Shown here in pieces: positions 1 through 64,000 of a stretch of DNA of 64,000 nt (positions are counted from its first letter, which is position 1; each line of letters starts with the position of its first letter). Origin of the DNA: Mobula birostris. Lineage: Eukaryota. Under the pieces are notes generated by a model. It was not told the DNA's origin. It did no database searches and was given only the letters and a program-made list of their open reading frames with translations. The position numbers were made by a program, and so were the translations under genes. The DNA lies in the NCBI RefSeq assembly GCF_030028105.1, contig NC_092374.1:176910057-176974056 (forward strand), given 5' to 3'.

Positions 1-569
1 TAATTCCATAAGCTCCAGACTCACTTTCAAGGACTCTTTACAACTCATATTTGTACTTATAGTTTGTCTTCTTTTCCACAGTGGTTGATTGTCAGATTTT
101 GTTTATTTTTTTTATTGTATTTCTTTGTTCCCTTTACATGCCTGCAAGAAAAGGAATCCGGAGGTAGTATATGGTTACATCATATGTAGTTTATATAGTT
201 TAGATAATAAATTTACATTGAAATGTATATCCTTCACTCTCATATACCTCAGACGCCTCACTCTCCGGTAGATCTCAGTCTCCTGTCATCCTTGCCCTCA
301 ATGTTCACCCACACTCCTCACTGTTACCCTCATTCCTGCACCATCACGCTTTGCCTCCTTCACTCGGCACCACTCACCCTCAGTCCTGAACATGTCACCC
401 TCACTCCTGTACCACTCACTTTCCACTACTGCTCTCACTCATGAAATGAACCACACTCCCTACCTCCCACACTTCACTCCTGCTTTGCCTCCAGCCACTC
501 TGCTGCCCAATGTCAACTAGTCGCTCTGTGTGCAACCATCAGAAAACACTCTCATTCAGCAAAGTGATG

Positions 570-895
570 CAGAAGAGAGAGTCACTGCCTCATAGCATCA
601 GAGACCTAACTTTGAAATGACTTCTGGTACTGTCTGTGAGGAGTTTGCAAATTCCTTCTTTGACTCCCACAAGTGCTTCAGTTTTCTCTCCTCATTCCAA
701 AGGCAAGACAGATTAGGAGGTAAATTGACTGCTGTAAATTGTCTCTAAAGTGTGGGAATTGGGGGAAATTATTGAAATGTGTGACAAAGAAATGGGATCA
801 GTGTAGAATTTGAGCAAATGGGCGGTTGATAGCCATCATAAACTTGGTGGGTCAAAGGGTCTAGTACTGTGCTGTATAAGTCTACATCCATGTGC
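570..895 (+). mobile_element. Degenerate V-SINE (HE1-like, tRNA-derived)
   Basis: V-domain-like core ctgtctgtgaggagtttgca...ttccaaag...taaattgactgctgtaaattgtc followed by a CR1-like tail ending gtgctgtat. Confidence 0.6.
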
Positions 896-1089
896 AAGAA
901 ACAACAGGGAGTTAACAGTCTAATTGTGCAAAAAGAACCAACTGATACAACTAAGTTGAGTGCCTGTTTGAAAAGCAAAACTTTAAAAAGTTACACAGCA
1001 TAGAAACGGGCTATCCAGCCCAGTGTCCACACTGCCTAGAAAGCAAGAAGTTTTACTAGTCCTATATTTTTATTTCATTCTCCCCATGT

Positions 1090-1440
1090 TATCACAGTCT
1101 TCTGCTCAGATTCTGCCCATCACCCAGACACTAGCGGCAATTTACAGTTGCCAATTAATGCAGCTACCTGTGCATCATTCGGATGAGGAAGGAAACCAAA
1201 CCACCCAGGAAGAATTCCAAGGGGTTAAGGGAGAATGAGCAACTCTGAATTATCTGTAGCAGGTGCCTTGTGTAACTCAACTTCCTCTCCTCATTGTGCT
1301 TTAGTTGCAAAATCTGTGACCACATTGGTTTCCACCAGATCTTCCTGTTTCCTTCCCTGTCTATGAAATTTCCGTTATGTTCCTTGTTAGCAAACAGCTA
1401 TAAGTTCCTCCTAGTGTGTGAGTGAGTATGAAATCTGGGG
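1090..1440 (-). mobile_element. Degenerate V-SINE
   Basis: Reverse-strand V-domain motif (ggcaatttacagttgccaattaat...ggaaaccaaaccacccaggaag). Confidence 0.5.
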
Positions 1441-2051
1441 GGAGGGGGAGGAGTACATGAAAATGTGGAGAGAGTGAAATGTAGGAAGTGGGCTGGCACA
1501 GACTCAACAGTCTGAAGGACCAGTCTCTCTATGGCTAAGTGCTGTTACAAATAGAAATGAAGAGATAGACTGGGGAAGACAGAACATAGCTGAGAAATCA
1601 ATTCCAAAGACTTTGAACATGCACAGATGGATCAGAATGCTTTTTGCCCCTTGACTGCAGGGAGATGATTGATCTGGCTACATAGATTTGGGACTAATTC
1701 CATTGAAGCACATTTTCACCTGGTCTAATCCAAATTGATAATTACAGGGAAGTACTATACTTCTGGAGTGATGGACTCCACCATTGGAGCAATGACACTG
1801 ATTCACATTCAGAAGTGAATTATCTGAAAGACCATTGCTGAGAGAGTGATGCAGTGTCAAAGGTGCAGTGCTGGGGGAGCACTGTGGCATTGGTGAGTTG
1901 CATTGTTGCGCAGAGAGAGCAGTGCATGGTCAAATACTAGGTAGTGGGGCAATGTTGTAGCATTGCATGTCTGCACCCTTGGGGGGGGGATGCTGTGCTG
2001 AGAATGGGTTGCATTGTCAGAGATGGTATTAAGTGAATGCTGCATGATCAG

Positions 2052-3155
2052 AGAGATTCCCTTCTGCAGTCATCAATGATGCCCTCACTCACATCTCCTC
2101 CATTTCCCTCACTTCAGCTCTCACCCCATCCTCCAACCACCACAACAGGGACAGAGTTCCCCTTGTCCTCACCTACCACCCCACCAGCCTCTGGATCCAG
2201 CAGATTATCCTCCGCAACTTACGCCACCTTCAACAGGACCCCACCACTAAGTACATCTTTCCCTCTCCACCCCTCTCCACTTTCCGCAGGGATCTACCCC
2301 CTCCGTGACCCCCTGGTCCAAAGGTCACTCCCCACAGATCTCCCACCTGGCACTTATCCCTGTAAGCGCAAATGCTACACCTGTCCCTACACCTCCTCTC
2401 TTGCCACCATTCAGGGCCCCAAACAGTCCTTCTAGGTGAGGCAACACTTCACTTGGGGTCATTTGGGGTCATCTATTGCATCCAGTGTTCCCGGTGCGGC
2501 CTCCTCTACATCGGTGAAACCCGACGCAGATTGGGGGACCGCTTCGTCGAGCACCTCCGCTCCATCCGCCACAACAGACAGGATCTCCCAGTAGCCACCC
2601 ACTTCAACTCTGCTTCCCACTCCCATTCAGATATGTCCATACATGGCCTCCTCTACTGCCATGATGAGGCTAAACACAGGTTGGAGGAGCAATACCTCAT
2701 ATACCGTCTGGGTAGTCTCCAGCCCCTTGGTATGAACATAGAATTCTCCAACTTCCGGTAATTCCCTCCCCCTACCTTCCTCTATCCCTATTTCACTCTG
2801 CCCCCTCCCCCAGCTGCCTATCACCTCCCTCATCTTTCCGCCTCTTTCTACTACCCCTTGTGTTTTCCCCTATTCTTTCTTCACCTTCCCTGCCTATCAC
2901 CTCCCTGTCTCCCCTCCCGGACCCCTTTCTCTTTCCCCTTACTGGTTTTTCACCTGGAACCTACCAGCCTTCTCCTTCCCACCCTCCCCCCACCTTCTTT
3001 AGAGGGCCTCTGCCCCTTCCCCCTGCTGTACTGACGAAGAGTTCTGGCCTGAAACATCGACCGATCTTTTCCACGGATGCTGCCCGACCAGCTGAGTTCC
3101 TCCAGCGTGTTGTGAGTGTTGCTTTGACCCCAGCATCTGCAGATTATTTTGTGTT
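2052..3155 (+). mobile_element. 5'-truncated Penelope-like element: RT thumb/linker, GIY-YIG endonuclease and pLTR
   Basis: Translation gives RVPLVLTYHP...GTYPCKRKCYTCPY then GVIYCIQCSRCGLLYIGETRRRLGDRFVEH...LQPLGMNIEFSNFR*, with a stop and a frameshift; pyrimidine-rich pLTR follows. Confidence 0.92.
3027..3062 (+). ncRNA. Degenerate minimal type I hammerhead ribozyme motif in PLE pLTR
   Basis: CTGACGA-agagttctggcct-GAAAC-ATC; core boxes present, stem II and helix III degenerate. Confidence 0.6.
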
Positions 3156-3284
3156 AATTATCAGAGAGCAGTTCAGCAATATTTCTACACTTGTGTTTCA
3201 GGGAACAGGACAGTCCCTTTGGCCCATGATGTTGCTTCGACCAATAAAAATGTATTGCGTGATCTTTAATCTTAATCTTTCCTC

Positions 3285-3590
3285 CTAGCACTGCATCTAA
3301 CCCTCTATTTTTGTTACATCCATGTGCCTATCTAAGAGACTTCTAAATATCCCTGTTGTATCAGTATCTACCACCACCCCCAGCAGTGCATTCCAAACAC
3401 CCGCCATTCACTGTCAGTGAAACTACTTTTGACATCTCCCATAAACTTCCCTCCCTTCACCTTAAACTGATGTCTCCTGGTATTCGCCATGGCCACCTTG
3501 GGAAAAAGTTGCTGGAATTTCACTCTATTGATGCCTCTCATACACCATTAGTAAGTCACCTCCCATCTTCCATAGAGAGTACAGGTGCCT
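3285..3590 (-). mobile_element. CR1 (HER1-like) 3' end fragment
   Basis: Reverse complement of the CR1 RT C-terminus/3' UTR (catccatgtgcctatctaagag...accaccacccccagcagtgcattcca). Confidence 0.65.
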
Positions 3591-3654
3591 TGCCAGAGTC
3601 TTGGTATTGATGGAATTTTACGTGATCAGAGAGCAGTTCAGATGTTTTCCTTAC

Positions 3655-3950
3655 TGTCAAAGGTGCTGTGTTTCAGTTAAAACATTAGACCAATCCTCTT
3701 CTGCATCTCAGGTGTAGAAAATCCCACAATATGTTTTAAAGTGCAGGAGAGCTGTCACCACATTCAGGCCAATGTTCCCCTCAGCCCACGGCTAAGAAGT
3801 GTCTGGTAATTATTTGATTGCTCTGGGTGGGATCTCGCTGTTCACAAATAGAATACCCCATTCCTACATCACAACTTGGCTGCACCCCAGCAGCATTTAT
3901 GGACGGTAAAACACTTCCTGGACATCCCATGATAGTGAAAGGGTTAAAGG
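3655..3950 (+). mobile_element. Ancient Deu-domain SINE (SacSINE/AmnSINE-like)
   Basis: Colinear similarity to the recalled Deu-domain layout: ggtgctgtgtttcag...ctcaggtgtagaaaatccca...ggccaatgttcccctca...gtgggatctcgctgttcacaaat...cctacatcacaac...gtgaaagg. Confidence 0.55.
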
Positions 3951-4609
3951 CTTGGAGGTGCTGGATGTCTGAAAGATCATCAAATGCAGAAATCCCATGG
4001 ATAATAAAAAAATTACTTGTAGCACTTGGTGATCTTACTTCAAGTTTCAGAACAACCTGTGGGACTGAAGCACTCACTGAACCCAGGCACTCCCTGGACC
4101 ATATTCAGTGCTGGGACCACGCATATTCCCCCAATAACTCTCCCCTAGGTGCCTCGAAAACACAGGGAGGTAGTACTGAATAACACAGGGATGCCATGTC
4201 TGCTTCAAGCATTCCTGCAGTGAGCTGAGAGTACATTTTTTAGTCACCTGAAGCTGGACAGGGATTTTCCCAAACCCTTGGGACTCCCCGTGCCTGTAGA
4301 GGTAATCAGCACAATCAGGTCAGTCTCCAGTCTGCTCTTTCCCCTCCATCACAGCCTGTGTTTCAGTGAGAACAAGGCAAATGGCCAGAGCAGCAACTCT
4401 TAAAAACATCAGGTGAAAACAGACCCTTCTGCATATGGGGTTCTTTCCCCTGCATCAGGGTACAGAAACACTTTCTTCAGCCTACATAGCCTGTGCTGAG
4501 TATCCATCCCCATACACAATAATCCCATTTTACTCTCCTTCACACTTCTCAACTGCCCCCAGATTCTACTGCTCTCCTGCACACACCTGCTCGATACTGA
4601 AAGGTCCAG

Positions 4610-4940
4610 ATTGAGTGAACATGGGGAGGATATTTTCATCAGCAGGAGAGTCTAGGATCTGAAGGCACACCAGAATAAAGGGACTTCTTTTTAATACTGG
4701 AATGAGGAGGAATTTATTCAGCCTGAATCTGTGGAATTTGTTCCCACTGAGGGCTGTGAAAGCCAAGTTGTTTGGGTATTTAAGGCAGAAATTGATAGGT
4801 CCTCGATTGGTAAGGGGGTGAAGGGTTTTGCGTGGAAGAATGGTGAATGGAGTTCAGAAAATAATCAGCCATAATTTAATGATGGAGCAGACCAGAAGGG
4901 CAAAATAGACTAATTCTGTTCCTATATCTATTGTCTTATA
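4610..4940 (+). mobile_element. CR1 (HER1-like) 3' end
   Basis: RT C-terminal remnant (tgaggaggaatttattcagcc...gtggaatttgttccca) and 3' UTR ending tctattgtcttat. Confidence 0.75.
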
Positions 4941-5199
4941 TCCTCTCTATTCATCTCCACTTCCTCAATATTCTCTATTTTTTCACTCTTTGCCCGAGCC
5001 TTCCCCCTCTAATTTTCCTTACCACTGGAGATCAAAGCACAGAAGATCTATCAAGCTTTTTAATCAATTGTCAGTGTGAGATTCAAGGATCAGTAGCTTT
5101 GTCCCTACTATTCGTTATCTTTCTAACCCTAACTTTTCTCCCCTGTTTCAGCTCTACTGAAACTAAACATCTTTTCTTTCTCCATAGATACAGAGCGAT

Positions 5200-6250
5200 C
5201 TCAAATATTTCCAGCAGAGATACCAAGCCTGAGAAGATGTAGCTCTCTTAACTTTGCCAATTCAGTATATAAGGCATTGACACGTGGCAGTGTGGTGTTT
5301 TGAGCAATGGAAAAACAGAGATCCAAAGCGTGAGAAGACGTAGCTCACTCGGGTTTGCTGATTGAGTATATAAGGCATTGACACGTGGCAGTTTGGGGTT
5401 TTAAGCAATGGTCAATCAGTGATCAGCGTTGATCGGTAAGAACAAATTAAATGAAGGCAGGGACAAGTGGAGTAGCCATCATTTGAGTGGATAGTCAGAG
5501 TGGGGATTTTGAGATTTTAGCTTCGAAGCTTCAGTGAGAGAAAGTGGAAAACTGTAGGTAGATATTTTCCCAACAATTTATTGTTCTTCCCTTCTTTTTA
5601 TTAAAAACAGTAGGGATGACAGGCAGGATAGTGGAATGCTCCTCCTGCGGGATGTGGGAGGGCAGGGAGACCTCCAGTATCCCTAATGAGAAGTGCATCC
5701 AGCTGCAGCTTTTAACAATCACTTTAACGAATTGGGGCTGGAACTAGATGAACTCCAGATCGTTCAGGAAGCTGAGAGGGTGATAAATAGAAAATATAGA
5801 GAGGTAGTTACAGCAAAGGCACAGGACACAGGAAATTGAGTGACAGTCAGGAAGGGAATGGGATTAAACAGCCAGTGCAGAGTACCCCTGTGGCCATCTC
5901 TCTCAACAACAGGAATATCAATTTGGATATTTTGCAGGGGGGAGGGTGGAATGACCAGGTAGAGGAAAGTCACAGTGGTCAGGTCTCTGGCATTTAGTCT
6001 GGCTCTGTGATTCATAAGAAAATGTGGAAAAAGAGGTGAGCAGTGGTGATTTTTAACAAAAGTAACAACAGGAATTCTGCAAATGCTGGAAATTCAAGTA
6101 ACACACCTTAGTGGTGATAGTGGATTTGTTAGTTAGAGAAATAGAAAGGAGTTCAAGGAGTTAGGTACTAAGTTAAAGGGCAGGACCTCCAAAGTTGTGA
6201 TCTCAGGATTGTTACGTACCACATGCCAGTGAGGCTAGAAGTAGGAAGCT
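5200..6250 (+). mobile_element. CR1 5' portion: 5' UTR and decayed ORF1 (PHD-like N-terminus, esterase remnant)
   Basis: From about 5617 MTGRIVECSSCGMWEGRETSSIPNEKCIQLQLL; later aaaggcaggacctccaaagttgtgatctcaggattg (SGNH esterase region). Confidence 0.75.
5225..5430 (+). repeat. Two-copy tandem duplication (period 101 bp) with identical TATA plus E-box core
   Basis: AGTATATAAGGCATTGACACGTGGCAGT identical at 5264-5291 and 5365-5392; flanks also similar. Confidence 0.9.
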
Positions 6251-6521
6251 TTTAATTTTTACTATTGTTTAAATCCTTTTATTGACAAGAGCTCAACCAA
6301 TCAGTGACTTCCAAATCATTCCGCACCATTCATTAACTCCTTTTTGACCGATTTTGGATTAGATTAGATTAGATTATGAGGACACGCAGTCCTCTTTTAT
6401 TGTCATTTCATAAAGCATGCATTAAGAAATGACACAATATTTCTCCGGTGTGATATCACAGAAACGCAGGAGAGAACAAGACTGAATAACTGAAAAAACC
6501 CACATAATTATAACATATAGT

Positions 6522-8515
6522 TACGCTGATGGTTTACTGGTTTATATATCCAATCCCGAGGAATCTATTCCTGCCTTGTTAAAATTATTTAATAAATTTG
6601 GAGATTTTTCAGGATAGGAAACAAATTTCAGTAAAAGTGAACTGTTTCCTTTAAATGAATCTGTTTCTATATATGATAATACTTCTTTCAAAGTCAGATT
6701 CCGTTAGATATTTAGGTGTTATAATCACTGAAAAATATAAGGATCTTTATTAAGCTAATTTTGTTCCCTTGGTAGATTCGATGAAGTATTTATTTAGTAG
6801 ATGGAACCCACTTACATTTTCACTTGCTGGTCGCATCCATATAGTCAAAATAATGATTTTGCCAAAATTTTTATATTTATTTCAGAATATCCATGTTTTT
6901 CTGACTAAGACGTTTTTTGATCGGATTGATTCCATTATTTTATCTTTTATTTGGAATAATGAAAGACCAAGAATTAGTTAATGTCACTTACAAAATTTGA
7001 AAAAGGATGGAGGTCTTGCTTTGCCTAATTTAAGAATGTATTACTGGGCTGTTAATGTGCGATATATAACCTTTTGGTTACACTGGGTTGATAAAAAAGA
7101 TCGGCCAATTTGGGTAGACTTGGAATTGAAAGCTATGAAACAGTTCTATTTAACCTCGTTATTGGGAGCTGCTTTACCTATACAATTAGCTAAAGTTGCT
7201 AATTTAAATTTGTACCTTGTGATTAAGCACTCTTTACAATCTTGGCTCCAGTTCCATATTTTTTAAAATTTTAAACAAATTAAACTTTGTAGTTTAATTT
7301 ATCGTAATTATTTTTTTAAGCCTTCTTTGAGTGATCCATTTTTTCACTTTAGAGAAATAAAGGTATTAATTCTTTCTCAGATTTATTTAAAGAAGATAGA
7401 CTGATGTATTTTGAACAGTTAGTTGATAAATATTCTCTTTCATATTCACACTTTTTACATTACCTTCAAGTTAGACATTTCTTACAAAAATATTTAACTA
7501 ATTTTCCTTATATATTGGATGCCGACTTGTTAGATACTATTATGAGTATGAACCCTTTGATGAAGGCTTCCATTGGATGAATTTATAATTTACTGTTACC
7601 ATGGGATAAGTGTCCTTTATTTAAGATTAAAGAAGATTGGGAAAAGGAACTTAATTTGACTTTTATGACAGAGGTCTGGACGCGGATTCTGAAGTTGGTT
7701 AACTCTTCTTTGATCTGTGCTAGTCATTCACTGATTCAATTTAAAATTGTACATCGTTACTATTTGATGAAGGAGAGATTGTCTAAAATGTTTCCTAATG
7801 TTGATAGTTATTGTGATAGATGTGAAAATGAGACAGCTACACTGACACATATGTTTTGGTCTTGTTCCATACTGGAACAGTTCAGGAAGTCAGTTTTTTC
7901 TACAATTTCTAAAGCACTTAAACTTAATTTACAATGTAACAAATTAACTGTGCTTTTTGGAATAATTCCTCAAAATATCAGCGGTATCTCTTTGTCTGAC
8001 CAAGCATGTTATTGCATTTGTTTCATTGATAGCTAGGAGGGTCATTTTGTTGAAGCAGAAGGATACGTTGTCTCCCATTTTGTCACAATGGTTCTCTCAA
8101 GTGATGCTATGTCTTAGTTTGGAGAAAATTATAAGTCAAACCTTTGAACCTATGTTTGGTTTTGAGAAAAGATGGGGTTCATTTGCTCATTACTATCATT
8201 TGAGTTAACTGATAGATTTCCTCCACGATCTAATTGTAAATTTTTTGTACTTTTTTTCTTGCTGGCGGTTTGATGTTTATCTTTAGAAGCTTTTTGTATG
8301 ACGCATGGCTCCAGGGTTGAACACATAATGGTGATTTTTCTGTCACTTTGCTTTAGTAGAGTTTATTTTTTCCTCTTTTTCTTGTCGCCAGAATTTTTTC
8401 AATCTTTAAAACAATTTTTTTATCTCTTGAGATATTGTAAGTATTGCCTACTTCGATATACTCTTGTTAATTTTGGATAATCATGATAAAAAGATTTGAA
8501 AAGAAAGAAAGAAAG
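6522..8515 (+). mobile_element. 5'-truncated L1 (ORF2 RT C-half, zinc knuckle, 3' UTR, A-rich tail)
   Basis: Starts at YADG-LLVYISNP; SLAGRIHIVKIMILPKFLYLFQ; GGLALPNLRMYYWA; QFKIVHRYY; CDRC...HMFWSC; ends in an aaaag(aaag)n tail. Multiple stops and frameshifts. Confidence 0.92.
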
Positions 8516-8619
8516 ATTATACAGTTGCGGCTAAGGATTTGGTGTAGGAGGCAGGGCTTCATATTGATGGATCATTGGGCTTTCGTCTGTTATTCTTCCC
8601 TTAAGGCACTACCAGCGGA

Positions 8620-9170
8620 GTGGTGCAGCTGGTAGCCCTGCAGCTTAACTGTAGACACAGGTTCAGTTCTGATTTTGGGTGATATCTGTGGGCAGTTTGC
8701 ATGTTTCTCCTGTGACTCCATGGGTATCTGCTGGGTGCTCCTCCCTCATTCCAAAGACATGGCAGATCAGGAGGTAAATTAGCTGCTGCAGGTTGTTATT
8801 TTATTCACTCCAGATTCTTATCATCTTCTCCCTCAACTCCAGATTCTACCCCTGACTCACACACTAGGGGCAAGTTACAGCTGCCAATTAATGCACCAAC
8901 CTATGCATCATTGGGGTAGGGGAGGAAACCTGGACACCCAGGAGTTACAGGAAAAAAAAGCAAGTCTGATTTTTCTGCAGCAGGCACCTCATGAGACCCT
9001 TCCACTTCCTCTCTCCTCGTCGTGTCTCTATTGAAAACTCTGTGACCCCGTAGCTTCCCCTGGATGTTCCAATTTCTTGTCCTGCCCCAAAAATGTTCCC
9101 TGTTTGGTTTAACTGACTGTTGTAAGTTCCCCCTAATCCATGGATGAGTATGAAAACCTGAGGAGCTTTC
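8620..9170. mobile_element. Pair of degenerate V-SINEs (+ at about 8620-8790, - at about 8800-9170)
   Basis: V-domain motifs in both orientations (tttgcatgtttctcctgtgactccatgggt...ccaaagac; gggcaagttacagctgccaattaat). Confidence 0.55.
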
Positions 9171-9176
9171 AGGAGA

Positions 9177-9575
9177 ATACTTACTTACTTACTGCCTGTT
9201 ACACTGCTTACATTTAGGGCAGCAATGAAGGTCCTCCATCGCTGGTGGTATTCAAGGCTCCCTTAATCGTGACAGTAGCTTCTACTCGGTTTTCACTACT
9301 GTCAGTCATTGAAGTCCTGGGTGGACCATTGCACTCAGATGCAGAAGGATTCTTAATTACTGTTTCCATAACAAGTTTGTGTTACCAGTCAGGGGTATTA
9401 CCCCAGAGCTGAACCCTGAACCTGGAGGACCGGTGGACCACTCTTAGTCTGTCCTCTACCCTTTGACCTGTTCGGCATGGGTGACCCTGCCAAGAACCAA
9501 AACATGAAGCCCTGACTCCAGCCAACAGTCCTCCAGATGAATGAGGCACACCAGCCTCCAAACCACAACAGGCCT
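9177..9575 (-). mobile_element. Non-autonomous RTE-derived element/SINE
   Basis: (TAAG)n 3' tail (tacttacttactta on +); RTE-type 5' UTR motif ggtcacccatgcc-aacaggtcaaagggtagagg-cagactaagagtggtcc; 3' end gatggaggaccttcattgctgccct. Confidence 0.65.
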
Positions 9576-9689
9576 GTCTCTATGGCTCAGTGGAGTTATG
9601 GGTGTAAGTGTGAAAGGATGCATTGGAAAAAGAAGAACAGTTTCATTAAAGAAATTTGTCTTCTGAAAAGGGACTCCTAGGTAACTGGT

Positions 9690-10135
9690 GGACTGAGGAA
9701 GTGTGTGAGACGACAGGCAGGTAGGGAAGGTGAGCAGAATTGGAGTTGGGAGACAGTGGAAGGTAAATGATAGATGAAGGAAGACAAAGAAAGAGGAAAG
9801 AGGAAAGAAAAACAGATGGAGAAGGACAATGTGAGGACAGGAGAAATCTGGTGGAGGGAGGTAAGAAGGGTGATATATGAGTAAAGAAGGGTGGGGATGA
9901 AGGTGAGCGGGAAGCTAGGGGTGGGAAAGGGGACAAAAGTGGGAGGACTGGAAGGTCAGAAGGAGAGGTAGGAAAAACGGATATGTGGAGAGGGGTTAAA
10001 GTGGGTGGAAGGTGTGTTAAACTAAAATTGAACAACTGAGTATTCATGCCATTGAGTCATAAACAATCCAGGCTGTCTATAAGATGTTACTCCTCCAGTC
10101 TGCATTGTGCTTCATCCTGGCAGTGGAGAAGGTCT
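9690..10135 (-). mobile_element. Old PLE endonuclease end and pLTR remnant
   Basis: Purine-rich tract on + plus attgaacaactgagtattcatgccattgag, the reverse of the L.P.GMN.EF motif. Confidence 0.55.
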
Positions 10136-10309
10136 GTGGATTTACAGGAACTAATTTGTAGAAAGATCGCATGCTGTTGCAAGAAACTTAAGGTTGTGAT
10201 AGTATGTGAATTTGACATTTCACACATTGACTGGGACTCCCATACTGTAAAAGGATTGGATGGAATAGAGTTTGTGAAATGTGTTCAGAAAAGTTTCCTT
10301 GGACACACA

Positions 10310-11437
10310 GGAAATCTACATTGAGCACAGGTCCAGCCACTTTAGCCAGGACAAAGTCCCATGTGTAATGTCACCCACTGAAGCAGAGCGACACCCATCG
10401 TGTCCTTTAAGTCTGGATCTTGCTGCCATTGTCAGCCTCCAGAAAGATCTCATAGCTCTTTGCCTTCTCCTCAATGGGCTATGCTGGCAGCACACACACT
10501 TGAGCACGTGTCACACAGGAAGCGTCACCTTGAATAGATGTCCATAATGAATAGCAGCCAACCCTGGTAGTTGAAGCTCATGGTGTTCACAGATCTCTGA
10601 TGTCCCAATGTGCTGGAATTGTCAAAGCAGAAAATGGCCGGCACTTCTTCATGTTTGGAATAAAGTGAGCATGATAAAAGCACAGACCCAGCATTGTTTG
10701 TTTCACAGCCACTGGCATCTTCTTGGTGGGGGCCGTTCTGACTGGGCTTATTGAGGTAGAGAAAGGAGGAGGAATGATGCACCGCTGCCTAGCTGAGTGT
10801 AGACTATCAGCCTTTTTAGCAAGCTCACTATAGTCCTTCACGGGTGCATTAGTGAGGGCTATGCAAACTTGATCAAGCATTAGCTACATGAAGAGCTTTT
10901 TAAAAATAAAACAAAGATGCTGATTTCCCAGGAGATACAAAATGTGTTCCATTATCTCCAAAGGCCTAGCATCACCATGACTGGATAAGGAGAAGAACTG
11001 TTTGGCACACACAGACTCCAACCATCCAAAAGTGTGTAAAAGTGTAGTTTTCAGCAATTGGTAGTTATCATGTTCAGGTGGGTGTTCAAGCAGACTCACC
11101 ACTCTCGTAGCCATAGAAATGCTGAGCGATGCTACCATGTGGTAAAATTTGGTGTCATTGGTGGTGATTTATTGCAGAGTGAACTAGGCCTCAGCTTGTA
11201 TGATAAAAGTGACGGCACTTTGCTTGCAAAACTTTGGCAGTTTCAAAGCGACTGTGTTACCGGACGTGTTCAATAATTCTGGAATCATCTGAGAGCCTGT
11301 AACACGTTTAAAACTCCAAAACACACTAAAAATCTTTATGTAACGTCATCATGTCAGACCAGCCTCTTAAAGCGAAAGCCCAACTCAATATCGTGGTTGT
11401 GGATTATGTCCATTTTTCGCAATTACGTTACCCTACA
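10310..11437 (-). mobile_element. Gypsy (CsRn1-like) fragment: short LTR, gag and protease
   Basis: gag TKFYHVVASLS...PPEHDNYQLLK...LCFYHAHF..KKCRP; protease RFL-DTGAQVSVLP; 140-bp TG...CA LTR at 11298-11437. Confidence 0.8.
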
Positions 11438-12539
11438 ATAGTTCCCTGACAGTGGTGCATAGATCCATAGAGTGATGAAGAAGGCATATAGCAGGGTTAC
11501 CTTCATGGGTCTTGACCCAGAATATAGAAGTTGGTACATTATGTTGCAACTTTACAAGATTGGTTAGGCCACTATTGGTGAATACCACATTATGGAATGT
11601 ACTGGCAATGGAGAGAGTCTGGAGTAAATTCAAGGTTTATCTGGATCCACGACCAACCCTCATCTCATTATTACCATCAGGATGATGTTGAGAAGTCTGA
11701 AAACTCACACTAAGCAATTCAGAAACAGTTTCTCCATTATCCAATTTCTGAATGGTCTGCAAACAGTATGTCGTTATTCCTTTTTACACTACTTATTTTA
11801 TTGTTGCACTGTACCTCTGCAACAATGCAAAAGTGAAGCAGAGAATTCATAATTCACCCTCTGGTGTTCCAGACTCCATCCTTGGCACCAGCCACACGTG
11901 TTGTCCACAGTCAGGACCCCAAACTCTGGCCGTACACATTCCCACAGACAGCTGTGGAGGTTAAATAACTTGCGTATATTTAAAGCAGAGATGATAAAGT
12001 CCTTGATGAGAAAGTACATTAAAGGTTATAGGGAGAAAGCAGAATGGACTTGAGGGGGAAAAATAAATCAACCATAATTGAGTGGCAATCTCGATGGACT
12101 GAAAGGACGGATCCCACGCTTATGTCTTGCAGTCACACCCCATGCATACTCTGGACATCCAGCTCACTTCCCGGGATAATGAGTCAGCTAGACACCAAAC
12201 TGTCAAAATTCTGGGATTTTGAATGTTTACGAACATCAAGATCATTGGCCTATGCACAATTTAAGCTCGCAAACCAGGGCAGGGTCTGTCTCAAGACTGT
12301 CCCATCGGTAAGCTTGAAGACAGTCTCCTGTGGATTCTCCAGCTGCAAGAAACACCATGGTCTGGGGTAGTGTCTCATGCTCACAGTGCAGAACAGATCT
12401 AGATCTTTGTACATGGGTAAGCATGCGAGGACACTACAGAGAGTGATTTGACTCTACAGACAGTAGGTCAAACTACACAGGGTTGTAATGAATAGTGGGG
12501 TATTAGCAAGGAGTCTTAGGAAAGGAGTCTGGGATTTAG

Positions 12540-12830
12540 CTACTTGAGGGACAGGGGCCAGTAGCTTGCGGCAGATACAGAAGTGATAAACCTTCAGGTT
12601 TTGAGGGGTTGGGATGGTCAAACGAAGGAAGATGGAGATGGAAAGGGTGATGTATGTAATGACAAAGTGGGGAGAGCATTTCCCTAGAGGAGTTGAACAC
12701 AGAGGAGAAAGGCTTCAAAGATGGATATGTACACACAAAAAGCTGGAGGAACTCAGCTTGACAGCAGGACCTATGGAAGGAAATAGACAGTCAAAGTTTT
12801 GGGCCAAGACTCTTCATCATGATGGGTCTG
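12540..12830 (-). mobile_element. Old PLE pLTR with eroded hammerhead motif (12787-12822)
   Basis: Reverse complement reads atgatgaagagtcttggcccaaaactttgactgtc; pLTR tail acacacaaaaagctggaggaactcagc. Confidence 0.55.
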
Positions 12831-12989
12831 TAGGAGGCTCACAAGGTAAGAAACGAGTGGTCACTTTTTTACGAAACCAGAAAGCAAAGGAACAGACAGT
12901 CAAATAGTTATTTGTGAATCACAGAGTAACATGATATTAGCAAACCACAGCTCTGGTTGGAAACGGTCAGTGCAGAAATACAACACTGC

Positions 12990-14240
12990 AACAGATTCAA
13001 AGTCCATTTAAGATCAAAGCATAAGTATACGTCCCTAAGATTTGTCTTCTCCACAGACAGCCATGAAACAAAGAAAACCAAGGAACCTGTTCAAAGAAAA
13101 ACATCAACCCCTCCTTCCATGCAGAAACAGAAAAATGAGAAAAACACAGAATATAAAACATAACATTGAAAGAGTTCAGGCATATTCAGTTCAACTCAAT
13201 TCATAATCTGCAGTCCACCCGATCAAAAACACCCAAAAATAGCAAACAAAGAGGAGCAACCAGAAACAAGCAATGCATCATAATATGAACCATATTACAA
13301 GGCAAGCAGAAGTACAAGTGATAAAACTAGAATATGCAAGGAAAGTGAAGTAAAGGAGAATGAGATCATTTCATACAGGGTGAAAGAAGTGCTGTTGGCT
13401 GGAAAGTATCAACTCAGCACTCTATGCTCAAGGGAGCAATGTTAAAGGATTGTTGTACCTTGGGGAGCTGCACAGACAGCAGAGAAGTTTTCTTTAAAAA
13501 ATAAATGCTTCATTTAATTTCACAGAATATAGTATACAGTATACAACCTGAAATTCTTACTCTTCACCAAGATCCATGAAACAAGAAAACCCCAAAGAAT
13601 GAATAACACAAGAATGCTAAAACCCCAAAGGCCCCCCACGCACATGCAGCAACAAAGCATCAACCCTCCCCCCTCCCTCTTGCCCCACTTGTTTCAGCAG
13701 GAAACATCAATGCCCACTACCTGCCAAGCAAGCAATGACAAGCCCCCAAAGTGAGACCATGATCTGCAGTCTAACAAGAACCATTGTTCACCCAACAATT
13801 CAACATGGAGCAGACTCTCTCTTTCTCACTAACAAGGGAGAGAGAGATGGCACCCTTTCCACAGGGAGAGGGGAGTCCAACAAACAGCTCGCTGTTACGA
13901 CATTACAATCTGCAGCATCGCTTTTATTCTAAGTTTCTCCGAGAGAGAGAGAATGCAGAAGCCTCTGACAGTTGCACCTGCTGTCACGATGTTCCATCAG
14001 TAGTTCTCCTGCGATGCCTCAGTTGCTGACACCAGCAAGGACTCGAGGCCACAGGGGCTCCTGGAAGCCTCACCCCGAAGCTGCAAGTCTTTCAAGCCTC
14101 TCCTGGAGATATCGAAAATGGCCGATTGGTGAGCTCCAGAAGCGAGATCCCACCGCCATAAAGAACCACCATTTGAGTGCAGCTGTAGATCACAGAATTC
14201 AACAAACCCCAACCACCATGAAAAGGTAAAAAGAGACATT
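12990..14240 (-). mobile_element. Rex1/Babar-type LINE 3' UTR remnants (at least two)
   Basis: Typical tails (caacagattcaaagtccattt; aatatagtatacagtatacaacctgaaattcttac) resembling the other Rex-like 3' ends in the window; no coding remnant. Confidence 0.4.
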
Positions 14241-14559
14241 AAAGATAAGAATTTAAGCTGTTTTGCAGCCCCTCCATATGTAATAGCAGAAGGAACTTTG
14301 TATTGGCTGCACTGCCAGCCCTGTACCCCATCATTAAGCCTACGCCTTAATTGTTAATTCACTTGCCCCATAGACTGTTATGTTGAAGCTAAAGTTCACT
14401 AGGATTGCAAAACAATTTCTCTCTACAGACTCCATTGATGCCCATCCCCAACAACATAACCAGGTTTGGTTTCTGCCTGGAACAAGGTCTCGGACTGACT
14501 GCATGAACAGAAGAATGGATAAGCCATTCATCCCATGAAGATGTGCTAATTCATACCAA

Positions 14560-14930
14560 ATGCCCTCCTCTGGTGTATCATCCATACCCTTCATATTGTG
14601 CCAACCTAAAAGTCCTTAAACCCCATCAAATTACTTGATTTATCTACTATCTCTAATAACCAAGCACCTACCACTCTCTGTAAAAAATTTCTCCCCCTAA
14701 CCTTGAAAGTATGCTCTCTAGCATTTGATATTGCTATCTTTGGGAATAGATTCTGACTGTTCAACCTATCTATTCCTCTCATAATTTTAAACACCTCAAT
14801 CAGTTCTCACCTCAGTCTTTGATGCTCTACGGTTAAAAAGAAAGTTTTATCCAACCTTTCCTTAAAGTTCATAGCCTCTAATCCAGGCAGTATCCTGCAG
14901 ACCTCTCATGTACTCTCTCCAGTCTCCACA
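14560..14930 (-). mobile_element. CR1 3' end fragment
   Basis: ORF 14606-14794 MFKIMRGIDRLNSQNLFP...FKVRG matches the CR1 C-terminus. Confidence 0.7.
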
Positions 14931-15604
14931 TCCTATTGCCTATAAACTCCCTGGGATCACTGGAAAATGTATTATCCCAAGCGTAACTTGTGAAAAAATA
15001 TGTTTAGGAGCTGATAGGAGTAATATCCAAAACTCTGGAATATTCGTTGGTCTGATACCACTGAAAACCTAAGGGTGCTGGATTATTGACTGTTTAATTA
15101 TAGAAGTCAAGAAAGTTGAACACACCCATTATTAGAATCATAGTTGCCATCTTAATTAAACTGAATGGGAAGTTTTTCTTACCTCTCCTCAGTTAAGACA
15201 AACCGCTTCGTCCTGGTTCTTGTTGTCTCTCCTCCTGAACCAGCCAGTTCCTCCTACACCCTTCACGGATGCCCCACCCACTGAAATCCTCCAGAGGTTT
15301 GTTTGTAACTTCACGTTCGAGCATCTGTAGCCTCCTGTATCGCCATTTCATTTTCCCTATTCAGAGAAGTGGCCTGTTGTACTTGTCTTGGGAGAATCTG
15401 GCCTGGAATTGGCAGCTAGAATTCCAGACTAAGAGTAATCCATTCTCCACACAGTGTCCTGTTGTCAGTGAGTGGAAGATTACATTACTTCCTCAGCCTG
15501 GGAATAGTCTATTTCCCGGTTAATTGTCTGGGAAATTTTGGAAGATTTGGGCAAATTTTATCTGGAGGATTGCTGAGACCACCCCCCCCCCCCCACGAGG
15601 ACAC

Positions 15605-16300
15605 GAGGATAGAGTCTGAGATTATAAGTTGAGTTCTGCAGAGGAAGGAGAAATTTACTCCAATGATCCCTTTTTCCCAGGGCTGAAATTCCTAGCATGG
15701 GAGGGCACAGTTTTAAGGTGTTGGAAGTAGGTACAGAGGAGATGCCAGGGCTAAGTTTTTTACGCAGAGTGGTGAGGGTGTGGAATGGATTGCTGGCGAC
15801 AGTGGTGGAGACAGATACAACAGGGTCTTTCAAGAGACTCGTGGACAGGTACACGGAGCTCAGAAAAATAGAGGCCTATGGGTAACGCTAGGTAATTTCT
15901 TAGGTAAGGACATGTTTGGCACAGCTTTGTGGGCCGAAGGGCCTGTATGGTGCTGTAGGGTTTATATGTTTCTATGATCTCAAATGAGAAAAAAGTTGAC
16001 ACAGAAGGTGCCAGAATGCGCACAGGGAATCTGGAACTTAAAGGTTCAGTTTCAAGGCGAGAGGAAAGGCAATGAAAGGAGATCCTCGGAGTAAGTGTTT
16101 TGTACGGAGATTGCTGAATATCTGGAATGAACAGCCAGAATGATGGAGGCAGATACAAGATTTCAAAAAACTTGGACAACACTTAAATAGGAAAGGCATA
16201 CAGGGGTAGTTGCCTAATGTAGGTAAATGGGATTGTTGTAGATAGGCACCATGGGTTGGTATGAATGAAATGGGCCAAAATCGCTCAATTCTGTACTCTA
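15605..16300 (+). mobile_element. Two tandem CR1 3' ends
   Basis: GGHSFKVL...FLRRVVRVWNGL; 3' stem-loop gggccgaagggcctgtatggtgctgta with tttctatg tail at about 15985; second, older tail to about 16300. Confidence 0.8.
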
Positions 16301-16479
16301 TGCTTCTTTGATTCTGTGATAATTGCATAATCAGGGATCATGACTAGTTGTTTGTTGACCGAAAATTAAATGTTAGACAGAAAATACAAGTAAATGAAAT
16401 AAACTTGGGACTATCACTCCAGGCCTTTGAATTCACCCAGCTTGGCCAGTGTTACAAATGCTCTGGGCTATATAGTGAT

Positions 16480-16800
16480 GCAGTAGTTACAACTGCTGCC
16501 TCACATCTCCAGAGACCAAAGTTCAGTCCTGACCTCCGGCACTGTCTGTGTGGATTTTTCATGTACTCCCTGTGACTGCACTTTGTCCCAGGAACTCTGG
16601 TTTCCTCACTACTCACAAAAACATGCAGTTGGTAGGTTAAAAGGGCGCTGTTTATTGCATGTAGGGCAGTGGGAGGTATGGAGAAATTTGACAGGAATAT
16701 AGGAAGATTAAAATGGGTTAAGAGTAGGATTAGTGTAAAGTAGGTGTCCAATGCTCATGGACGGTGTGGTGAGGGACCTGCTTCCATGCTGCCTCTTTCT
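16480..16800 (+). mobile_element. V-SINE (HE1-like)
   Basis: tRNA-like head (ctgcctcacatctccagagacc-aagttcagtcctgacctccggcactgtctgtgtgga), V domain and CR1-like tail. Confidence 0.7.
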
Positions 16801-17046
16801 AAGTGAGCAAAGAGAAAGTCTGGTTAAATGCCCATCCTGATTCATGAGTGCACAAACCAGAACTAACAGACATTACTGTTGTAATCACTGGGTTAAGAGC
16901 AAGTCTTTTCACCGAACTGCAGAGGGATTAAGGCATTTGCCTTTGGACTGGTCTACAGATAAGTCAAACGTTCTTGACTTTGAACTTGGGTTTCCTGTGT
17001 TTGTGGATATCAGGACCAAAGAAAATTACAAGGCCACTATTGACAA

Positions 17047-17102
17047 GGTGTAGTGTGACCACCCTCTCAGCCACGGTGTAGTGTGACCACCCTCTCAGCC
17101 AC
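17047..17102. repeat. Perfect 28-bp tandem duplication
   Basis: ggtgtagtgtgaccaccctctcagccac twice (17047-17074, 17075-17102). Confidence 0.95.
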
Positions 17103-18919
17103 TGTGTAGCTTTTGACCATCAAGAACACAATGTCTTTGGACTGATCATACTGGGATCATTTGAGCTCCCAGGACTGAAATCACCAATCAGACCTGCTTA
17201 CCCAGCACTAAGGCAATTTACTTTGTTGCCAACTTAGGATTTAAGAAATATTTGGTTTCACCAAGAGAATGCTGGAATGCACTACCTGAGAGAGTGGTGG
17301 AAAGAGAGCCATTGATAGCACTCAAGGAGAGTCTAGATACAGTATAGTGTGGAAGGTGGCATTAATACGGATGGGTGATCACTAATTGCTGTGGAAATGG
17401 TGGATTGAACAGTGTTTTTTCTGTGCTGTACAACTTGATCACTCAATTAACCAATACTTTGTTTGAAAGTCAGAATAAAACAGCATAGAAATTGGCCTTT
17501 CAGACTAAGTTCTCCACGCCGACTAAGGTGCCTATCTAAGCTTGTTCCATTTGCTTGCAATTGGCCTATATCCATTGGCTTTCATTTTCGTTATTCAAAG
17601 TTTCTCACTTAAAGCTATGCCCCCTAAGTGTTGCTTCCCTTGGGAATTTTTGAACTGAGCAGCAATGTGTTCAAATTAATGTCTGGGCCTGTGTTACAAT
17701 TTAAGCTCAGGGCCTCCATCCATCCAGATGTACATTTACCAAGGTCCCAATAGATCACCAGTGCACATTGGCAACTTATTGAAGAGCTGTGGAGGTGGGA
17801 ATGGGAGAGAAGAGGTAACCTATGGGGATGCGGCAGGGGGCAAACCAGCAATGATTATACTGAATGAGAGGGAAGGCTTAAGAGACTGAGTGGCCTACCC
17901 CGCTTCTATTTTTTGTATTATTGTGAAACTATGGAGGATCAAGGTTTATTTTTTGTGGACTACATGGTTAGGTTAAAACAAAGGACTGCCACTTTAGCAA
18001 CAGAGTCTCTGAACACATATTATTTCTATGCTCTTGCATTTCTAACCTCCCCTGTTAACCAAACATGGAGAACATGAGTGAGTTTTTCCTTTCCATGAGA
18101 TTTGTTTTGCCACTAAAAGACAATAGAAAGAACTGGTACGTTGATTTTTCATTTGTTCAACATTCTAAATTTTTATTTAGCGTGATACTGACATGGTGTC
18201 AAATAATTTTCCTTCTGATTTTACTTTACATCATCTTTAGAGTTCACAGTGAAGTAATATTTACTCAAGCACACAAAAGCAGTTTGAGTTGCATTTGGTA
18301 AATACATATCATCATACAGAGGTAGTCATACTGTACAGAAATCTACAAAGTACTATATCATTAATAAATTATGGACGATGTTACTCCAGTTCTCAAATGT
18401 TTCAATGCACCAAAACTCATCATCAATCCATAAATCAGCAACGTGTTTAAACCTCGCCTGTTGTATCATTATTTTGAAAGCTGTCCTGCGTTGACTGGGT
18501 CAGTTCCTTGATGAATTCATAAAAATCTGTCTCACCCTCCAGAGCTATTTAACCTTTTCATCTGGTGATTTGTTAGCAATGTAACATATTAAGAACAGTT
18601 TTCAGTGTAAATATGACTTAGACTTTAGCATTTTTTGTTGCTTCACTTTAGCACCTATACAGGTACTAGTATCCCAATAAAAGGCCAATGGTAACTTCCA
18701 ACATGGGCCATACTTGGGCTGTCAACTGATCTTGTCAATCGATTGTGGATTGCTTGAATACTTTTGCTACTTGATCTGGATATCCTTGAGGGAGGCTGGG
18801 CTATTTCAAGTCTGTTCCTTCATCACAAGACCACAAATATCGCCATGAAAAAACAATCAAATTACGATTCTGTCCTGCACTTTGCTGATTCTGATTAGGA
18901 AGTTATTGCAATGTATACA

Positions 18920-19127
18920 GGTGCCACGGTAGCAGAGCAGTGAGAGCAATGCTATTACAGCTCAGAGTATTCTGGAGTTTGGAGTTCAATTCTGGAGCTG
19001 ATCTGTAATGATCTCCGTGGAATGCGTGGGGTTAATTTGGTTGGACAGGGGTTGCAGGAACGGTGTGGCCCAAAGGGCCAAAAGAGCCTGTTCCATACTG
19101 TATCACTAAATAAATAAATAAATAAAT
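18920..19127 (+). mobile_element. Internally deleted tRNA-SINE with (TAAA)n tail
   Basis: Head gccacggtagcagagcagtgagagcaatgctattacagctc, B-box-like gagttcaattc, CR1-type 3' hairpin and taaa repeats. Confidence 0.7.
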
Positions 19128-19507
19128 ATCTGATGACATATTTTCTTTCTCTATCTTATATTTTCAATCAGTTCATTGATTCAATTTCTGCATACTGTTA
19201 AATACAATTATCTTTCTCATGAGCTCTGAAAAAAATTATCCAGTAAAAGAAAACCTAGATTGTGTGTCCACTTTCTGTACGTATTGACAGTGTTTATTCA
19301 CTATAACATACACATTTTTCCCAAACAACTGTTCCTGTTTCACTTCTAGAAACTAAACAGACTTCCAGCCATTAATAACACTGGACTAAGATTTATCATT
19401 CATCAATTTCACTTTCTGACAAAGGGCTTTCTTCTAATACCCAAGAAGCATCAAGTTTGCTTTACACTATTTTATTGTGATGAAAGAAGAGTTATCCCTT
19501 TATATCC

Positions 19508-20413
19508 TGTGACGAGAATACACATAAATTAAGGTGTTAGCTGGCCTGGGCTGGCACCAGTGGGATCAACAGTTGGTCTGCCACCTATCTTCAGGAGAAA
19601 GAGAGATAAGGAAAACAATGGAGCAGCATTCGGAGATGTTAATGAAGGGACGGGAGAGAGTAACGAAAGGAGAGCTGTCAAGATCGGCTCCCCCTTTGAA
19701 CCCTGAACTGTTTGAAGTGATGGACAGGCGATACCCCAACAGGGGGATAAAAAGGGACAGGTTCGCTAAGGCAACACACACTCGACACCCCGAGGTAACG
19801 AGACCCTGGAAGCGCTGCGTCTCCCACAAGTAGGTGGGAAGTTTTGGACGGCTGGTTGCGGGATCAAGCCAGAGACGCACAGGGTGGAAAGGCACGATCG
19901 GTGGGAACCTGGTGTGTGTCCACCCTTGCCTGGGTGCCAGGTTCACCGCAGAGAAACGATCGTATCTGGAAACGGAGGGGTCACGGTCGGTGACCTCAGA
20001 TGACATCACAAGGGGCTCGCACGAAAGCTGACTGTGAAGAATATCGAAGGTCTGTGTGTGGAAGCTGTTTGAATATTCATTTGTTTTGCTCTCTCTCTCT
20101 CCTTCCCGCCTCCAGTCCATCTCCCACGGCAGCGATTACTGCGAACTGAACTGAACTAAATTGAACTGAACTTTGCGTCATTTTGAAACTGGTCATTTAC
20201 CCCTAGACGACGATAGAGCTTGATTGATCCTGTTATCTTAATTCTGTGTACATGTGTGTTTATCATTGCTGAACTGTTGCATTTATTATCCTTTTGATTA
20301 GAGTACTGTGTTGCTTGTTTCTTTAATAAAACTTTCTTAGTTCTAGTAATCCAGACTCCAACTGAGTGATCCATTTCTGCTGGTTTGGCAACCCAGTTAC
20401 GGGGTACGTAACA
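19508..20413 (+). mobile_element. Solo LTR (906 bp) with 4-bp TSD ATCC
   Basis: TGTGAC...GTAACA termini; ATCC at 19504-19507 and 20414-20417; TATA-like GATAAAAAG at 19746; AATAAA at 20325; CpG retained. Confidence 0.92.
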
Positions 20414-20439
20414 ATCCCATATAAATTTTCCCTTACCAC

Positions 20440-20710
20440 ATCTATTTATTTAGAGATACAGTTTCTGGCCCAACGACCTGTGCGACCAAACAACCCATCT
20501 ATTTAACTCTAGCCAAATTACAGGACAATTTACAATGACCAATTAACCTTTTAATTGGTCTGTCTGGATTGTGGGAGGAAACCGAAGCACCCACAGGAAA
20601 CCACACGGTCACGAGGAGAACGTAAAAATTCCTTACAGACGAGAACTCCAATATCTGAAGCCCGGAGTTGTAATAGCACCATGCTTAAAGCTAAGTAACC
20701 ATGGCTCCCA
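20440..20710 (-). mobile_element. SINE (V-domain)
   Basis: caggacaatttacaatgaccaattaacc...tgtgggaggaaaccgaagcacccacaggaaacc-cacggtcacgaggagaacgt. Confidence 0.75.
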
Positions 20711-21184
20711 ATGCAGTTACATATGTCACATTTTTAATCCATTCTAATTTCAGAATGATTCCTGGACTTGGCTCTTTCACATGAGAGGTGGTATCTGCCT
20801 GCAGTGAATGTTTCAGGTAAAGCTTTTAGGCCATATTGTAACATCAGAAACTCTCAACGTCTGAACTAAGGTCTAAAATTTTCAATGCTCATGTTACAAG
20901 CATGAAGCTTTCAGTGATCCTGCCAAATCGCTATTCATGTGGTCTTGAAGCAGAATGAAGTTTTTCACTGTATCTTGATGCATGTGACAGTAATAAATAA
21001 TAAAGTAAAAATAAATTTCAATTAAATAATAAATTGCCTTTGTTTTTAAAAAGATTGTAGTACAGTACATTAAATCCATTACGTTATTTAATAAAATGAA
21101 ACCTGTTATGATATATATTCACTTGTAAATATTAGATTTTGTTCAGTTACAAAATACACGTGGACTAAGATGTTAACTGTCCTG

Positions 21185-21575
21185 TGCTATCACCAGTGGG
21201 ATCATCAGTTGATTTGCCACCTGTCTTCAGGAGTCTCGGCCCTCTTATGATCAAGACTCCCTCGAGGTGGTGGGCCAGCAGTGCTAAAGCACCACCTCCC
21301 ACTGGTGAGCTTAAAAGCTTGGCATCTGCCTGTATCAGAGTTGTTGGTCGCTTCCATCCAACAGATACTCTACTCTTCAGGTGTCTATGCAACTACTGAA
21401 GGGTTTGCAAGGTATGTATACAATGTCTGACTATCTGCCCCTCTGGACATACTTGGTCCACACCCATGCTGATCCTTTCTCTGCTGCCTCAGCTACAGCC
21501 CTGCTGGTTGACTTGATCTCTCTTCTAGTGAAGCCAAGGTCACGCAGCCACTTCTGGAGAGTGAACGCATATTTA
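21185..21575 (-). mobile_element. HERO-like (restriction-like endonuclease clade) non-LTR element 3' end
   Basis: Minus strand reads AFTLQKWLRDLGFTRREIKSTSRAVAEAAEKGSAWVWTKYVQRGR*, like HERO C-termini (A.E.AS.WLW); 3' UTR with a GGAGTCT/AGACTCC stem and a ctgatga-loop hairpin. Confidence 0.6.
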
Positions 21576-22261
21576 CCATCAAAACAAAGAACTGTTTGTG
21601 CAATGACAATAATTATTAATGAAGAAACTTCACAAGCTGGTTATAGACTGTGACAGATCACTTGGATGCACAACGTCCTCTGCCCATCTGTGAACACCTA
21701 GCTGACCCTAACAGTACTGTAGCCACAACACCACACAGTACATTTCCAAGTGAAGAGGAACTAATAGGTTCCCTTTAAGCTACCTACACAGACCTTCTGG
21801 TTCCTGAACAGTCTAAGTTAATTCTGCAGTAAACAGAAATAATAATGTCACACAGCAATAAGAAAAATCACTAATATAGAAATATCCTGGAGGATACCAT
21901 GCAGACTGTGAAGAATCTCAGAATAATGTCCAATACTGGGAGCATCCAGACAGAGAATCTGTCATTGGGAAAGGTCCAGGGATGGAGCCTAACATTGGGA
22001 GAAGCTGAGGGAGAAGCCCAACTTTGGGGGAAGAATGATGAGAAAGCCTGACATGGGGGTTTCTGGGGTCACAGCCTGACATTTTGGAGAATTCACGGCA
22101 TGTGGGGAGAGCCTGGAACAGAACCTGACACTGAGGGGAATCCAGGACACAGCCAACAGCCTAATATTGGGGAAAGTCTGATGACAGAGACCAACACTGG
22201 GGTGAACCTAGGTCTGACCCCAATGCTGCTGGATGTAACACTTTGCCAGGCTGAGAAAGTT

Positions 22262-22297
22262 AGTCCTGACGAAGGGTCTCAGCCCAAAACATTGACT
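22262..22297 (+). ncRNA. Degenerate hammerhead motif in PLE pLTR tail (tail about 22250-22345)
   Basis: agtc-CTGACGA-agggtctcagccc-AAAAC-ATT-gact; G12 lost. Confidence 0.6.
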
Positions 22298-22539
22298 GTA
22301 CCTCTTCCTATAGATGCTGCCTGGCCTGCTGCGTTCACCAGCAATTTTTTGTGTGGTGCTTAACATCCCATGTGTTTGTTATTTGTGGATCGAAGGTCAT
22401 CAGCCAAGTGTTCATAACTCCACAATGCATGTTTTCAGATGCTCTAGCGGCCTCCACACAGCACTTCACTGTCCCCAGTAGTGCTTTCTGATAGTTACCA
22501 ACACCGTAAGATTATTACTCTTGTTTCTACAATTCAGAG

Positions 22540-23392
22540 TTTGTCAAGGGAAATGAGGCTGAGTACAGGGCTACAGTAGGAAACTTTGTCACATGGTGTG
22601 AGCAGAATTATCTGCAGCTTAATGTGAAAAAGACTAAGGAGCTGGTGGTAGACCTGAGGAGAGCTAAGGTACCGGTGACTCCTGTTTCCATCCAGGGGGT
22701 CAGTGTGGACATGGTGGAGGATTACAAATACCTGGGGATACGAATTGACAATAAACTGGACTGGTCAAAGAATACTGAGGCTGTCTACAAGAAGGGTCAG
22801 AGCCATCTTTGTTTCCCGAGGAGACTGAGGTCCCTCAACATCTGCCGGACAATGCTGAGGATGTTCTACGGGTCTGTGGTGGCCAGTGCTATCATGTTTG
22901 CTGTTGTGTGCTGGGGCAGCAGGCTGAGGGTAGCAGACACCAACAGAATCAACAAACTCATTCGTAAGGTCAGTGATGTTGTGGGGATGGAACTAGACTC
23001 TCTCGCGGTGGAGTCTGAAAAGAGGATGCTGTCTAAGTTGCATGCCATCTTGGTCAATGTCTCCCATCCACCACATAATGTACTGGGTGGGCACAGGATT
23101 ACATTCAGCCAGAGACTCATTCCACCGAGATGCAGCACAGAGTGTCATAGGAAGTCATTCCTGCCTGTGGCCATCAAACTTTACAACTCCTCCCTTGGAG
23201 GGTCAGACACCCTGAGCCAAGAGGCTGGTCCTGGACTTATTTCATAATTTACTGGCATAATTTACATATTACTATTTAACTATTTTTGGTTCTATTACTA
23301 TTTATTATTTATGATGCAACAGTAATGAAAACCAATTTCTCCCGGGATCAATAAAGCATGACTATGACTATGACTATGACTATGACTATGAC
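22540..23392 (+). mobile_element. 5'-truncated Rex1/Babar LINE with (ATGACT)n tail
   Basis: ORF 22624-23247 KTKELVVDLRR...YKYLGIRIDNKLDWSKN...RKSFLPVAIKLYN; AATAAA then 6-mer tail. Confidence 0.9.
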
Positions 23393-24451
23393 AATGTGAT
23401 ACCAAGACTCTCCAGCTGTTTTGAAGTGTTGGGATCAATGTCACAGCTTCTCTGTATATCTGATATGGAACATGCAAGGGACAATCAATTCTAACATGCA
23501 GTTAAGTCCCATGTTAGAATGGGACTTTTAGGGAAGGGAATGCTGGCTACCCAGCTGTAAGGGAGTAAACAAAACAGCAGAAACAACCATAACAACCAAC
23601 ATACACTGCGAACACTATGGGAGGGAGGGAGAGACAGGGAGAAACCAAAAATAGTAACCAAGATGACAGAAAGCAAGAAGTTCCCTCTGCACTGATTATT
23701 TCCATGTAGTGTTTTAGTTATCTGTGCATCTGTGTCTTGCTTTGTTTGTCTATTTAAGTTCCCTTGTTTTGTTCATCTTTGCTCAGTCTGGAGTTTACCT
23801 ACCCCTTGAGAAGTGATTCTCGAGTCCTAGCCTGTGTTCTCTGCTAATCAACCCTCAAATGTAGATCCTTTGTTCAATTCCATCCTCAGCTCTGGTCTCC
23901 TCTGCACTTGGGTCCACCTAATCTAAGTTTCTTCTGGTCGTTCACTGACTAAAGGTACAGAACATCATAACAACCCTGGTTCAAACCCAGCCTGACAACC
24001 ACTCCTGTTATATTATTGAAGTGGCCTTCAGAATGTTGTAGCAGAAACTGTTGACAAGATCTACTGCAGCTCCATTCTATTGGTGCTACAGGAGTGATAG
24101 ACGGCAGATATGACACTGATCAAATGGGCAGGATAGTGCTAAGGTTTTGTAATGGTGCAGTAATTGTGTTGTTATTGTTGAGTTCAAAATTTTCACCTAT
24201 ACACTTGATATCATTCTAGGCATTGGAAATGCTAGGAGGCTGTAGATACCATTCTATACAGGACTGTGCTATATGACTACAGCCAAGGTACTGATGGTGA
24301 AGGATTCAACAATAATAAAGTGTTCAATGTCAAAGAGAGGTGGCTCATTTCTCCCTTGTTGGAAATAATAACTGTCCATCCTTGTGAGATGTCAGCCTGA
24401 AACTGGAATTTGTCATATTAGTACCTGAGTAAATGTGGATGAAGAGAAGCT

Positions 24452-24820
24452 TAGAACATAGAACAGTAAAACACAGGAACAGACCCCTCAGTTCATAATA
24501 TTGTGCCAAACTAATTACTAGGAATTAAATGTACAACTAAATTAATCCTTTCTACCTACACCATGCTCATATACATCTATCTCCTGTACATTCATGTGTC
24601 TATCGAAAAGTCCTTTGAATGTCGTATTTCCCCTCCTTCACCACCCTCGGCAATGCACTGCAGGCGCCCACTACTCTCTGTGTAAGAATACTTGCTCCAC
24701 ACATCTCCTTTCAACTTACTCCCTCTCACCTTAAATGTATGCCTTCCTTGACTAGACATGTCAACCTTGGAAAAAGGATACTAGTTGGCTACTCTTTCTC
24801 TATTCCTCTTAAAACCTTAA
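24452..24820 (-). mobile_element. CR1 3' end
   Basis: ttagaacatagaacagt tail and reverse CR1 3' UTR/RT end. Confidence 0.7.
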
Positions 24821-25029
24821 CCTTACATATATTAGATAATATTGTTAAGATAACACTGGTTCTCATTTGTGACTTGCTGTGGGCTGCAGAATATTGTTCC
24901 AAAATTCCTCTTAAATATACTTCTGAATTATTTTCACTGCAATCTGCAGTATAACTTTTCTCTTAACAATGGACTTTTAAATCGCCTTACTGAAGAATCC
25001 GAACTAGTTAGGCATGGCACTTTTAAGTC

Positions 25030-25880
25030 TCATCGCCATGGCAGCAGAGGGGAATCCAAGCCAGGCTGAAACACAGAGGAATGAGGCCTCCTTGACCCGG
25101 CATCTTGTTGGTGAATGTACAATCGCTTGAGAATAAAATTGATGATCTGAGGGCAAGACAGTTGTATCAGAGGCAGATGGAAGACATCTCAGTTATTTAC
25201 TGTATTGAGACACGCCAGATGCAGCAGTCAGTCCAGAAGGATTTATGATTTATAGAATGGATTGAAGTGCTGACTCGTGTAATGCAGTGGGAGGATGTGT
25301 CTGTTTCATGGTCAATTCCCACTGGTGATCCGACATGCCAGTTCTGTTGAACTCCTGCTGCCCCAGCTTGGAACACTGAACAGTTAAATGCCATCCTGAG
25401 GAGTTCCCATGTGTAATCCTGAGGCTCCAGAGATTAGGACAACTAAGGGTTGGTCGCGGAAGGGAGAGGAACGATTACAGGATTGTTTTGAGTCAGTGGA
25501 CTGGGCCATATTTAAACATTAATCTAGAGACTTGAATGACTACATCGTGGCTGTAATGGACTTTATTAAAACAGCTGTAGATGAGTGTGTTCCAACTAAA
25601 TCATTCAGCATATTCCCCAATCAGAAGCCCTGGATGAACTATTAGATCCGAAACTTGCTGAGAGCCAGATCAGAGGTGTTAAAGTCTGGAGACCAAGAAA
25701 GCTTCAACGGGTTTCCAGACCTGTTAATCTCCAGAAAGTCATCTCACGGGCGAGGTGGAGATTCCAGACCACCACTGGGCTTGAATGCAAAGTTAAATCA
25801 AGCAGCAGGGCTCGTCTTGGAGATAACCTCAATGCTCATTTTGACCATCAGATCTCTTTTTCACCACATCTCCCAATGAT
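25030..25880 (+). mobile_element. Rex1/Babar N-terminal (APE) fragments with internal deletions
   Basis: RGIQARLKHRGMRP...ILLVNVQSLENKIDDLRAR; later FPNQKPWMN motif. Confidence 0.75.
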
Positions 25881-26149
25881 CTTTTAATCTCAGTGTCACA
25901 ACTACGGATTCGGCAGCACAGTAGATATGCAATTGCACTTGTGAATTTGCACATGTCTGCTAATTATTATTTAATCGTGATAGTATTCAACTCCATACTT
26001 GTCGTTATCGTGCTTGTTGAGACTTGGATAGAGCACAGCAATGTTTTGCTTTTGTTTTGAGTTGGCCTTGCCTGAGAAATTGGACTGTGGAGTCAACTGA
26101 CTCTGAAGACTCACAGTATTCGTTTAATAATTAGATGTTCTTTTCAGCC

Positions 26150-27050
26150 GCAGTGTAGACTGTCTACCTGTCTGGATCCAGCTCAAGCTCTGTTCCATGT
26201 ATCCCCTCCTGTGTCAGCCAAGGATGTGGACCTGTCCGGGATTCCGGCTGAATATATGCATCAGCCTGGGGTTTTCAGTAAAAGAAAGGCCACCACCCAG
26301 CCCCCACACTGGCCATACGACCGTGCCATAGACCTCCTACCTAGCACTAGTCTTCCCCAGGGCCGGCTCTGTTCCCTCTCTCGTCTTGAAATGTTGGCGA
26401 TGGAGGAATACGTCAAGGAGGTATTAAGCATGGGGTTTATCCATCAGCCAACCTCACCGGCAGGAGCGGGCTTCTTTTTATTGAGCAAGAAAGATGGCAA
26501 GCTCCGTCCCTGCATCGACTATCAGCCCCCGATCAGAATCATTGTGAAGAACCACTACCCTCTTCCCTTGTTGCCGTCTGCGTTTGAACATCTCCAGGGA
26601 GCAACAATATTTCCCAAAATTGACCTGTGCAATGCTTACAGTCTGATTCGCAGAAGAGAAGGGGATGAGTGGAAAACAGCTTTCAGCACCTTTAATGGCC
26701 ACTATGAATATCTGGTGATGCCTTTTGTTCTGGTCGACACCCCCGCTGTATCCTAGGCATTGATTAACGATGTGTTCAGGGACATGTTGAACCAGCGTGT
26801 GCTTCTATATTTAGAAGACATCATTATCTATTCCCACTCTCATCAGGAGCACATCCAGCATGTCCAGAGAGTACTCAGATGCCTTCTTGAAAACGACCCG
26901 TATGCCAAGCCTGAAAAATGTGAATTCCATAAAGACTAGGTGTCATTTTTAGGCTATATACTTACCCCATCCAGTGTTCAAATGGACCCTAATAAAGTTC
27001 AGGCTGTTGCAGAATGGCCCAAACCGTCTACAGAGAAACAGGTACAGCCA
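26150..27050 (+). mobile_element. Gypsy (chromovirus/Sushi-like) RT fragment
   Basis: PPHWPYDRAIDLLP...SPAGAGFFLLSKKDGKLRPCIDY...YPLP...DEWKTAF...GHYEYLVMPF...YLEDIIIYS...KPEKCEFH. Confidence 0.9.
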
Positions 27051-27139
27051 ACAGAAATGCAAGCACAGGTGACAGCCGTACAAGTGCCCATGCTACACCT
27101 TTTACTTGAAGGGAGGAGCCGAAGGAGAAGTTATTGAGA

Positions 27140-27595
27140 GAGAGGAACAGTTTCACTAGGTGGAGGAGAGTGGTGATGGAGGGGAACTGGTTGGGTCTGG
27201 TGTCCAGAAAGAAATAGAGAACTTTGAGGCCATTCTAGTGGGATGTGGAGGTGTATAGGGTTGGGTATCTACAGTGAAAATAAGATGATCAGGTCCAGTG
27301 AACTTGAAATTATTGAAAAGATCAAGAGGGTGTGAAGTGTCAAGGATGTAGGCGGTTAGGGACTGAATGGGGGTGGGGGTGGGGGGATAAAACTGAGTAG
27401 AGGTCTGCAGACATACGTTCAGTGGAGCAGGGACTAGCAGAAACAATAGGTCTACCTGGAGAGGCAGGGTTCTGGATCTTGGGCAGTTGGTAGAAACGGG
27501 CTGTACGGGGGCAGGAACTATGAGGTTGGTGGCAGTGGATGGGAGATCCCCAGAGTTAATAAGGTCAGTGATGGTATAGGAGACTGTTGACAATC
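27140..27595 (-). mobile_element. PLE reverse transcriptase N-terminal fragment
   Basis: TITDLINSGDLPSTATNLIVP...QSLTAYILDT...FKFTGPDHLIFTVD, frameshifted PLE RT motifs. Confidence 0.8.
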
Positions 27596-27811
27596 TTCTG
27601 AGACCCTGGAGTGGGGGACTGTACTACAACAATTGAGGGGCTCTCTCAGTGAACCTGGCCACTCCCTGTCCAGTAGCGGAAGAACACTATTCTGTGATCA
27701 TTCCCTAACCAGCCCTGTTTCATGAAGTATGACTGAATCAGCGGGTCAGGCTGCAGCTGTGGAGGGATCTGGACAGTGGACGTTTTGTGTCAACACTGCA
27801 TTTCATAGGAA

Positions 27812-30800
27812 AAAAAACATAGAAAATAGGTGCAGGAGTAGGTCATTCAGCCCTTCGAGCCTGCACCGCCATTCAGTATAATCATGGCTGATCATCAACC
27901 TCAGAACCCTGTACCTACCTTCCCCCCATACCACCGATCCCTTTAGCCACAAGGGCCATATCTAACTCCCTCTTAAATATAGCCAATGAACTGGCCTTAA
28001 CTGTTTCCTGTGGCAGAGAATTCCACCGATTAACCACTCTCTGTGTGAAGAAGTTTTTCCTCATCTCGGTCCTAAAAGGCGTCCCCTTTATCCTTAAACT
28101 GTGACCCCTCGTTCTGGACTTCCCCAACATTGGGAACAATCTTCCTGCATCTAGCCTGTCCAATCCCTTTAGAATTTTATACATTTCAATAAGATCCCCA
28201 CTCAATCTTCTAAATTCCAGTGAGTATACGCCTAGTCGATCCCATCTTTCTTCATATGAAAGTCCTGCCATCCCAGGAATCAACCTGGTGAACCTTCTTT
28301 TTACTCCCGCTATGGCAAAATGTCTTTCCTCAGATTCGGGGACCAAAACTTCACCCAATAGTCCAGGTGTGGTGTCACCAAGGCCTTGTACAACTGCAGT
28401 AGAACCTCCCTGCTCCTGTACTCAAATCCTCTTGCTATGAATGCCAACATACCATTCGCCTTTTTCACCGCCTGCTGTACCTGCATGCCCACTTTCAATG
28501 ACTCGTGTACAATGACACGCAGGTCTCGTTGCACCTTCCCTTTCCCTAATTGGCCACCAGTCAGATAATAATCTGTGTTCCTGTTCTTGCCACCAAAGTG
28601 GATAACCTCACATTTATCCACGTTAAATTGCATCTGCCATGAATTTGCCCACTCACCTAACCTATCCAAGTCACCCTGCATCCTCTTTGCATCCTCCTCA
28701 CAGCTAACACTGCTGCCCAGCTTCGTGTCATCTGCAAACTTGAAGATGCTGCACTTAATTCCCTCTTCTAAATCATTAATATATATTGTAAACAACTGGG
28801 GTCCCAGTACTGAGCCTTGCGGTACCCCACTAGTCACTGCCTGCCATTCTGAAAAGCTCCTGTTTATTCCCACTCTTTGCTTCCTGTCTGCCAACCAATT
28901 CTCTATCCACATCAATACCATACTCCCAATACCATGTGCTTTAAGTTTGCATACTAATCTCCTGTGTGGGACCTTGTCAAAAGCCTTTTGAAAGTTCAAA
29001 TATACCACATCCACTGGTTCTCCCCTATCCACTCTACTAATTACATCCTCAAAAAATTCTATAAGATTAGTCAGACATGATATTCCTTTCACAAATCCAT
29101 GCTGACTTTGTCCGATGATTTCACTGCTTTCCAAATGTGCTGTTATCACATCTTTGATAACTGACTCTAGCATTTTCCCCACCTCCGATGCCAGGATAAC
29201 CGGTCTATAATTCCCCAGTTTCTCTCTCCCTCCCTTTTTAAAAAGTGGGGTTACATTAGCCACCCTCCAATGCTCAGAAACTAATCCAGAATCTAAAGAG
29301 TTTTGAAAAATAATCACTAATGCATCCATTATCTCTTGGGCTACTTCCTTAAGCGCTCTGGGATGCAGACCATCCGGCCATGGGGATTTATCTGCCTTCA
29401 ATCCCTTCAATTTACCTAACACCACTTCCCTACTAACATGTATTTCCCTCAGTTCCTCCATCTCACTTGACCCTCAGTCCCCCACAATTTCTGGAAGATT
29501 ATTTATGTCCTCGTTAGTGAAGACAGAACGAAAGTAGTTATTCAATTGGTCTGCCATATCCTTGTTCCCCATGATCAATTCACCTGTTTCTGACTGTAAG
29601 GAACCTACATTTGTCTTAACCAATCTTTTTCTTTTCACATATCAATAAAAGTTTTTACAGTCAGTTTTTATGTTCCCTGCCAGCTTTCTCTCATATTCTT
29701 TTTTCCCTTTCCTAATTAAGCCCTTTGTCCACCTCTGCTGGACTCTGAATTTCTCCCAGTCCTCAGGTGTGCCGTTTTTTCTGGCTAATTTGTATGTTTC
29801 TTCTTTGGAATTGATACTATCCCTAATTTCCTTTGTCAGCCACGGGTGCACTACATTGCCTGGTTTATTCTTTTGTCAAACTGGGATGAACAATTGTTGT
29901 AGTTCATCCATGCAATCGTTAAATGCTTGCCATTGCATATCCACCGTCAACCCTTTAAGTATCATTTGCCAGTCTATCTTAGTTAATACACATCTTATAC
30001 CTTCAAAGTTACCCTTCTTTAAGTTCAGAATCTTTGTTTCTGAATTAACTATGGCACTCTCCATCTTAATGAAGAATTCTACCATATTATGGTCACCCTT
30101 AACCAAGGGGCCTCGCACGACAAGATTGCTAACTAACTCTTCCTCATTGCTTAATACCCAGTCTAGAATGGCCTGCTCTCTAGTTGGTTCCTCGACATGT
30201 TGGTTCAGAAAACCATCCTGCATGCATTCCAAGAAATCCTCTTCCTCAGCACCCTTACCAATTTGGTTCACCCAACCTATATGTAGATTGAAGTCACCCA
30301 TTATTACTTCTTTTCCTTTATTGCAATCATTTATAATTTCCTGTTATTGCCATCCTCAACCTCACTACTACTGTTAGGTGGCCTGTACACAACTCCCACC
30401 AGCGTTTTCTGCCCCTTAGTGTTATGCAGCTCTACCCATATTGATTCTGCATCCTCCAGGTTAAGGTCCTTTCTTTCTATTGCGTTAATCTCCTTTCTAA
30501 CCAGCAACGATACCCCACTTCCTTTTCTTTCATGTCTATCCCTCCTGAATATTGAATATCCCTGAATGTTGAGCTCCCATCCTTGGTCACCCTCAAGCCA
30601 TGTCTCTGTGATCCCAACTATATCATATTCATTAATAAATATCTGCACATTCAATTCATCCACCTTGTTATGAATGCTCCTTGCATTGACACACAAAGCC
30701 TTTAGGCTCTTTTTACAACACTCTTAGGCCTTACAACTATGTTGAAAAGTGGCCCTTTTTGATTTTTGCCCTGGATTTGCCTGCCTTTTCACCTTACTAC

Positions 30801-31165
30801 TTTTTGCTTCTACCCTCATTTTACACCCCTCTGTCTCTCTGCACTTGTTCCCACCTCCCGCCACGTAAGTTTAAATCCTCCTGAAAAACAGTAGCAAACG
30901 CTCCCCCAGGACATTGGTTCCAGCCCAGCCCAGGTGCAGACCGTCCTGTTTGTACTGATCCCACCTCCTCCAGAGCTGGTTCCAATGCCCCAGAAATTTG
31001 AATCCCTCCCCCTTGCACCATTTTTCAATCCACGTATTCATCTGATATATTCTCCTATTTCTACTCTGACTAGCACGTGGCACTGGTAGTAATCCAGAGA
31101 TTATTACCTTTGTAGTCCTACTTTTTAGTTTATCTCCTAACTTCCTAAATTCACCTTGTAGGACC
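27812..31165 (-). mobile_element. Near full-length CR1 (HER1-like): ORF1 esterase end, ORF2 APE and RT, 3' tail
   Basis: VIISGLLP/GLHL (ORF1); CVNARSI...ITETWL, GDFN (APE); GNYRPV, QHGFVKG, GVPQGSVLGP, KFADDTK (RT); tail aaacatagaaaatagg. Frameshifted. Confidence 0.95.
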
Positions 31166-31169
31166 CCAA

Positions 31170-31480
31170 CAGAGCAGGCGATGTTGTAGTGGGCAACGGA
31201 GTAGAGGGAGACAGAGAAGGAAGGCTTTGCCTTGAGAGGCTTCGGCGAGCAGAGGCTGAGGACGAGCTTCACTCCAAGTGAGGTAAGGCTGGGTAAGTTC
31301 CTTTAAAAGGAGAACAGTCTGCAGTGGTATTTTATTTGAAGTAAGGAAGGTGGTGAGGCTGTAGCTCATTAAGTGAGCTAGGGTAGTAGCAATAGTTGTT
31401 TTAACAACTCTGAGGGAAAGAGTGGCACCACTGCGCAGATGCGTGATGTCAGCCGGGTGAGCACCGAGTGTTTTAAAAAA
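31170..31480 (+). mobile_element. CR1 5' UTR fragments
   Basis: gaggcttcggcgagcagaggctgaggacgagcttcactccaagtgaggtaag, similar to the CR1 leaders at about 5500 and 32870. Confidence 0.5.
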
Positions 31481-31811
31481 GAGGGCCTCCCTATCCTCCT
31501 CTACAGTAAAGTTGAAGCCACACTCAGGTTGGAGGAACAACGCCTTATATTCCATCTGGGTAGCCTCCAACCTGATGGCATGAACATTGACTTCTCAAAC
31601 TTCCGCTAATGCCCCACCTCCTCCTCGTACCCCATCCGTTATTTATTTATATACACACATTCTTTCTCTCTCTCTCCTTTTTCTCCCTCTGTCCCTCTGC
31701 CCATACTCCTTGCCCATCCTCTGGGTTTCCCCCCCCACCCCCTTTTCCTTCTCCCTGGGCCTCCTGTCCCATGATCCTCTCATATCCCTTTTGCCATTCA
31801 GCTGTCCAGCT

Positions 31812-32572
31812 AAAACTCACAACACGCTGGAGGAACTCAGCAGGTCGGGCAGCATCCGTGGAAAAGATCGGTTGACGTTTTGGGCCGGAACTCTTCGTCA
31901 GGACTGTGGGGGGAAGGGGCAGAGGCCCTATAAAGAAGGTGGGGGGAGGGTGGGAAGGAGAAGGCTGGTAGGTTCCAGGTGAAAAACCAGTAAGGGGAAA
32001 GATAAAGGGGTGGGGGAAGGGAGGCAGGGAGGTGATAGGCAGGAAAGGTGAAGAAGGAATAGGGGAAAACACAATAGGTAGTAGAAGGAGGCGGAACCAT
32101 CAGGGAGGTGGTAGGCAGCTGGGGGAGGGGGCAGGGTGACATAGGGATAGGGGAAGTGGGGGGAAGGAATTACAGGAAGTTGGAGAATTCTATGTTCATA
32201 CCAAGGGGCTGGAGACTACCTAGATGGTATATGAGGTGTTGCTCCTACAACCTGAGTTTAGCCTCATCATGGCAGTAGAGAAGGCCATGTATGGACATAT
32301 CTGAATGGGAATGGGAAGCAGAGTTGCAGTGGGTGGCTACTGGGAGATCCTGTCTGTTGTGGCGGACGGAGTGGTGGTGCTCGACGAAGCGGTCCCCGAA
32401 TCTGCGTCGGGTTTCACCGATGTAGAGCAGGCCACACCGGGAGCACTGGATGCAATAGATGACCTCAACAGACTCACAAGTGAAGTGTTGTCTCACCTGG
32501 AAGTACTGTTTGGGGCCCTGAATGGTGGCAAGAGAGGAGGTGTAGGGACAGGTGTAGCACTTGCGCTTACAG
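31812..32572 (-). mobile_element. 5'-truncated PLE (GIY-YIG and pLTR) with 8-bp flanking duplication GTCCAGCT
   Basis: VIYCIQCSRCGLLYIGETRRRFGDRFVEH; GTCCAGCT at 31804-31811 and 32573-32580; same subfamily as 2052-3155. Confidence 0.9.
31870..31905 (-). ncRNA. Degenerate hammerhead motif
   Basis: agtc-CTGACGA-agagttccggccc-AAAAC-GTC-aacc. Confidence 0.6.
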
Positions 32573-32671
32573 GTCCAGCTCTTGGCTCCAATCCTCCCCC
32601 TCCTGTCTTATCCTATCATTTTGGATCTCCCCCTCCCACTTTCAAATCTCTTACTAGCTCTTCCTTCAGTT

Positions 32672-32707
32672 AGTCCTGACAAAGGATCTCGGCCCGAAAC
32701 GTCGACT
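32672..32707 (+). ncRNA. Minimal type I hammerhead ribozyme motif (best-preserved copy)
   Basis: agtc-CTGACAA-aggatctcggccc-GAAAC-GTC-gact: helix I AGTC/GACT, palindromic ACGT helix III, GUC triplet; G8 changed to A. Confidence 0.75.
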
Positions 32708-32809
32708 GTACCTCTTCCTATAGATGCTGCCTGGCCTGCTGCGTTCACCAGCAACTCTGATGTGTGTTGCTTGAATTTCCAGCATCTGCAGAATTCCTTG
32801 TGTTTGCGA

Positions 32810-33348
32810 CCTCCCTATCTAGCGGGCAGCGGAGTGAGTGGTATCAGAGTGAAAGGGTTTTGGCTGAAGTGAGCAGACACTGAGGAGGAGCTTGCTTCCA
32901 GTGAGGCCAATACCACTCCCGAGGCAGTCGGCAATGTTCCACGTCCACATTTCAAAAGTTGAGGCAACGTAATGGGTAGGTCATGATAGCTGTGATCGGC
33001 CCCGTGGTTTGTTCATCCTGCAGCATGTGGGAAATCAGGGATACCTCCAGTGTCCCTGACGACTATGTGTGCAGGAAATGTGTCCAGCTGCAGCTTCTGG
33101 CTGACGGCATTGAGCGGCTGGAGCTGCGACTGGATTCATACTGGAGCATCCGCGATGCTGAGAAAGTCGTGAATAGCACGTTCAATGAGCTGGTCACACC
33201 GCAGGTAAAGGCTACACAGGCAGAAAGGGAATGGGTGGCCATTAGACAGCGTAGCAGCAGGTAGGTTGTGCAGGAGTCCCCTTGGGTCATCTTCCTCCTA
33301 AACAGATACAGTATACTGTTTTGGATACTGTTGGGGGAGATGTCTCAT
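32810..33348 (+). mobile_element. CR1 5' UTR and ORF1 N-terminus (PHD-like), 3'-truncated
   Basis: VVCSSCSMWEIRDTSSVPDDYVCRKCVQLQLL...LELRLD; CpG unusually retained. Confidence 0.85.
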
Positions 33349-33429
33349 CAACTTCATTTCCCTTCACATTTGCTGCCTGGCCCGCCCAGTTCTTCCAGAA
33401 GTTTTGTCTTACCCAGTGATTGGAGAAGG

Positions 33430-33940
33430 TTTGTGCTGAGCAGCTTCCCTCGGGCTATTGGGAGGTTTCTGAAATTTACATTCGCCGGATTTGATGCAAC
33501 ACGACTGGAAGTGGTTTGGCTCCACTCCCACCCGCGATCAGCCGACACTCCGCTGCCCCCACAGTCCATTTCTGTAGAAGGATTTTCAGTTACTGGCTGC
33601 ACCTGCACCTACTGGCCGCGTCTGTGAATCTGACTCCACCCTCAGCAGTTCACTGACTAACGATCAGTGTTCAGTCGATGCGAGGAGTCGTCGCAATGGA
33701 GAGCTGGACCGGACCGGTATCGCTCCTTGTCACCGCGTTATCTCTCTGCTCTGTCGCGGGAGACCAGGCAGGTGAGGCGAGGGTATGTGACGGCGATGGT
33801 CGGGGGTTGTGTCGGGAAATTCACCTTTAAATCTTTTGGAGTTCCTGGCTGTCGCTCCATTAGACGGCAGGACGAACTCATCGCACTCCTATGTTCTCAT
33901 TTCACTCTTATCAAATTTCTGGAGTTGATGAACTCGGGGC
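33430..33940. promoter_or_regulatory. CpG island / promoter of host gene
   Basis: Dense CpG in non-repeat sequence against a CpG-depleted background; inverted CCAAT (gattgg at 33418, tattgg at about 33455); overlaps the leader exon. Confidence 0.75.
33696..33771 (+). CDS. First coding exon (signal peptide) of an unidentified secreted or membrane protein; leader 1a
   Basis: gcaATGg Kozak; MESWTGPVSLLVTALSLCSVAGDQA plus 1 nt; donor CAG|GTGAGG, phase 1. An in-frame upstream ATG at 33678 would add MRGVVA. Confidence 0.75.
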
Positions 33941-34080
33941 AAAATGATCCTTGAATATGTTTCACAGGTGGATAGGAATTGTCGCCAGCTCCCAGAGGAA
34001 AGTCCCACAATCTTAACAGAGGCATCACATTAAAGCAATTAATCTGAGTTTAACTATCCCGTAACTGCCATATTACGTCA
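33814..34080. promoter_or_regulatory. NF-kB and CRE-like motifs in proximal intron
   Basis: GGGAAATTCA 33814-33823; GGAAAGTCCC (exact reverse of GGGACTTTCC) 33997-34006; TTACGTCA 34073-34080. Confidence 0.5.
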
Positions 34081-34884
34081 GTCTGTTTCACAATACCAGA
34101 GAAATGCCCCTGTTCTACCCATTCCTCTAGGGTCTGCACACACATAGCGGTCCGAGTGGCCTCTTTCTGTGCTTTATGTGTGAATGACTTCTCTGCTAAC
34201 AAAAACTAACTTGATTTCTCTCATTCCAAGTTCTGACTCAGGCTCCCGAATCTGAAACATTCATTCTTTGTCTCCCGGCAGATGCTACCCGAACTATTGC
34301 AAGATTTCCATCTTGGCCATTAAACATTAGCCCTGTTTCTCTGTCCTTGCATGCTATCGGAACTGCGGAGCTTTCCGTCTTTATCTTGAGATATTAACAG
34401 TTCCTCTTTTCCCCCGATACTGCCTGGCCTGTTGACTATTGTCAGAACTTTTTCTTTCTATTTTCAAAGTGCAACAAGAGTTGGCTCTAAGTTTTGGCGA
34501 TTGCTGTGGTAATAGATTGGCAGAACATTGATGCATGCTATGTACAAAGACTTCTGGGAGGTTTTGTAAAATCGCCAGGTTAACACCGCTCATGCCAAAT
34601 GATGCAGCGGGAAGTGGAGGCAGTTGCCAGTGGACATGAGTGGCGATTTCATCAAAGCTCTGGTGTTGGGGTGGTTGGTCAGTATGTTTACACATGGCAG
34701 ACTAAGGGAGAGTGTTCTGTGTCTGCACTGGCTGCTTACAGAAAATACAATGAAAAAGGAAGCAGAAGAAATAGAAGCCATAAATCACTAAGAACAATAT
34801 TGCTCAGTTTCAGTTAATTTAGGTAGCCGGGAATTTAGGACGCTCAGGGAGGTTTTAGGTACGTTCAGTCCAATTCATCGTTAT

Positions 34885-35112
34885 ATGCATAAGAATGTTT
34901 TTTTTCTCAGTGCCATACTCTGCGACCACTTTTTCAAGTGGTTGTCTTTGGAGGAAAGATTCTATGAGTGGCCCCCCAAGTCCTTCTCACAGCGCAGTGT
35001 TCTTCTTACGAGGCCGAGTTGCGTACTCGACACACAACCCGGCACGGATGGAAAGTTCGAATGGCTCCGGAGTCCAGAGCTGATGTCACTGCGCCACCAG
35101 CCGGCCGATAAG
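34885..35112 (-). mobile_element. Probable tRNA-head SINE with RTE-like pseudoknot segment
   Basis: Minus strand ggccggctggtggcgcagtgacatcagc (A-box-like), then tttccatccgtGCCGGGTTG...CAACTCGGCctcgtaa hairpin and A-rich end. Confidence 0.5.
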
Positions 35113-36037
35113 AATGGTAAGATACAGATAAAATGAAAATCTCGCTTGCAGCAGCATTACATCAGGCATATTCAGGGAACACACAGAATGACAGTTACGC
35201 AAAGCTTATGCAAGTCAATGAACAAAAATAACTGCCGATTGAAACAGCAGAGCTAAAAAAAACACACACACACAATCAGAGATGGCCAGCTGCAACAGTA
35301 CACGGGGAAGCAACAGTGGTTGTGCCTCTGGCACTGAGTCTGGCCCTGTGGCTCAGAAGGGTAGGGAATTAAGAGGACGGCAGCAGTAATAGGAGATTCT
35401 GTAGGCAGGGGGACAGATGGGTGATTCTGTAGAAGCAGAAAGGAAACACATGTAGGGTTCTCAGCAATACTAGATGGACTATTAACTGTTAATTGCTTAT
35501 TACCAAAATGGCTTCTCTGAAGTGTTATACTAAAATGGCTTCTCGTACTGTAAACTGCTGAGACAGGGGTTCTCTGTAACCGCAAGTGTTGCTTAGTGAA
35601 AATGGAAATTGTATTCATTTGCTAGCCAATGGAAGTCATGTTATGTTATCTTGCATGTGTGTGCTGAGTTGAGGAGCGCGGGCTTTTTCGGGAGGCGAGA
35701 AGAGAGGACGGACGTGCGGGGAACGGACAGCGGTTCCAGGACGGCAGATACCGGACCTCGGGGGTTCGGATGGTGGCCGGAGTCTCGGAAGGAAGTTGTG
35801 AATGGAATCGGAGGTGTGAGCTCCAACGTATTAAAATATTATGTGCACAAGACTGACAAGTTACTTATGTGGCGCCTTTTCTTTTAGTTGTTGCCAAAAC
35901 TTGCTATATAGTATAATTCGTTCCTCGCACTCGGTATATTGTTTGGTATTTGTGTCGTGGCTGATCATTGGGTGGCGGGGTCGACGCCTATTGACCCTAG
36001 GCAACGGGAGTCAGCTGGGGCAAAGACCATTACATTG

Positions 36038-36057
36038 TGGGGGCTCGACCCGCGGAT
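36038..36057 (+). other. Primer-binding site, tRNA-Pro type
   Basis: TGGGGGCTCG 3 nt after the 5' LTR matches the first 10 nt of the canonical tRNA-Pro PBS (TGGGGGCTCGTCCGGGAT). Confidence 0.75.
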
Positions 36058-36104
36058 TTCAATGCCGTCGGATAGTGTAAATCGCCCGAGTTAAATTAGA
36101 AGAG

Positions 36105-37500
36105 ATGGATGCGTATAAGATTGAACCTTGGTGTGAGATCTAGGATGTCCCGGTTAATCATGCCTGCGTATTAAGTGGGGTGGATATACATACCCCGGAC
36201 GATGTGTTAATTCGATATTTGAATATGGTCAGAGCTATCGGTAAGGTAGAGATTGTAAGCAGAAAGGTTGGTAAAACGGGAGACTCAGCTTTTGTGCTGA
36301 TACGGGCTGGTGTTGAAGTCAAGGAATTGGGACTGTCCCAGTCTATCGGTGAGGTAGGTGAGGCGGGGCCATGGGGCGTGCAAACTGTCACGGAGGAAGG
36401 GTTTGAAGAGACACCAGAGAAGTTGCCCGAGGCTAGAGGCGGAGATTTTAGAGAGCGGGTCCATTGGTTTTTGAAGGATGAAGGAAGGGAGTGATCGGAT
36501 TTGGAGAATGTAATTAGTTCTCATTCCCCAGGGAAGGCGGAGGGCTCTGAGTTGGCCTCAGCCATTAACTCTTTGGTGAACCGGGTGATGGGTCCGCGAC
36601 CGAAGTTAAGAATTTTCTCAGGGAAGACCCCATCCCCGACGGGGAAGAGGATTATGAGTCCTGGATAGAACATACCTCTCAGCTGCTGGGTGAGTGGCAG
36701 TGTTCTGAGGAGGAGAAGCGACAAACATTGGGGGACAGTTTGAGAGGGGCGGCAGCTGAGGTGGTAAAAGGGGTGAGAGTTAACCAGCCCCTGGCTTCTT
36801 GGAAGGAGTGTCTAGCCGCCCTAGAGGAGGCGTTTGGGCTGACGGGAAGCACGGTGGAGCTTTTCGGTGGGGGTTGCGGGGGGCGGAATTCAGAATTTGC
36901 TTCAGGAGAAAGGGGAAAAGCCTTCTGAGCATCTTCTCCGACGAGAGCGTAGGCTAAATTGCTTGAGGCGACGGGGGGTCATTTGGGGAATGAGGTGGAT
37001 CGGATAAGGATCGACCAGGTAGCCAGGGGCGCGCAGAGACATGATGTGATCATTACGACCCTCCGGCAGTCCCGTAAAGCGCGTCCCCACCTCCCCACGC
37101 CCCCCGCCCCGCTTTGGTTCAGTTGCTCAGAGAAGTAAGGGAGGAGGAGGACGAATTGGAAGCGGAACTGGGATCCGTTAACAAGGTACAAACCTCGGTA
37201 GTAGCTCCATGTGGTGTAATGACCGGGGTCAGCTCTACGCAGGAGATACAAAAGGAGGTCGCGGCAGGTGGGGACCCTCCGCAGGAGGAGACTAGCGGAG
37301 AAGGCCCCTCCCTGAAGGGACGGACGGCGCTGAGGCCAGGCGAAGGCCGGGGTCCCGCGAGGCGAGGCATGTGCTATAACTGCGGGGAAGAGGGGCACTT
37401 CAGGCGTGAATGTGAACGGCAGGGAGCCCCTCCGAGGGAGAGCCCCCGGGTGTCCCAGCAGGAAGGGGGGGGGTCGGGAAACTTAGAAGAGACGCAGTGA
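36105..37500 (+). pseudogene. Gypsy gag, PNMA-like capsid with CCHC zinc knuckle (frameshifted)
   Basis: N-terminal WC...VLSGV...GKVEIVSR; LRIFSGKTPIPDGEEDYESWIEH...W...EEEKRQ...SLRGAAAEVV; CYNCGEEGHFRREC. Confidence 0.9.
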
Positions 37501-37519
37501 GGGAACGGACTGGAGTCTC
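37476..37519 (+). promoter_or_regulatory. Candidate -1 ribosomal frameshift signal at gag-pol junction
   Basis: In-phase G GGA AAC (37476-37482), 6-nt spacer, then stem GAGAC-g-CAGT/ACTG-ga-GTCTC. Confidence 0.65.
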
Positions 37520-37579
37520 TGGAAAAATACGTTCCCAACAATGTGCAGCGGGACCATCGAAAGGAAAAGACCTTATCCC

Positions 37580-40310
37580 ATAGAACATAGAATAGTACAG
37601 CACAGTACAGGCCCTTCGGCCCACAATGTTGTGCTGACCTTCAAACCCTGCCTCCCATATAAGCCCCTACCTTAAATTCCTCCATATACCTGTCTGGTAG
37701 TCTCTTAAACTTCACCAGTGTATCTGCCTCCACCACTGACTCAGGCAGTGCATTCCAGTCACCAACCATTCTCTGAGTAAAAAACCTTCCTCTAATATCA
37801 CCCTTGAACTTCCCACCCCTTACCTTAAAGCCATGCCCTCTTGTATTGAGCAGCGGTGCCCTGGGGAAGAGGTGCTGGCTATCCACTCTATCTATTCCTC
37901 TTATTATCTTGTACACCTCTATCATGTCTCCTCTCATTCTCCTTCTCTCCAAAGAGTAAAGCCCTAGCTCCCTTAATCTCTGATCATAATGCATACTCTC
38001 TAAACTAGGCAGCATCCTGGTAAATCTCTTCTGTACCATTTCCAGTGCTCCCACATCCTTCCTATAGTGAGGCAACCAGAAATGGACACGGTACTCCAAG
38101 TGTGGCCTAACCAGAGTTTTATAGAGTTGCATCATTACATCGTGACTCTTAAACTCTATCCCTCGACGTATGAAAGCTAACACCCCATAAGCTTTCTTAA
38201 CTACCCTATCCACCTGTGAGGCAACTTTCAGGGATCTATGTACATGTACCCCCAGATCCCTCTGCTCCTCCACACTACCAAGTATCCTACCGTTTACTTT
38301 GTACTCTGCCTTGGAGTTTGTCCTTCCAAAGTGTACCACCTCACACTTCTCCAGGTTGAACTCCATCAGCCACTTCTCAGCCCACTTCTGCATCCTGTCG
38401 ATGTCTCTCTGCAATCTTTGCCAATCCTCTGCACTATCTACAACACCACCAACCTTAGTGTTATCTGCAAACTTGCCAACCCACCCTTCTACTCCCATAT
38501 CCAGGTCGTTTATAAAAATCACGAAAAGTAGAGGTCCCAGAACAGATCCTTGTGGGACACCACTAGTCACAATCCTCCAATCTGAATGTACTCCCTCCAC
38601 CATGATCCTCTGCCTTCTGCAGGCAAGCCAATTCTAAATCCACCTGGCCAAACTTCCCTGGATCCCATGCCGTCTGACTTTCTGAATAAGTCTACTGTGT
38701 GGAACCTTGTCAAATACCTTACAAAAATCCACATAGATCACATCCATCGCACTACCCTCATCTATATGCCTGGTCACCTTCTCAAAGAACTCTATCAGGC
38801 TTGTTAGACATGATCTACCCTTCACAAAACCATGCTGACTGTCCCTGATCAGACCATGATTCTCTAAATGCCCAGAGATCCTATCTCTATGAATCTTTTC
38901 CAACAGCTTTCCCACCACAAACGTAAGGCTCACTGGTCTATAATTACCCAGACTATCCCTACTACGTTTTCTGAACAAGGGGACAACATTCGCCTCCCTC
39001 CAATCCCCCAGTACCATTCCTGTGGACAATGAGGACATAAAGATCTTAGCCAGAGGCTCAGCAATCTCTTCCCTTGCCTCGTGGAGCAGCCTGGGGAATA
39101 TTCCGTCAGGCCCCGGGGACTTATCCATCCTAATGTATTTTAACAACTCCAACACCTCATCTTCCTTAATATCAACATGCTCCAGAACATCAACCCCACT
39201 CATATTGTCCTCACCATCAAGTTCCCTATCATTGGTGAATACCGAAGAGAAGTGTTCATTGAGGACCTCGCTCACTTCCACAGCCTCCAGGCACATCTTC
39301 CCACCTTTAGCTCTAATCAGTCCTACCTTCACTCCTCTCATCCTTTTTTTCTTCACATAATTGAAGAATGCCTTGGGGTTTTCCTTTACCCTACTTGCCA
39401 AGGCCTTCTCATGCCCCCTTCTTGCTCTTCTCAACCCCTCCTTTAGCTCCTTTCTTGCTTCCCTATATTCCTCAATAGACCCATCTGATCCTTGCTTCCT
39501 AAACCTCATGTATGCTGCCTTCTTCCACCTGACTAGATTTTCCACCTCACTTGACACCCATGGTTCCTTCACCCTACCATTCTTTATCTTCCTCACCGGG
39601 ACAAGTTTATCCCTTACATCCTGCAAGAGATCTCTAAACATCGACCACATGTCCATAGTATATTTCCCTGCAAAAACATCATCCCAATTCACACCCGCAA
39701 GTTCTAGCCTTATAGCCTCATAATTTGCCCTTCCCCAATTAAAAATTTTCTTGTCCCCTCTGATCCTATCGTTTTCCATGATAATGCTAGAGGCCAGGGA
39801 GTGGTGGTCACTGTCCCCCAGATGCTCACCCACTGAGTGGTCTGTGAGCTGACCCGGTTCATTACCTAGTACTAGATCTAGTATGGCATTCCTCCTAGTC
39901 GGCCTGTCCACATACTGTGACAGGAATCCATCCTGGACACTCTTAACAATCTCTGCCCCATCTGAACCCTTGGAACTAATCAGGTGTCAATCAATATTAG
40001 GGAAGTTAAAGTCACCCATGATAACAACCCTGTTATTTTTGCACCTTTCCAAAATCTTCCTCCCAATCTGCTCCTCTGTATCTCTGCTGTTACCATGGGG
40101 CCTATAGTATACCCCCAATAGAGTAACTGCTCCCTTCCTGTTCCTGACTTCCACCCCTACTGACTCAAAAGAGGATCCTGCTACAGTACCCACCCTTTCT
40201 GTAGCTGTAATAGTATCCCTGACCAGTAATGCCACACCTCCTCCTCTTTTTCCACCCTCTCTATCCCTTATAAAGCACTGAAATCCAGGAATATTGAGAA
40301 TCCATTCCTG
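37580..40310 (-). mobile_element. 5'-truncated CR1 inserted just upstream of the Gypsy protease
   Basis: ORFs 37641-38603, 38634-39911 and part of 39987-40403 (APE, GVPQGSVLGP, KFADNTK); tagaacatagaatag tail. Removing it restores KDLIPEGLVGP with a CCC duplication. Confidence 0.95.
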
Positions 40311-43300
40311 CCCGGAAGGTTTGGTGGGACCCCGATCCAGCGTGTCGATCTGGATAGAAGGGATAGGTGCAAAAGCCATACTCGACACCGGGTCACAGGT
40401 CACATTACTGTACCGTCATTCTACAATCAGTATCTGGCGCATTTACCCCTGACACCTTTCAGTGCACTGGAAATTTGGGGTATCCGCGATGGTGATTACC
40501 CGTACGATGGCTATTTGTCTGTGAAATTGGAGTTCCTGGAAGCTGAGCTGGGGTGTCTGAGGCTCATGAGGCCCTGGTACTGGTTTGCCCAGATCCCAGT
40601 GAGACGCTAGGGGGGGGCTATCAATTCTGGTGGGGACCAATAGCCCTATTGTGTGGAGACTCCTGGAAGCCTAGAAGGAGAAGGCGGGTGAAGACTTTTT
40701 GGAGACCCTGTCAGTGCACCCAGTGTTCTGAGCTGCTTTTGAGGAAGTGTGGGGTCACCCTGGGCTGGACGCAGCGTGTGAACAAGGCACTGTGTGGTGT
40801 GCCCAGTCGAAGCCCAGGGTGGTGTGGCCGGGTGAAGTAGCAAGAGTGATGGGGATCCCTAGATTCCCAGGAGTGCTTGAGGGTGAAGCCCTTTTAGTGG
40901 ACACCCCGGAAGATCTGAAGGGGGAGTCGAGATTCCCTGCTGGGGTGCTGTTGAAACACAAGTTGCAGAAGCTCTCGGTGGTACAGGCACGCAGGCTAGT
41001 GTGATCATCAGGAACACAACGGCACGGGAGGTCACCTTCAAGCGAGGAATGCCTCTGGTGCATTTGTTCCAGGTGACGGTGATGCACAGCGCCCCCGTGA
41101 AGCCAGTTGGGGGAGAGCTGTCGGGAAAAAGGTGTAAGTTAACCGCTGAAGCTTTTAACTTTGGGGCATCACCTGTGCCGGAGAGTTGGAAGCGGAGGCT
41201 GGTGGAGAAGATGTTGACGATGGCAGATGTTATTTCCCTTGACGAGTTTGATGTGGGTTGATCCAGGAGCACTCGCCACACCATATGGGTGACTGAGGAT
41301 AGTCGTTTAGGGAACGATCACGGCGCCTGGCCCCTGCAGACGTGGAAGACGTGCGGCAGTATTTGTGTAAATTGAAGGAGGCTGGGATCATCACGGATTC
41401 CCGAAGCCCTTATGCGTCTCCTATCGTAGTGGCCCGAAAGAAGAATGGAAAGGTTCGTATGTGTGTGGACTATAGAATACTGAACAGGCGCACGGTCCCT
41501 GATCAGTACACAGTCAATAGACAATAGACAATAGGTGCAGGAGTAGGCCATTCAGCCCTTCGAGCCAGCACCACCATTCACTGTGATCATGGCTGATCAT
41601 CCACAATCAGTACCTTTTCCCTGCCTTCTCCCCATATCCCTTCACTCCGCTATCTTTGAGAGCTCTATCTAACTCTTTTTTGAAAGAATCCAGGGAATTG
41701 GCCTCCACTGACTTCTGAGGCAAAGCATTCCACAGAACCACAACCCTCTGTGTGAAAAAGTTTTTCCTCTACTCCGTTCTAAATTGTCTGCCCCTTATTC
41801 TTAAACTGTGGCCTCTGGTTCTGGACTCCCCCAACATCAGGAACATGTTTCCTGCCTCTAACATACAAATCTTATATGTTTCAATCAGATCCCCTCTCAT
41901 CCTTCTAAATTCCAGTGTATACAAACCCAGTTGCTCCAAGTCGCTTTCACAGTGTTGGACTTGAGGAGTGGGTATCACCAGATCCCGATGAGTGAGGCCA
42001 ATAAGGAGAAGACGGCCTTTATATGCCCTCTGGGATTTTATCAGTTCGAAAGGATGCCCCAGGGCATATCGGGGGCCGCTGCCACTTTCCAGAAGGGTTA
42101 CGGAGAAGACAGTTGGGGATATGCACCAACTCGAAGTGCTGGTATATTTGGATGACCTCATAGATTTGGATCCACCTTGGAAGAACATGAAGCGAGACTG
42201 ATGAAGGTGCTCAACTGGCTGAAGCAGGAAGGGTTAAAACTTTCCCTGGACAAGTAACAGTTCTACCAGACATCTATTGGCTATGTTGGACACATCGTCT
42301 CGCAGAATTGGAGTAGCTGCAGACCCAGCTAAGAGCGAAGCGGTGACCTCCTGGTTGAGGCCCCAGACCATGAGTGCTCTGCTCTCGTTCCTGGAGTTCT
42401 GTGGGCACTATCGGAGGTTCGTGAAGGGCTACGCCAAGGTGAGTCATGTCTTGAATCAGCTTCTGCGTGGCTACCCACCACCCCCCCCCCCCGGGATAGA
42501 GGGGGAAAGGGAGGAAAGGACGGGAGTTTGGAGAATATTTCAACCAGTCAAAGCCCTTCGGACAGAGATGGGATGGCCAATGTGAAGCGGCTTTCCAGTC
42601 ACTGAAGGAGATGCTGGCTCAGGCGCCAGTACTGGCTTCTGCGGACCCACGATTGCCCTACGTGCTACACACTGACACCAGACATGGGGGGTTAGGGGCT
42701 GTTTTATACCAGGATCAGGGAGCTGGCCTGAGGTTTGTGGCTTTTGTCAGTCAGGGTTTGTCACTCTGGGAGAGAAACTATCCCACTCAGAAGTTGGAGT
42801 TCCTGGCGTTGAAGTGGGTGGTGGTGGATAAGCTGAGAGACTATCTCTATGGGGCCAAGTTTGAGATGAGGACAGACAACAACCCACCTACATCCTGACC
42901 TCGGCGAAACTGGATGCCACAGACCATCGGTGGCTGGCTGCTTTGTCTGTATATGATTTCAGCCTGAAGTACCGGCTGGGGAGCTGGAATGCCAATGTGG
43001 GGCCATGAGGACCCGCGGAAGGACGAGGAGTGGGATAGTATCCCTGCATCTGGGGTGAAGGCAATGAGCCAGTTTGCTATCACCGTGCAGGCTGAGGAGA
43101 AGGAGAGGCCGGATCGAGCAGTGGACTCACTGGGGGCATCTGATGACACCCTGCCCCCAGATTACTGTGACCTGACTGCTCTGAAGACCATGCAGCTGCT
43201 GGGGTTGAGCCCTGGGGAAGTGGCTGCTGCTCAGCGAGATGACCCGGACATTAGCCCTGTCTGGCATGCCGTGGAAGAGGGGGATGTGACACGGGCGGAG

Positions 43301-44480
43301 AAGTCTAAGCACGACTCAGGGTCTCTGTTACTGAGTGAATGGCTTCCGTTGAGGTTGAAGAACCAAATGTTATACTGTACCGGGTAACGTCACCCCCGGA
43401 TCGACCTCGGTGTTGGCAGCTGGTCCTGACGGAGAAGTATCGGAAGGTTGTTTTGAAGTCCCTCCATGATGACTCTGGACGTTGGGGATGGAAAAAACCT
43501 ATGGTTTGCTCAAGGATCGATTTTACTGGCCCCGGATGAGGATGGAGGTTGAAGAGTACTGCAAGTCCTGCATTCGTTGCAAACGGCGGGAAGACGCTGC
43601 CCGGGCAGCTGCCCCTTTGTCCCAATTGCAGAGTGCGGGGCTTTTGGACCTGGTGTGTATGGATTTCCTGGCCATAGAACCCGATGCCAGCAACACAGAG
43701 AATGTCTTGGTCATCACGGGCCACTACACCAGGTATGCTCAAGCTTTTCCTACGGAGGATCAGAGGGCGATCACAGTGGCAAAAGTGCTATGGGAGAAGT
43801 ATTTTGTGCATTATGGCCTTCCTCGGCAGACACATAGTGATCGGGACGAGATTTTCAGATTAAGCTCATCTATGAGTTACTGGGCATGCTGGGGGTTGAG
43901 AGATCGAGGACCACGCCCTATCATCTGCAGGGCGATCCCCAGCCGGAAAGATTCAATCGGACGCTGCTAGACATGCTCGGGACTCTGGAGATCAGCAAAA
44001 AGAATTGTTGGAGTCGACATATTGGGCATGTAGTTCACTGTTACAACTGTATACGTAATGAAGCTACTGGTTACTCTCCCTATTATCTTATGTTTGGGCG
44101 CGAGGCAAGGTTGCCCATTGACCTTTGTTTCGGGACTGATGCAGGTGAGGAATCACCGAAGCCTTACCTGAAGTTTGAGTCTGATATGAGGAAAGAGCGG
44201 AAAGGAGTTTACGATTTGGCCAAGGAGGCGGCCGCCCGGTAGAATCAGGGAAATAAGAGGAGGTATGACCAGAAAGTAAAGTTCTCTCAACTTCTACCGG
44301 GAGACCGAGTCCTCATCAGGAATCTGGGATTACCGGGAAAACGCAAATTGGCTGATCGCTGGGCACCCACGCCCTATGTTGTGCAGAGTCAGATGCCAAA
44401 CCTACCGGTTGTCTGGGTGCAGCCCAAGCATGAAAAAGGGCCTGTCAAGATCCTCCATCTGAATCACCTGTTGCCCTTGG
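40311..44480 (+). pseudogene. Gypsy pol: protease, dUTPase-like segment, RT, RNase H, integrase
   Basis: ILDTGSQVT; SPYASPIVVARKKNGKVRMCVDY; YLDD; LHTD...GLGAVLYQ...EFLALKW; H..H..C..C; VCMDF...FPTEDQ...HSD...PERFNRTL. Confidence 0.93.
41516..41939 (-). mobile_element. Short CR1 3' end inserted in Gypsy RT
   Basis: aatagacaatagacaatagg tail; ORF 41769-42188 contains [17 protein letters not shown]. The Gypsy RT is interrupted after DQYTV and resumes at FTVLDL, suggesting a target deletion. Confidence 0.9.
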
Positions 44481-45062
44481 GGCAAGATTACAGGTAGAGC
44501 GAGAGCCTGATGGGCCGACTGCACCCAATACCAGGACTCTGCGTCCCCACAAGGTTGAGGACCGTGCCTACCCCGGGAGAGACAGGCCTGAGACCAGGTC
44601 CTGTGAGGGATACCAATTCGGAGGATGATGACTGGGATGGTTGGTACATTCTGCCATTCGCTGATGCTCCTGTGATGGAGGAAGAGACTCCTGGCCTTTC
44701 CCCCACTGGGTTAGACGGGGCTAGTGAGGGGCAGTCCGTGGTATGCAGGGCGCTGAACCAGAGATAGAGGGTTACGAGGTGTAGAGGGGCTTGGGTGACC
44801 GCACGGGGGAGGATTCGCCTCGTAGTTTTAAAGGGTCCCCTGTAGTGCCCGAAGCGGAAGGGTTAGAAGAGGGGGTACGTAGGTCTCGGAGAAGTCGGAA
44901 ACCCCTAGAGAGGTTGGCCTATGTAGCACCCAGGGAACAAGGTGTGATCGCTACCGTTTTGGGGAGTCAGATCACTGCTTTCTGCACGTGGATTGGGCTG
45001 TGTGTTCTGCAGGAAGGGATGGTGAATTATCTGAGCGTCATGAGGGCATGAAATATTTCGGT

Positions 45063-45072
45063 GGGGGGAGAA
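45063..45072 (+). other. Polypurine tract
   Basis: GGGGGGAGAA immediately before the 3' LTR. Confidence 0.9.
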
Positions 45073-45960
45073 TGTAGGGTTCTCAGTAATACTAGACGGA
45101 CAGTTAACTGTTAATTGCTTATTACCAAAGCGGCTTCTCTGAAGTGTGATGCTGAAATGGTTTCTCGTACTGTTAACTGCTGAGCCGGGGGTTCTCTGTA
45201 ACCGCATGTTTGGGTTATACTTGGTGATAATGGAAATTGTATTCATTTGTTAGCCAATGGAAGTCATGTAATGTTAGCTTGTATGTTTGTACTGAGTTGA
45301 GGAGCGCGGGATTTTTCGGGAGGCGAGCAGAGAGGACGGACGTGTGGGGTACGGACAGCGGTTCCAGGGCGGCAGATACCGGACCTCGGGGGTTCGGATG
45401 GTGGCCGAAGTCTCGGAAGGAAGTTGTGGATGGAATCGGAGGCGTGAGCTCCAACGTATTAAAATATTATGTGCACTAGACTGATAAATTACTTATGTGG
45501 CGCCTTTTCTTTCAGTTGTTGCTACTAACCCATCACCAAAACTTGCTATAAAGTATATTTCTTTACTCGCACTTGGTATATTGTTTGATATTTGTGTCGT
45601 GGCTGATCATTGGGTGCCTTACACCGTATCCGCACCAAAGCATTTGCACTGTATGGCGGGGTCGATGGTTATTCACCCAGTTGGGGAGTCAGTTTAAGGC
45701 CGTTACACACAGATGGCTCCCAGGTGCCAGGGTCTGAGATGTTTCTGGGCGCGTCCACAATATCCTCAAAAGGGAGGGTGAGCAGAGAGAAGCCGTGGTA
45801 CATATTGGTGTCAATGATTTAGGAAGGAAAAGGGACGAAGTCCTGAGAAAAGAATACAGGAGAAAGGAAAGAAGCTGAGGAGCAGGACCTCAGGAGTAGT
45901 AAAATCTCAGGATTGCTGCCTGTTCCACGTGGCAGTGAGGATAGGAATAGAATGAGGAGG

Positions 45961-45995
45961 GTTCCGGTGACGTCATCGTTCAGAATGGCAGCTGA
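45961..45995 (+). promoter_or_regulatory. L1 internal promoter start: CRE and YY1-like motif
   Basis: TGACGTCA 45968-45975; agAATGGCAGC 45982-45992. Confidence 0.5.
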
Positions 45996-46145
45996 AATCA
46001 ACAGCTCCTCCGGAAAAACGGATATTTTGCCCCGTTAATGCATCAAATCTAAGATCTTTCGAACATATCTGAATTGATAAGGGGGGGGGGGGCAAGAATG
46101 GGGAGAAAGAATGGAGATTAAAAAGAAAGCCCCACTGCGGAGCCT

Positions 46146-47010
46146 ATGGAAGAGAGAGGTACAGCCGGGCCTCGTGCAGGCGAAGCGGCAAATATGATGA
46201 AGATTCTGGAAGAGATAAGGGAAGTCCAAAATGATATAAAGCAGCAACTCAATGATATAAAGTCAGAGCTCGCCAACGTCAATCAGAAAATAGCGATGAC
46301 AGAGACTCGAATTGAGAAGGTGGAAGATCGCGTGCAAAACGTGGAACAGATACGAAGTAAGACGATAAAAATATTAAATCATCAGGAAAGCAAATTACTT
46401 GACCAGGAGGGAAGATCGCGACGGAAAAATATCAGGATTTATAATGTTCCCGAAGGAGCGGACGGATTATCAATGATAGACTTTGTAGACCAGCTGCTGC
46501 GGAAAGCGCTGGAGATTCCCCCGCATATGGAGACGGAAATAGAAAGGGCACATCGTTCTCTCTCCCAGCGGCCTGCCGGAGACAGACAAAGCAAACCGCG
46601 ATCCATTGTACTTAAATTTCTCCGAATCGAGAGCAAGGTGGAGATTCTACGAAGGGCCTGGGGTAAGAAGAGGGTTTTTTGGAACGGGAAGTTAACATAC
46701 TTCGATCATGATTACCCCCTGGCGGTCCTATAGAAACGGAAGGAGTATTCCGAAGGGAAACGAATATTAAAGGCAGAAAAGATTGAGTTTCAAACCCCGT
46801 ACCCTGCTAAACTGAGAGTATTTTACCAAGAAGGGATACGACTGTACCAGACGGTGGAAGAGGCGTCTACAGACGTGAACAACCGATGACTGTCTATTAG
46901 CGTGGTCAAACCAAGAGAAAGTCTGGCTGAGCAGTTGTCCCGAACTGCTTAGGAAATAGTAAGAGAACCAAGAAAGCAGGGGACAGGAACAGGACGAGAG
47001 AACGATATTA
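46146..47010 (+). pseudogene. L1 ORF1 (coiled coil, RRM, CTD), premature stop at 46731
   Basis: EGRSRRKNIRIYNVPEG; IERAHRS; PRSIVLKF; YPAKLRV downstream of the stop. Confidence 0.9.
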
Positions 47011-47519
47011 GGACAAGACTGTGAGTTCTCCGAAGACAACCCTCACCTCCTCCAGAAGAGCCATAAGGTTTGGCTAACATTGAAAGTGCTGATAAACTAA
47101 ACAGAAGCAAAAATAGACGGTGATATACCTATCTCGAGAAATACGTGTTATAATGTGGTTTTTATATTACTCAATTTTTTAAAAAAATCATTTATTCATT
47201 CCTTTTTCCCCACCTAAATGAGAATATATACATGGGAGGGATACACAGGCAGATCATATCTGTGTAATGGACGTAGTTTTTTTTTGCTTACTATTATAGG
47301 TACTGCAGCAGGGCCCTCAACCCACAGGTAGGAGGGACTATACCCCACGGCTAGACTTTTCTTCTAGCCCAACCCAGAGTCATCTAGAGACCCCAGCCTT
47401 GGAAGCACAGCTTCGTTACCTTTTTATTATTCGCGTTTCTTGGCTCTTATTTGTTCAGGGAGTAGATCGATTAAGTTATATTCTGCAAATTTCAATTATA
47501 CACTAACAGATAATTACAC

Positions 47520-50500
47520 ATGGCTAAGGACAAAGTAAAATTCATTTCTTTTAATGTCAATGGGCTGTTGAATCCAGTCAAGCACAGTAAAATTCTATCA
47601 AAAATGAAAAAAGAACAACCCCATGTAGTATATTTACAGGAAATTCACTTAAGTGATAATGAGCATGGAAAATTAAAGAGAGTGGGCTTCACTAATTTGT
47701 TTTTCTCCTCATATAAATCAGGACATAGAAGAAGAGTTGCTATTCTCATCTCAAGTAAGCTAAATTTCGAAGAAGTATTCAAAATGGGAGATAAGGAGGG
47801 CAGATATATTCTGGTAAGGGGAATATAGGTGGAAATCCAGTTACTTTATTGAATATATACACACCCTCAGGAATTGATACTAGTTTCTTCCAGAAAATTA
47901 CTAATATTATGGTAACAGAAACAGAAGATCTCTTGATATGTGGGGGAGACTTAAATTTACAATTACAACCAAAGCTAGACTCTTCCAATAGGAAAACTTA
48001 TGAAACAAAGTCCTTACATAAGAAAGTTAACACTGTTTTTGAGGATGTTGGACTAATTGATATATGGAGGGACCTTTTTGCCGCCAGAAGGGATTACATT
48101 CAATATTCTGCCCCCCCCCCCCAATTCCGTATATACAAGAATATACTATTTCATAACATTTGGAAAAGACAGAGACAAAATAATCACCTGTGGAATTGGG
48201 ACAATAGATGTAAGTGACCATGCACCTATATATTTATCTGTTGATTTTGACCTACAACCAAAGAATACCATTTGGAAACTAAATTCAAGTCTACTCAATG
48301 ATCCCTATTTTAAGGAACAAATTAAAAAAGAAATTGGTCTTTACTTAGAATTCAATGATAATGGAAAGGTTTCACCTCCCATTCTATGGGATACTCTGAA
48401 GGCTGTCTTAAGAGGGAAAATTATAGCGATATCTTCATATAAGAAAAAACAGGAATAGAACATTAGAGGAATTACAAAATAAGCTGAAGGAGCTAGAAAA
48501 AAACACAAATTGAGTTTGGCACAGGATATACTAGAGGCAATTAAGACATTAGGAATGAAATTAATAGTTTGGCTGCACAAGAAATTAGAAAAAAAATCTA
48601 ATGTTTCTGAAACAGAGACACTACGAAAGTGGATCCAGATCTATGAAAATACTGGCGTGGAAACTGAAAAAACAGGGAGCAGAAAATACAATTCATAGAA
48701 GTAGGGAGTCAAGAACAAAAGTGATAAAAAAAAATAAGCTAAGTGAAATTCATGAAGCTTTTGAAATGTTTTACAAAACTCTATATTCCAAAGTTACAGG
48801 GGGAAACTTAACCCAAATTGACACCTTCCTGAATTCTTTAGAGTTATCCACTTTAAGCAAAGAACAAAATAGAAAGATGACTACTGACATAACTGAAGCT
48901 GAACTAAAAACTGCAATTAGTAGGCTTAAATTAAGCAAGGCACTGGGATCAGATGGATATACAGCAGAATGGTATGAAGAGTTTAGAAGTGAGTTAACCC
49001 CTGTTTTACTCCCCACGCTGAACTAGGCCCCAAGAAAAGCACAAATGCCACCCAGCTGGAAGAAGGCGATAAGCTCAACTATACAGAAAGAAGGCAAGGA
49101 TAAAATAGAATGTGGGTCATTTAGACCAATACCTGTTCTTAATGTGGATTATAGAATATTTACCTCCATCACTGCCAAATGATTAGAAGAATTTCTACCC
49201 ACACTGATACAAAATGATCAGACAGGTTTCATACAACAACGCCAAACACAAGACAATATACGAAGGACACTTCACATTATGAATCACGTAAAAAAATGAA
49301 ATTGAAGCAATAGTGATAAGCATGGATGCTGAAAAGGCATTTGATTTGGTTAATTGGAATTTTCTCTATAGAGTTTTACATGGATTTGGTCTACATGACA
49401 CAATTATTAAAACTATACAGGCACTATACAACAATCCTACTGCCAGGATTAAAATCGATGGATATTTATCTAATAGTTTTACCCAGAAAGGGGCACGAGA
49501 CAGGGTTGTGCATAGTCACCGCTACTCTTTGCATTATATCTGGAACCATTAGCTCAATACATCAGACAAAATGAAGATATCAGGGGAATTACTATTAAAG
49601 GGACAGAGCATAAATTGGCCTGTTACATGTGTAGCCCCCCTGACCAACCTCATGTTCGCTTGGTTCGCTGTCGTCTAGGGAAACAGCCCTCTGCCCTGCC
49701 AATCTGGGTAATTAGTTTGTGTGGATGTTGTGTGATGTACCCAACCCCGCCCAAATAACAGACAAATATACCAGATACGATTAAATGATTTACAGTTTAT
49801 AGATATTACTGGAACTATATAATTAATAGAGAATAAAATACAAAAGGAAAATAAAAGGCGCCACACTTATCAATGTTCAATCTCTTTGTGCACAAACAGT
49901 TGGAGCTCAGGACCCTTCTTCTTTACCCTGAAACCCCTCGGACCACCTCGACCGGCCGCCTGGGACCAACAATGGTGGTCAACCAAATGCTCCTCCACGA
50001 GTCCGTCTGGGTCTCCTCTCCTCTCCAAATGCCCCGCTCGGGGTCCGACCCCGTTAGCGGACATCACAGCACCTGGTCCATCCTCTGTCTCCCGCCTTCT
50101 CCTTCCAAAACCCCGCGCATACAAATCTTACAGATACCAAAAGCCTAACAACTATCCCAATTGTTTCGTAGCATCTTCTTATCACAATCTAACCCAAAAC
50201 AAGCTGCTAGCGCAACAACTTGCTCAGTCTTTAACATAACAAAGAAGCATTCCCAAGTATAACATAACAAAGAAGCCATTTTAATTAGCCTACACAGTAA
50301 CATAAAAGACGAAACCCCCATACACGTGGATGACATTTTGATCTATCTTGGGCAACCAACAGACTCTTTACCTAAATTGATGCAATCCTTTGAACAATAT
50401 GGCCAATTATCAGGATACAAGATCAATATAGATAAAACCGAACTACTTTCATATAACTATAGTCCACCAAGGGAAATTGAAAGTAGATATACTTGGGCAT

Positions 50501-52029
50501 GGCAAACAGAGTCCATCAAATATTTGGGCATCATTATGCCAAAAGGTTTGGCAAAAGTATCAGAATGCAATTATCAGCCAATATATAAAAAATTAAGGAA
50601 GATATAACAAGGTTGAACCTAATCCCTTTTCTTGGTCTCAGTTCAAGGATTGAATCTATTAAAATGAATATACTGCCCAGACTACTATATCTCTTTCAGA
50701 CCCTACCAATAGAGATTAACCAAAATCAATTCAATGAGTGGAACAAGATGCTATTAAGATATATATGGCAAGGTAAAAGGCCTAGGGTTTGTCTCAAAAC
50801 TTCGTAATTAGCCAAGGAAAAGGGGGACTGTGGCCTGCCTCTCATAGAGATTATTATTTTGCAGCACATTTGAGAGCTGCGATATGCTGGTGCAACCCAT
50901 CATATGACACTCAAAGGAAAAACATTGAGGAGAGTATTCTTTCCATCTCCATACAGGCAATTTTGACTGACAACAACCTACAGTTACATAAATAATATTG
51001 ACAACCCGTGGGTGAAATTGACTCTTAAAATATGGAAAACTATTATAAAAGAATGTAAACCGGATAGAGACATTGCAATCCTTAAATGGTGTGCATATGA
51101 TTCGGATTTTACACCGAATAAACTGGATGCTAGATTTAAGGACTGGACAGCTAAAGGAATAACAGCTATTTGCAATATAATGAAAGAAGGAACACTGTTC
51201 AGTTTTGAAATGCTCAAAGAGAAACACGCGTTAGAAAAACAAGACTTTTACAGATGTGACAGCATGTTAATATGTTAATAAGATGGTTAAAAATGTAACC
51301 AAGGCAGGTGCATGTCTGATAGAGCTGTTTAGAAAAGCATATAATTCAGACAATGGTAGTATGATCATTTCAACCATGTATAAGGATTTGTCAAATCTTA
51401 AAACGCATTCAACTTCATACATTAAAACAAAATGGGAGAAGGAAGGAGGAATGATAGTATCTGAGGAAGACTGGACAATAATATGGAGGTATCAATGGAA
51501 GTGTACCAGTTCACAGAAATGGAGGGAGTCCGGGTGGAAAAACTTGATAAGATATTTTATTACACCCTCACAGAAACCCCATTATGATAACAACCTCCCT
51601 GTTTGCTGCAGAAATTGTGGAAATTAAAATGCAAGCCATTATCATATTTTCTGGGAATGCCCCGTTATCAAAGACTACTAGATTGGGATACATAATGCCC
51701 TGCAGGACATCTTTAAATGTGAAATACCCTTAGAGAGTAAGACCATATACTTTGGGTATATACCTCAAGAATGTTTGAAAAGAGATAAATATTTAATGAA
51801 TGTACTGCTGGTAGCTGGTAAAAAGACTCTTACCAGGAAATGATTATCACAGGACAGCCCAACTCTAAATGTATGGATGGAAATTACAATGGACATTTAC
51901 AAAATGGAGAAGATAACAGCATCTGTTAATCATAAGTTGGAACAATTTTATTCATGCTGGAAAAATTGGTTTAACTACATAACACATCATAAGCCTGGTA
52001 TTATTCTCACGTTAATGAATATGTTGTAA
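47520..52029 (+). pseudogene. L1 ORF2 (APE, RT, CCHC), many stops and frameshifts, interrupted by a solo LTR
   Basis: ISFNVNGL..YLQEIH; SDHAP; WKLNSSLL; GSDGYTAEWY; DQTGF; DAEKAFD; CY/VDDILIYL; CCRNCG. Confidence 0.93.
49630..50324 (-). mobile_element. Solo LTR (695 bp) related to the Gypsy LTRs, inserted in the L1 YADD codons
   Basis: TGTATGGGG...GGGGCTACA termini on minus; shares gagctccaac...gtgcacaa...tgtggcgccttt with the 35451 LTR; flanks CATG / CGTG. Confidence 0.9.
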
Positions 52030-52435
52030 AAAAAAAGATCACTCCCTACTATGTACATAGTTTTCTTCTTTCGATTATTCTTTCTTTCCTCTCTTTTCTG
52101 TAAGTGTATACCTCAGATAATTACTATGCGGAGATTTGTGACAAATATGATTATATGATATATATGTACAGTATCTGAAATACATCTTATAGAAATATTT
52201 GATGATGAAATTCAATAAAAAATAAATTACAAAAAAAAGGAGTAGAATGAGGAGGCAGGTAAAGATGTGGCTGAAGAATTGGAGCAGGGGAGAGGGATTC
52301 AGATTTCTGGATAATTGGGCCCTCTTCTGGGGCAGGTGAGACCTGTACAAAAAGGCCATGTTGCACTTGAATCCAAGGGGGACCAATATTCTTGCGGGCA
52401 AATTTACTGGATCTGTTGGGAGTGGTTTAAACGAA

Positions 52436-53698
52436 TACTTTATACTTTTTGCTTTATTGTCGCCTAACAATTGGTACTAGAACATACAATCATCACAGCA
52501 ATATTTGATTCTGCGCTTCATGCTCCCTAGATTACAAATATTAAATATTATAAATATTAAGATTTAAATTATAAATCATAAATAGAAAAATGGGAAGTAA
52601 TGTAGTGCAAAAATACCGAGAGGCAGGTCCGGATATTTGGAGGGTACGGCCCAGATCCAGTCAGGATCCGTTCAGCAGTCTTATCACAGTTAGAAAGAAG
52701 CTGTTCCCAAATCTGGCCGTACGAGTCTTCAAGCTCCCGAACCTTCTCCCGGAGGGAAGAGGGACAAAAAGTGTGTTGGCTGGGTGGGTCGTGTCCTTGA
52801 TTATCCTGGTAGCACTGCTCTGATGGCGTGCGGTACAAATTGAGTCCACAGACGGAAGATTGGTCTGTGTGATGTGCTGCGCTGTGTTCACAATCTTCTG
52901 CAGCTTCTTTCGGTCTTGCACAGGACAACTTCCATACCAGGTTGTGATGCACCTTGCTTTCTAAGGTGCATCTATAAAAATTAGTGAGGGTTTTAGGGGA
53001 CAGGCCAAATTTCTTTAGTTTTCTCAGGAGGTAAAGGCACTGGTGGGCCTTCTTGGCAGTGAACTCTGCTTGGTTGGACCAAGTCAGGTCATTTGTGATA
53101 TTGACCCCAAGGAACTTAAAGCTTTTGACCTGTTCCACTTGCGCACCACCGATGTAAATTGGGTCGTGCGGTCCGCTACTCCTTCTGAAGTCAACAACCA
53201 ATTCCTTCGTCTTGCTGACGTTGAGGGATAGGTTATTGTCTTCGCACCATGCCACCAGGTTCTTAATTTCCTCTCAGTACTCAAACTCATCATTACCCGA
53301 GATATGGCCTACAATTGTTGTGTCATCAGCAAACTTATATATTGTGTTTGATGGAAACTTGGCTACACAATCATGGGTGTACAGTGAGTACAGCAGGGGG
53401 CTGAGTACACAGCCTTGTGGGGCACCGGTGCTCAGAGTGATTGTAGAGGAGAGCTTGTCCCCTATTTTTACAGCCTGGGTCCTGTGTGTGAGGAAGTTGA
53501 AGATCCAGCTGCAGATCTGAGTGCTAAAGCCCAGGTTCCGGAGCTTAGGAATCAGTTTATTTGGAATGATGGTATTAGAGGCAGAGCTGTAGTCAATGAA
53601 AATGAGCCTTACGTATGCGTCTTTATTCTCCAGGTGTTCTAAGGAGGAATGTAGGGCCAGAGAGATGACATCTGCCGTTGACCTGTTGCTCCGGTAGC
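52436..53698 (-). mobile_element. 5'-truncated Rex1/Babar LINE
   Basis: ORF 52569-53255 WCEDNNLSLNVSKTKELVVDFRR...FKFLGVNI...RFGNSFFLTVIRLLN; [14 protein letters not shown]-like upstream. Confidence 0.9.
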
Positions 53699-53789
53699 TG
53701 GGATTATCCAGTATGGTCAGAGTGGAGCAACAAACATCAAATTTGCTGGTGAACGCAGCAGGCCAGGCAGCATCTCTAAGAAGAGGTAT

Positions 53790-53824
53790 AGTCGATGTTT
53801 CAGGCGAGACCCTTCATCAGCAAC
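53790..53824 (-). ncRNA. Hammerhead motif in isolated PLE tail (about 53725-53875)
   Basis: CTGATGA-agggtctcgcct-GAAAC-ATC-gact; both core boxes intact, helix I 5' arm missing. Confidence 0.6.
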
Positions 53825-54063
53825 TTTGATGTGCGTTGCTTGAATTTCCAGCATCTGCAGAATTCCTCTTGTTTGCATGGTTAGAGTGGAATTTGTTTAG
53901 ATGTCACTGTTAGTAGGGGAAGTGCCCCTCATCTGGAGAGGGAAGCACTTCACGTCCTACCATTTGCTGTCTGGCAAATATGGTGGGTTCTGGTTAATTA
54001 GGGAGGGAGGGAGGGATCTGCACCTTGTAAGGCATGAAAATGCCCGATGCAGGCCTCAAGGTG

Positions 54064-54727
54064 TGAGTCAACGTTCACTCCCTGGTTAATTAGACCACCG
54101 GTTAATTGGGGCAGCCACGTACATGGGATAACTCTTAAAAGACAAAAATGCGTTGAGAAAATAGCTGGGATTCCCTTCATTTATTTGTGATATATCAGAG
54201 GGGAAGAGAACCGAGTAAAAATTTTGAATCACAAACCCTTCTTTCGGAACAGCCTCTCCACTTTATTAGTGGTGCAGCTAATTAATTCAGTACAGAACAT
54301 AGAGGAAATTTGTATCTTATTGCTCATTAAGACTCATTATAACCCTGGGCTGTTATACCTTAATCCTGAACTATCTTCCAAGCCTTGTCAGCAGGTTACT
54401 GAACGTTAATAAAGTTCAAAAACAATCATAGGTCTTGGCAAAAGGTCTACAGTATATCTATTGTATCTCTGCCTTGCATAATTTCATACACCTCTGTCAG
54501 GCCGCCCCTCAACATCCGAGGCTCCAGAACAAAAAAAAAACTGGACTCTAACTTCTGTTTATAACCAGCAATTGCCGCGCCGCTCTGTTAGTTTCTATTT
54601 CTCAAACAGCAGGCGTCAAGACTGCCTGGTAACTGGTGATCAGACTTCCTTAAGCTTCTAATTGACTGCCTGTATAGGAAAAGCTTTTTTTTTTTTTTAA
54701 CAGGCTTAGCACCGAGTACCCGGAAAT
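54064..54727 (+). promoter_or_regulatory. Immune-type promoter/enhancer upstream of leader 1b
   Basis: AP-1 TGAGTCA 54064; kB-like TGGGATTCCC 54166-54175; ISRE AGTTTCTATTTCTC 54590-54603; X1/X2-like CCTGGTAACTGGTGATCA 54625-54642; Y-like CTAATTGA 54658-54665; Ets CCGGAAAT 54720. Confidence 0.55.
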
Positions 54728-54821
54728 GAAGCCGTAGAGTTGTGTGGATAAATTTGTTGGTTTTCATTTTATTTTTTATATAATTTTATTCTGTGTCCCG
54801 GCCGAGCATTAAGTTTGGGGA

Positions 54822-54873
54822 ATGTTGCTGATACTCTGTGCCTTGTGTCTTTCCATTCGTCCGGTTTGCCCAG
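54822..54873 (+). CDS. Second signal-peptide exon (leader 1b), phase-1 donor
   Basis: ggaATG; MLLILCALCLSIRPVCP plus 1 nt; donor CAG|GTAACT; lies in unique, CpG-retaining sequence. Confidence 0.6.
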
Positions 54874-55255
54874 GTAACTGGTGATTTCATCAACCCAGCC
54901 TCCACTGTCGTCCCGGGAGACACACTTCGTTGATAATTTTAGACTATGATTAGGGTTTGAAAGGGGTGATATTTAATCCTTGCCCGATAAAGGACTCCAG
55001 TGAAGGATTCCTGTGTAACTTCCCTGACTAACAATAGGGCGTATGATTACAGAACCGGGGAGGTCATAAACGGGGAACAGACAACATTAAAATGATCCGT
55101 TTTAAATTGATTTCGGAACTACAGGAATAGGGGTGATCTGCACTCCTCCAGTATGGCTGAGCTCTACTGTTGTTGAGCCATGGCCCATCAGACATGCAGC
55201 GCACAGTGTGCTCTATGTGCCCCCTATTGCGGAGGATTGTCCCTCTCTATACTCT

Positions 55256-55284
55256 TTCCCGGAAGGGTGGAATCCCCCCGCCCC
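55256..55284. promoter_or_regulatory. GAS, kB and GC-box cluster
   Basis: TTCCCGGAA 55256-55264; TGGAATCCCC 55268-55277; CCCCGCCCC immediately after. Confidence 0.55.
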
Positions 55285-55574
55285 TCTAACTCCACAACTT
55301 TATAGAACTCCGTGTTTGGATCACTCCAGTCGATTTGCCTCAGGGCAAAATCATTAAAAAAAACTGTGGCTTGAAGGACTTAGAGGTGGTGCATCTGGTG
55401 GCATTGCTGTTTCCCTGCGCCGTCGGTCCAGTGATTGTACAGTTTTTATTTTATCAGCCTAATCCACCCAAGTTGTTGATTCTGTCCCAGATCTAATGTC
55501 TCAGCCCCCTGATATTTTTTCTGCTTCCTTTTAAGTTCTTCTCATCTGTAGACCTCCAAAAATGATTGTCAGAT

Positions 55575-58500
55575 GTTCAAAGTTCAAAGTAAAATTTATT
55601 ACTGTATCAGAGTACGTACATGGCACCACATACAACCCGGAGATTCTTTTTCTACGGGCATACAGAGCAAATCTATAAAACTGTAACTGTAAACGGGATC
55701 AATGAACAACAAACTCTGCAAATACAAACATAAATAGATAGCAGTAAATAACAAGCATGAAATAACAAGTTTAAGAATCCTTAAAGTGAGATCATCTGTT
55801 GTGGGAACAGCAGAGATAGAATGAGTGTAGTTATCCCCTTTTGTTCAAGAGTCTGATGATTGAGGGGTAATAATGGTAGTAACTGTTCTTGAACAGGGTG
55901 GTGTGAGTCCTGAGGCACTTATACCTTCTACCTGATGGCAGCAGCTAGAAAAGAGCACGGCCTGGGTGGTGAGGATGATGTTGATAGACGCAGCTTTTGT
56001 ATGGCAATGTTTCATGATTTAGTGTGTTTTACTTGCAATGTAAAGGACCAAATCCACCTTTTGTAGATTTTCTGCTGAAAGGCATTGGTGTTCTCACACC
56101 AGGCCATAATGCCGCCAGTCAGCACAATTTCCACCACACATCTATAGAAGTTTGCCAAGGTTTTTGATGACATGCTGAATCTTCGCAGACTCCTGAGGAA
56201 GTGCTTTCTTCACAATAATACTTATATGATGGTTCCAGGACAGGTCCCCTGATATAGTGATTCACAGGAATTTAAAGTTACTGACCATCTTCACCTCTGG
56301 TCCTCCATGATTGCTGGCTCGTGGAGCTCTGGTTTCCCTCTCCTGACGTCCACGATCAGTGCCTCAGTACTGTTGACATTGAGTGAAAGGTTGTTGTTAT
56401 TACACCACTCAGCCAAATTTTCAATCTCCCTCCTGTATGCAGATTCATCACCAGCTTTGATACAGCCCACAATAGTGGTATGATCAGCAAACTTGTATGT
56501 GGTATTGGAACTATACCAAGATACAGTGGGAAACTTTGTTTTGTATGTTATTATTTTAGATAATTTCAAAACATAAGTACATCAAAGTAGAACAAAGAGA
56601 AGAGGAATAAAATAATGCAGATTATAGTATTACGTTTTCAGAGAATAAGGTGCAAGTGCCATAACAAGGTAGGCTGTAAGGTTGATGGTTCAAATTTATT
56701 TTACTGCAGGTCTATTCAAGAGCTTTATGACAGCTGGACCAAAGCAGTCCTTAAAGCAGCTGGTTCCTGTTTTCAAGTTTTGAATCCTCTCCCAGTAGGA
56801 GTGGGGCGAACCAAAAATGATTTCGGTGCAAAGAGTTTGTTGTCTTCTTTCCTGAGGTAGGGGGAAATGTAGACAGAGTGATGGACTGTGCTGTGTACTC
56901 AGCTCCCTGCAATTTAGAACATAGAACATTCCTGGAGTAGATCCTTCGGCCTACAATGTTGTGTAAAATAATTAAATTGGCAATTAAATGCCTTACTAAA
57001 TTCATCCCTACTGTGTAAATAAATTTGCCTTACACATCTCTTTTGAATTTACCCTCACTCCCATCTTAAATGTATGCCCTCTAGTATTAGACGTTTTAAC
57101 AATGAAGATACTGGGTGCTTTCTGTATCTATGCCCCTGATAATTTTATCAGAATCAGGTTTAATATCATGGGCATATGTCATGAAATTTGTTATTTTGCA
57201 GCAGCAATACATTGCAATACATAATAAAAGAACTAAAAATTACAATAGTAAGTGTATAAGTATAAAATAAGTCATGGAAGAAGTTAGGGAAGAATGACTG
57301 TGGTAGTGTTTGTGGGCTGAGTGTCCATTCAGAAATCTGATGGCAGAGGAGAAGAAGCTGATCTGGAAACATTGGGTGTGTGCCTTCAGGCTGCTGTACC
57401 TCATCCTTGATGGTAGCCATGAGAAGAGGGCATGTGATGGCATAACGATGGATGCCACCTCCTTGAGTCATCTCTCTTTGAAGGTATTCTGGATACAGGG
57501 GAGGCTGGTGACCACAGTGGAGCTGGCTGAGTTGACAACTTCCTGCAGCTTTTATCGATCCTGCGCAGTGGAGCCGCCGTACCAGATGATGAGGCAACAG
57601 GTTAGAATGCTCTCCACGGTACATCTGTAGAAATTTGTGAGTGTCTTTGGTGACATACCAATGCCATCATTAAGCACGCCCACCAGCCATCACATGTCCT
57701 CTTCTCATTGTACAGAAGCCTGAAGGCACACACTCAATGATTGAGGAACAGCTTCTTCCCCTCTGTCATCCAATTTCTGAATGGATATTGAACCCATGAA
57801 CACTATCTCACCACTTTTTTGTTTCTATTTCTGCACTATTTATTTAATATAACTATATATATATATATATATAAATTTGTATTGTAGTCTGCAGCAAAGT
57901 TAACAATTTCATGACACATGCCAGAAGTGTTAAACCTGATTTTGATTCTGATTCTCCTCAATCTCCTAATGAAATATAACCACTGCTGTGCCTTTGTAAT
58001 TACATCAATATTTTAGGCCTAGGATAGATCCTCAAAGATGTTAACACTCAGGAACTTGAAACTGTTCGTCCCTTCCACTTCTAATCCCTCACAGAGAAAT
58101 GGTGTTTGTTCCCTCAATTTCCCCTCCGGAAGTTCACAGTTAGTTCCTTGGTCTTATTAGCTTCGAGTGCAAGTTTGTTGCCATGACACCACTCAATCGG
58201 CTGATCTGTCTCACCCCTATACACCTTCTCGTCACCAGCTGAAATTCTTCCAACAATATTTGTATTGTCAGCATATTTATAGATGGGTTTGAGCTGTGCC
58301 TCAGCACACAATCATGGGTGAGAAGATGTTACTTCTGATCCTCACAGGAACTCAAGGATACAGATGCAGAAGGAGGTACAGAGGCCCAGGTTTTGTAACT
58401 TGTTGGTTAGAACTGATTGTGTTGAACGCTGAGCTGTAGTCAAGTCCAAGCAGAGAGCCGGTGAGATTGCACCACTGTGGACATATTGCAGCAGGTCCAG

Positions 58501-59050
58501 GTCCTTGCAAAGGCAGGAGTTGATTTTAGCCATGACCAATCTCAAAAAGCACTTTATCACAGTAGATGTGAGTGCCAGTGGCTGATAGCTTTTGGGGCAG
58601 CTCACCCTGCTGTTCTTGAGCACTGGTATGATTGTCACCCTTTTGAAACTGGTGTGAACCTCTGACTGCAGTAATGAGAGATTGAAAATGTCTTTGAATA
58701 CTCCCACCAATTGGTTGGCACAAGTTTTCAGAACTCTACCAGGTACACCACCAGGTCCTTGTGAGAGTTCACCCTCTTGAAAGATGTTCTAACACCGATC
58801 TCCAAGACAGGGATCACAGGGTCATCAGATGCTGCAGGGATCCACACAGGTGTAGTTTTATTCTTCCATTCAAAGCATGAATAAAAGCATTGATCTCATC
58901 TGGGAGTGAAATTCACAGCCATACATGATATTAGGTTTCGCTTTTTAGGAAGTAATGGTCTGCAAGCCCTACCAGATTCCATCTCCAACTCCATCTCTAA
59001 CCACAATGGAAATTGGGGTTTTTTTTGCCCTTAAAATATTCTTCCATAAG
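55575..59050 (-). mobile_element. Cluster of fragmented Rex1/Babar LINEs (mostly minus) with a short CR1 tail at about 56910-57130
   Basis: YKFADHTTIVGCI..DESAYRREIE; YADNTNIVGRIS; DIFNLSLLQSEV...IIPVLK...PLALTS; ttcaaagttcaaagt and atcagaatcagg tails. Confidence 0.8.
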
Positions 59051-59079
59051 TCATACCTGGACATTTTTTTATAGTTATG

Positions 59080-59475
59080 GACACACCACAGCCTCTGCAA
59101 CTCCAGAGAATAAAACAGCACAAGTTTGACCAACCTCTCCATACAACAGATGCCCTCTGATACAGGCAGCAGCTCGGTGAACCTCTACTGCACTCTCTCT
59201 AAAGCTTTCTCATCCTTCTTGTAATGGGGCAGCCAGGACCGAATGAAATATTCCAAATAACCAGAGTTTTATAAAGCTGCAACATAACTTCCTGACTCTT
59301 GACCTCAGAAATTCCACTAATGAAGGCAAGCATGAATATACTTTACTTACCAACATATCAACCTGTGTTGCCACTTTCTGGGAGCTATAGACATGGACCC
59401 CAACTCCCTCTGTACATCAATACTGCTAAGAGTCTTGCCATTAATAGTGTAATTACTCTTGTGGTCTTCGGCAGA
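59080..59475 (-). mobile_element. CR1 RT fragments
   Basis: NYTINGKTLSSIDVQRELG; reverse of ccagagttttataaagctgcaacataac. Confidence 0.7.
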
Positions 59476-59476
59476 G

Positions 59477-60480
59477 TGGTTACAATCTGTGATCACACAC
59501 AAAATGCTGAAGGAACTCAGCAGGCCAGGCCGCATCTATGGAAAAGAATACAGTCAATGTTTTGGGCCGAGACCCTTCAGCAGGACTGGAGTGAAAAAGC
59601 TGAGGATAAGATTTAAGAAGTGTCGGGAGGGGAGAGAGAAACACAAGGTGATAGGTGAAAGTAAAGAGCTGGCAATTTGATGGTGAAAGAGATACGGGGC
59701 TGGAGGAGGTGGAAGTAGGATAGATGAAGACAGAAGGCCATAGAAGAAAGAAAAGGTGGGGGGTGGGGAGGTGAACCAGAGGGAGGTGATAGGTGGACAA
59801 GTAGATAAGGTGACAGATGGAAAAGAGAAAGGGGATGGGGAATGGTGAAGGCGGGGCAGTACTGTAAGTTCAAGAAATCGATGTTTATGCCATCAGGTTG
59901 GAGGCCATGCAGATGGAATATAAGGTGTTGTTCCTCCAACCTAAGTGTGGCCTCATCATGAATTATGGGAATGGGAATGGGAAGTGGAATGAAAATGGGT
60001 GGCCACTGGGAGATCCTGCTTTTTCTGGCGCACGGAGCACAGGTACTCAGCGAAGCGGTCTCCCAATCTACGTCAGGTCACCAATATACAGGATTTCTCA
60101 ACCTTCCAGTAATGCCCCCCCTTCACCATCCCCCATCCCCTTTTCCCTCCCTCACCTTACCTCCTTGCCCACCCAGCGCCTCACTCTGGATCTCCTTCCC
60201 TTTTCTGTTCTTCTGTTGCTCACTATCTCTTTCACCAATTAACTTCCCAGATCTTTACTCTTCAGTTTTCACCTATCATCTTGTGTTTTTCTCTCCCCTC
60301 CCCTCCCCCCACCTTTTAAATCTACTCCTCAGCTTTTTCTCGCCAGTCCTGCTGAAGGGTCTCGGCCCAAAACTTCAACTGCACTCTTTTCGATAGACGC
60401 TGCCTGGCCTGCTGAGTTCCTCCAGCATTTTGTGTGTGTTGCTCAGATTTCCAGCATCTGCAGATTTTCTCTTGTTTGTG
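59477..60480. mobile_element. PLE (-, 59477-60092) joined to an inverted pLTR (+, 60093-60480)
   Basis: GIY-YIG end LEEQHLIFHL..LQPDGINIDFLNL on minus; both arms carry the hammerhead variant agtc-CTGCTGA-agggtctcggccc-AAAAC (59552-59587 minus, 60345-60380 plus). Confidence 0.85.
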
Positions 60481-60659
60481 TCTGAATAGGATGCAACTTT
60501 ACAATAGCACAATGATTCAGCAAGGAGAACAGTGCAACCATGAAGTGGCCTGGATTCCGTGTAGCGACTGGTATTCCCGGACCTACAAGCCACAGTTCTA
60601 GCCTTTAAGAGGGACTTGACCTCATAATTCATCCGCGGGGGGATGGGAACCAGGATGAT

Positions 60660-62330
60660 AGAGCTGAGGATGAGCCAGCAGGTTTACAAGAAGATGATGG
60701 GTGTAACATGTATGTAAGGAAGGACAAGCCAATGCAGACAGAGCAAAGAGTTAAATTGTACCACAGAGGCAAAATTCAAAAGGGCGAAGAATGGAGGACT
60801 GAAGGTGCTGTATTTGGAATAAGGTGGATGAACTCATGGCGCAGTTAAAGATTGGTCTGTATGACATTGTGGGGATCACAGAGCTGTGGCTGAAGAAAGT
60901 CCAAAGCTGGGAGCTTCACATCAAGGGTGTTGTAGATTGAATTGAATTGAATTGACTATTACTTACATCCTTCATAATCTTTACGTTACGTCTCCATGTA
61001 AGTGTGCAATGTGTAATTTATAGTAACTTGTAATAAATATTATGTACAACAGGATAGACAATATTATCATAGAAATTCAGTTGTGTCAGCATGAATTAAG
61101 CAGTCTGATGGCCGAGTGCAAGAAGCTGTCCCTCTTGGTCCTGGCTTTTATGTTGTGGTACCATTTCCCAAATGGTAGCAGCTGGAACATTTTGTAGTTG
61201 GGGTGACTCAGGTCCCTAATGATCCTTCGGGCCCTTTTTACACACCTGTCTTTGTAACTGTCCTGATTAGTGGGAAGTTGGCATCTACAGGTATACTGTA
61301 ATAACCCAGATCTTATTAGGGAGCTGAACATAAAGGATTCCTTAGGAGACAGTGATCAAAATATGATTGAATTCATTCTGCAATTTGAGAGGGAGAAGCA
61401 TAACTCACATGTATCGGTATCACAATGGAATAAAGGGAATGACAGAGGCATGAGAGAGGAGCTTGAAGGAGATTGGAGGATTGAAGGAGAATACTAGTGG
61501 GGATGACATCAGAGCTGAAGTTTCTGGAATAGTTCACAAGGCGCAGGATAGATATGCGCCAAAGAGGAAGAAGTTCTCAAATGGCAGGGCTGGACAACCG
61601 TGGCTGGCAAAGAAAGTTAAGGACTGCATAAAAGTCAAGGAAACAGCATATAAGGTAACAAATGTGAGTGGGAAGTTGGATGATTGGGCAGCTTTTAAAA
61701 TCCAACAAAAACTAACTAAAAAGGCTATAAGAAGGGAAAAGATGAAACATGAGGGCTGACTAGCCAATAATATGAAGCAGGACACCAAAAGTTTTTTCAG
61801 TTATATAAAGAGTAAAAGGGAAGTGAGAGTTGATATTAGACCACTAGAGGATGATGCTGGTGAGGTAGTAATGCGGGACAAAGAATTGTCAAAGGAACTT
61901 AATGGGTACTTTGCAGCTGTCTTCACTGTGGAAGACACTAGCAGTGTGCCAGAGGTCCGTGAGTGTCAGAGAGCAGGAGTGGGTGCTTTGCTGTTACAAA
62001 GGAAAAAGTGCTAGCCAACTTCAAAGGTCTTAAGGTGGATAAGTCACCTGAGCCAGATGGACTACGTCCCAGAGACTTGAGAGAGGTTGCTGAAGAGATA
62101 ACAGATGCATTGGACATGATCTTTCAAGAAAAGCCTGGAAATAATAATAAGACACTAATCAGTCCACACTTAAAGCATTGTGAACAGCTTTGAGCCCCAT
62201 ATCTCAGAAAGGATGTGTTATCATCGGAGATAATACAGAGGAGGTTCAGGAGGATGATTCTGGGAATGAAAGGTTTAATGTATGAGGAGTGTTTGGCAGC
62301 TTTGGACCTGTAACCATATAACCATATAAC
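60660..62330 (+). mobile_element. CR1 ORF2 with internal deletions, interrupted by a Rex tail at about 60925-61270
   Basis: APE start ..VGITELWL; LGDSDQNMIEF; KSPEPDGLRPR; jumps at about 62125 to the RT C-terminus. Confidence 0.85.
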
Positions 62331-64000
62331 AATTATAGCATGGAAACAGGCCATCTCGGCCCTTCTAGTCCATGCCAAACTTCTACACTCACCTAGTCCC
62401 ACCGACCTGCACTCGGTCCATAACCCTCCATTCCCTTCCTGTCCATATATCTATCCAATTTAACTTTAAACATCAACATCGAACCTGCCTCAACCACTTC
62501 TGCTGGATGCTCGTTCCACACAGCTACCACTCTCTGAGTAAAAAAGATCCCCCTCATGTTACCCCTAAACTTTTGCCCTCTAACTCTCAACTCATGTCCT
62601 CTTGTTTGAATCTCCCCCACTGTCAATGGAAAAACCCTATCCACATCAACTCTATCAATCCCCCTCGTAATTTTAAACACCTCTATCAAGTCCCCTCTCA
62701 ACCTTCTATGCTCCAAAGAATAAAGACCTAACTTGTTCAACCTTTCTCTGTAACTTAGGAGATGAAACCCAGGCAACATTTTAGTAACCCTCCTCTGTAC
62801 TCTCTCAATTTTATTGACATCTTTCCTATAATTCGGTGACCAGAACTGCACACAATACTCCAAATTTGGCCTTACTAATGCTTTATATAATTTCAACATT
62901 ACATCCCAACTCCTATACTCAATGCTCTGATTAATAAAGGCCAGCATACAAACAGCTTTCTTCACCACCCTAACAACATGAGATTCCACCTTCAGGGAAC
63001 TATGCACCATTATTCCTAGATCCCTCTGTTCTACAGCATTCTTCAATGCCCTACCATTTACCACGTATGTCCTATTTTGATTAGTCCTACCAAAATGTAG
63101 CACTTCACATTTTTCAGTCTTAAACTCCATCGGCTATCTTTCAGACCACTCTTCTAACTGGCCTAAATCTCTCTGCAAGCTTTGAAAACCTACTTCCTTA
63201 TCCACAACGCCACCTATCTTAGTATCATCTGCATACTTACTAATCCAATTTACCACCCCATCATCCAGATCATTAGTATATATGACAAACAACACTGGAC
63301 CCAGTACAGATCCCTGAGGCACACTGCTACACACCGTCCTCCAATCTGACACACAGTTATACACCACTACTCTCTGGCGTCTTCCACCCAGCCACTGCTG
63401 AATCCATTTTACTACTTCGATATTAGTGCCTAAAGATTCAACCTTCCTAACTAACCTTCCCTGTGGATCCTTGTCAAAGGCCTTACTGAAGTCCATATAG
63501 ACAACATCCACCGCTTTACCCTCGTCAACTTTCCTAGTAACGTCATCAGAAAATTCAATGAGATTTGTCAAACATGCATAAATCCATGTTGACTGTTCTT
63601 AATCAGACCCTGTCTATCCAGATAATTATATATACCATCTCTAAGAATACTTTCCATCAATTTACCCACCACTGATGTCAAACTCACAGGCCGATAATTG
63701 CTAGGTTTACTCTTAGAACCCTGTTTAAATAATGGAGCCACATGAGCAATACGCCAATCCTCCGTCACCATCCCCGTTTCTAATGACATTTGAAATATTT
63801 CTGTCAGAGCCCCTGCTATTTCCACACTAACTTCTCTCAAGGTCCTAGGGAATACTCGGAGACTTATCCACTTTTATATTCCTTAAAAGCACCAGTACTT
63901 CCTCTTCTTTAATCATCATACTTTCCATAACTACCTTTCTTGTTTCCTTTACCTTAACACAATTCAATATCCTTCTCCTTAGTGAATACCGAAGAAAAGA
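62330..64000 (-). mobile_element. CR1 ORF2 RT and 3' end (continues beyond window)
   Basis: ORFs 62393-63130, 63134-63571, 63568-63840: SNYRPVSLTS, QHGF, VPQGSVLGP, KYADDTK; (aaccatat)n tail. Confidence 0.93.

What the first reader, a model, noticed from the sequence alone, without database searches (positions are those of the whole stretch)
33678..54885. Two phase-matched signal-peptide exons 21 kb apart: candidate constitutive versus cytokine-inducible leader switch
Seen: leader 1a (MESWTGPVSLLVTALSLCSVAGDQA, CAG|GTGAGG) sits in a CpG island. Leader 1b (MLLILCALCLSIRPVCP, CAG|GTAACT) sits amid ISRE, GAS and kB motifs. Both end in phase 1. I found no in-frame exon in the small unique stretches between them or after 1b. 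Established: a phase-1 leader exon is typical of Ig-superfamily and MHC genes. Inference: one immune surface or secreted gene uses alternative promoters, each with its own signal peptide, spliced to a common exon 2 beyond 64 kb.
Basis: partly seen in the sequence, partly recalled or inferred. Interest (0 to 1): 0.75.

Follow-up and report, generated by a model that had tools for sequence, protein, structure and literature searches.

The report
Manta UFA leader exon plus intronic look-alike
The first "leader" is the real, already annotated signal-peptide exon of a giant manta ray MHC class I-like (UFA, CD1-like) gene, about 35 kb ahead of the rest of the gene; nothing found here shows that the second "leader", a small open frame inside that long intron, is ever used.

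Summary
Both mini-ORFs are in the sequence as described, and both end in phase 1 at GT donors.

**Leader 1a is real and known.**
- From ATG 33678 its 31 residues equal the start of NCBI protein XP_072113435.1 (Mobula birostris, 318 aa, MHC_I and C1-set domains), which continues with the class I alpha1 start GSHSL.
- That gene spans 47,540 nt.
- The leader is conserved across rays, sawfish and sharks.
- RNA-like contigs show its donor in use.

So 1a is exon 1 of a UFA gene that this scan already reported in the neighbouring window (s1-145111).

In two runs 1a is spliced to a 206-nt exon at 34911-35116, where the leader frame hits a stop. This is an unproductive alternative form.

**Leader 1b lies in intron 1.**
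- It is not related to 1a.
- No family member or isoform in the databases starts like it.
- RNA-like runs hold only 2 of 16 sampled words around it.
- It is rarer than chance ORFs, and the window's only full ISRE lies 220 nt upstream. No GAS or kB consensus is nearby.

**Verdict:** this is an ordinary long-intron class I-like gene, and the leader switch is unsupported (about 8%).

The parts
33419..33461 (+). Two inverted CCAAT (ATTGG, Y-box/NF-Y type) motifs at 33419-33423 and 33457-33461, 50-90 nt upstream of the 5'-most RNA contig end. Probable core promoter of exon 1a.
   Evidence: Motif scan and sequence read. Function is inferred.
33251..34000 (.). CpG-rich island around exon 1a (GC 0.53-0.54, CpG o/e 0.61-0.84; window mean 0.37).
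33510..33771 (+). Exon 1 of the UFA-type class I-like gene (5'UTR plus leader). The 5' limit is only the furthest reach of a contig. The 3' end is the used donor, 33771|GT.
   Evidence: contig pieces lie at 33510-33771 (X3), 33580-33761 (X12) and 33663-33771 (X2), and a GT..AG joint leaves 33771. Word shares are 0.9 and 0.6 in two runs.
33678..33771 (+). Leader coding part: 31 codons plus 1 nt (MRGVVA + MESWTGPVSLLVTALSLCSVAGDQA). The conserved start is ATG 33696, which has a strong Kozak context (G at -3, G at +4).
   Evidence: Identical to residues 1-31 of P0003 = XP_072113435.1. In the leader alignment the only invariant column is the MESW methionine.
33997..34006 (-). Perfect kB consensus GGGACTTTCC, 225 nt into intron 1 behind exon 1a.
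   Evidence: Function is not tested.
34911..35116 (+). 206-nt alternative (cassette) exon, with acceptor tttttttctcag| and donor ATG|GTAAGA. The leader frame ends at TGA 35081-35083.
   Evidence: joint 33768->34908 'GT..AG (cut +3)' in X12 and X13, with pieces 34908-35118 and 34908-35116. Its open frame has no real protein homologue.
35450..45616 (+). LTR retrotransposon filling part of intron 1. The LTRs are 35450-35974 and 45072-45616 (88-93% alike), with an integrase zinc domain at 43473-43967 (+). A LINE is nested on the - strand (endonuclease 39990-40415, RT 37644-39986).
54590..54601 (-). The only full ISRE consensus in the window (GAAATAGAAACT), 220 nt upstream of the 1b ATG. It is followed by an X1/X2-like CAAACAG..GCGTCA.
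   Evidence: (1 match, 0.22 expected). Function is not tested.
54822..54873 (+). 'Leader 1b': 17 codons plus 1 nt (MLLILCALCLSIRPVCP), donor CAG|GTAACT. It lies inside intron 1 of the UFA gene. No evidence of use was found.

Best explanation
The window holds the 5' end of one annotated giant manta ray gene, a UFA-type (CD1-like) non-classical MHC class I gene (NCBI XP_072113435.1).

Exon 1 (about 33510-33771) is driven by a CpG-rich, CCAAT-box promoter. It encodes the family's conserved signal peptide and ends in phase 1. It is spliced across a roughly 35-kb intron packed with retrotransposons to the alpha1 exon, which lies beyond the window.

Part of the transcripts instead include a 206-nt exon 1.1 kb downstream (34911-35116). 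That exon closes the leader frame, so this form is unproductive or leaderless.

'Leader 1b' is a short hydrophobic ORF with a decent donor, sitting inside that intron. It is either a chance ORF or the orphaned remains of another promoter and leader. It is not a working second signal-peptide exon of this gene in any data available.

What is shown and what is inferred:
- Shown: the identity of 1a, the use of its donor, and the cassette exon.
- Inferred from the gene span and earlier notes: the position of alpha1 and the intron length.
- Inferred from absence of evidence: that 1b is not used.
For: 1; a profile holding the 1a frame retrieved only MHC class I-like proteins (Pfam MHC_I and C1-set, 231-318 aa) from Mobula birostris, M. 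hypostoma, Hypanus sabinus and Hemitrygon akajei.
2. P0003 begins with the exact 31 residues encoded at 33678-33770, followed by GSHSLMYYY. Among the manta paralogues only P0003 has ...AGDQA.
3. P0003 = XP_072113435.1.
4; its gene spans 47,540 nt. 33678 + 47,539 = 81,217, which falls in the stop-bearing last exon noted at 81,141-81,254 (s1-145283).
5; the best solved structure, 8gm8_A (E 2.9e-62), starts at P0003 residue 32, the first residue after exon 1a.
6; the leader is conserved from sharks to rays.
7. RNA-like contigs cover exon 1a and stop at, or splice from, 33771. The flanking unique intron bins have zero depth.
8; none of the 22 family hits and none of the further cluster members read has a 1b-like N-terminus, and P0003's cluster has one member. 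Alternative isoforms P0026, P0029 and P0030 start inside alpha1 with no leader.
9; there is no homology between the 1a and 1b regions.
Against: - 1b is rarer than a typical chance ORF: none of 60 shuffles reached its donor and hydrophobicity values.
- It is on the gene's strand and in the right phase.
- The window's single full ISRE lies 220 nt upstream of it, next to an X-box-like GCGTCA motif. A TATA-like element lies about 45 nt upstream.
- Five RNA-like runs hold 2 of 16 sampled words of 54700-54900. One of them (X1) was not listed as holding 1a.
- I could not lay reads on 1b, because the single read-laying run went to 1a.
- All runs are contigs whose RNA nature is a guess, and no stimulated tissue was available.
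Confidence: 0.85

Rival explanations
1. One reading: 1b is a genuine second, interferon-inducible promoter and signal-peptide exon of the same UFA gene. It would be spliced to the same alpha1 exon as 1a and give MLLILCALCLSIRPVCP-GSHSL...
For: - 1b has the same strand and phase 1 as 1a and lies upstream of alpha1.
- It combines a strong hydrophobic core (mean KD 3.37) with an 8.7-bit donor, which no shuffle reached.
- The window's only full ISRE is 220 nt upstream, with a TATA-like element about 45 nt upstream.
- RNA-like runs hold 2 of 16 words.
Against: - No protein or isoform with such an N-terminus exists in the 5.8-billion-cluster collection for this gene, its paralogues or other species.
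- The leader of the whole lineage is the 1a type.
- Spliced to alpha1, the peptide would put Pro at -1 of the expected cleavage site. From general knowledge of signal peptidase sites this is unfavourable. SignalP was not available.
- No GAS or kB consensus is nearby.
- Across the 483 windows of this genome that were read, chance hits of this quality are expected.
Confidence: 0.08
2. 1b, together with its ISRE and X-box-like module, is the orphaned promoter and leader of a different class I or interferon-stimulated gene. The rest of that gene was lost or displaced by retrotransposon insertions, leaving the module stranded in UFA intron 1.
For: - The order ISRE, then X1/X2-like motif, then TATA-like element, then a short leader ending in phase 1 resembles a classical class I promoter. 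This rests and on my own knowledge of HLA promoters.
- 1b is unrelated to the UFA leader.
- The surrounding 35-64 kb is almost all transposon-derived.
Against: - No class I or Ig exon remnant is detectable in 55-64 kb.
- An unconstrained relic would be expected to lose its ATG, frame or donor.
- The motif resemblance is short and was judged by eye.
Confidence: 0.2
3. 1a's main product here is not UFA. Instead it is the 89-aa (83 aa from the MESW Met at 33696) secreted peptide or non-coding RNA made by the 1a + 34911-35116 splice form.
For: The only joint actually seen in the same-species runs X12 and X13 is 1a to 34911.
Against: - The exon-2 peptide has no homologues.
- The NCBI model and all orthologues join this leader to alpha1.
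- A 762-nt contig (X3) carries exon 1a followed by 501 nt that do not lie in 32.3-35.4 kb. That length fits alpha1 plus most of alpha2.
- Contigs cannot rank isoforms.
Confidence: 0.05

Closest known systems
UFA, the CD1-like non-classical MHC class I lineage of sharks and rays (PMC10751288; PMC12562908). Here NCBI XP_072113435.1 of Mobula birostris.
   Same: Exon 1a encodes exactly the first 31 residues of this annotated protein. The protein has MHC_I and C1-set domains and a tail-less hydrophobic end. Its leader is shared by relatives in rays, sawfish and sharks.
   Different: Nothing differs for 1a. The UFA name itself rests on earlier notes of this scan and on the papers. I verified only the class I-like family and the best structure hit 8gm8_A ('MHC class I protein').
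Leader exon of classical MHC class I genes such as HLA-A (general knowledge)
   Same: A separate short exon holds the 5'UTR and signal peptide and ends in phase 1, so the first codon of the mature GSHS... alpha1 is split.
   Different: The first intron is about 35 kb and full of retrotransposons, not a few hundred bases. The promoter is CpG-rich with CCAAT boxes, and no ISRE was found in the 600 nt upstream of the 1a leader (33100-33800).
Genes with alternative first exons encoding different signal peptides or leaderless forms, e.g. IL-15 long/short signal peptides and IL1RN secreted/intracellular forms (from memory, not checked here)
   Different: Only one of the two exons (1a) is shown to be used here. 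The alternative forms seen or annotated in this family are leaderless, and none carries a second signal peptide.
Poison or cassette exons in long first introns (general concept)
   Same: Exon 34911-35116 has good splice sites, is included in some contigs, and introduces a stop in the leader frame.
   Different: Its regulation, abundance and downstream partner were not seen. Its second frame would restart at ATG 35083 and run in phase into alpha1.

Membership tests
UFA-type MHC class I-like gene (exon 1) | The encoded peptide is the N-terminus of a protein with class I alpha1/alpha2 and C1-set alpha3 domains | tested here: met
   31 of 31 residues are identical to P0003, which carries PF00129 and PF07654 and continues with GSHSLMYYY.
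UFA-type MHC class I-like gene (exon 1) | The annotated gene maps to this locus | tested here: met
   the span is 47,540 nt. Counted from ATG 33678 it ends at about 81,217, inside the last exon noted at 81,141-81,254. The record's DNA itself could not be fetched.
UFA-type MHC class I-like gene (exon 1) | The leader is conserved among family members | tested here: met
   ME.W...LSLC...G motif in 15 proteins from 9 species, with an invariant start Met.
UFA-type MHC class I-like gene (exon 1) | The exon is transcribed and its donor is used | tested here: met
   word shares of 0.9 and 0.6, contigs ending at 33771, and a GT..AG joint from 33771. All runs are contigs, and RNA is a guess backed by exon-bounded coverage.
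UFA-type MHC class I-like gene (exon 1) | Belongs to the lineage named UFA (lipid-binding, CD1-like groove) | not testable with these tools
   The name comes from earlier notes and from papers. The best PDB hit 8gm8_A is labelled only 'MHC class I protein'.
Alternative-promoter / dual signal-peptide gene | Both first exons are transcribed | tested here: inconclusive
   1a is transcribed. For 1b only 2 of 16 sampled words are held in RNA-like runs, at unknown position.
Alternative-promoter / dual signal-peptide gene | Both donors join the same exon 2 | tested here: not met
   1a joins alpha1 in the NCBI model. No protein or isoform carries 1b joined to alpha1.
Alternative-promoter / dual signal-peptide gene | Both peptides are functional signal peptides | not testable with these tools
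   No SignalP was available. 1a is the conserved family leader. 1b has a good hydrophobic core, but it would place Pro at -1 before GSHSL.
Interferon-inducible MHC-type promoter at 1b | ISRE, GAS and kB sites upstream | tested here: inconclusive
   The ISRE is present. GAS and kB consensus sites are absent in 54300-54900.

The most novel reading that the evidence does not exclude
The intronic 1b unit (ISRE, X-box-like motif, TATA-like element, 17-codon hydrophobic leader, phase-1 donor) is a dormant, interferon-inducible second promoter. It would give the CD1-like UFA molecule a different signal peptide during infection. Public resting-tissue RNA would not show it.
Probability: 0.08. Interest if true: 0.55.

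Novelty: already known. Interest (0 to 1): 0.15.

Why it matters
**Annotation.** The result links this window to its neighbour. The 5' exon and promoter of a manta UFA gene lie about 35 kb upstream of the exons that an earlier report described (s1-145111). Promoter analyses of that gene should therefore look at 33.2-33.8 kb and not just in front of alpha1.

**Caution for this genome.** Phase-1 hydrophobic mini-ORFs with good donors occur inside giant, transposon-filled introns, so such an ORF is not by itself an exon.

**What would be of modest interest.**
- An interferon-switched second leader on a CD1-like molecule, if 1b turned out to be used.
- The cassette exon and the leaderless isoforms, which hint at unproductive splicing as a feature of this family.

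Tried and rejected
- **Pfam scan of all 189 stop-free stretches of 80 aa or more:** only transposon domains. There is no MHC or Ig exon, so no exon 2 of domain type lies in the window.
- **Leader peptide against PDB:** nothing, as expected for a signal peptide.
- **Leader-frame stretch alone (57 aa) in the search for homologous proteins:** no candidates, because of the tool's length window.
  - I then added an unrelated 189-aa window ORF (19569-20135, - strand) to the alignment, purely so that 104-331-aa proteins became candidates.
  - A local simulation had shown that the leader would still score. This is a workaround.
  - The hits were checked by eye and are exact leader matches.
- **Exon 34911-35116, open frame, against 1.84 billion representatives:** two hits, both repeat proteins matching a short motif many times. 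They are not homologues.
- **Paper searches for a UFA leader or for 8GM8:** only two papers mention UFA in passing.
- **DNA of the annotated loci:** One look-up did not complete.
- **Homology between the 1a and 1b regions:** none.
- **The idea that runs X6-X9 (0.38 of the 1b words, kind unknown) show expression:** rejected as unsafe. Four equal shares in small 2018 runs look more like reduced-representation DNA.
- **Loose-end letters at the 1a donor:** crowded out of the table by a neighbouring, highly expressed SINE-like repeat.
Full report
**1. Observation**

Both small ORFs are in the sequence.

Leader 1a:
- It starts at ATG 33696 (MESWTGPVSLLVTALSLCSVAGDQA).
- A further in-frame ATG lies 18 nt upstream at 33678 (MRGVVA...).
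- It ends at 33771 with one spare G, followed by GTGAGG.

Leader 1b:
- It starts at ATG 54822 and has 17 codons (MLLILCALCLSIRPVCP).
- A spare G at 54873 is followed by GTAACT.

Both are phase 1 on the + strand. The 1a region is CpG-rich: GC 0.54 and CpG o/e 0.84 at 33501-34000, against 0.37 for the window.

I set up a crude null model: ATG, 14-32 codons, a 9-residue hydrophobic core and a scored GT donor.
- At donor >=8 bits and core >=2.4, dinucleotide shuffles give 0.2 such ORFs per strand and phase in 64 kb.
- The + strand has two in phase 1, and only one other occurs in all other strands and phases.
- So both are less common than noise. The thresholds were chosen after seeing them, and 483 windows of this genome have been read.

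**2. What the window contains**

I scanned all 189 stop-free stretches of at least 80 aa against Pfam. Only reverse transcriptase, endonuclease, GIY-YIG, gag/PNMA, RNase H, integrase and L1 ORF1 domains were found. There is no MHC or Ig exon.

Between the two ORFs lie:
- an LTR retrotransposon, with LTRs at 35450-35974 and 45072-45616 and integrase on the + strand;
- a LINE nested in it on the - strand;
- L1-like sequence at 46-53 kb.

Earlier notes of this scan place a tail-to-tail pair of giant manta ray UFA genes from 5.2 kb beyond the window's end. UFA is a CD1-like MHC class Ib lineage. The stop-bearing last exon of the + strand copy is noted 17.1 kb beyond the end. Two papers mention UFA as a CD1-like, MHC-linked elasmobranch lineage (PMC10751288, PMC12562908).

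**3. RNA evidence**

Word shares in RNA-like runs:
- For 33620-33790, two runs of one organism label hold 0.9 and 0.6 of the sampled words, and four runs of a second label hold 0.4.
- For 54700-54900, the best RNA-like runs hold 0.13, that is 2 of 16 words. Four small runs of unknown kind hold 0.38.

All data are Logan contigs, so they show presence and not amounts.
- Contigs cover 33510-33771 (X3), 33580-33761 (X12) and 33663-33771 (X2).
- The unique intron bins on both sides of the exons have zero depth, as expected of RNA.
- In X12 and X13 a GT..AG joint links 33771 to 34911, and the pieces run on to 35116/35118.

So exon 1a is real and its predicted donor is used.

Features of that exon:
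- It has a strong polypyrimidine acceptor and an ATG|GTAAGA donor.
- In the leader frame it adds 57 codons and stops at TGA 35081-35083.
- A second frame is open throughout, but it has no true homologue among 1.84 billion representatives. The only hits are two repeat proteins matching a short motif.
- It is therefore not a conserved coding exon.

In X3 a 762-nt contig carries exon 1a and then 501 nt that lie nowhere in 32.3-35.4 kb. So other transcripts skip this exon.

**4. Identity of 1a**

A search with the 57-aa leader-frame stretch alone found nothing, because the tool only sees proteins of similar length.

I then aligned the leader stretch with an unrelated 189-aa window ORF, used only as a length pad.
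- A local simulation first showed that the leader would still score.
- The profile returned 13 proteins, all NCBI class I-like chains with MHC_I and/or C1-set domains.
- They come from Mobula birostris, M. hypostoma, Hypanus sabinus and Hemitrygon akajei.

P0003 is the match for this locus.
- It is XP_072113435.1, from M. birostris, 318 aa.
- It begins with exactly the 31 residues of 33678-33770 and continues GSHSLMYYY, the canonical class I alpha1 start.
- Among the manta paralogues only P0003 has ...AGDQA, as the window does.
- Its gene spans 47,540 nt. Counted from 33678 this ends at about 81,217, inside the last-exon stretch noted at 81,141-81,254.
- Its best solved-structure match, 8gm8_A (E 2.9e-62), starts at residue 32, the first residue after exon 1a.

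The leader is conserved in sawfish, electric ray and sharks. The MESW methionine is the only invariant column.

Conclusion: 1a is exon 1 of the + strand UFA gene, and its intron 1 is about 35 kb. Paralogues span 18.5 and 50.4 kb, and the M. hypostoma relative spans 16.7 kb.

**5. Status of 1b**

It lies inside that intron, about 14 kb upstream of where alpha1 must be.

Against its use:
- A family search with P0003 gave 22 proteins. None has a 1b-like N-terminus, and none other than P0003 itself is more than 88% identical to P0003. P0003's 90% cluster has a single member. So no 1b isoform of this gene is on record.
- The alternative isoforms NCBI predicts in paralogues start inside alpha1 and have no leader (P0026, P0029, P0030). 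This is what a frame-breaking extra exon like 34911-35116 would produce.
- The 1a and 1b regions share no sequence.
- Joined to GSHSL, 1b would put proline at -1 of the cleavage site (general knowledge; SignalP not available).

For its use:
- Its donor and hydrophobic core are rare by chance.
- The only full ISRE of the window (GAAATAGAAACT, 54590-54601, - strand; 0.22 expected per window) lies 220 nt upstream.
- That ISRE is followed by a CAAACAG..GCGTCA stretch resembling an X1/X2 box.
- A TATA-like element lies about 45 nt upstream.

The claimed GAS and kB motifs do not meet their consensus within 54300-54900. The perfect kB site GGGACTTTCC is at 33997-34006, beside 1a.

**6. Verdict**

- The window shows the promoter and leader exon of a known, annotated non-classical class I gene with a giant first intron. 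It also shows an unproductive cassette exon and an unused or orphaned leader-like ORF in the intron.
- The constitutive versus inducible leader switch has no support. I give it about 8%.
- This scan already reported the body of the same gene in the neighbouring window (s1-145111, s1-145283).
- Interest is low.

Noticed in passing
window 34911-35116 (+): A 206-nt cassette exon is spliced to the UFA leader exon in two runs. The leader ORF stops at TGA 35081-35083, and that stop overlaps an ATG at 35083 (TGATG). The ATG's frame (MSLRHQPADKN) ends in phase 1, so it would read straight into alpha1 as a leaderless protein.
   Followed up: partly
window 33997-34006 (-): A perfect kB consensus GGGACTTTCC lies 225 nt inside intron 1, just behind the real leader exon. 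It may be an intronic enhancer of the UFA gene.
   Followed up: no
window 33419-33423 and 33457-33461: Two ATTGG (inverted CCAAT) boxes lie 50-90 nt upstream of the 5'-most transcript contig end. This is typical of an NF-Y-driven, TATA-less CpG promoter.
   Followed up: no
window 32300-32824: A SINE-like repeat has summed contig depth up to about 4x10^5 in all four RNA-like runs and many inverted or skipping joints. Copies also lie at 22258-22344, 60341-60427 and 53726-53805. It swamped the loose-end table of the read lay.
   Followed up: no
proteins P0026, P0029, P0030 (NCBI isoforms X2/X3 of Mobula UFA paralogues): Predicted isoforms start inside alpha1 (MPAFF..., MYYYF..., MDSHSL...) with no signal peptide. 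This suggests that frame-breaking 5' exons are a recurrent feature of this gene family.
   Followed up: partly
protein P0027 (XP_072115050.1, 581 aa, M. birostris): An 'uncharacterized protein' that is two UFA-like alpha1-alpha2-alpha3 units in tandem behind one leader. It is probably a merged gene model of two neighbouring copies.
   Followed up: no
window 2359-3120 and 31812-32573: An inverted pair of copies of one repeat family, about 760 nt long and 91-96% alike, 29 kb apart.
   Followed up: no
window 35450-45616: An LTR retrotransposon with LTRs 88-93% alike has a LINE nested in the opposite orientation. This shows that intron 1 grew by successive insertions.
   Followed up: partly
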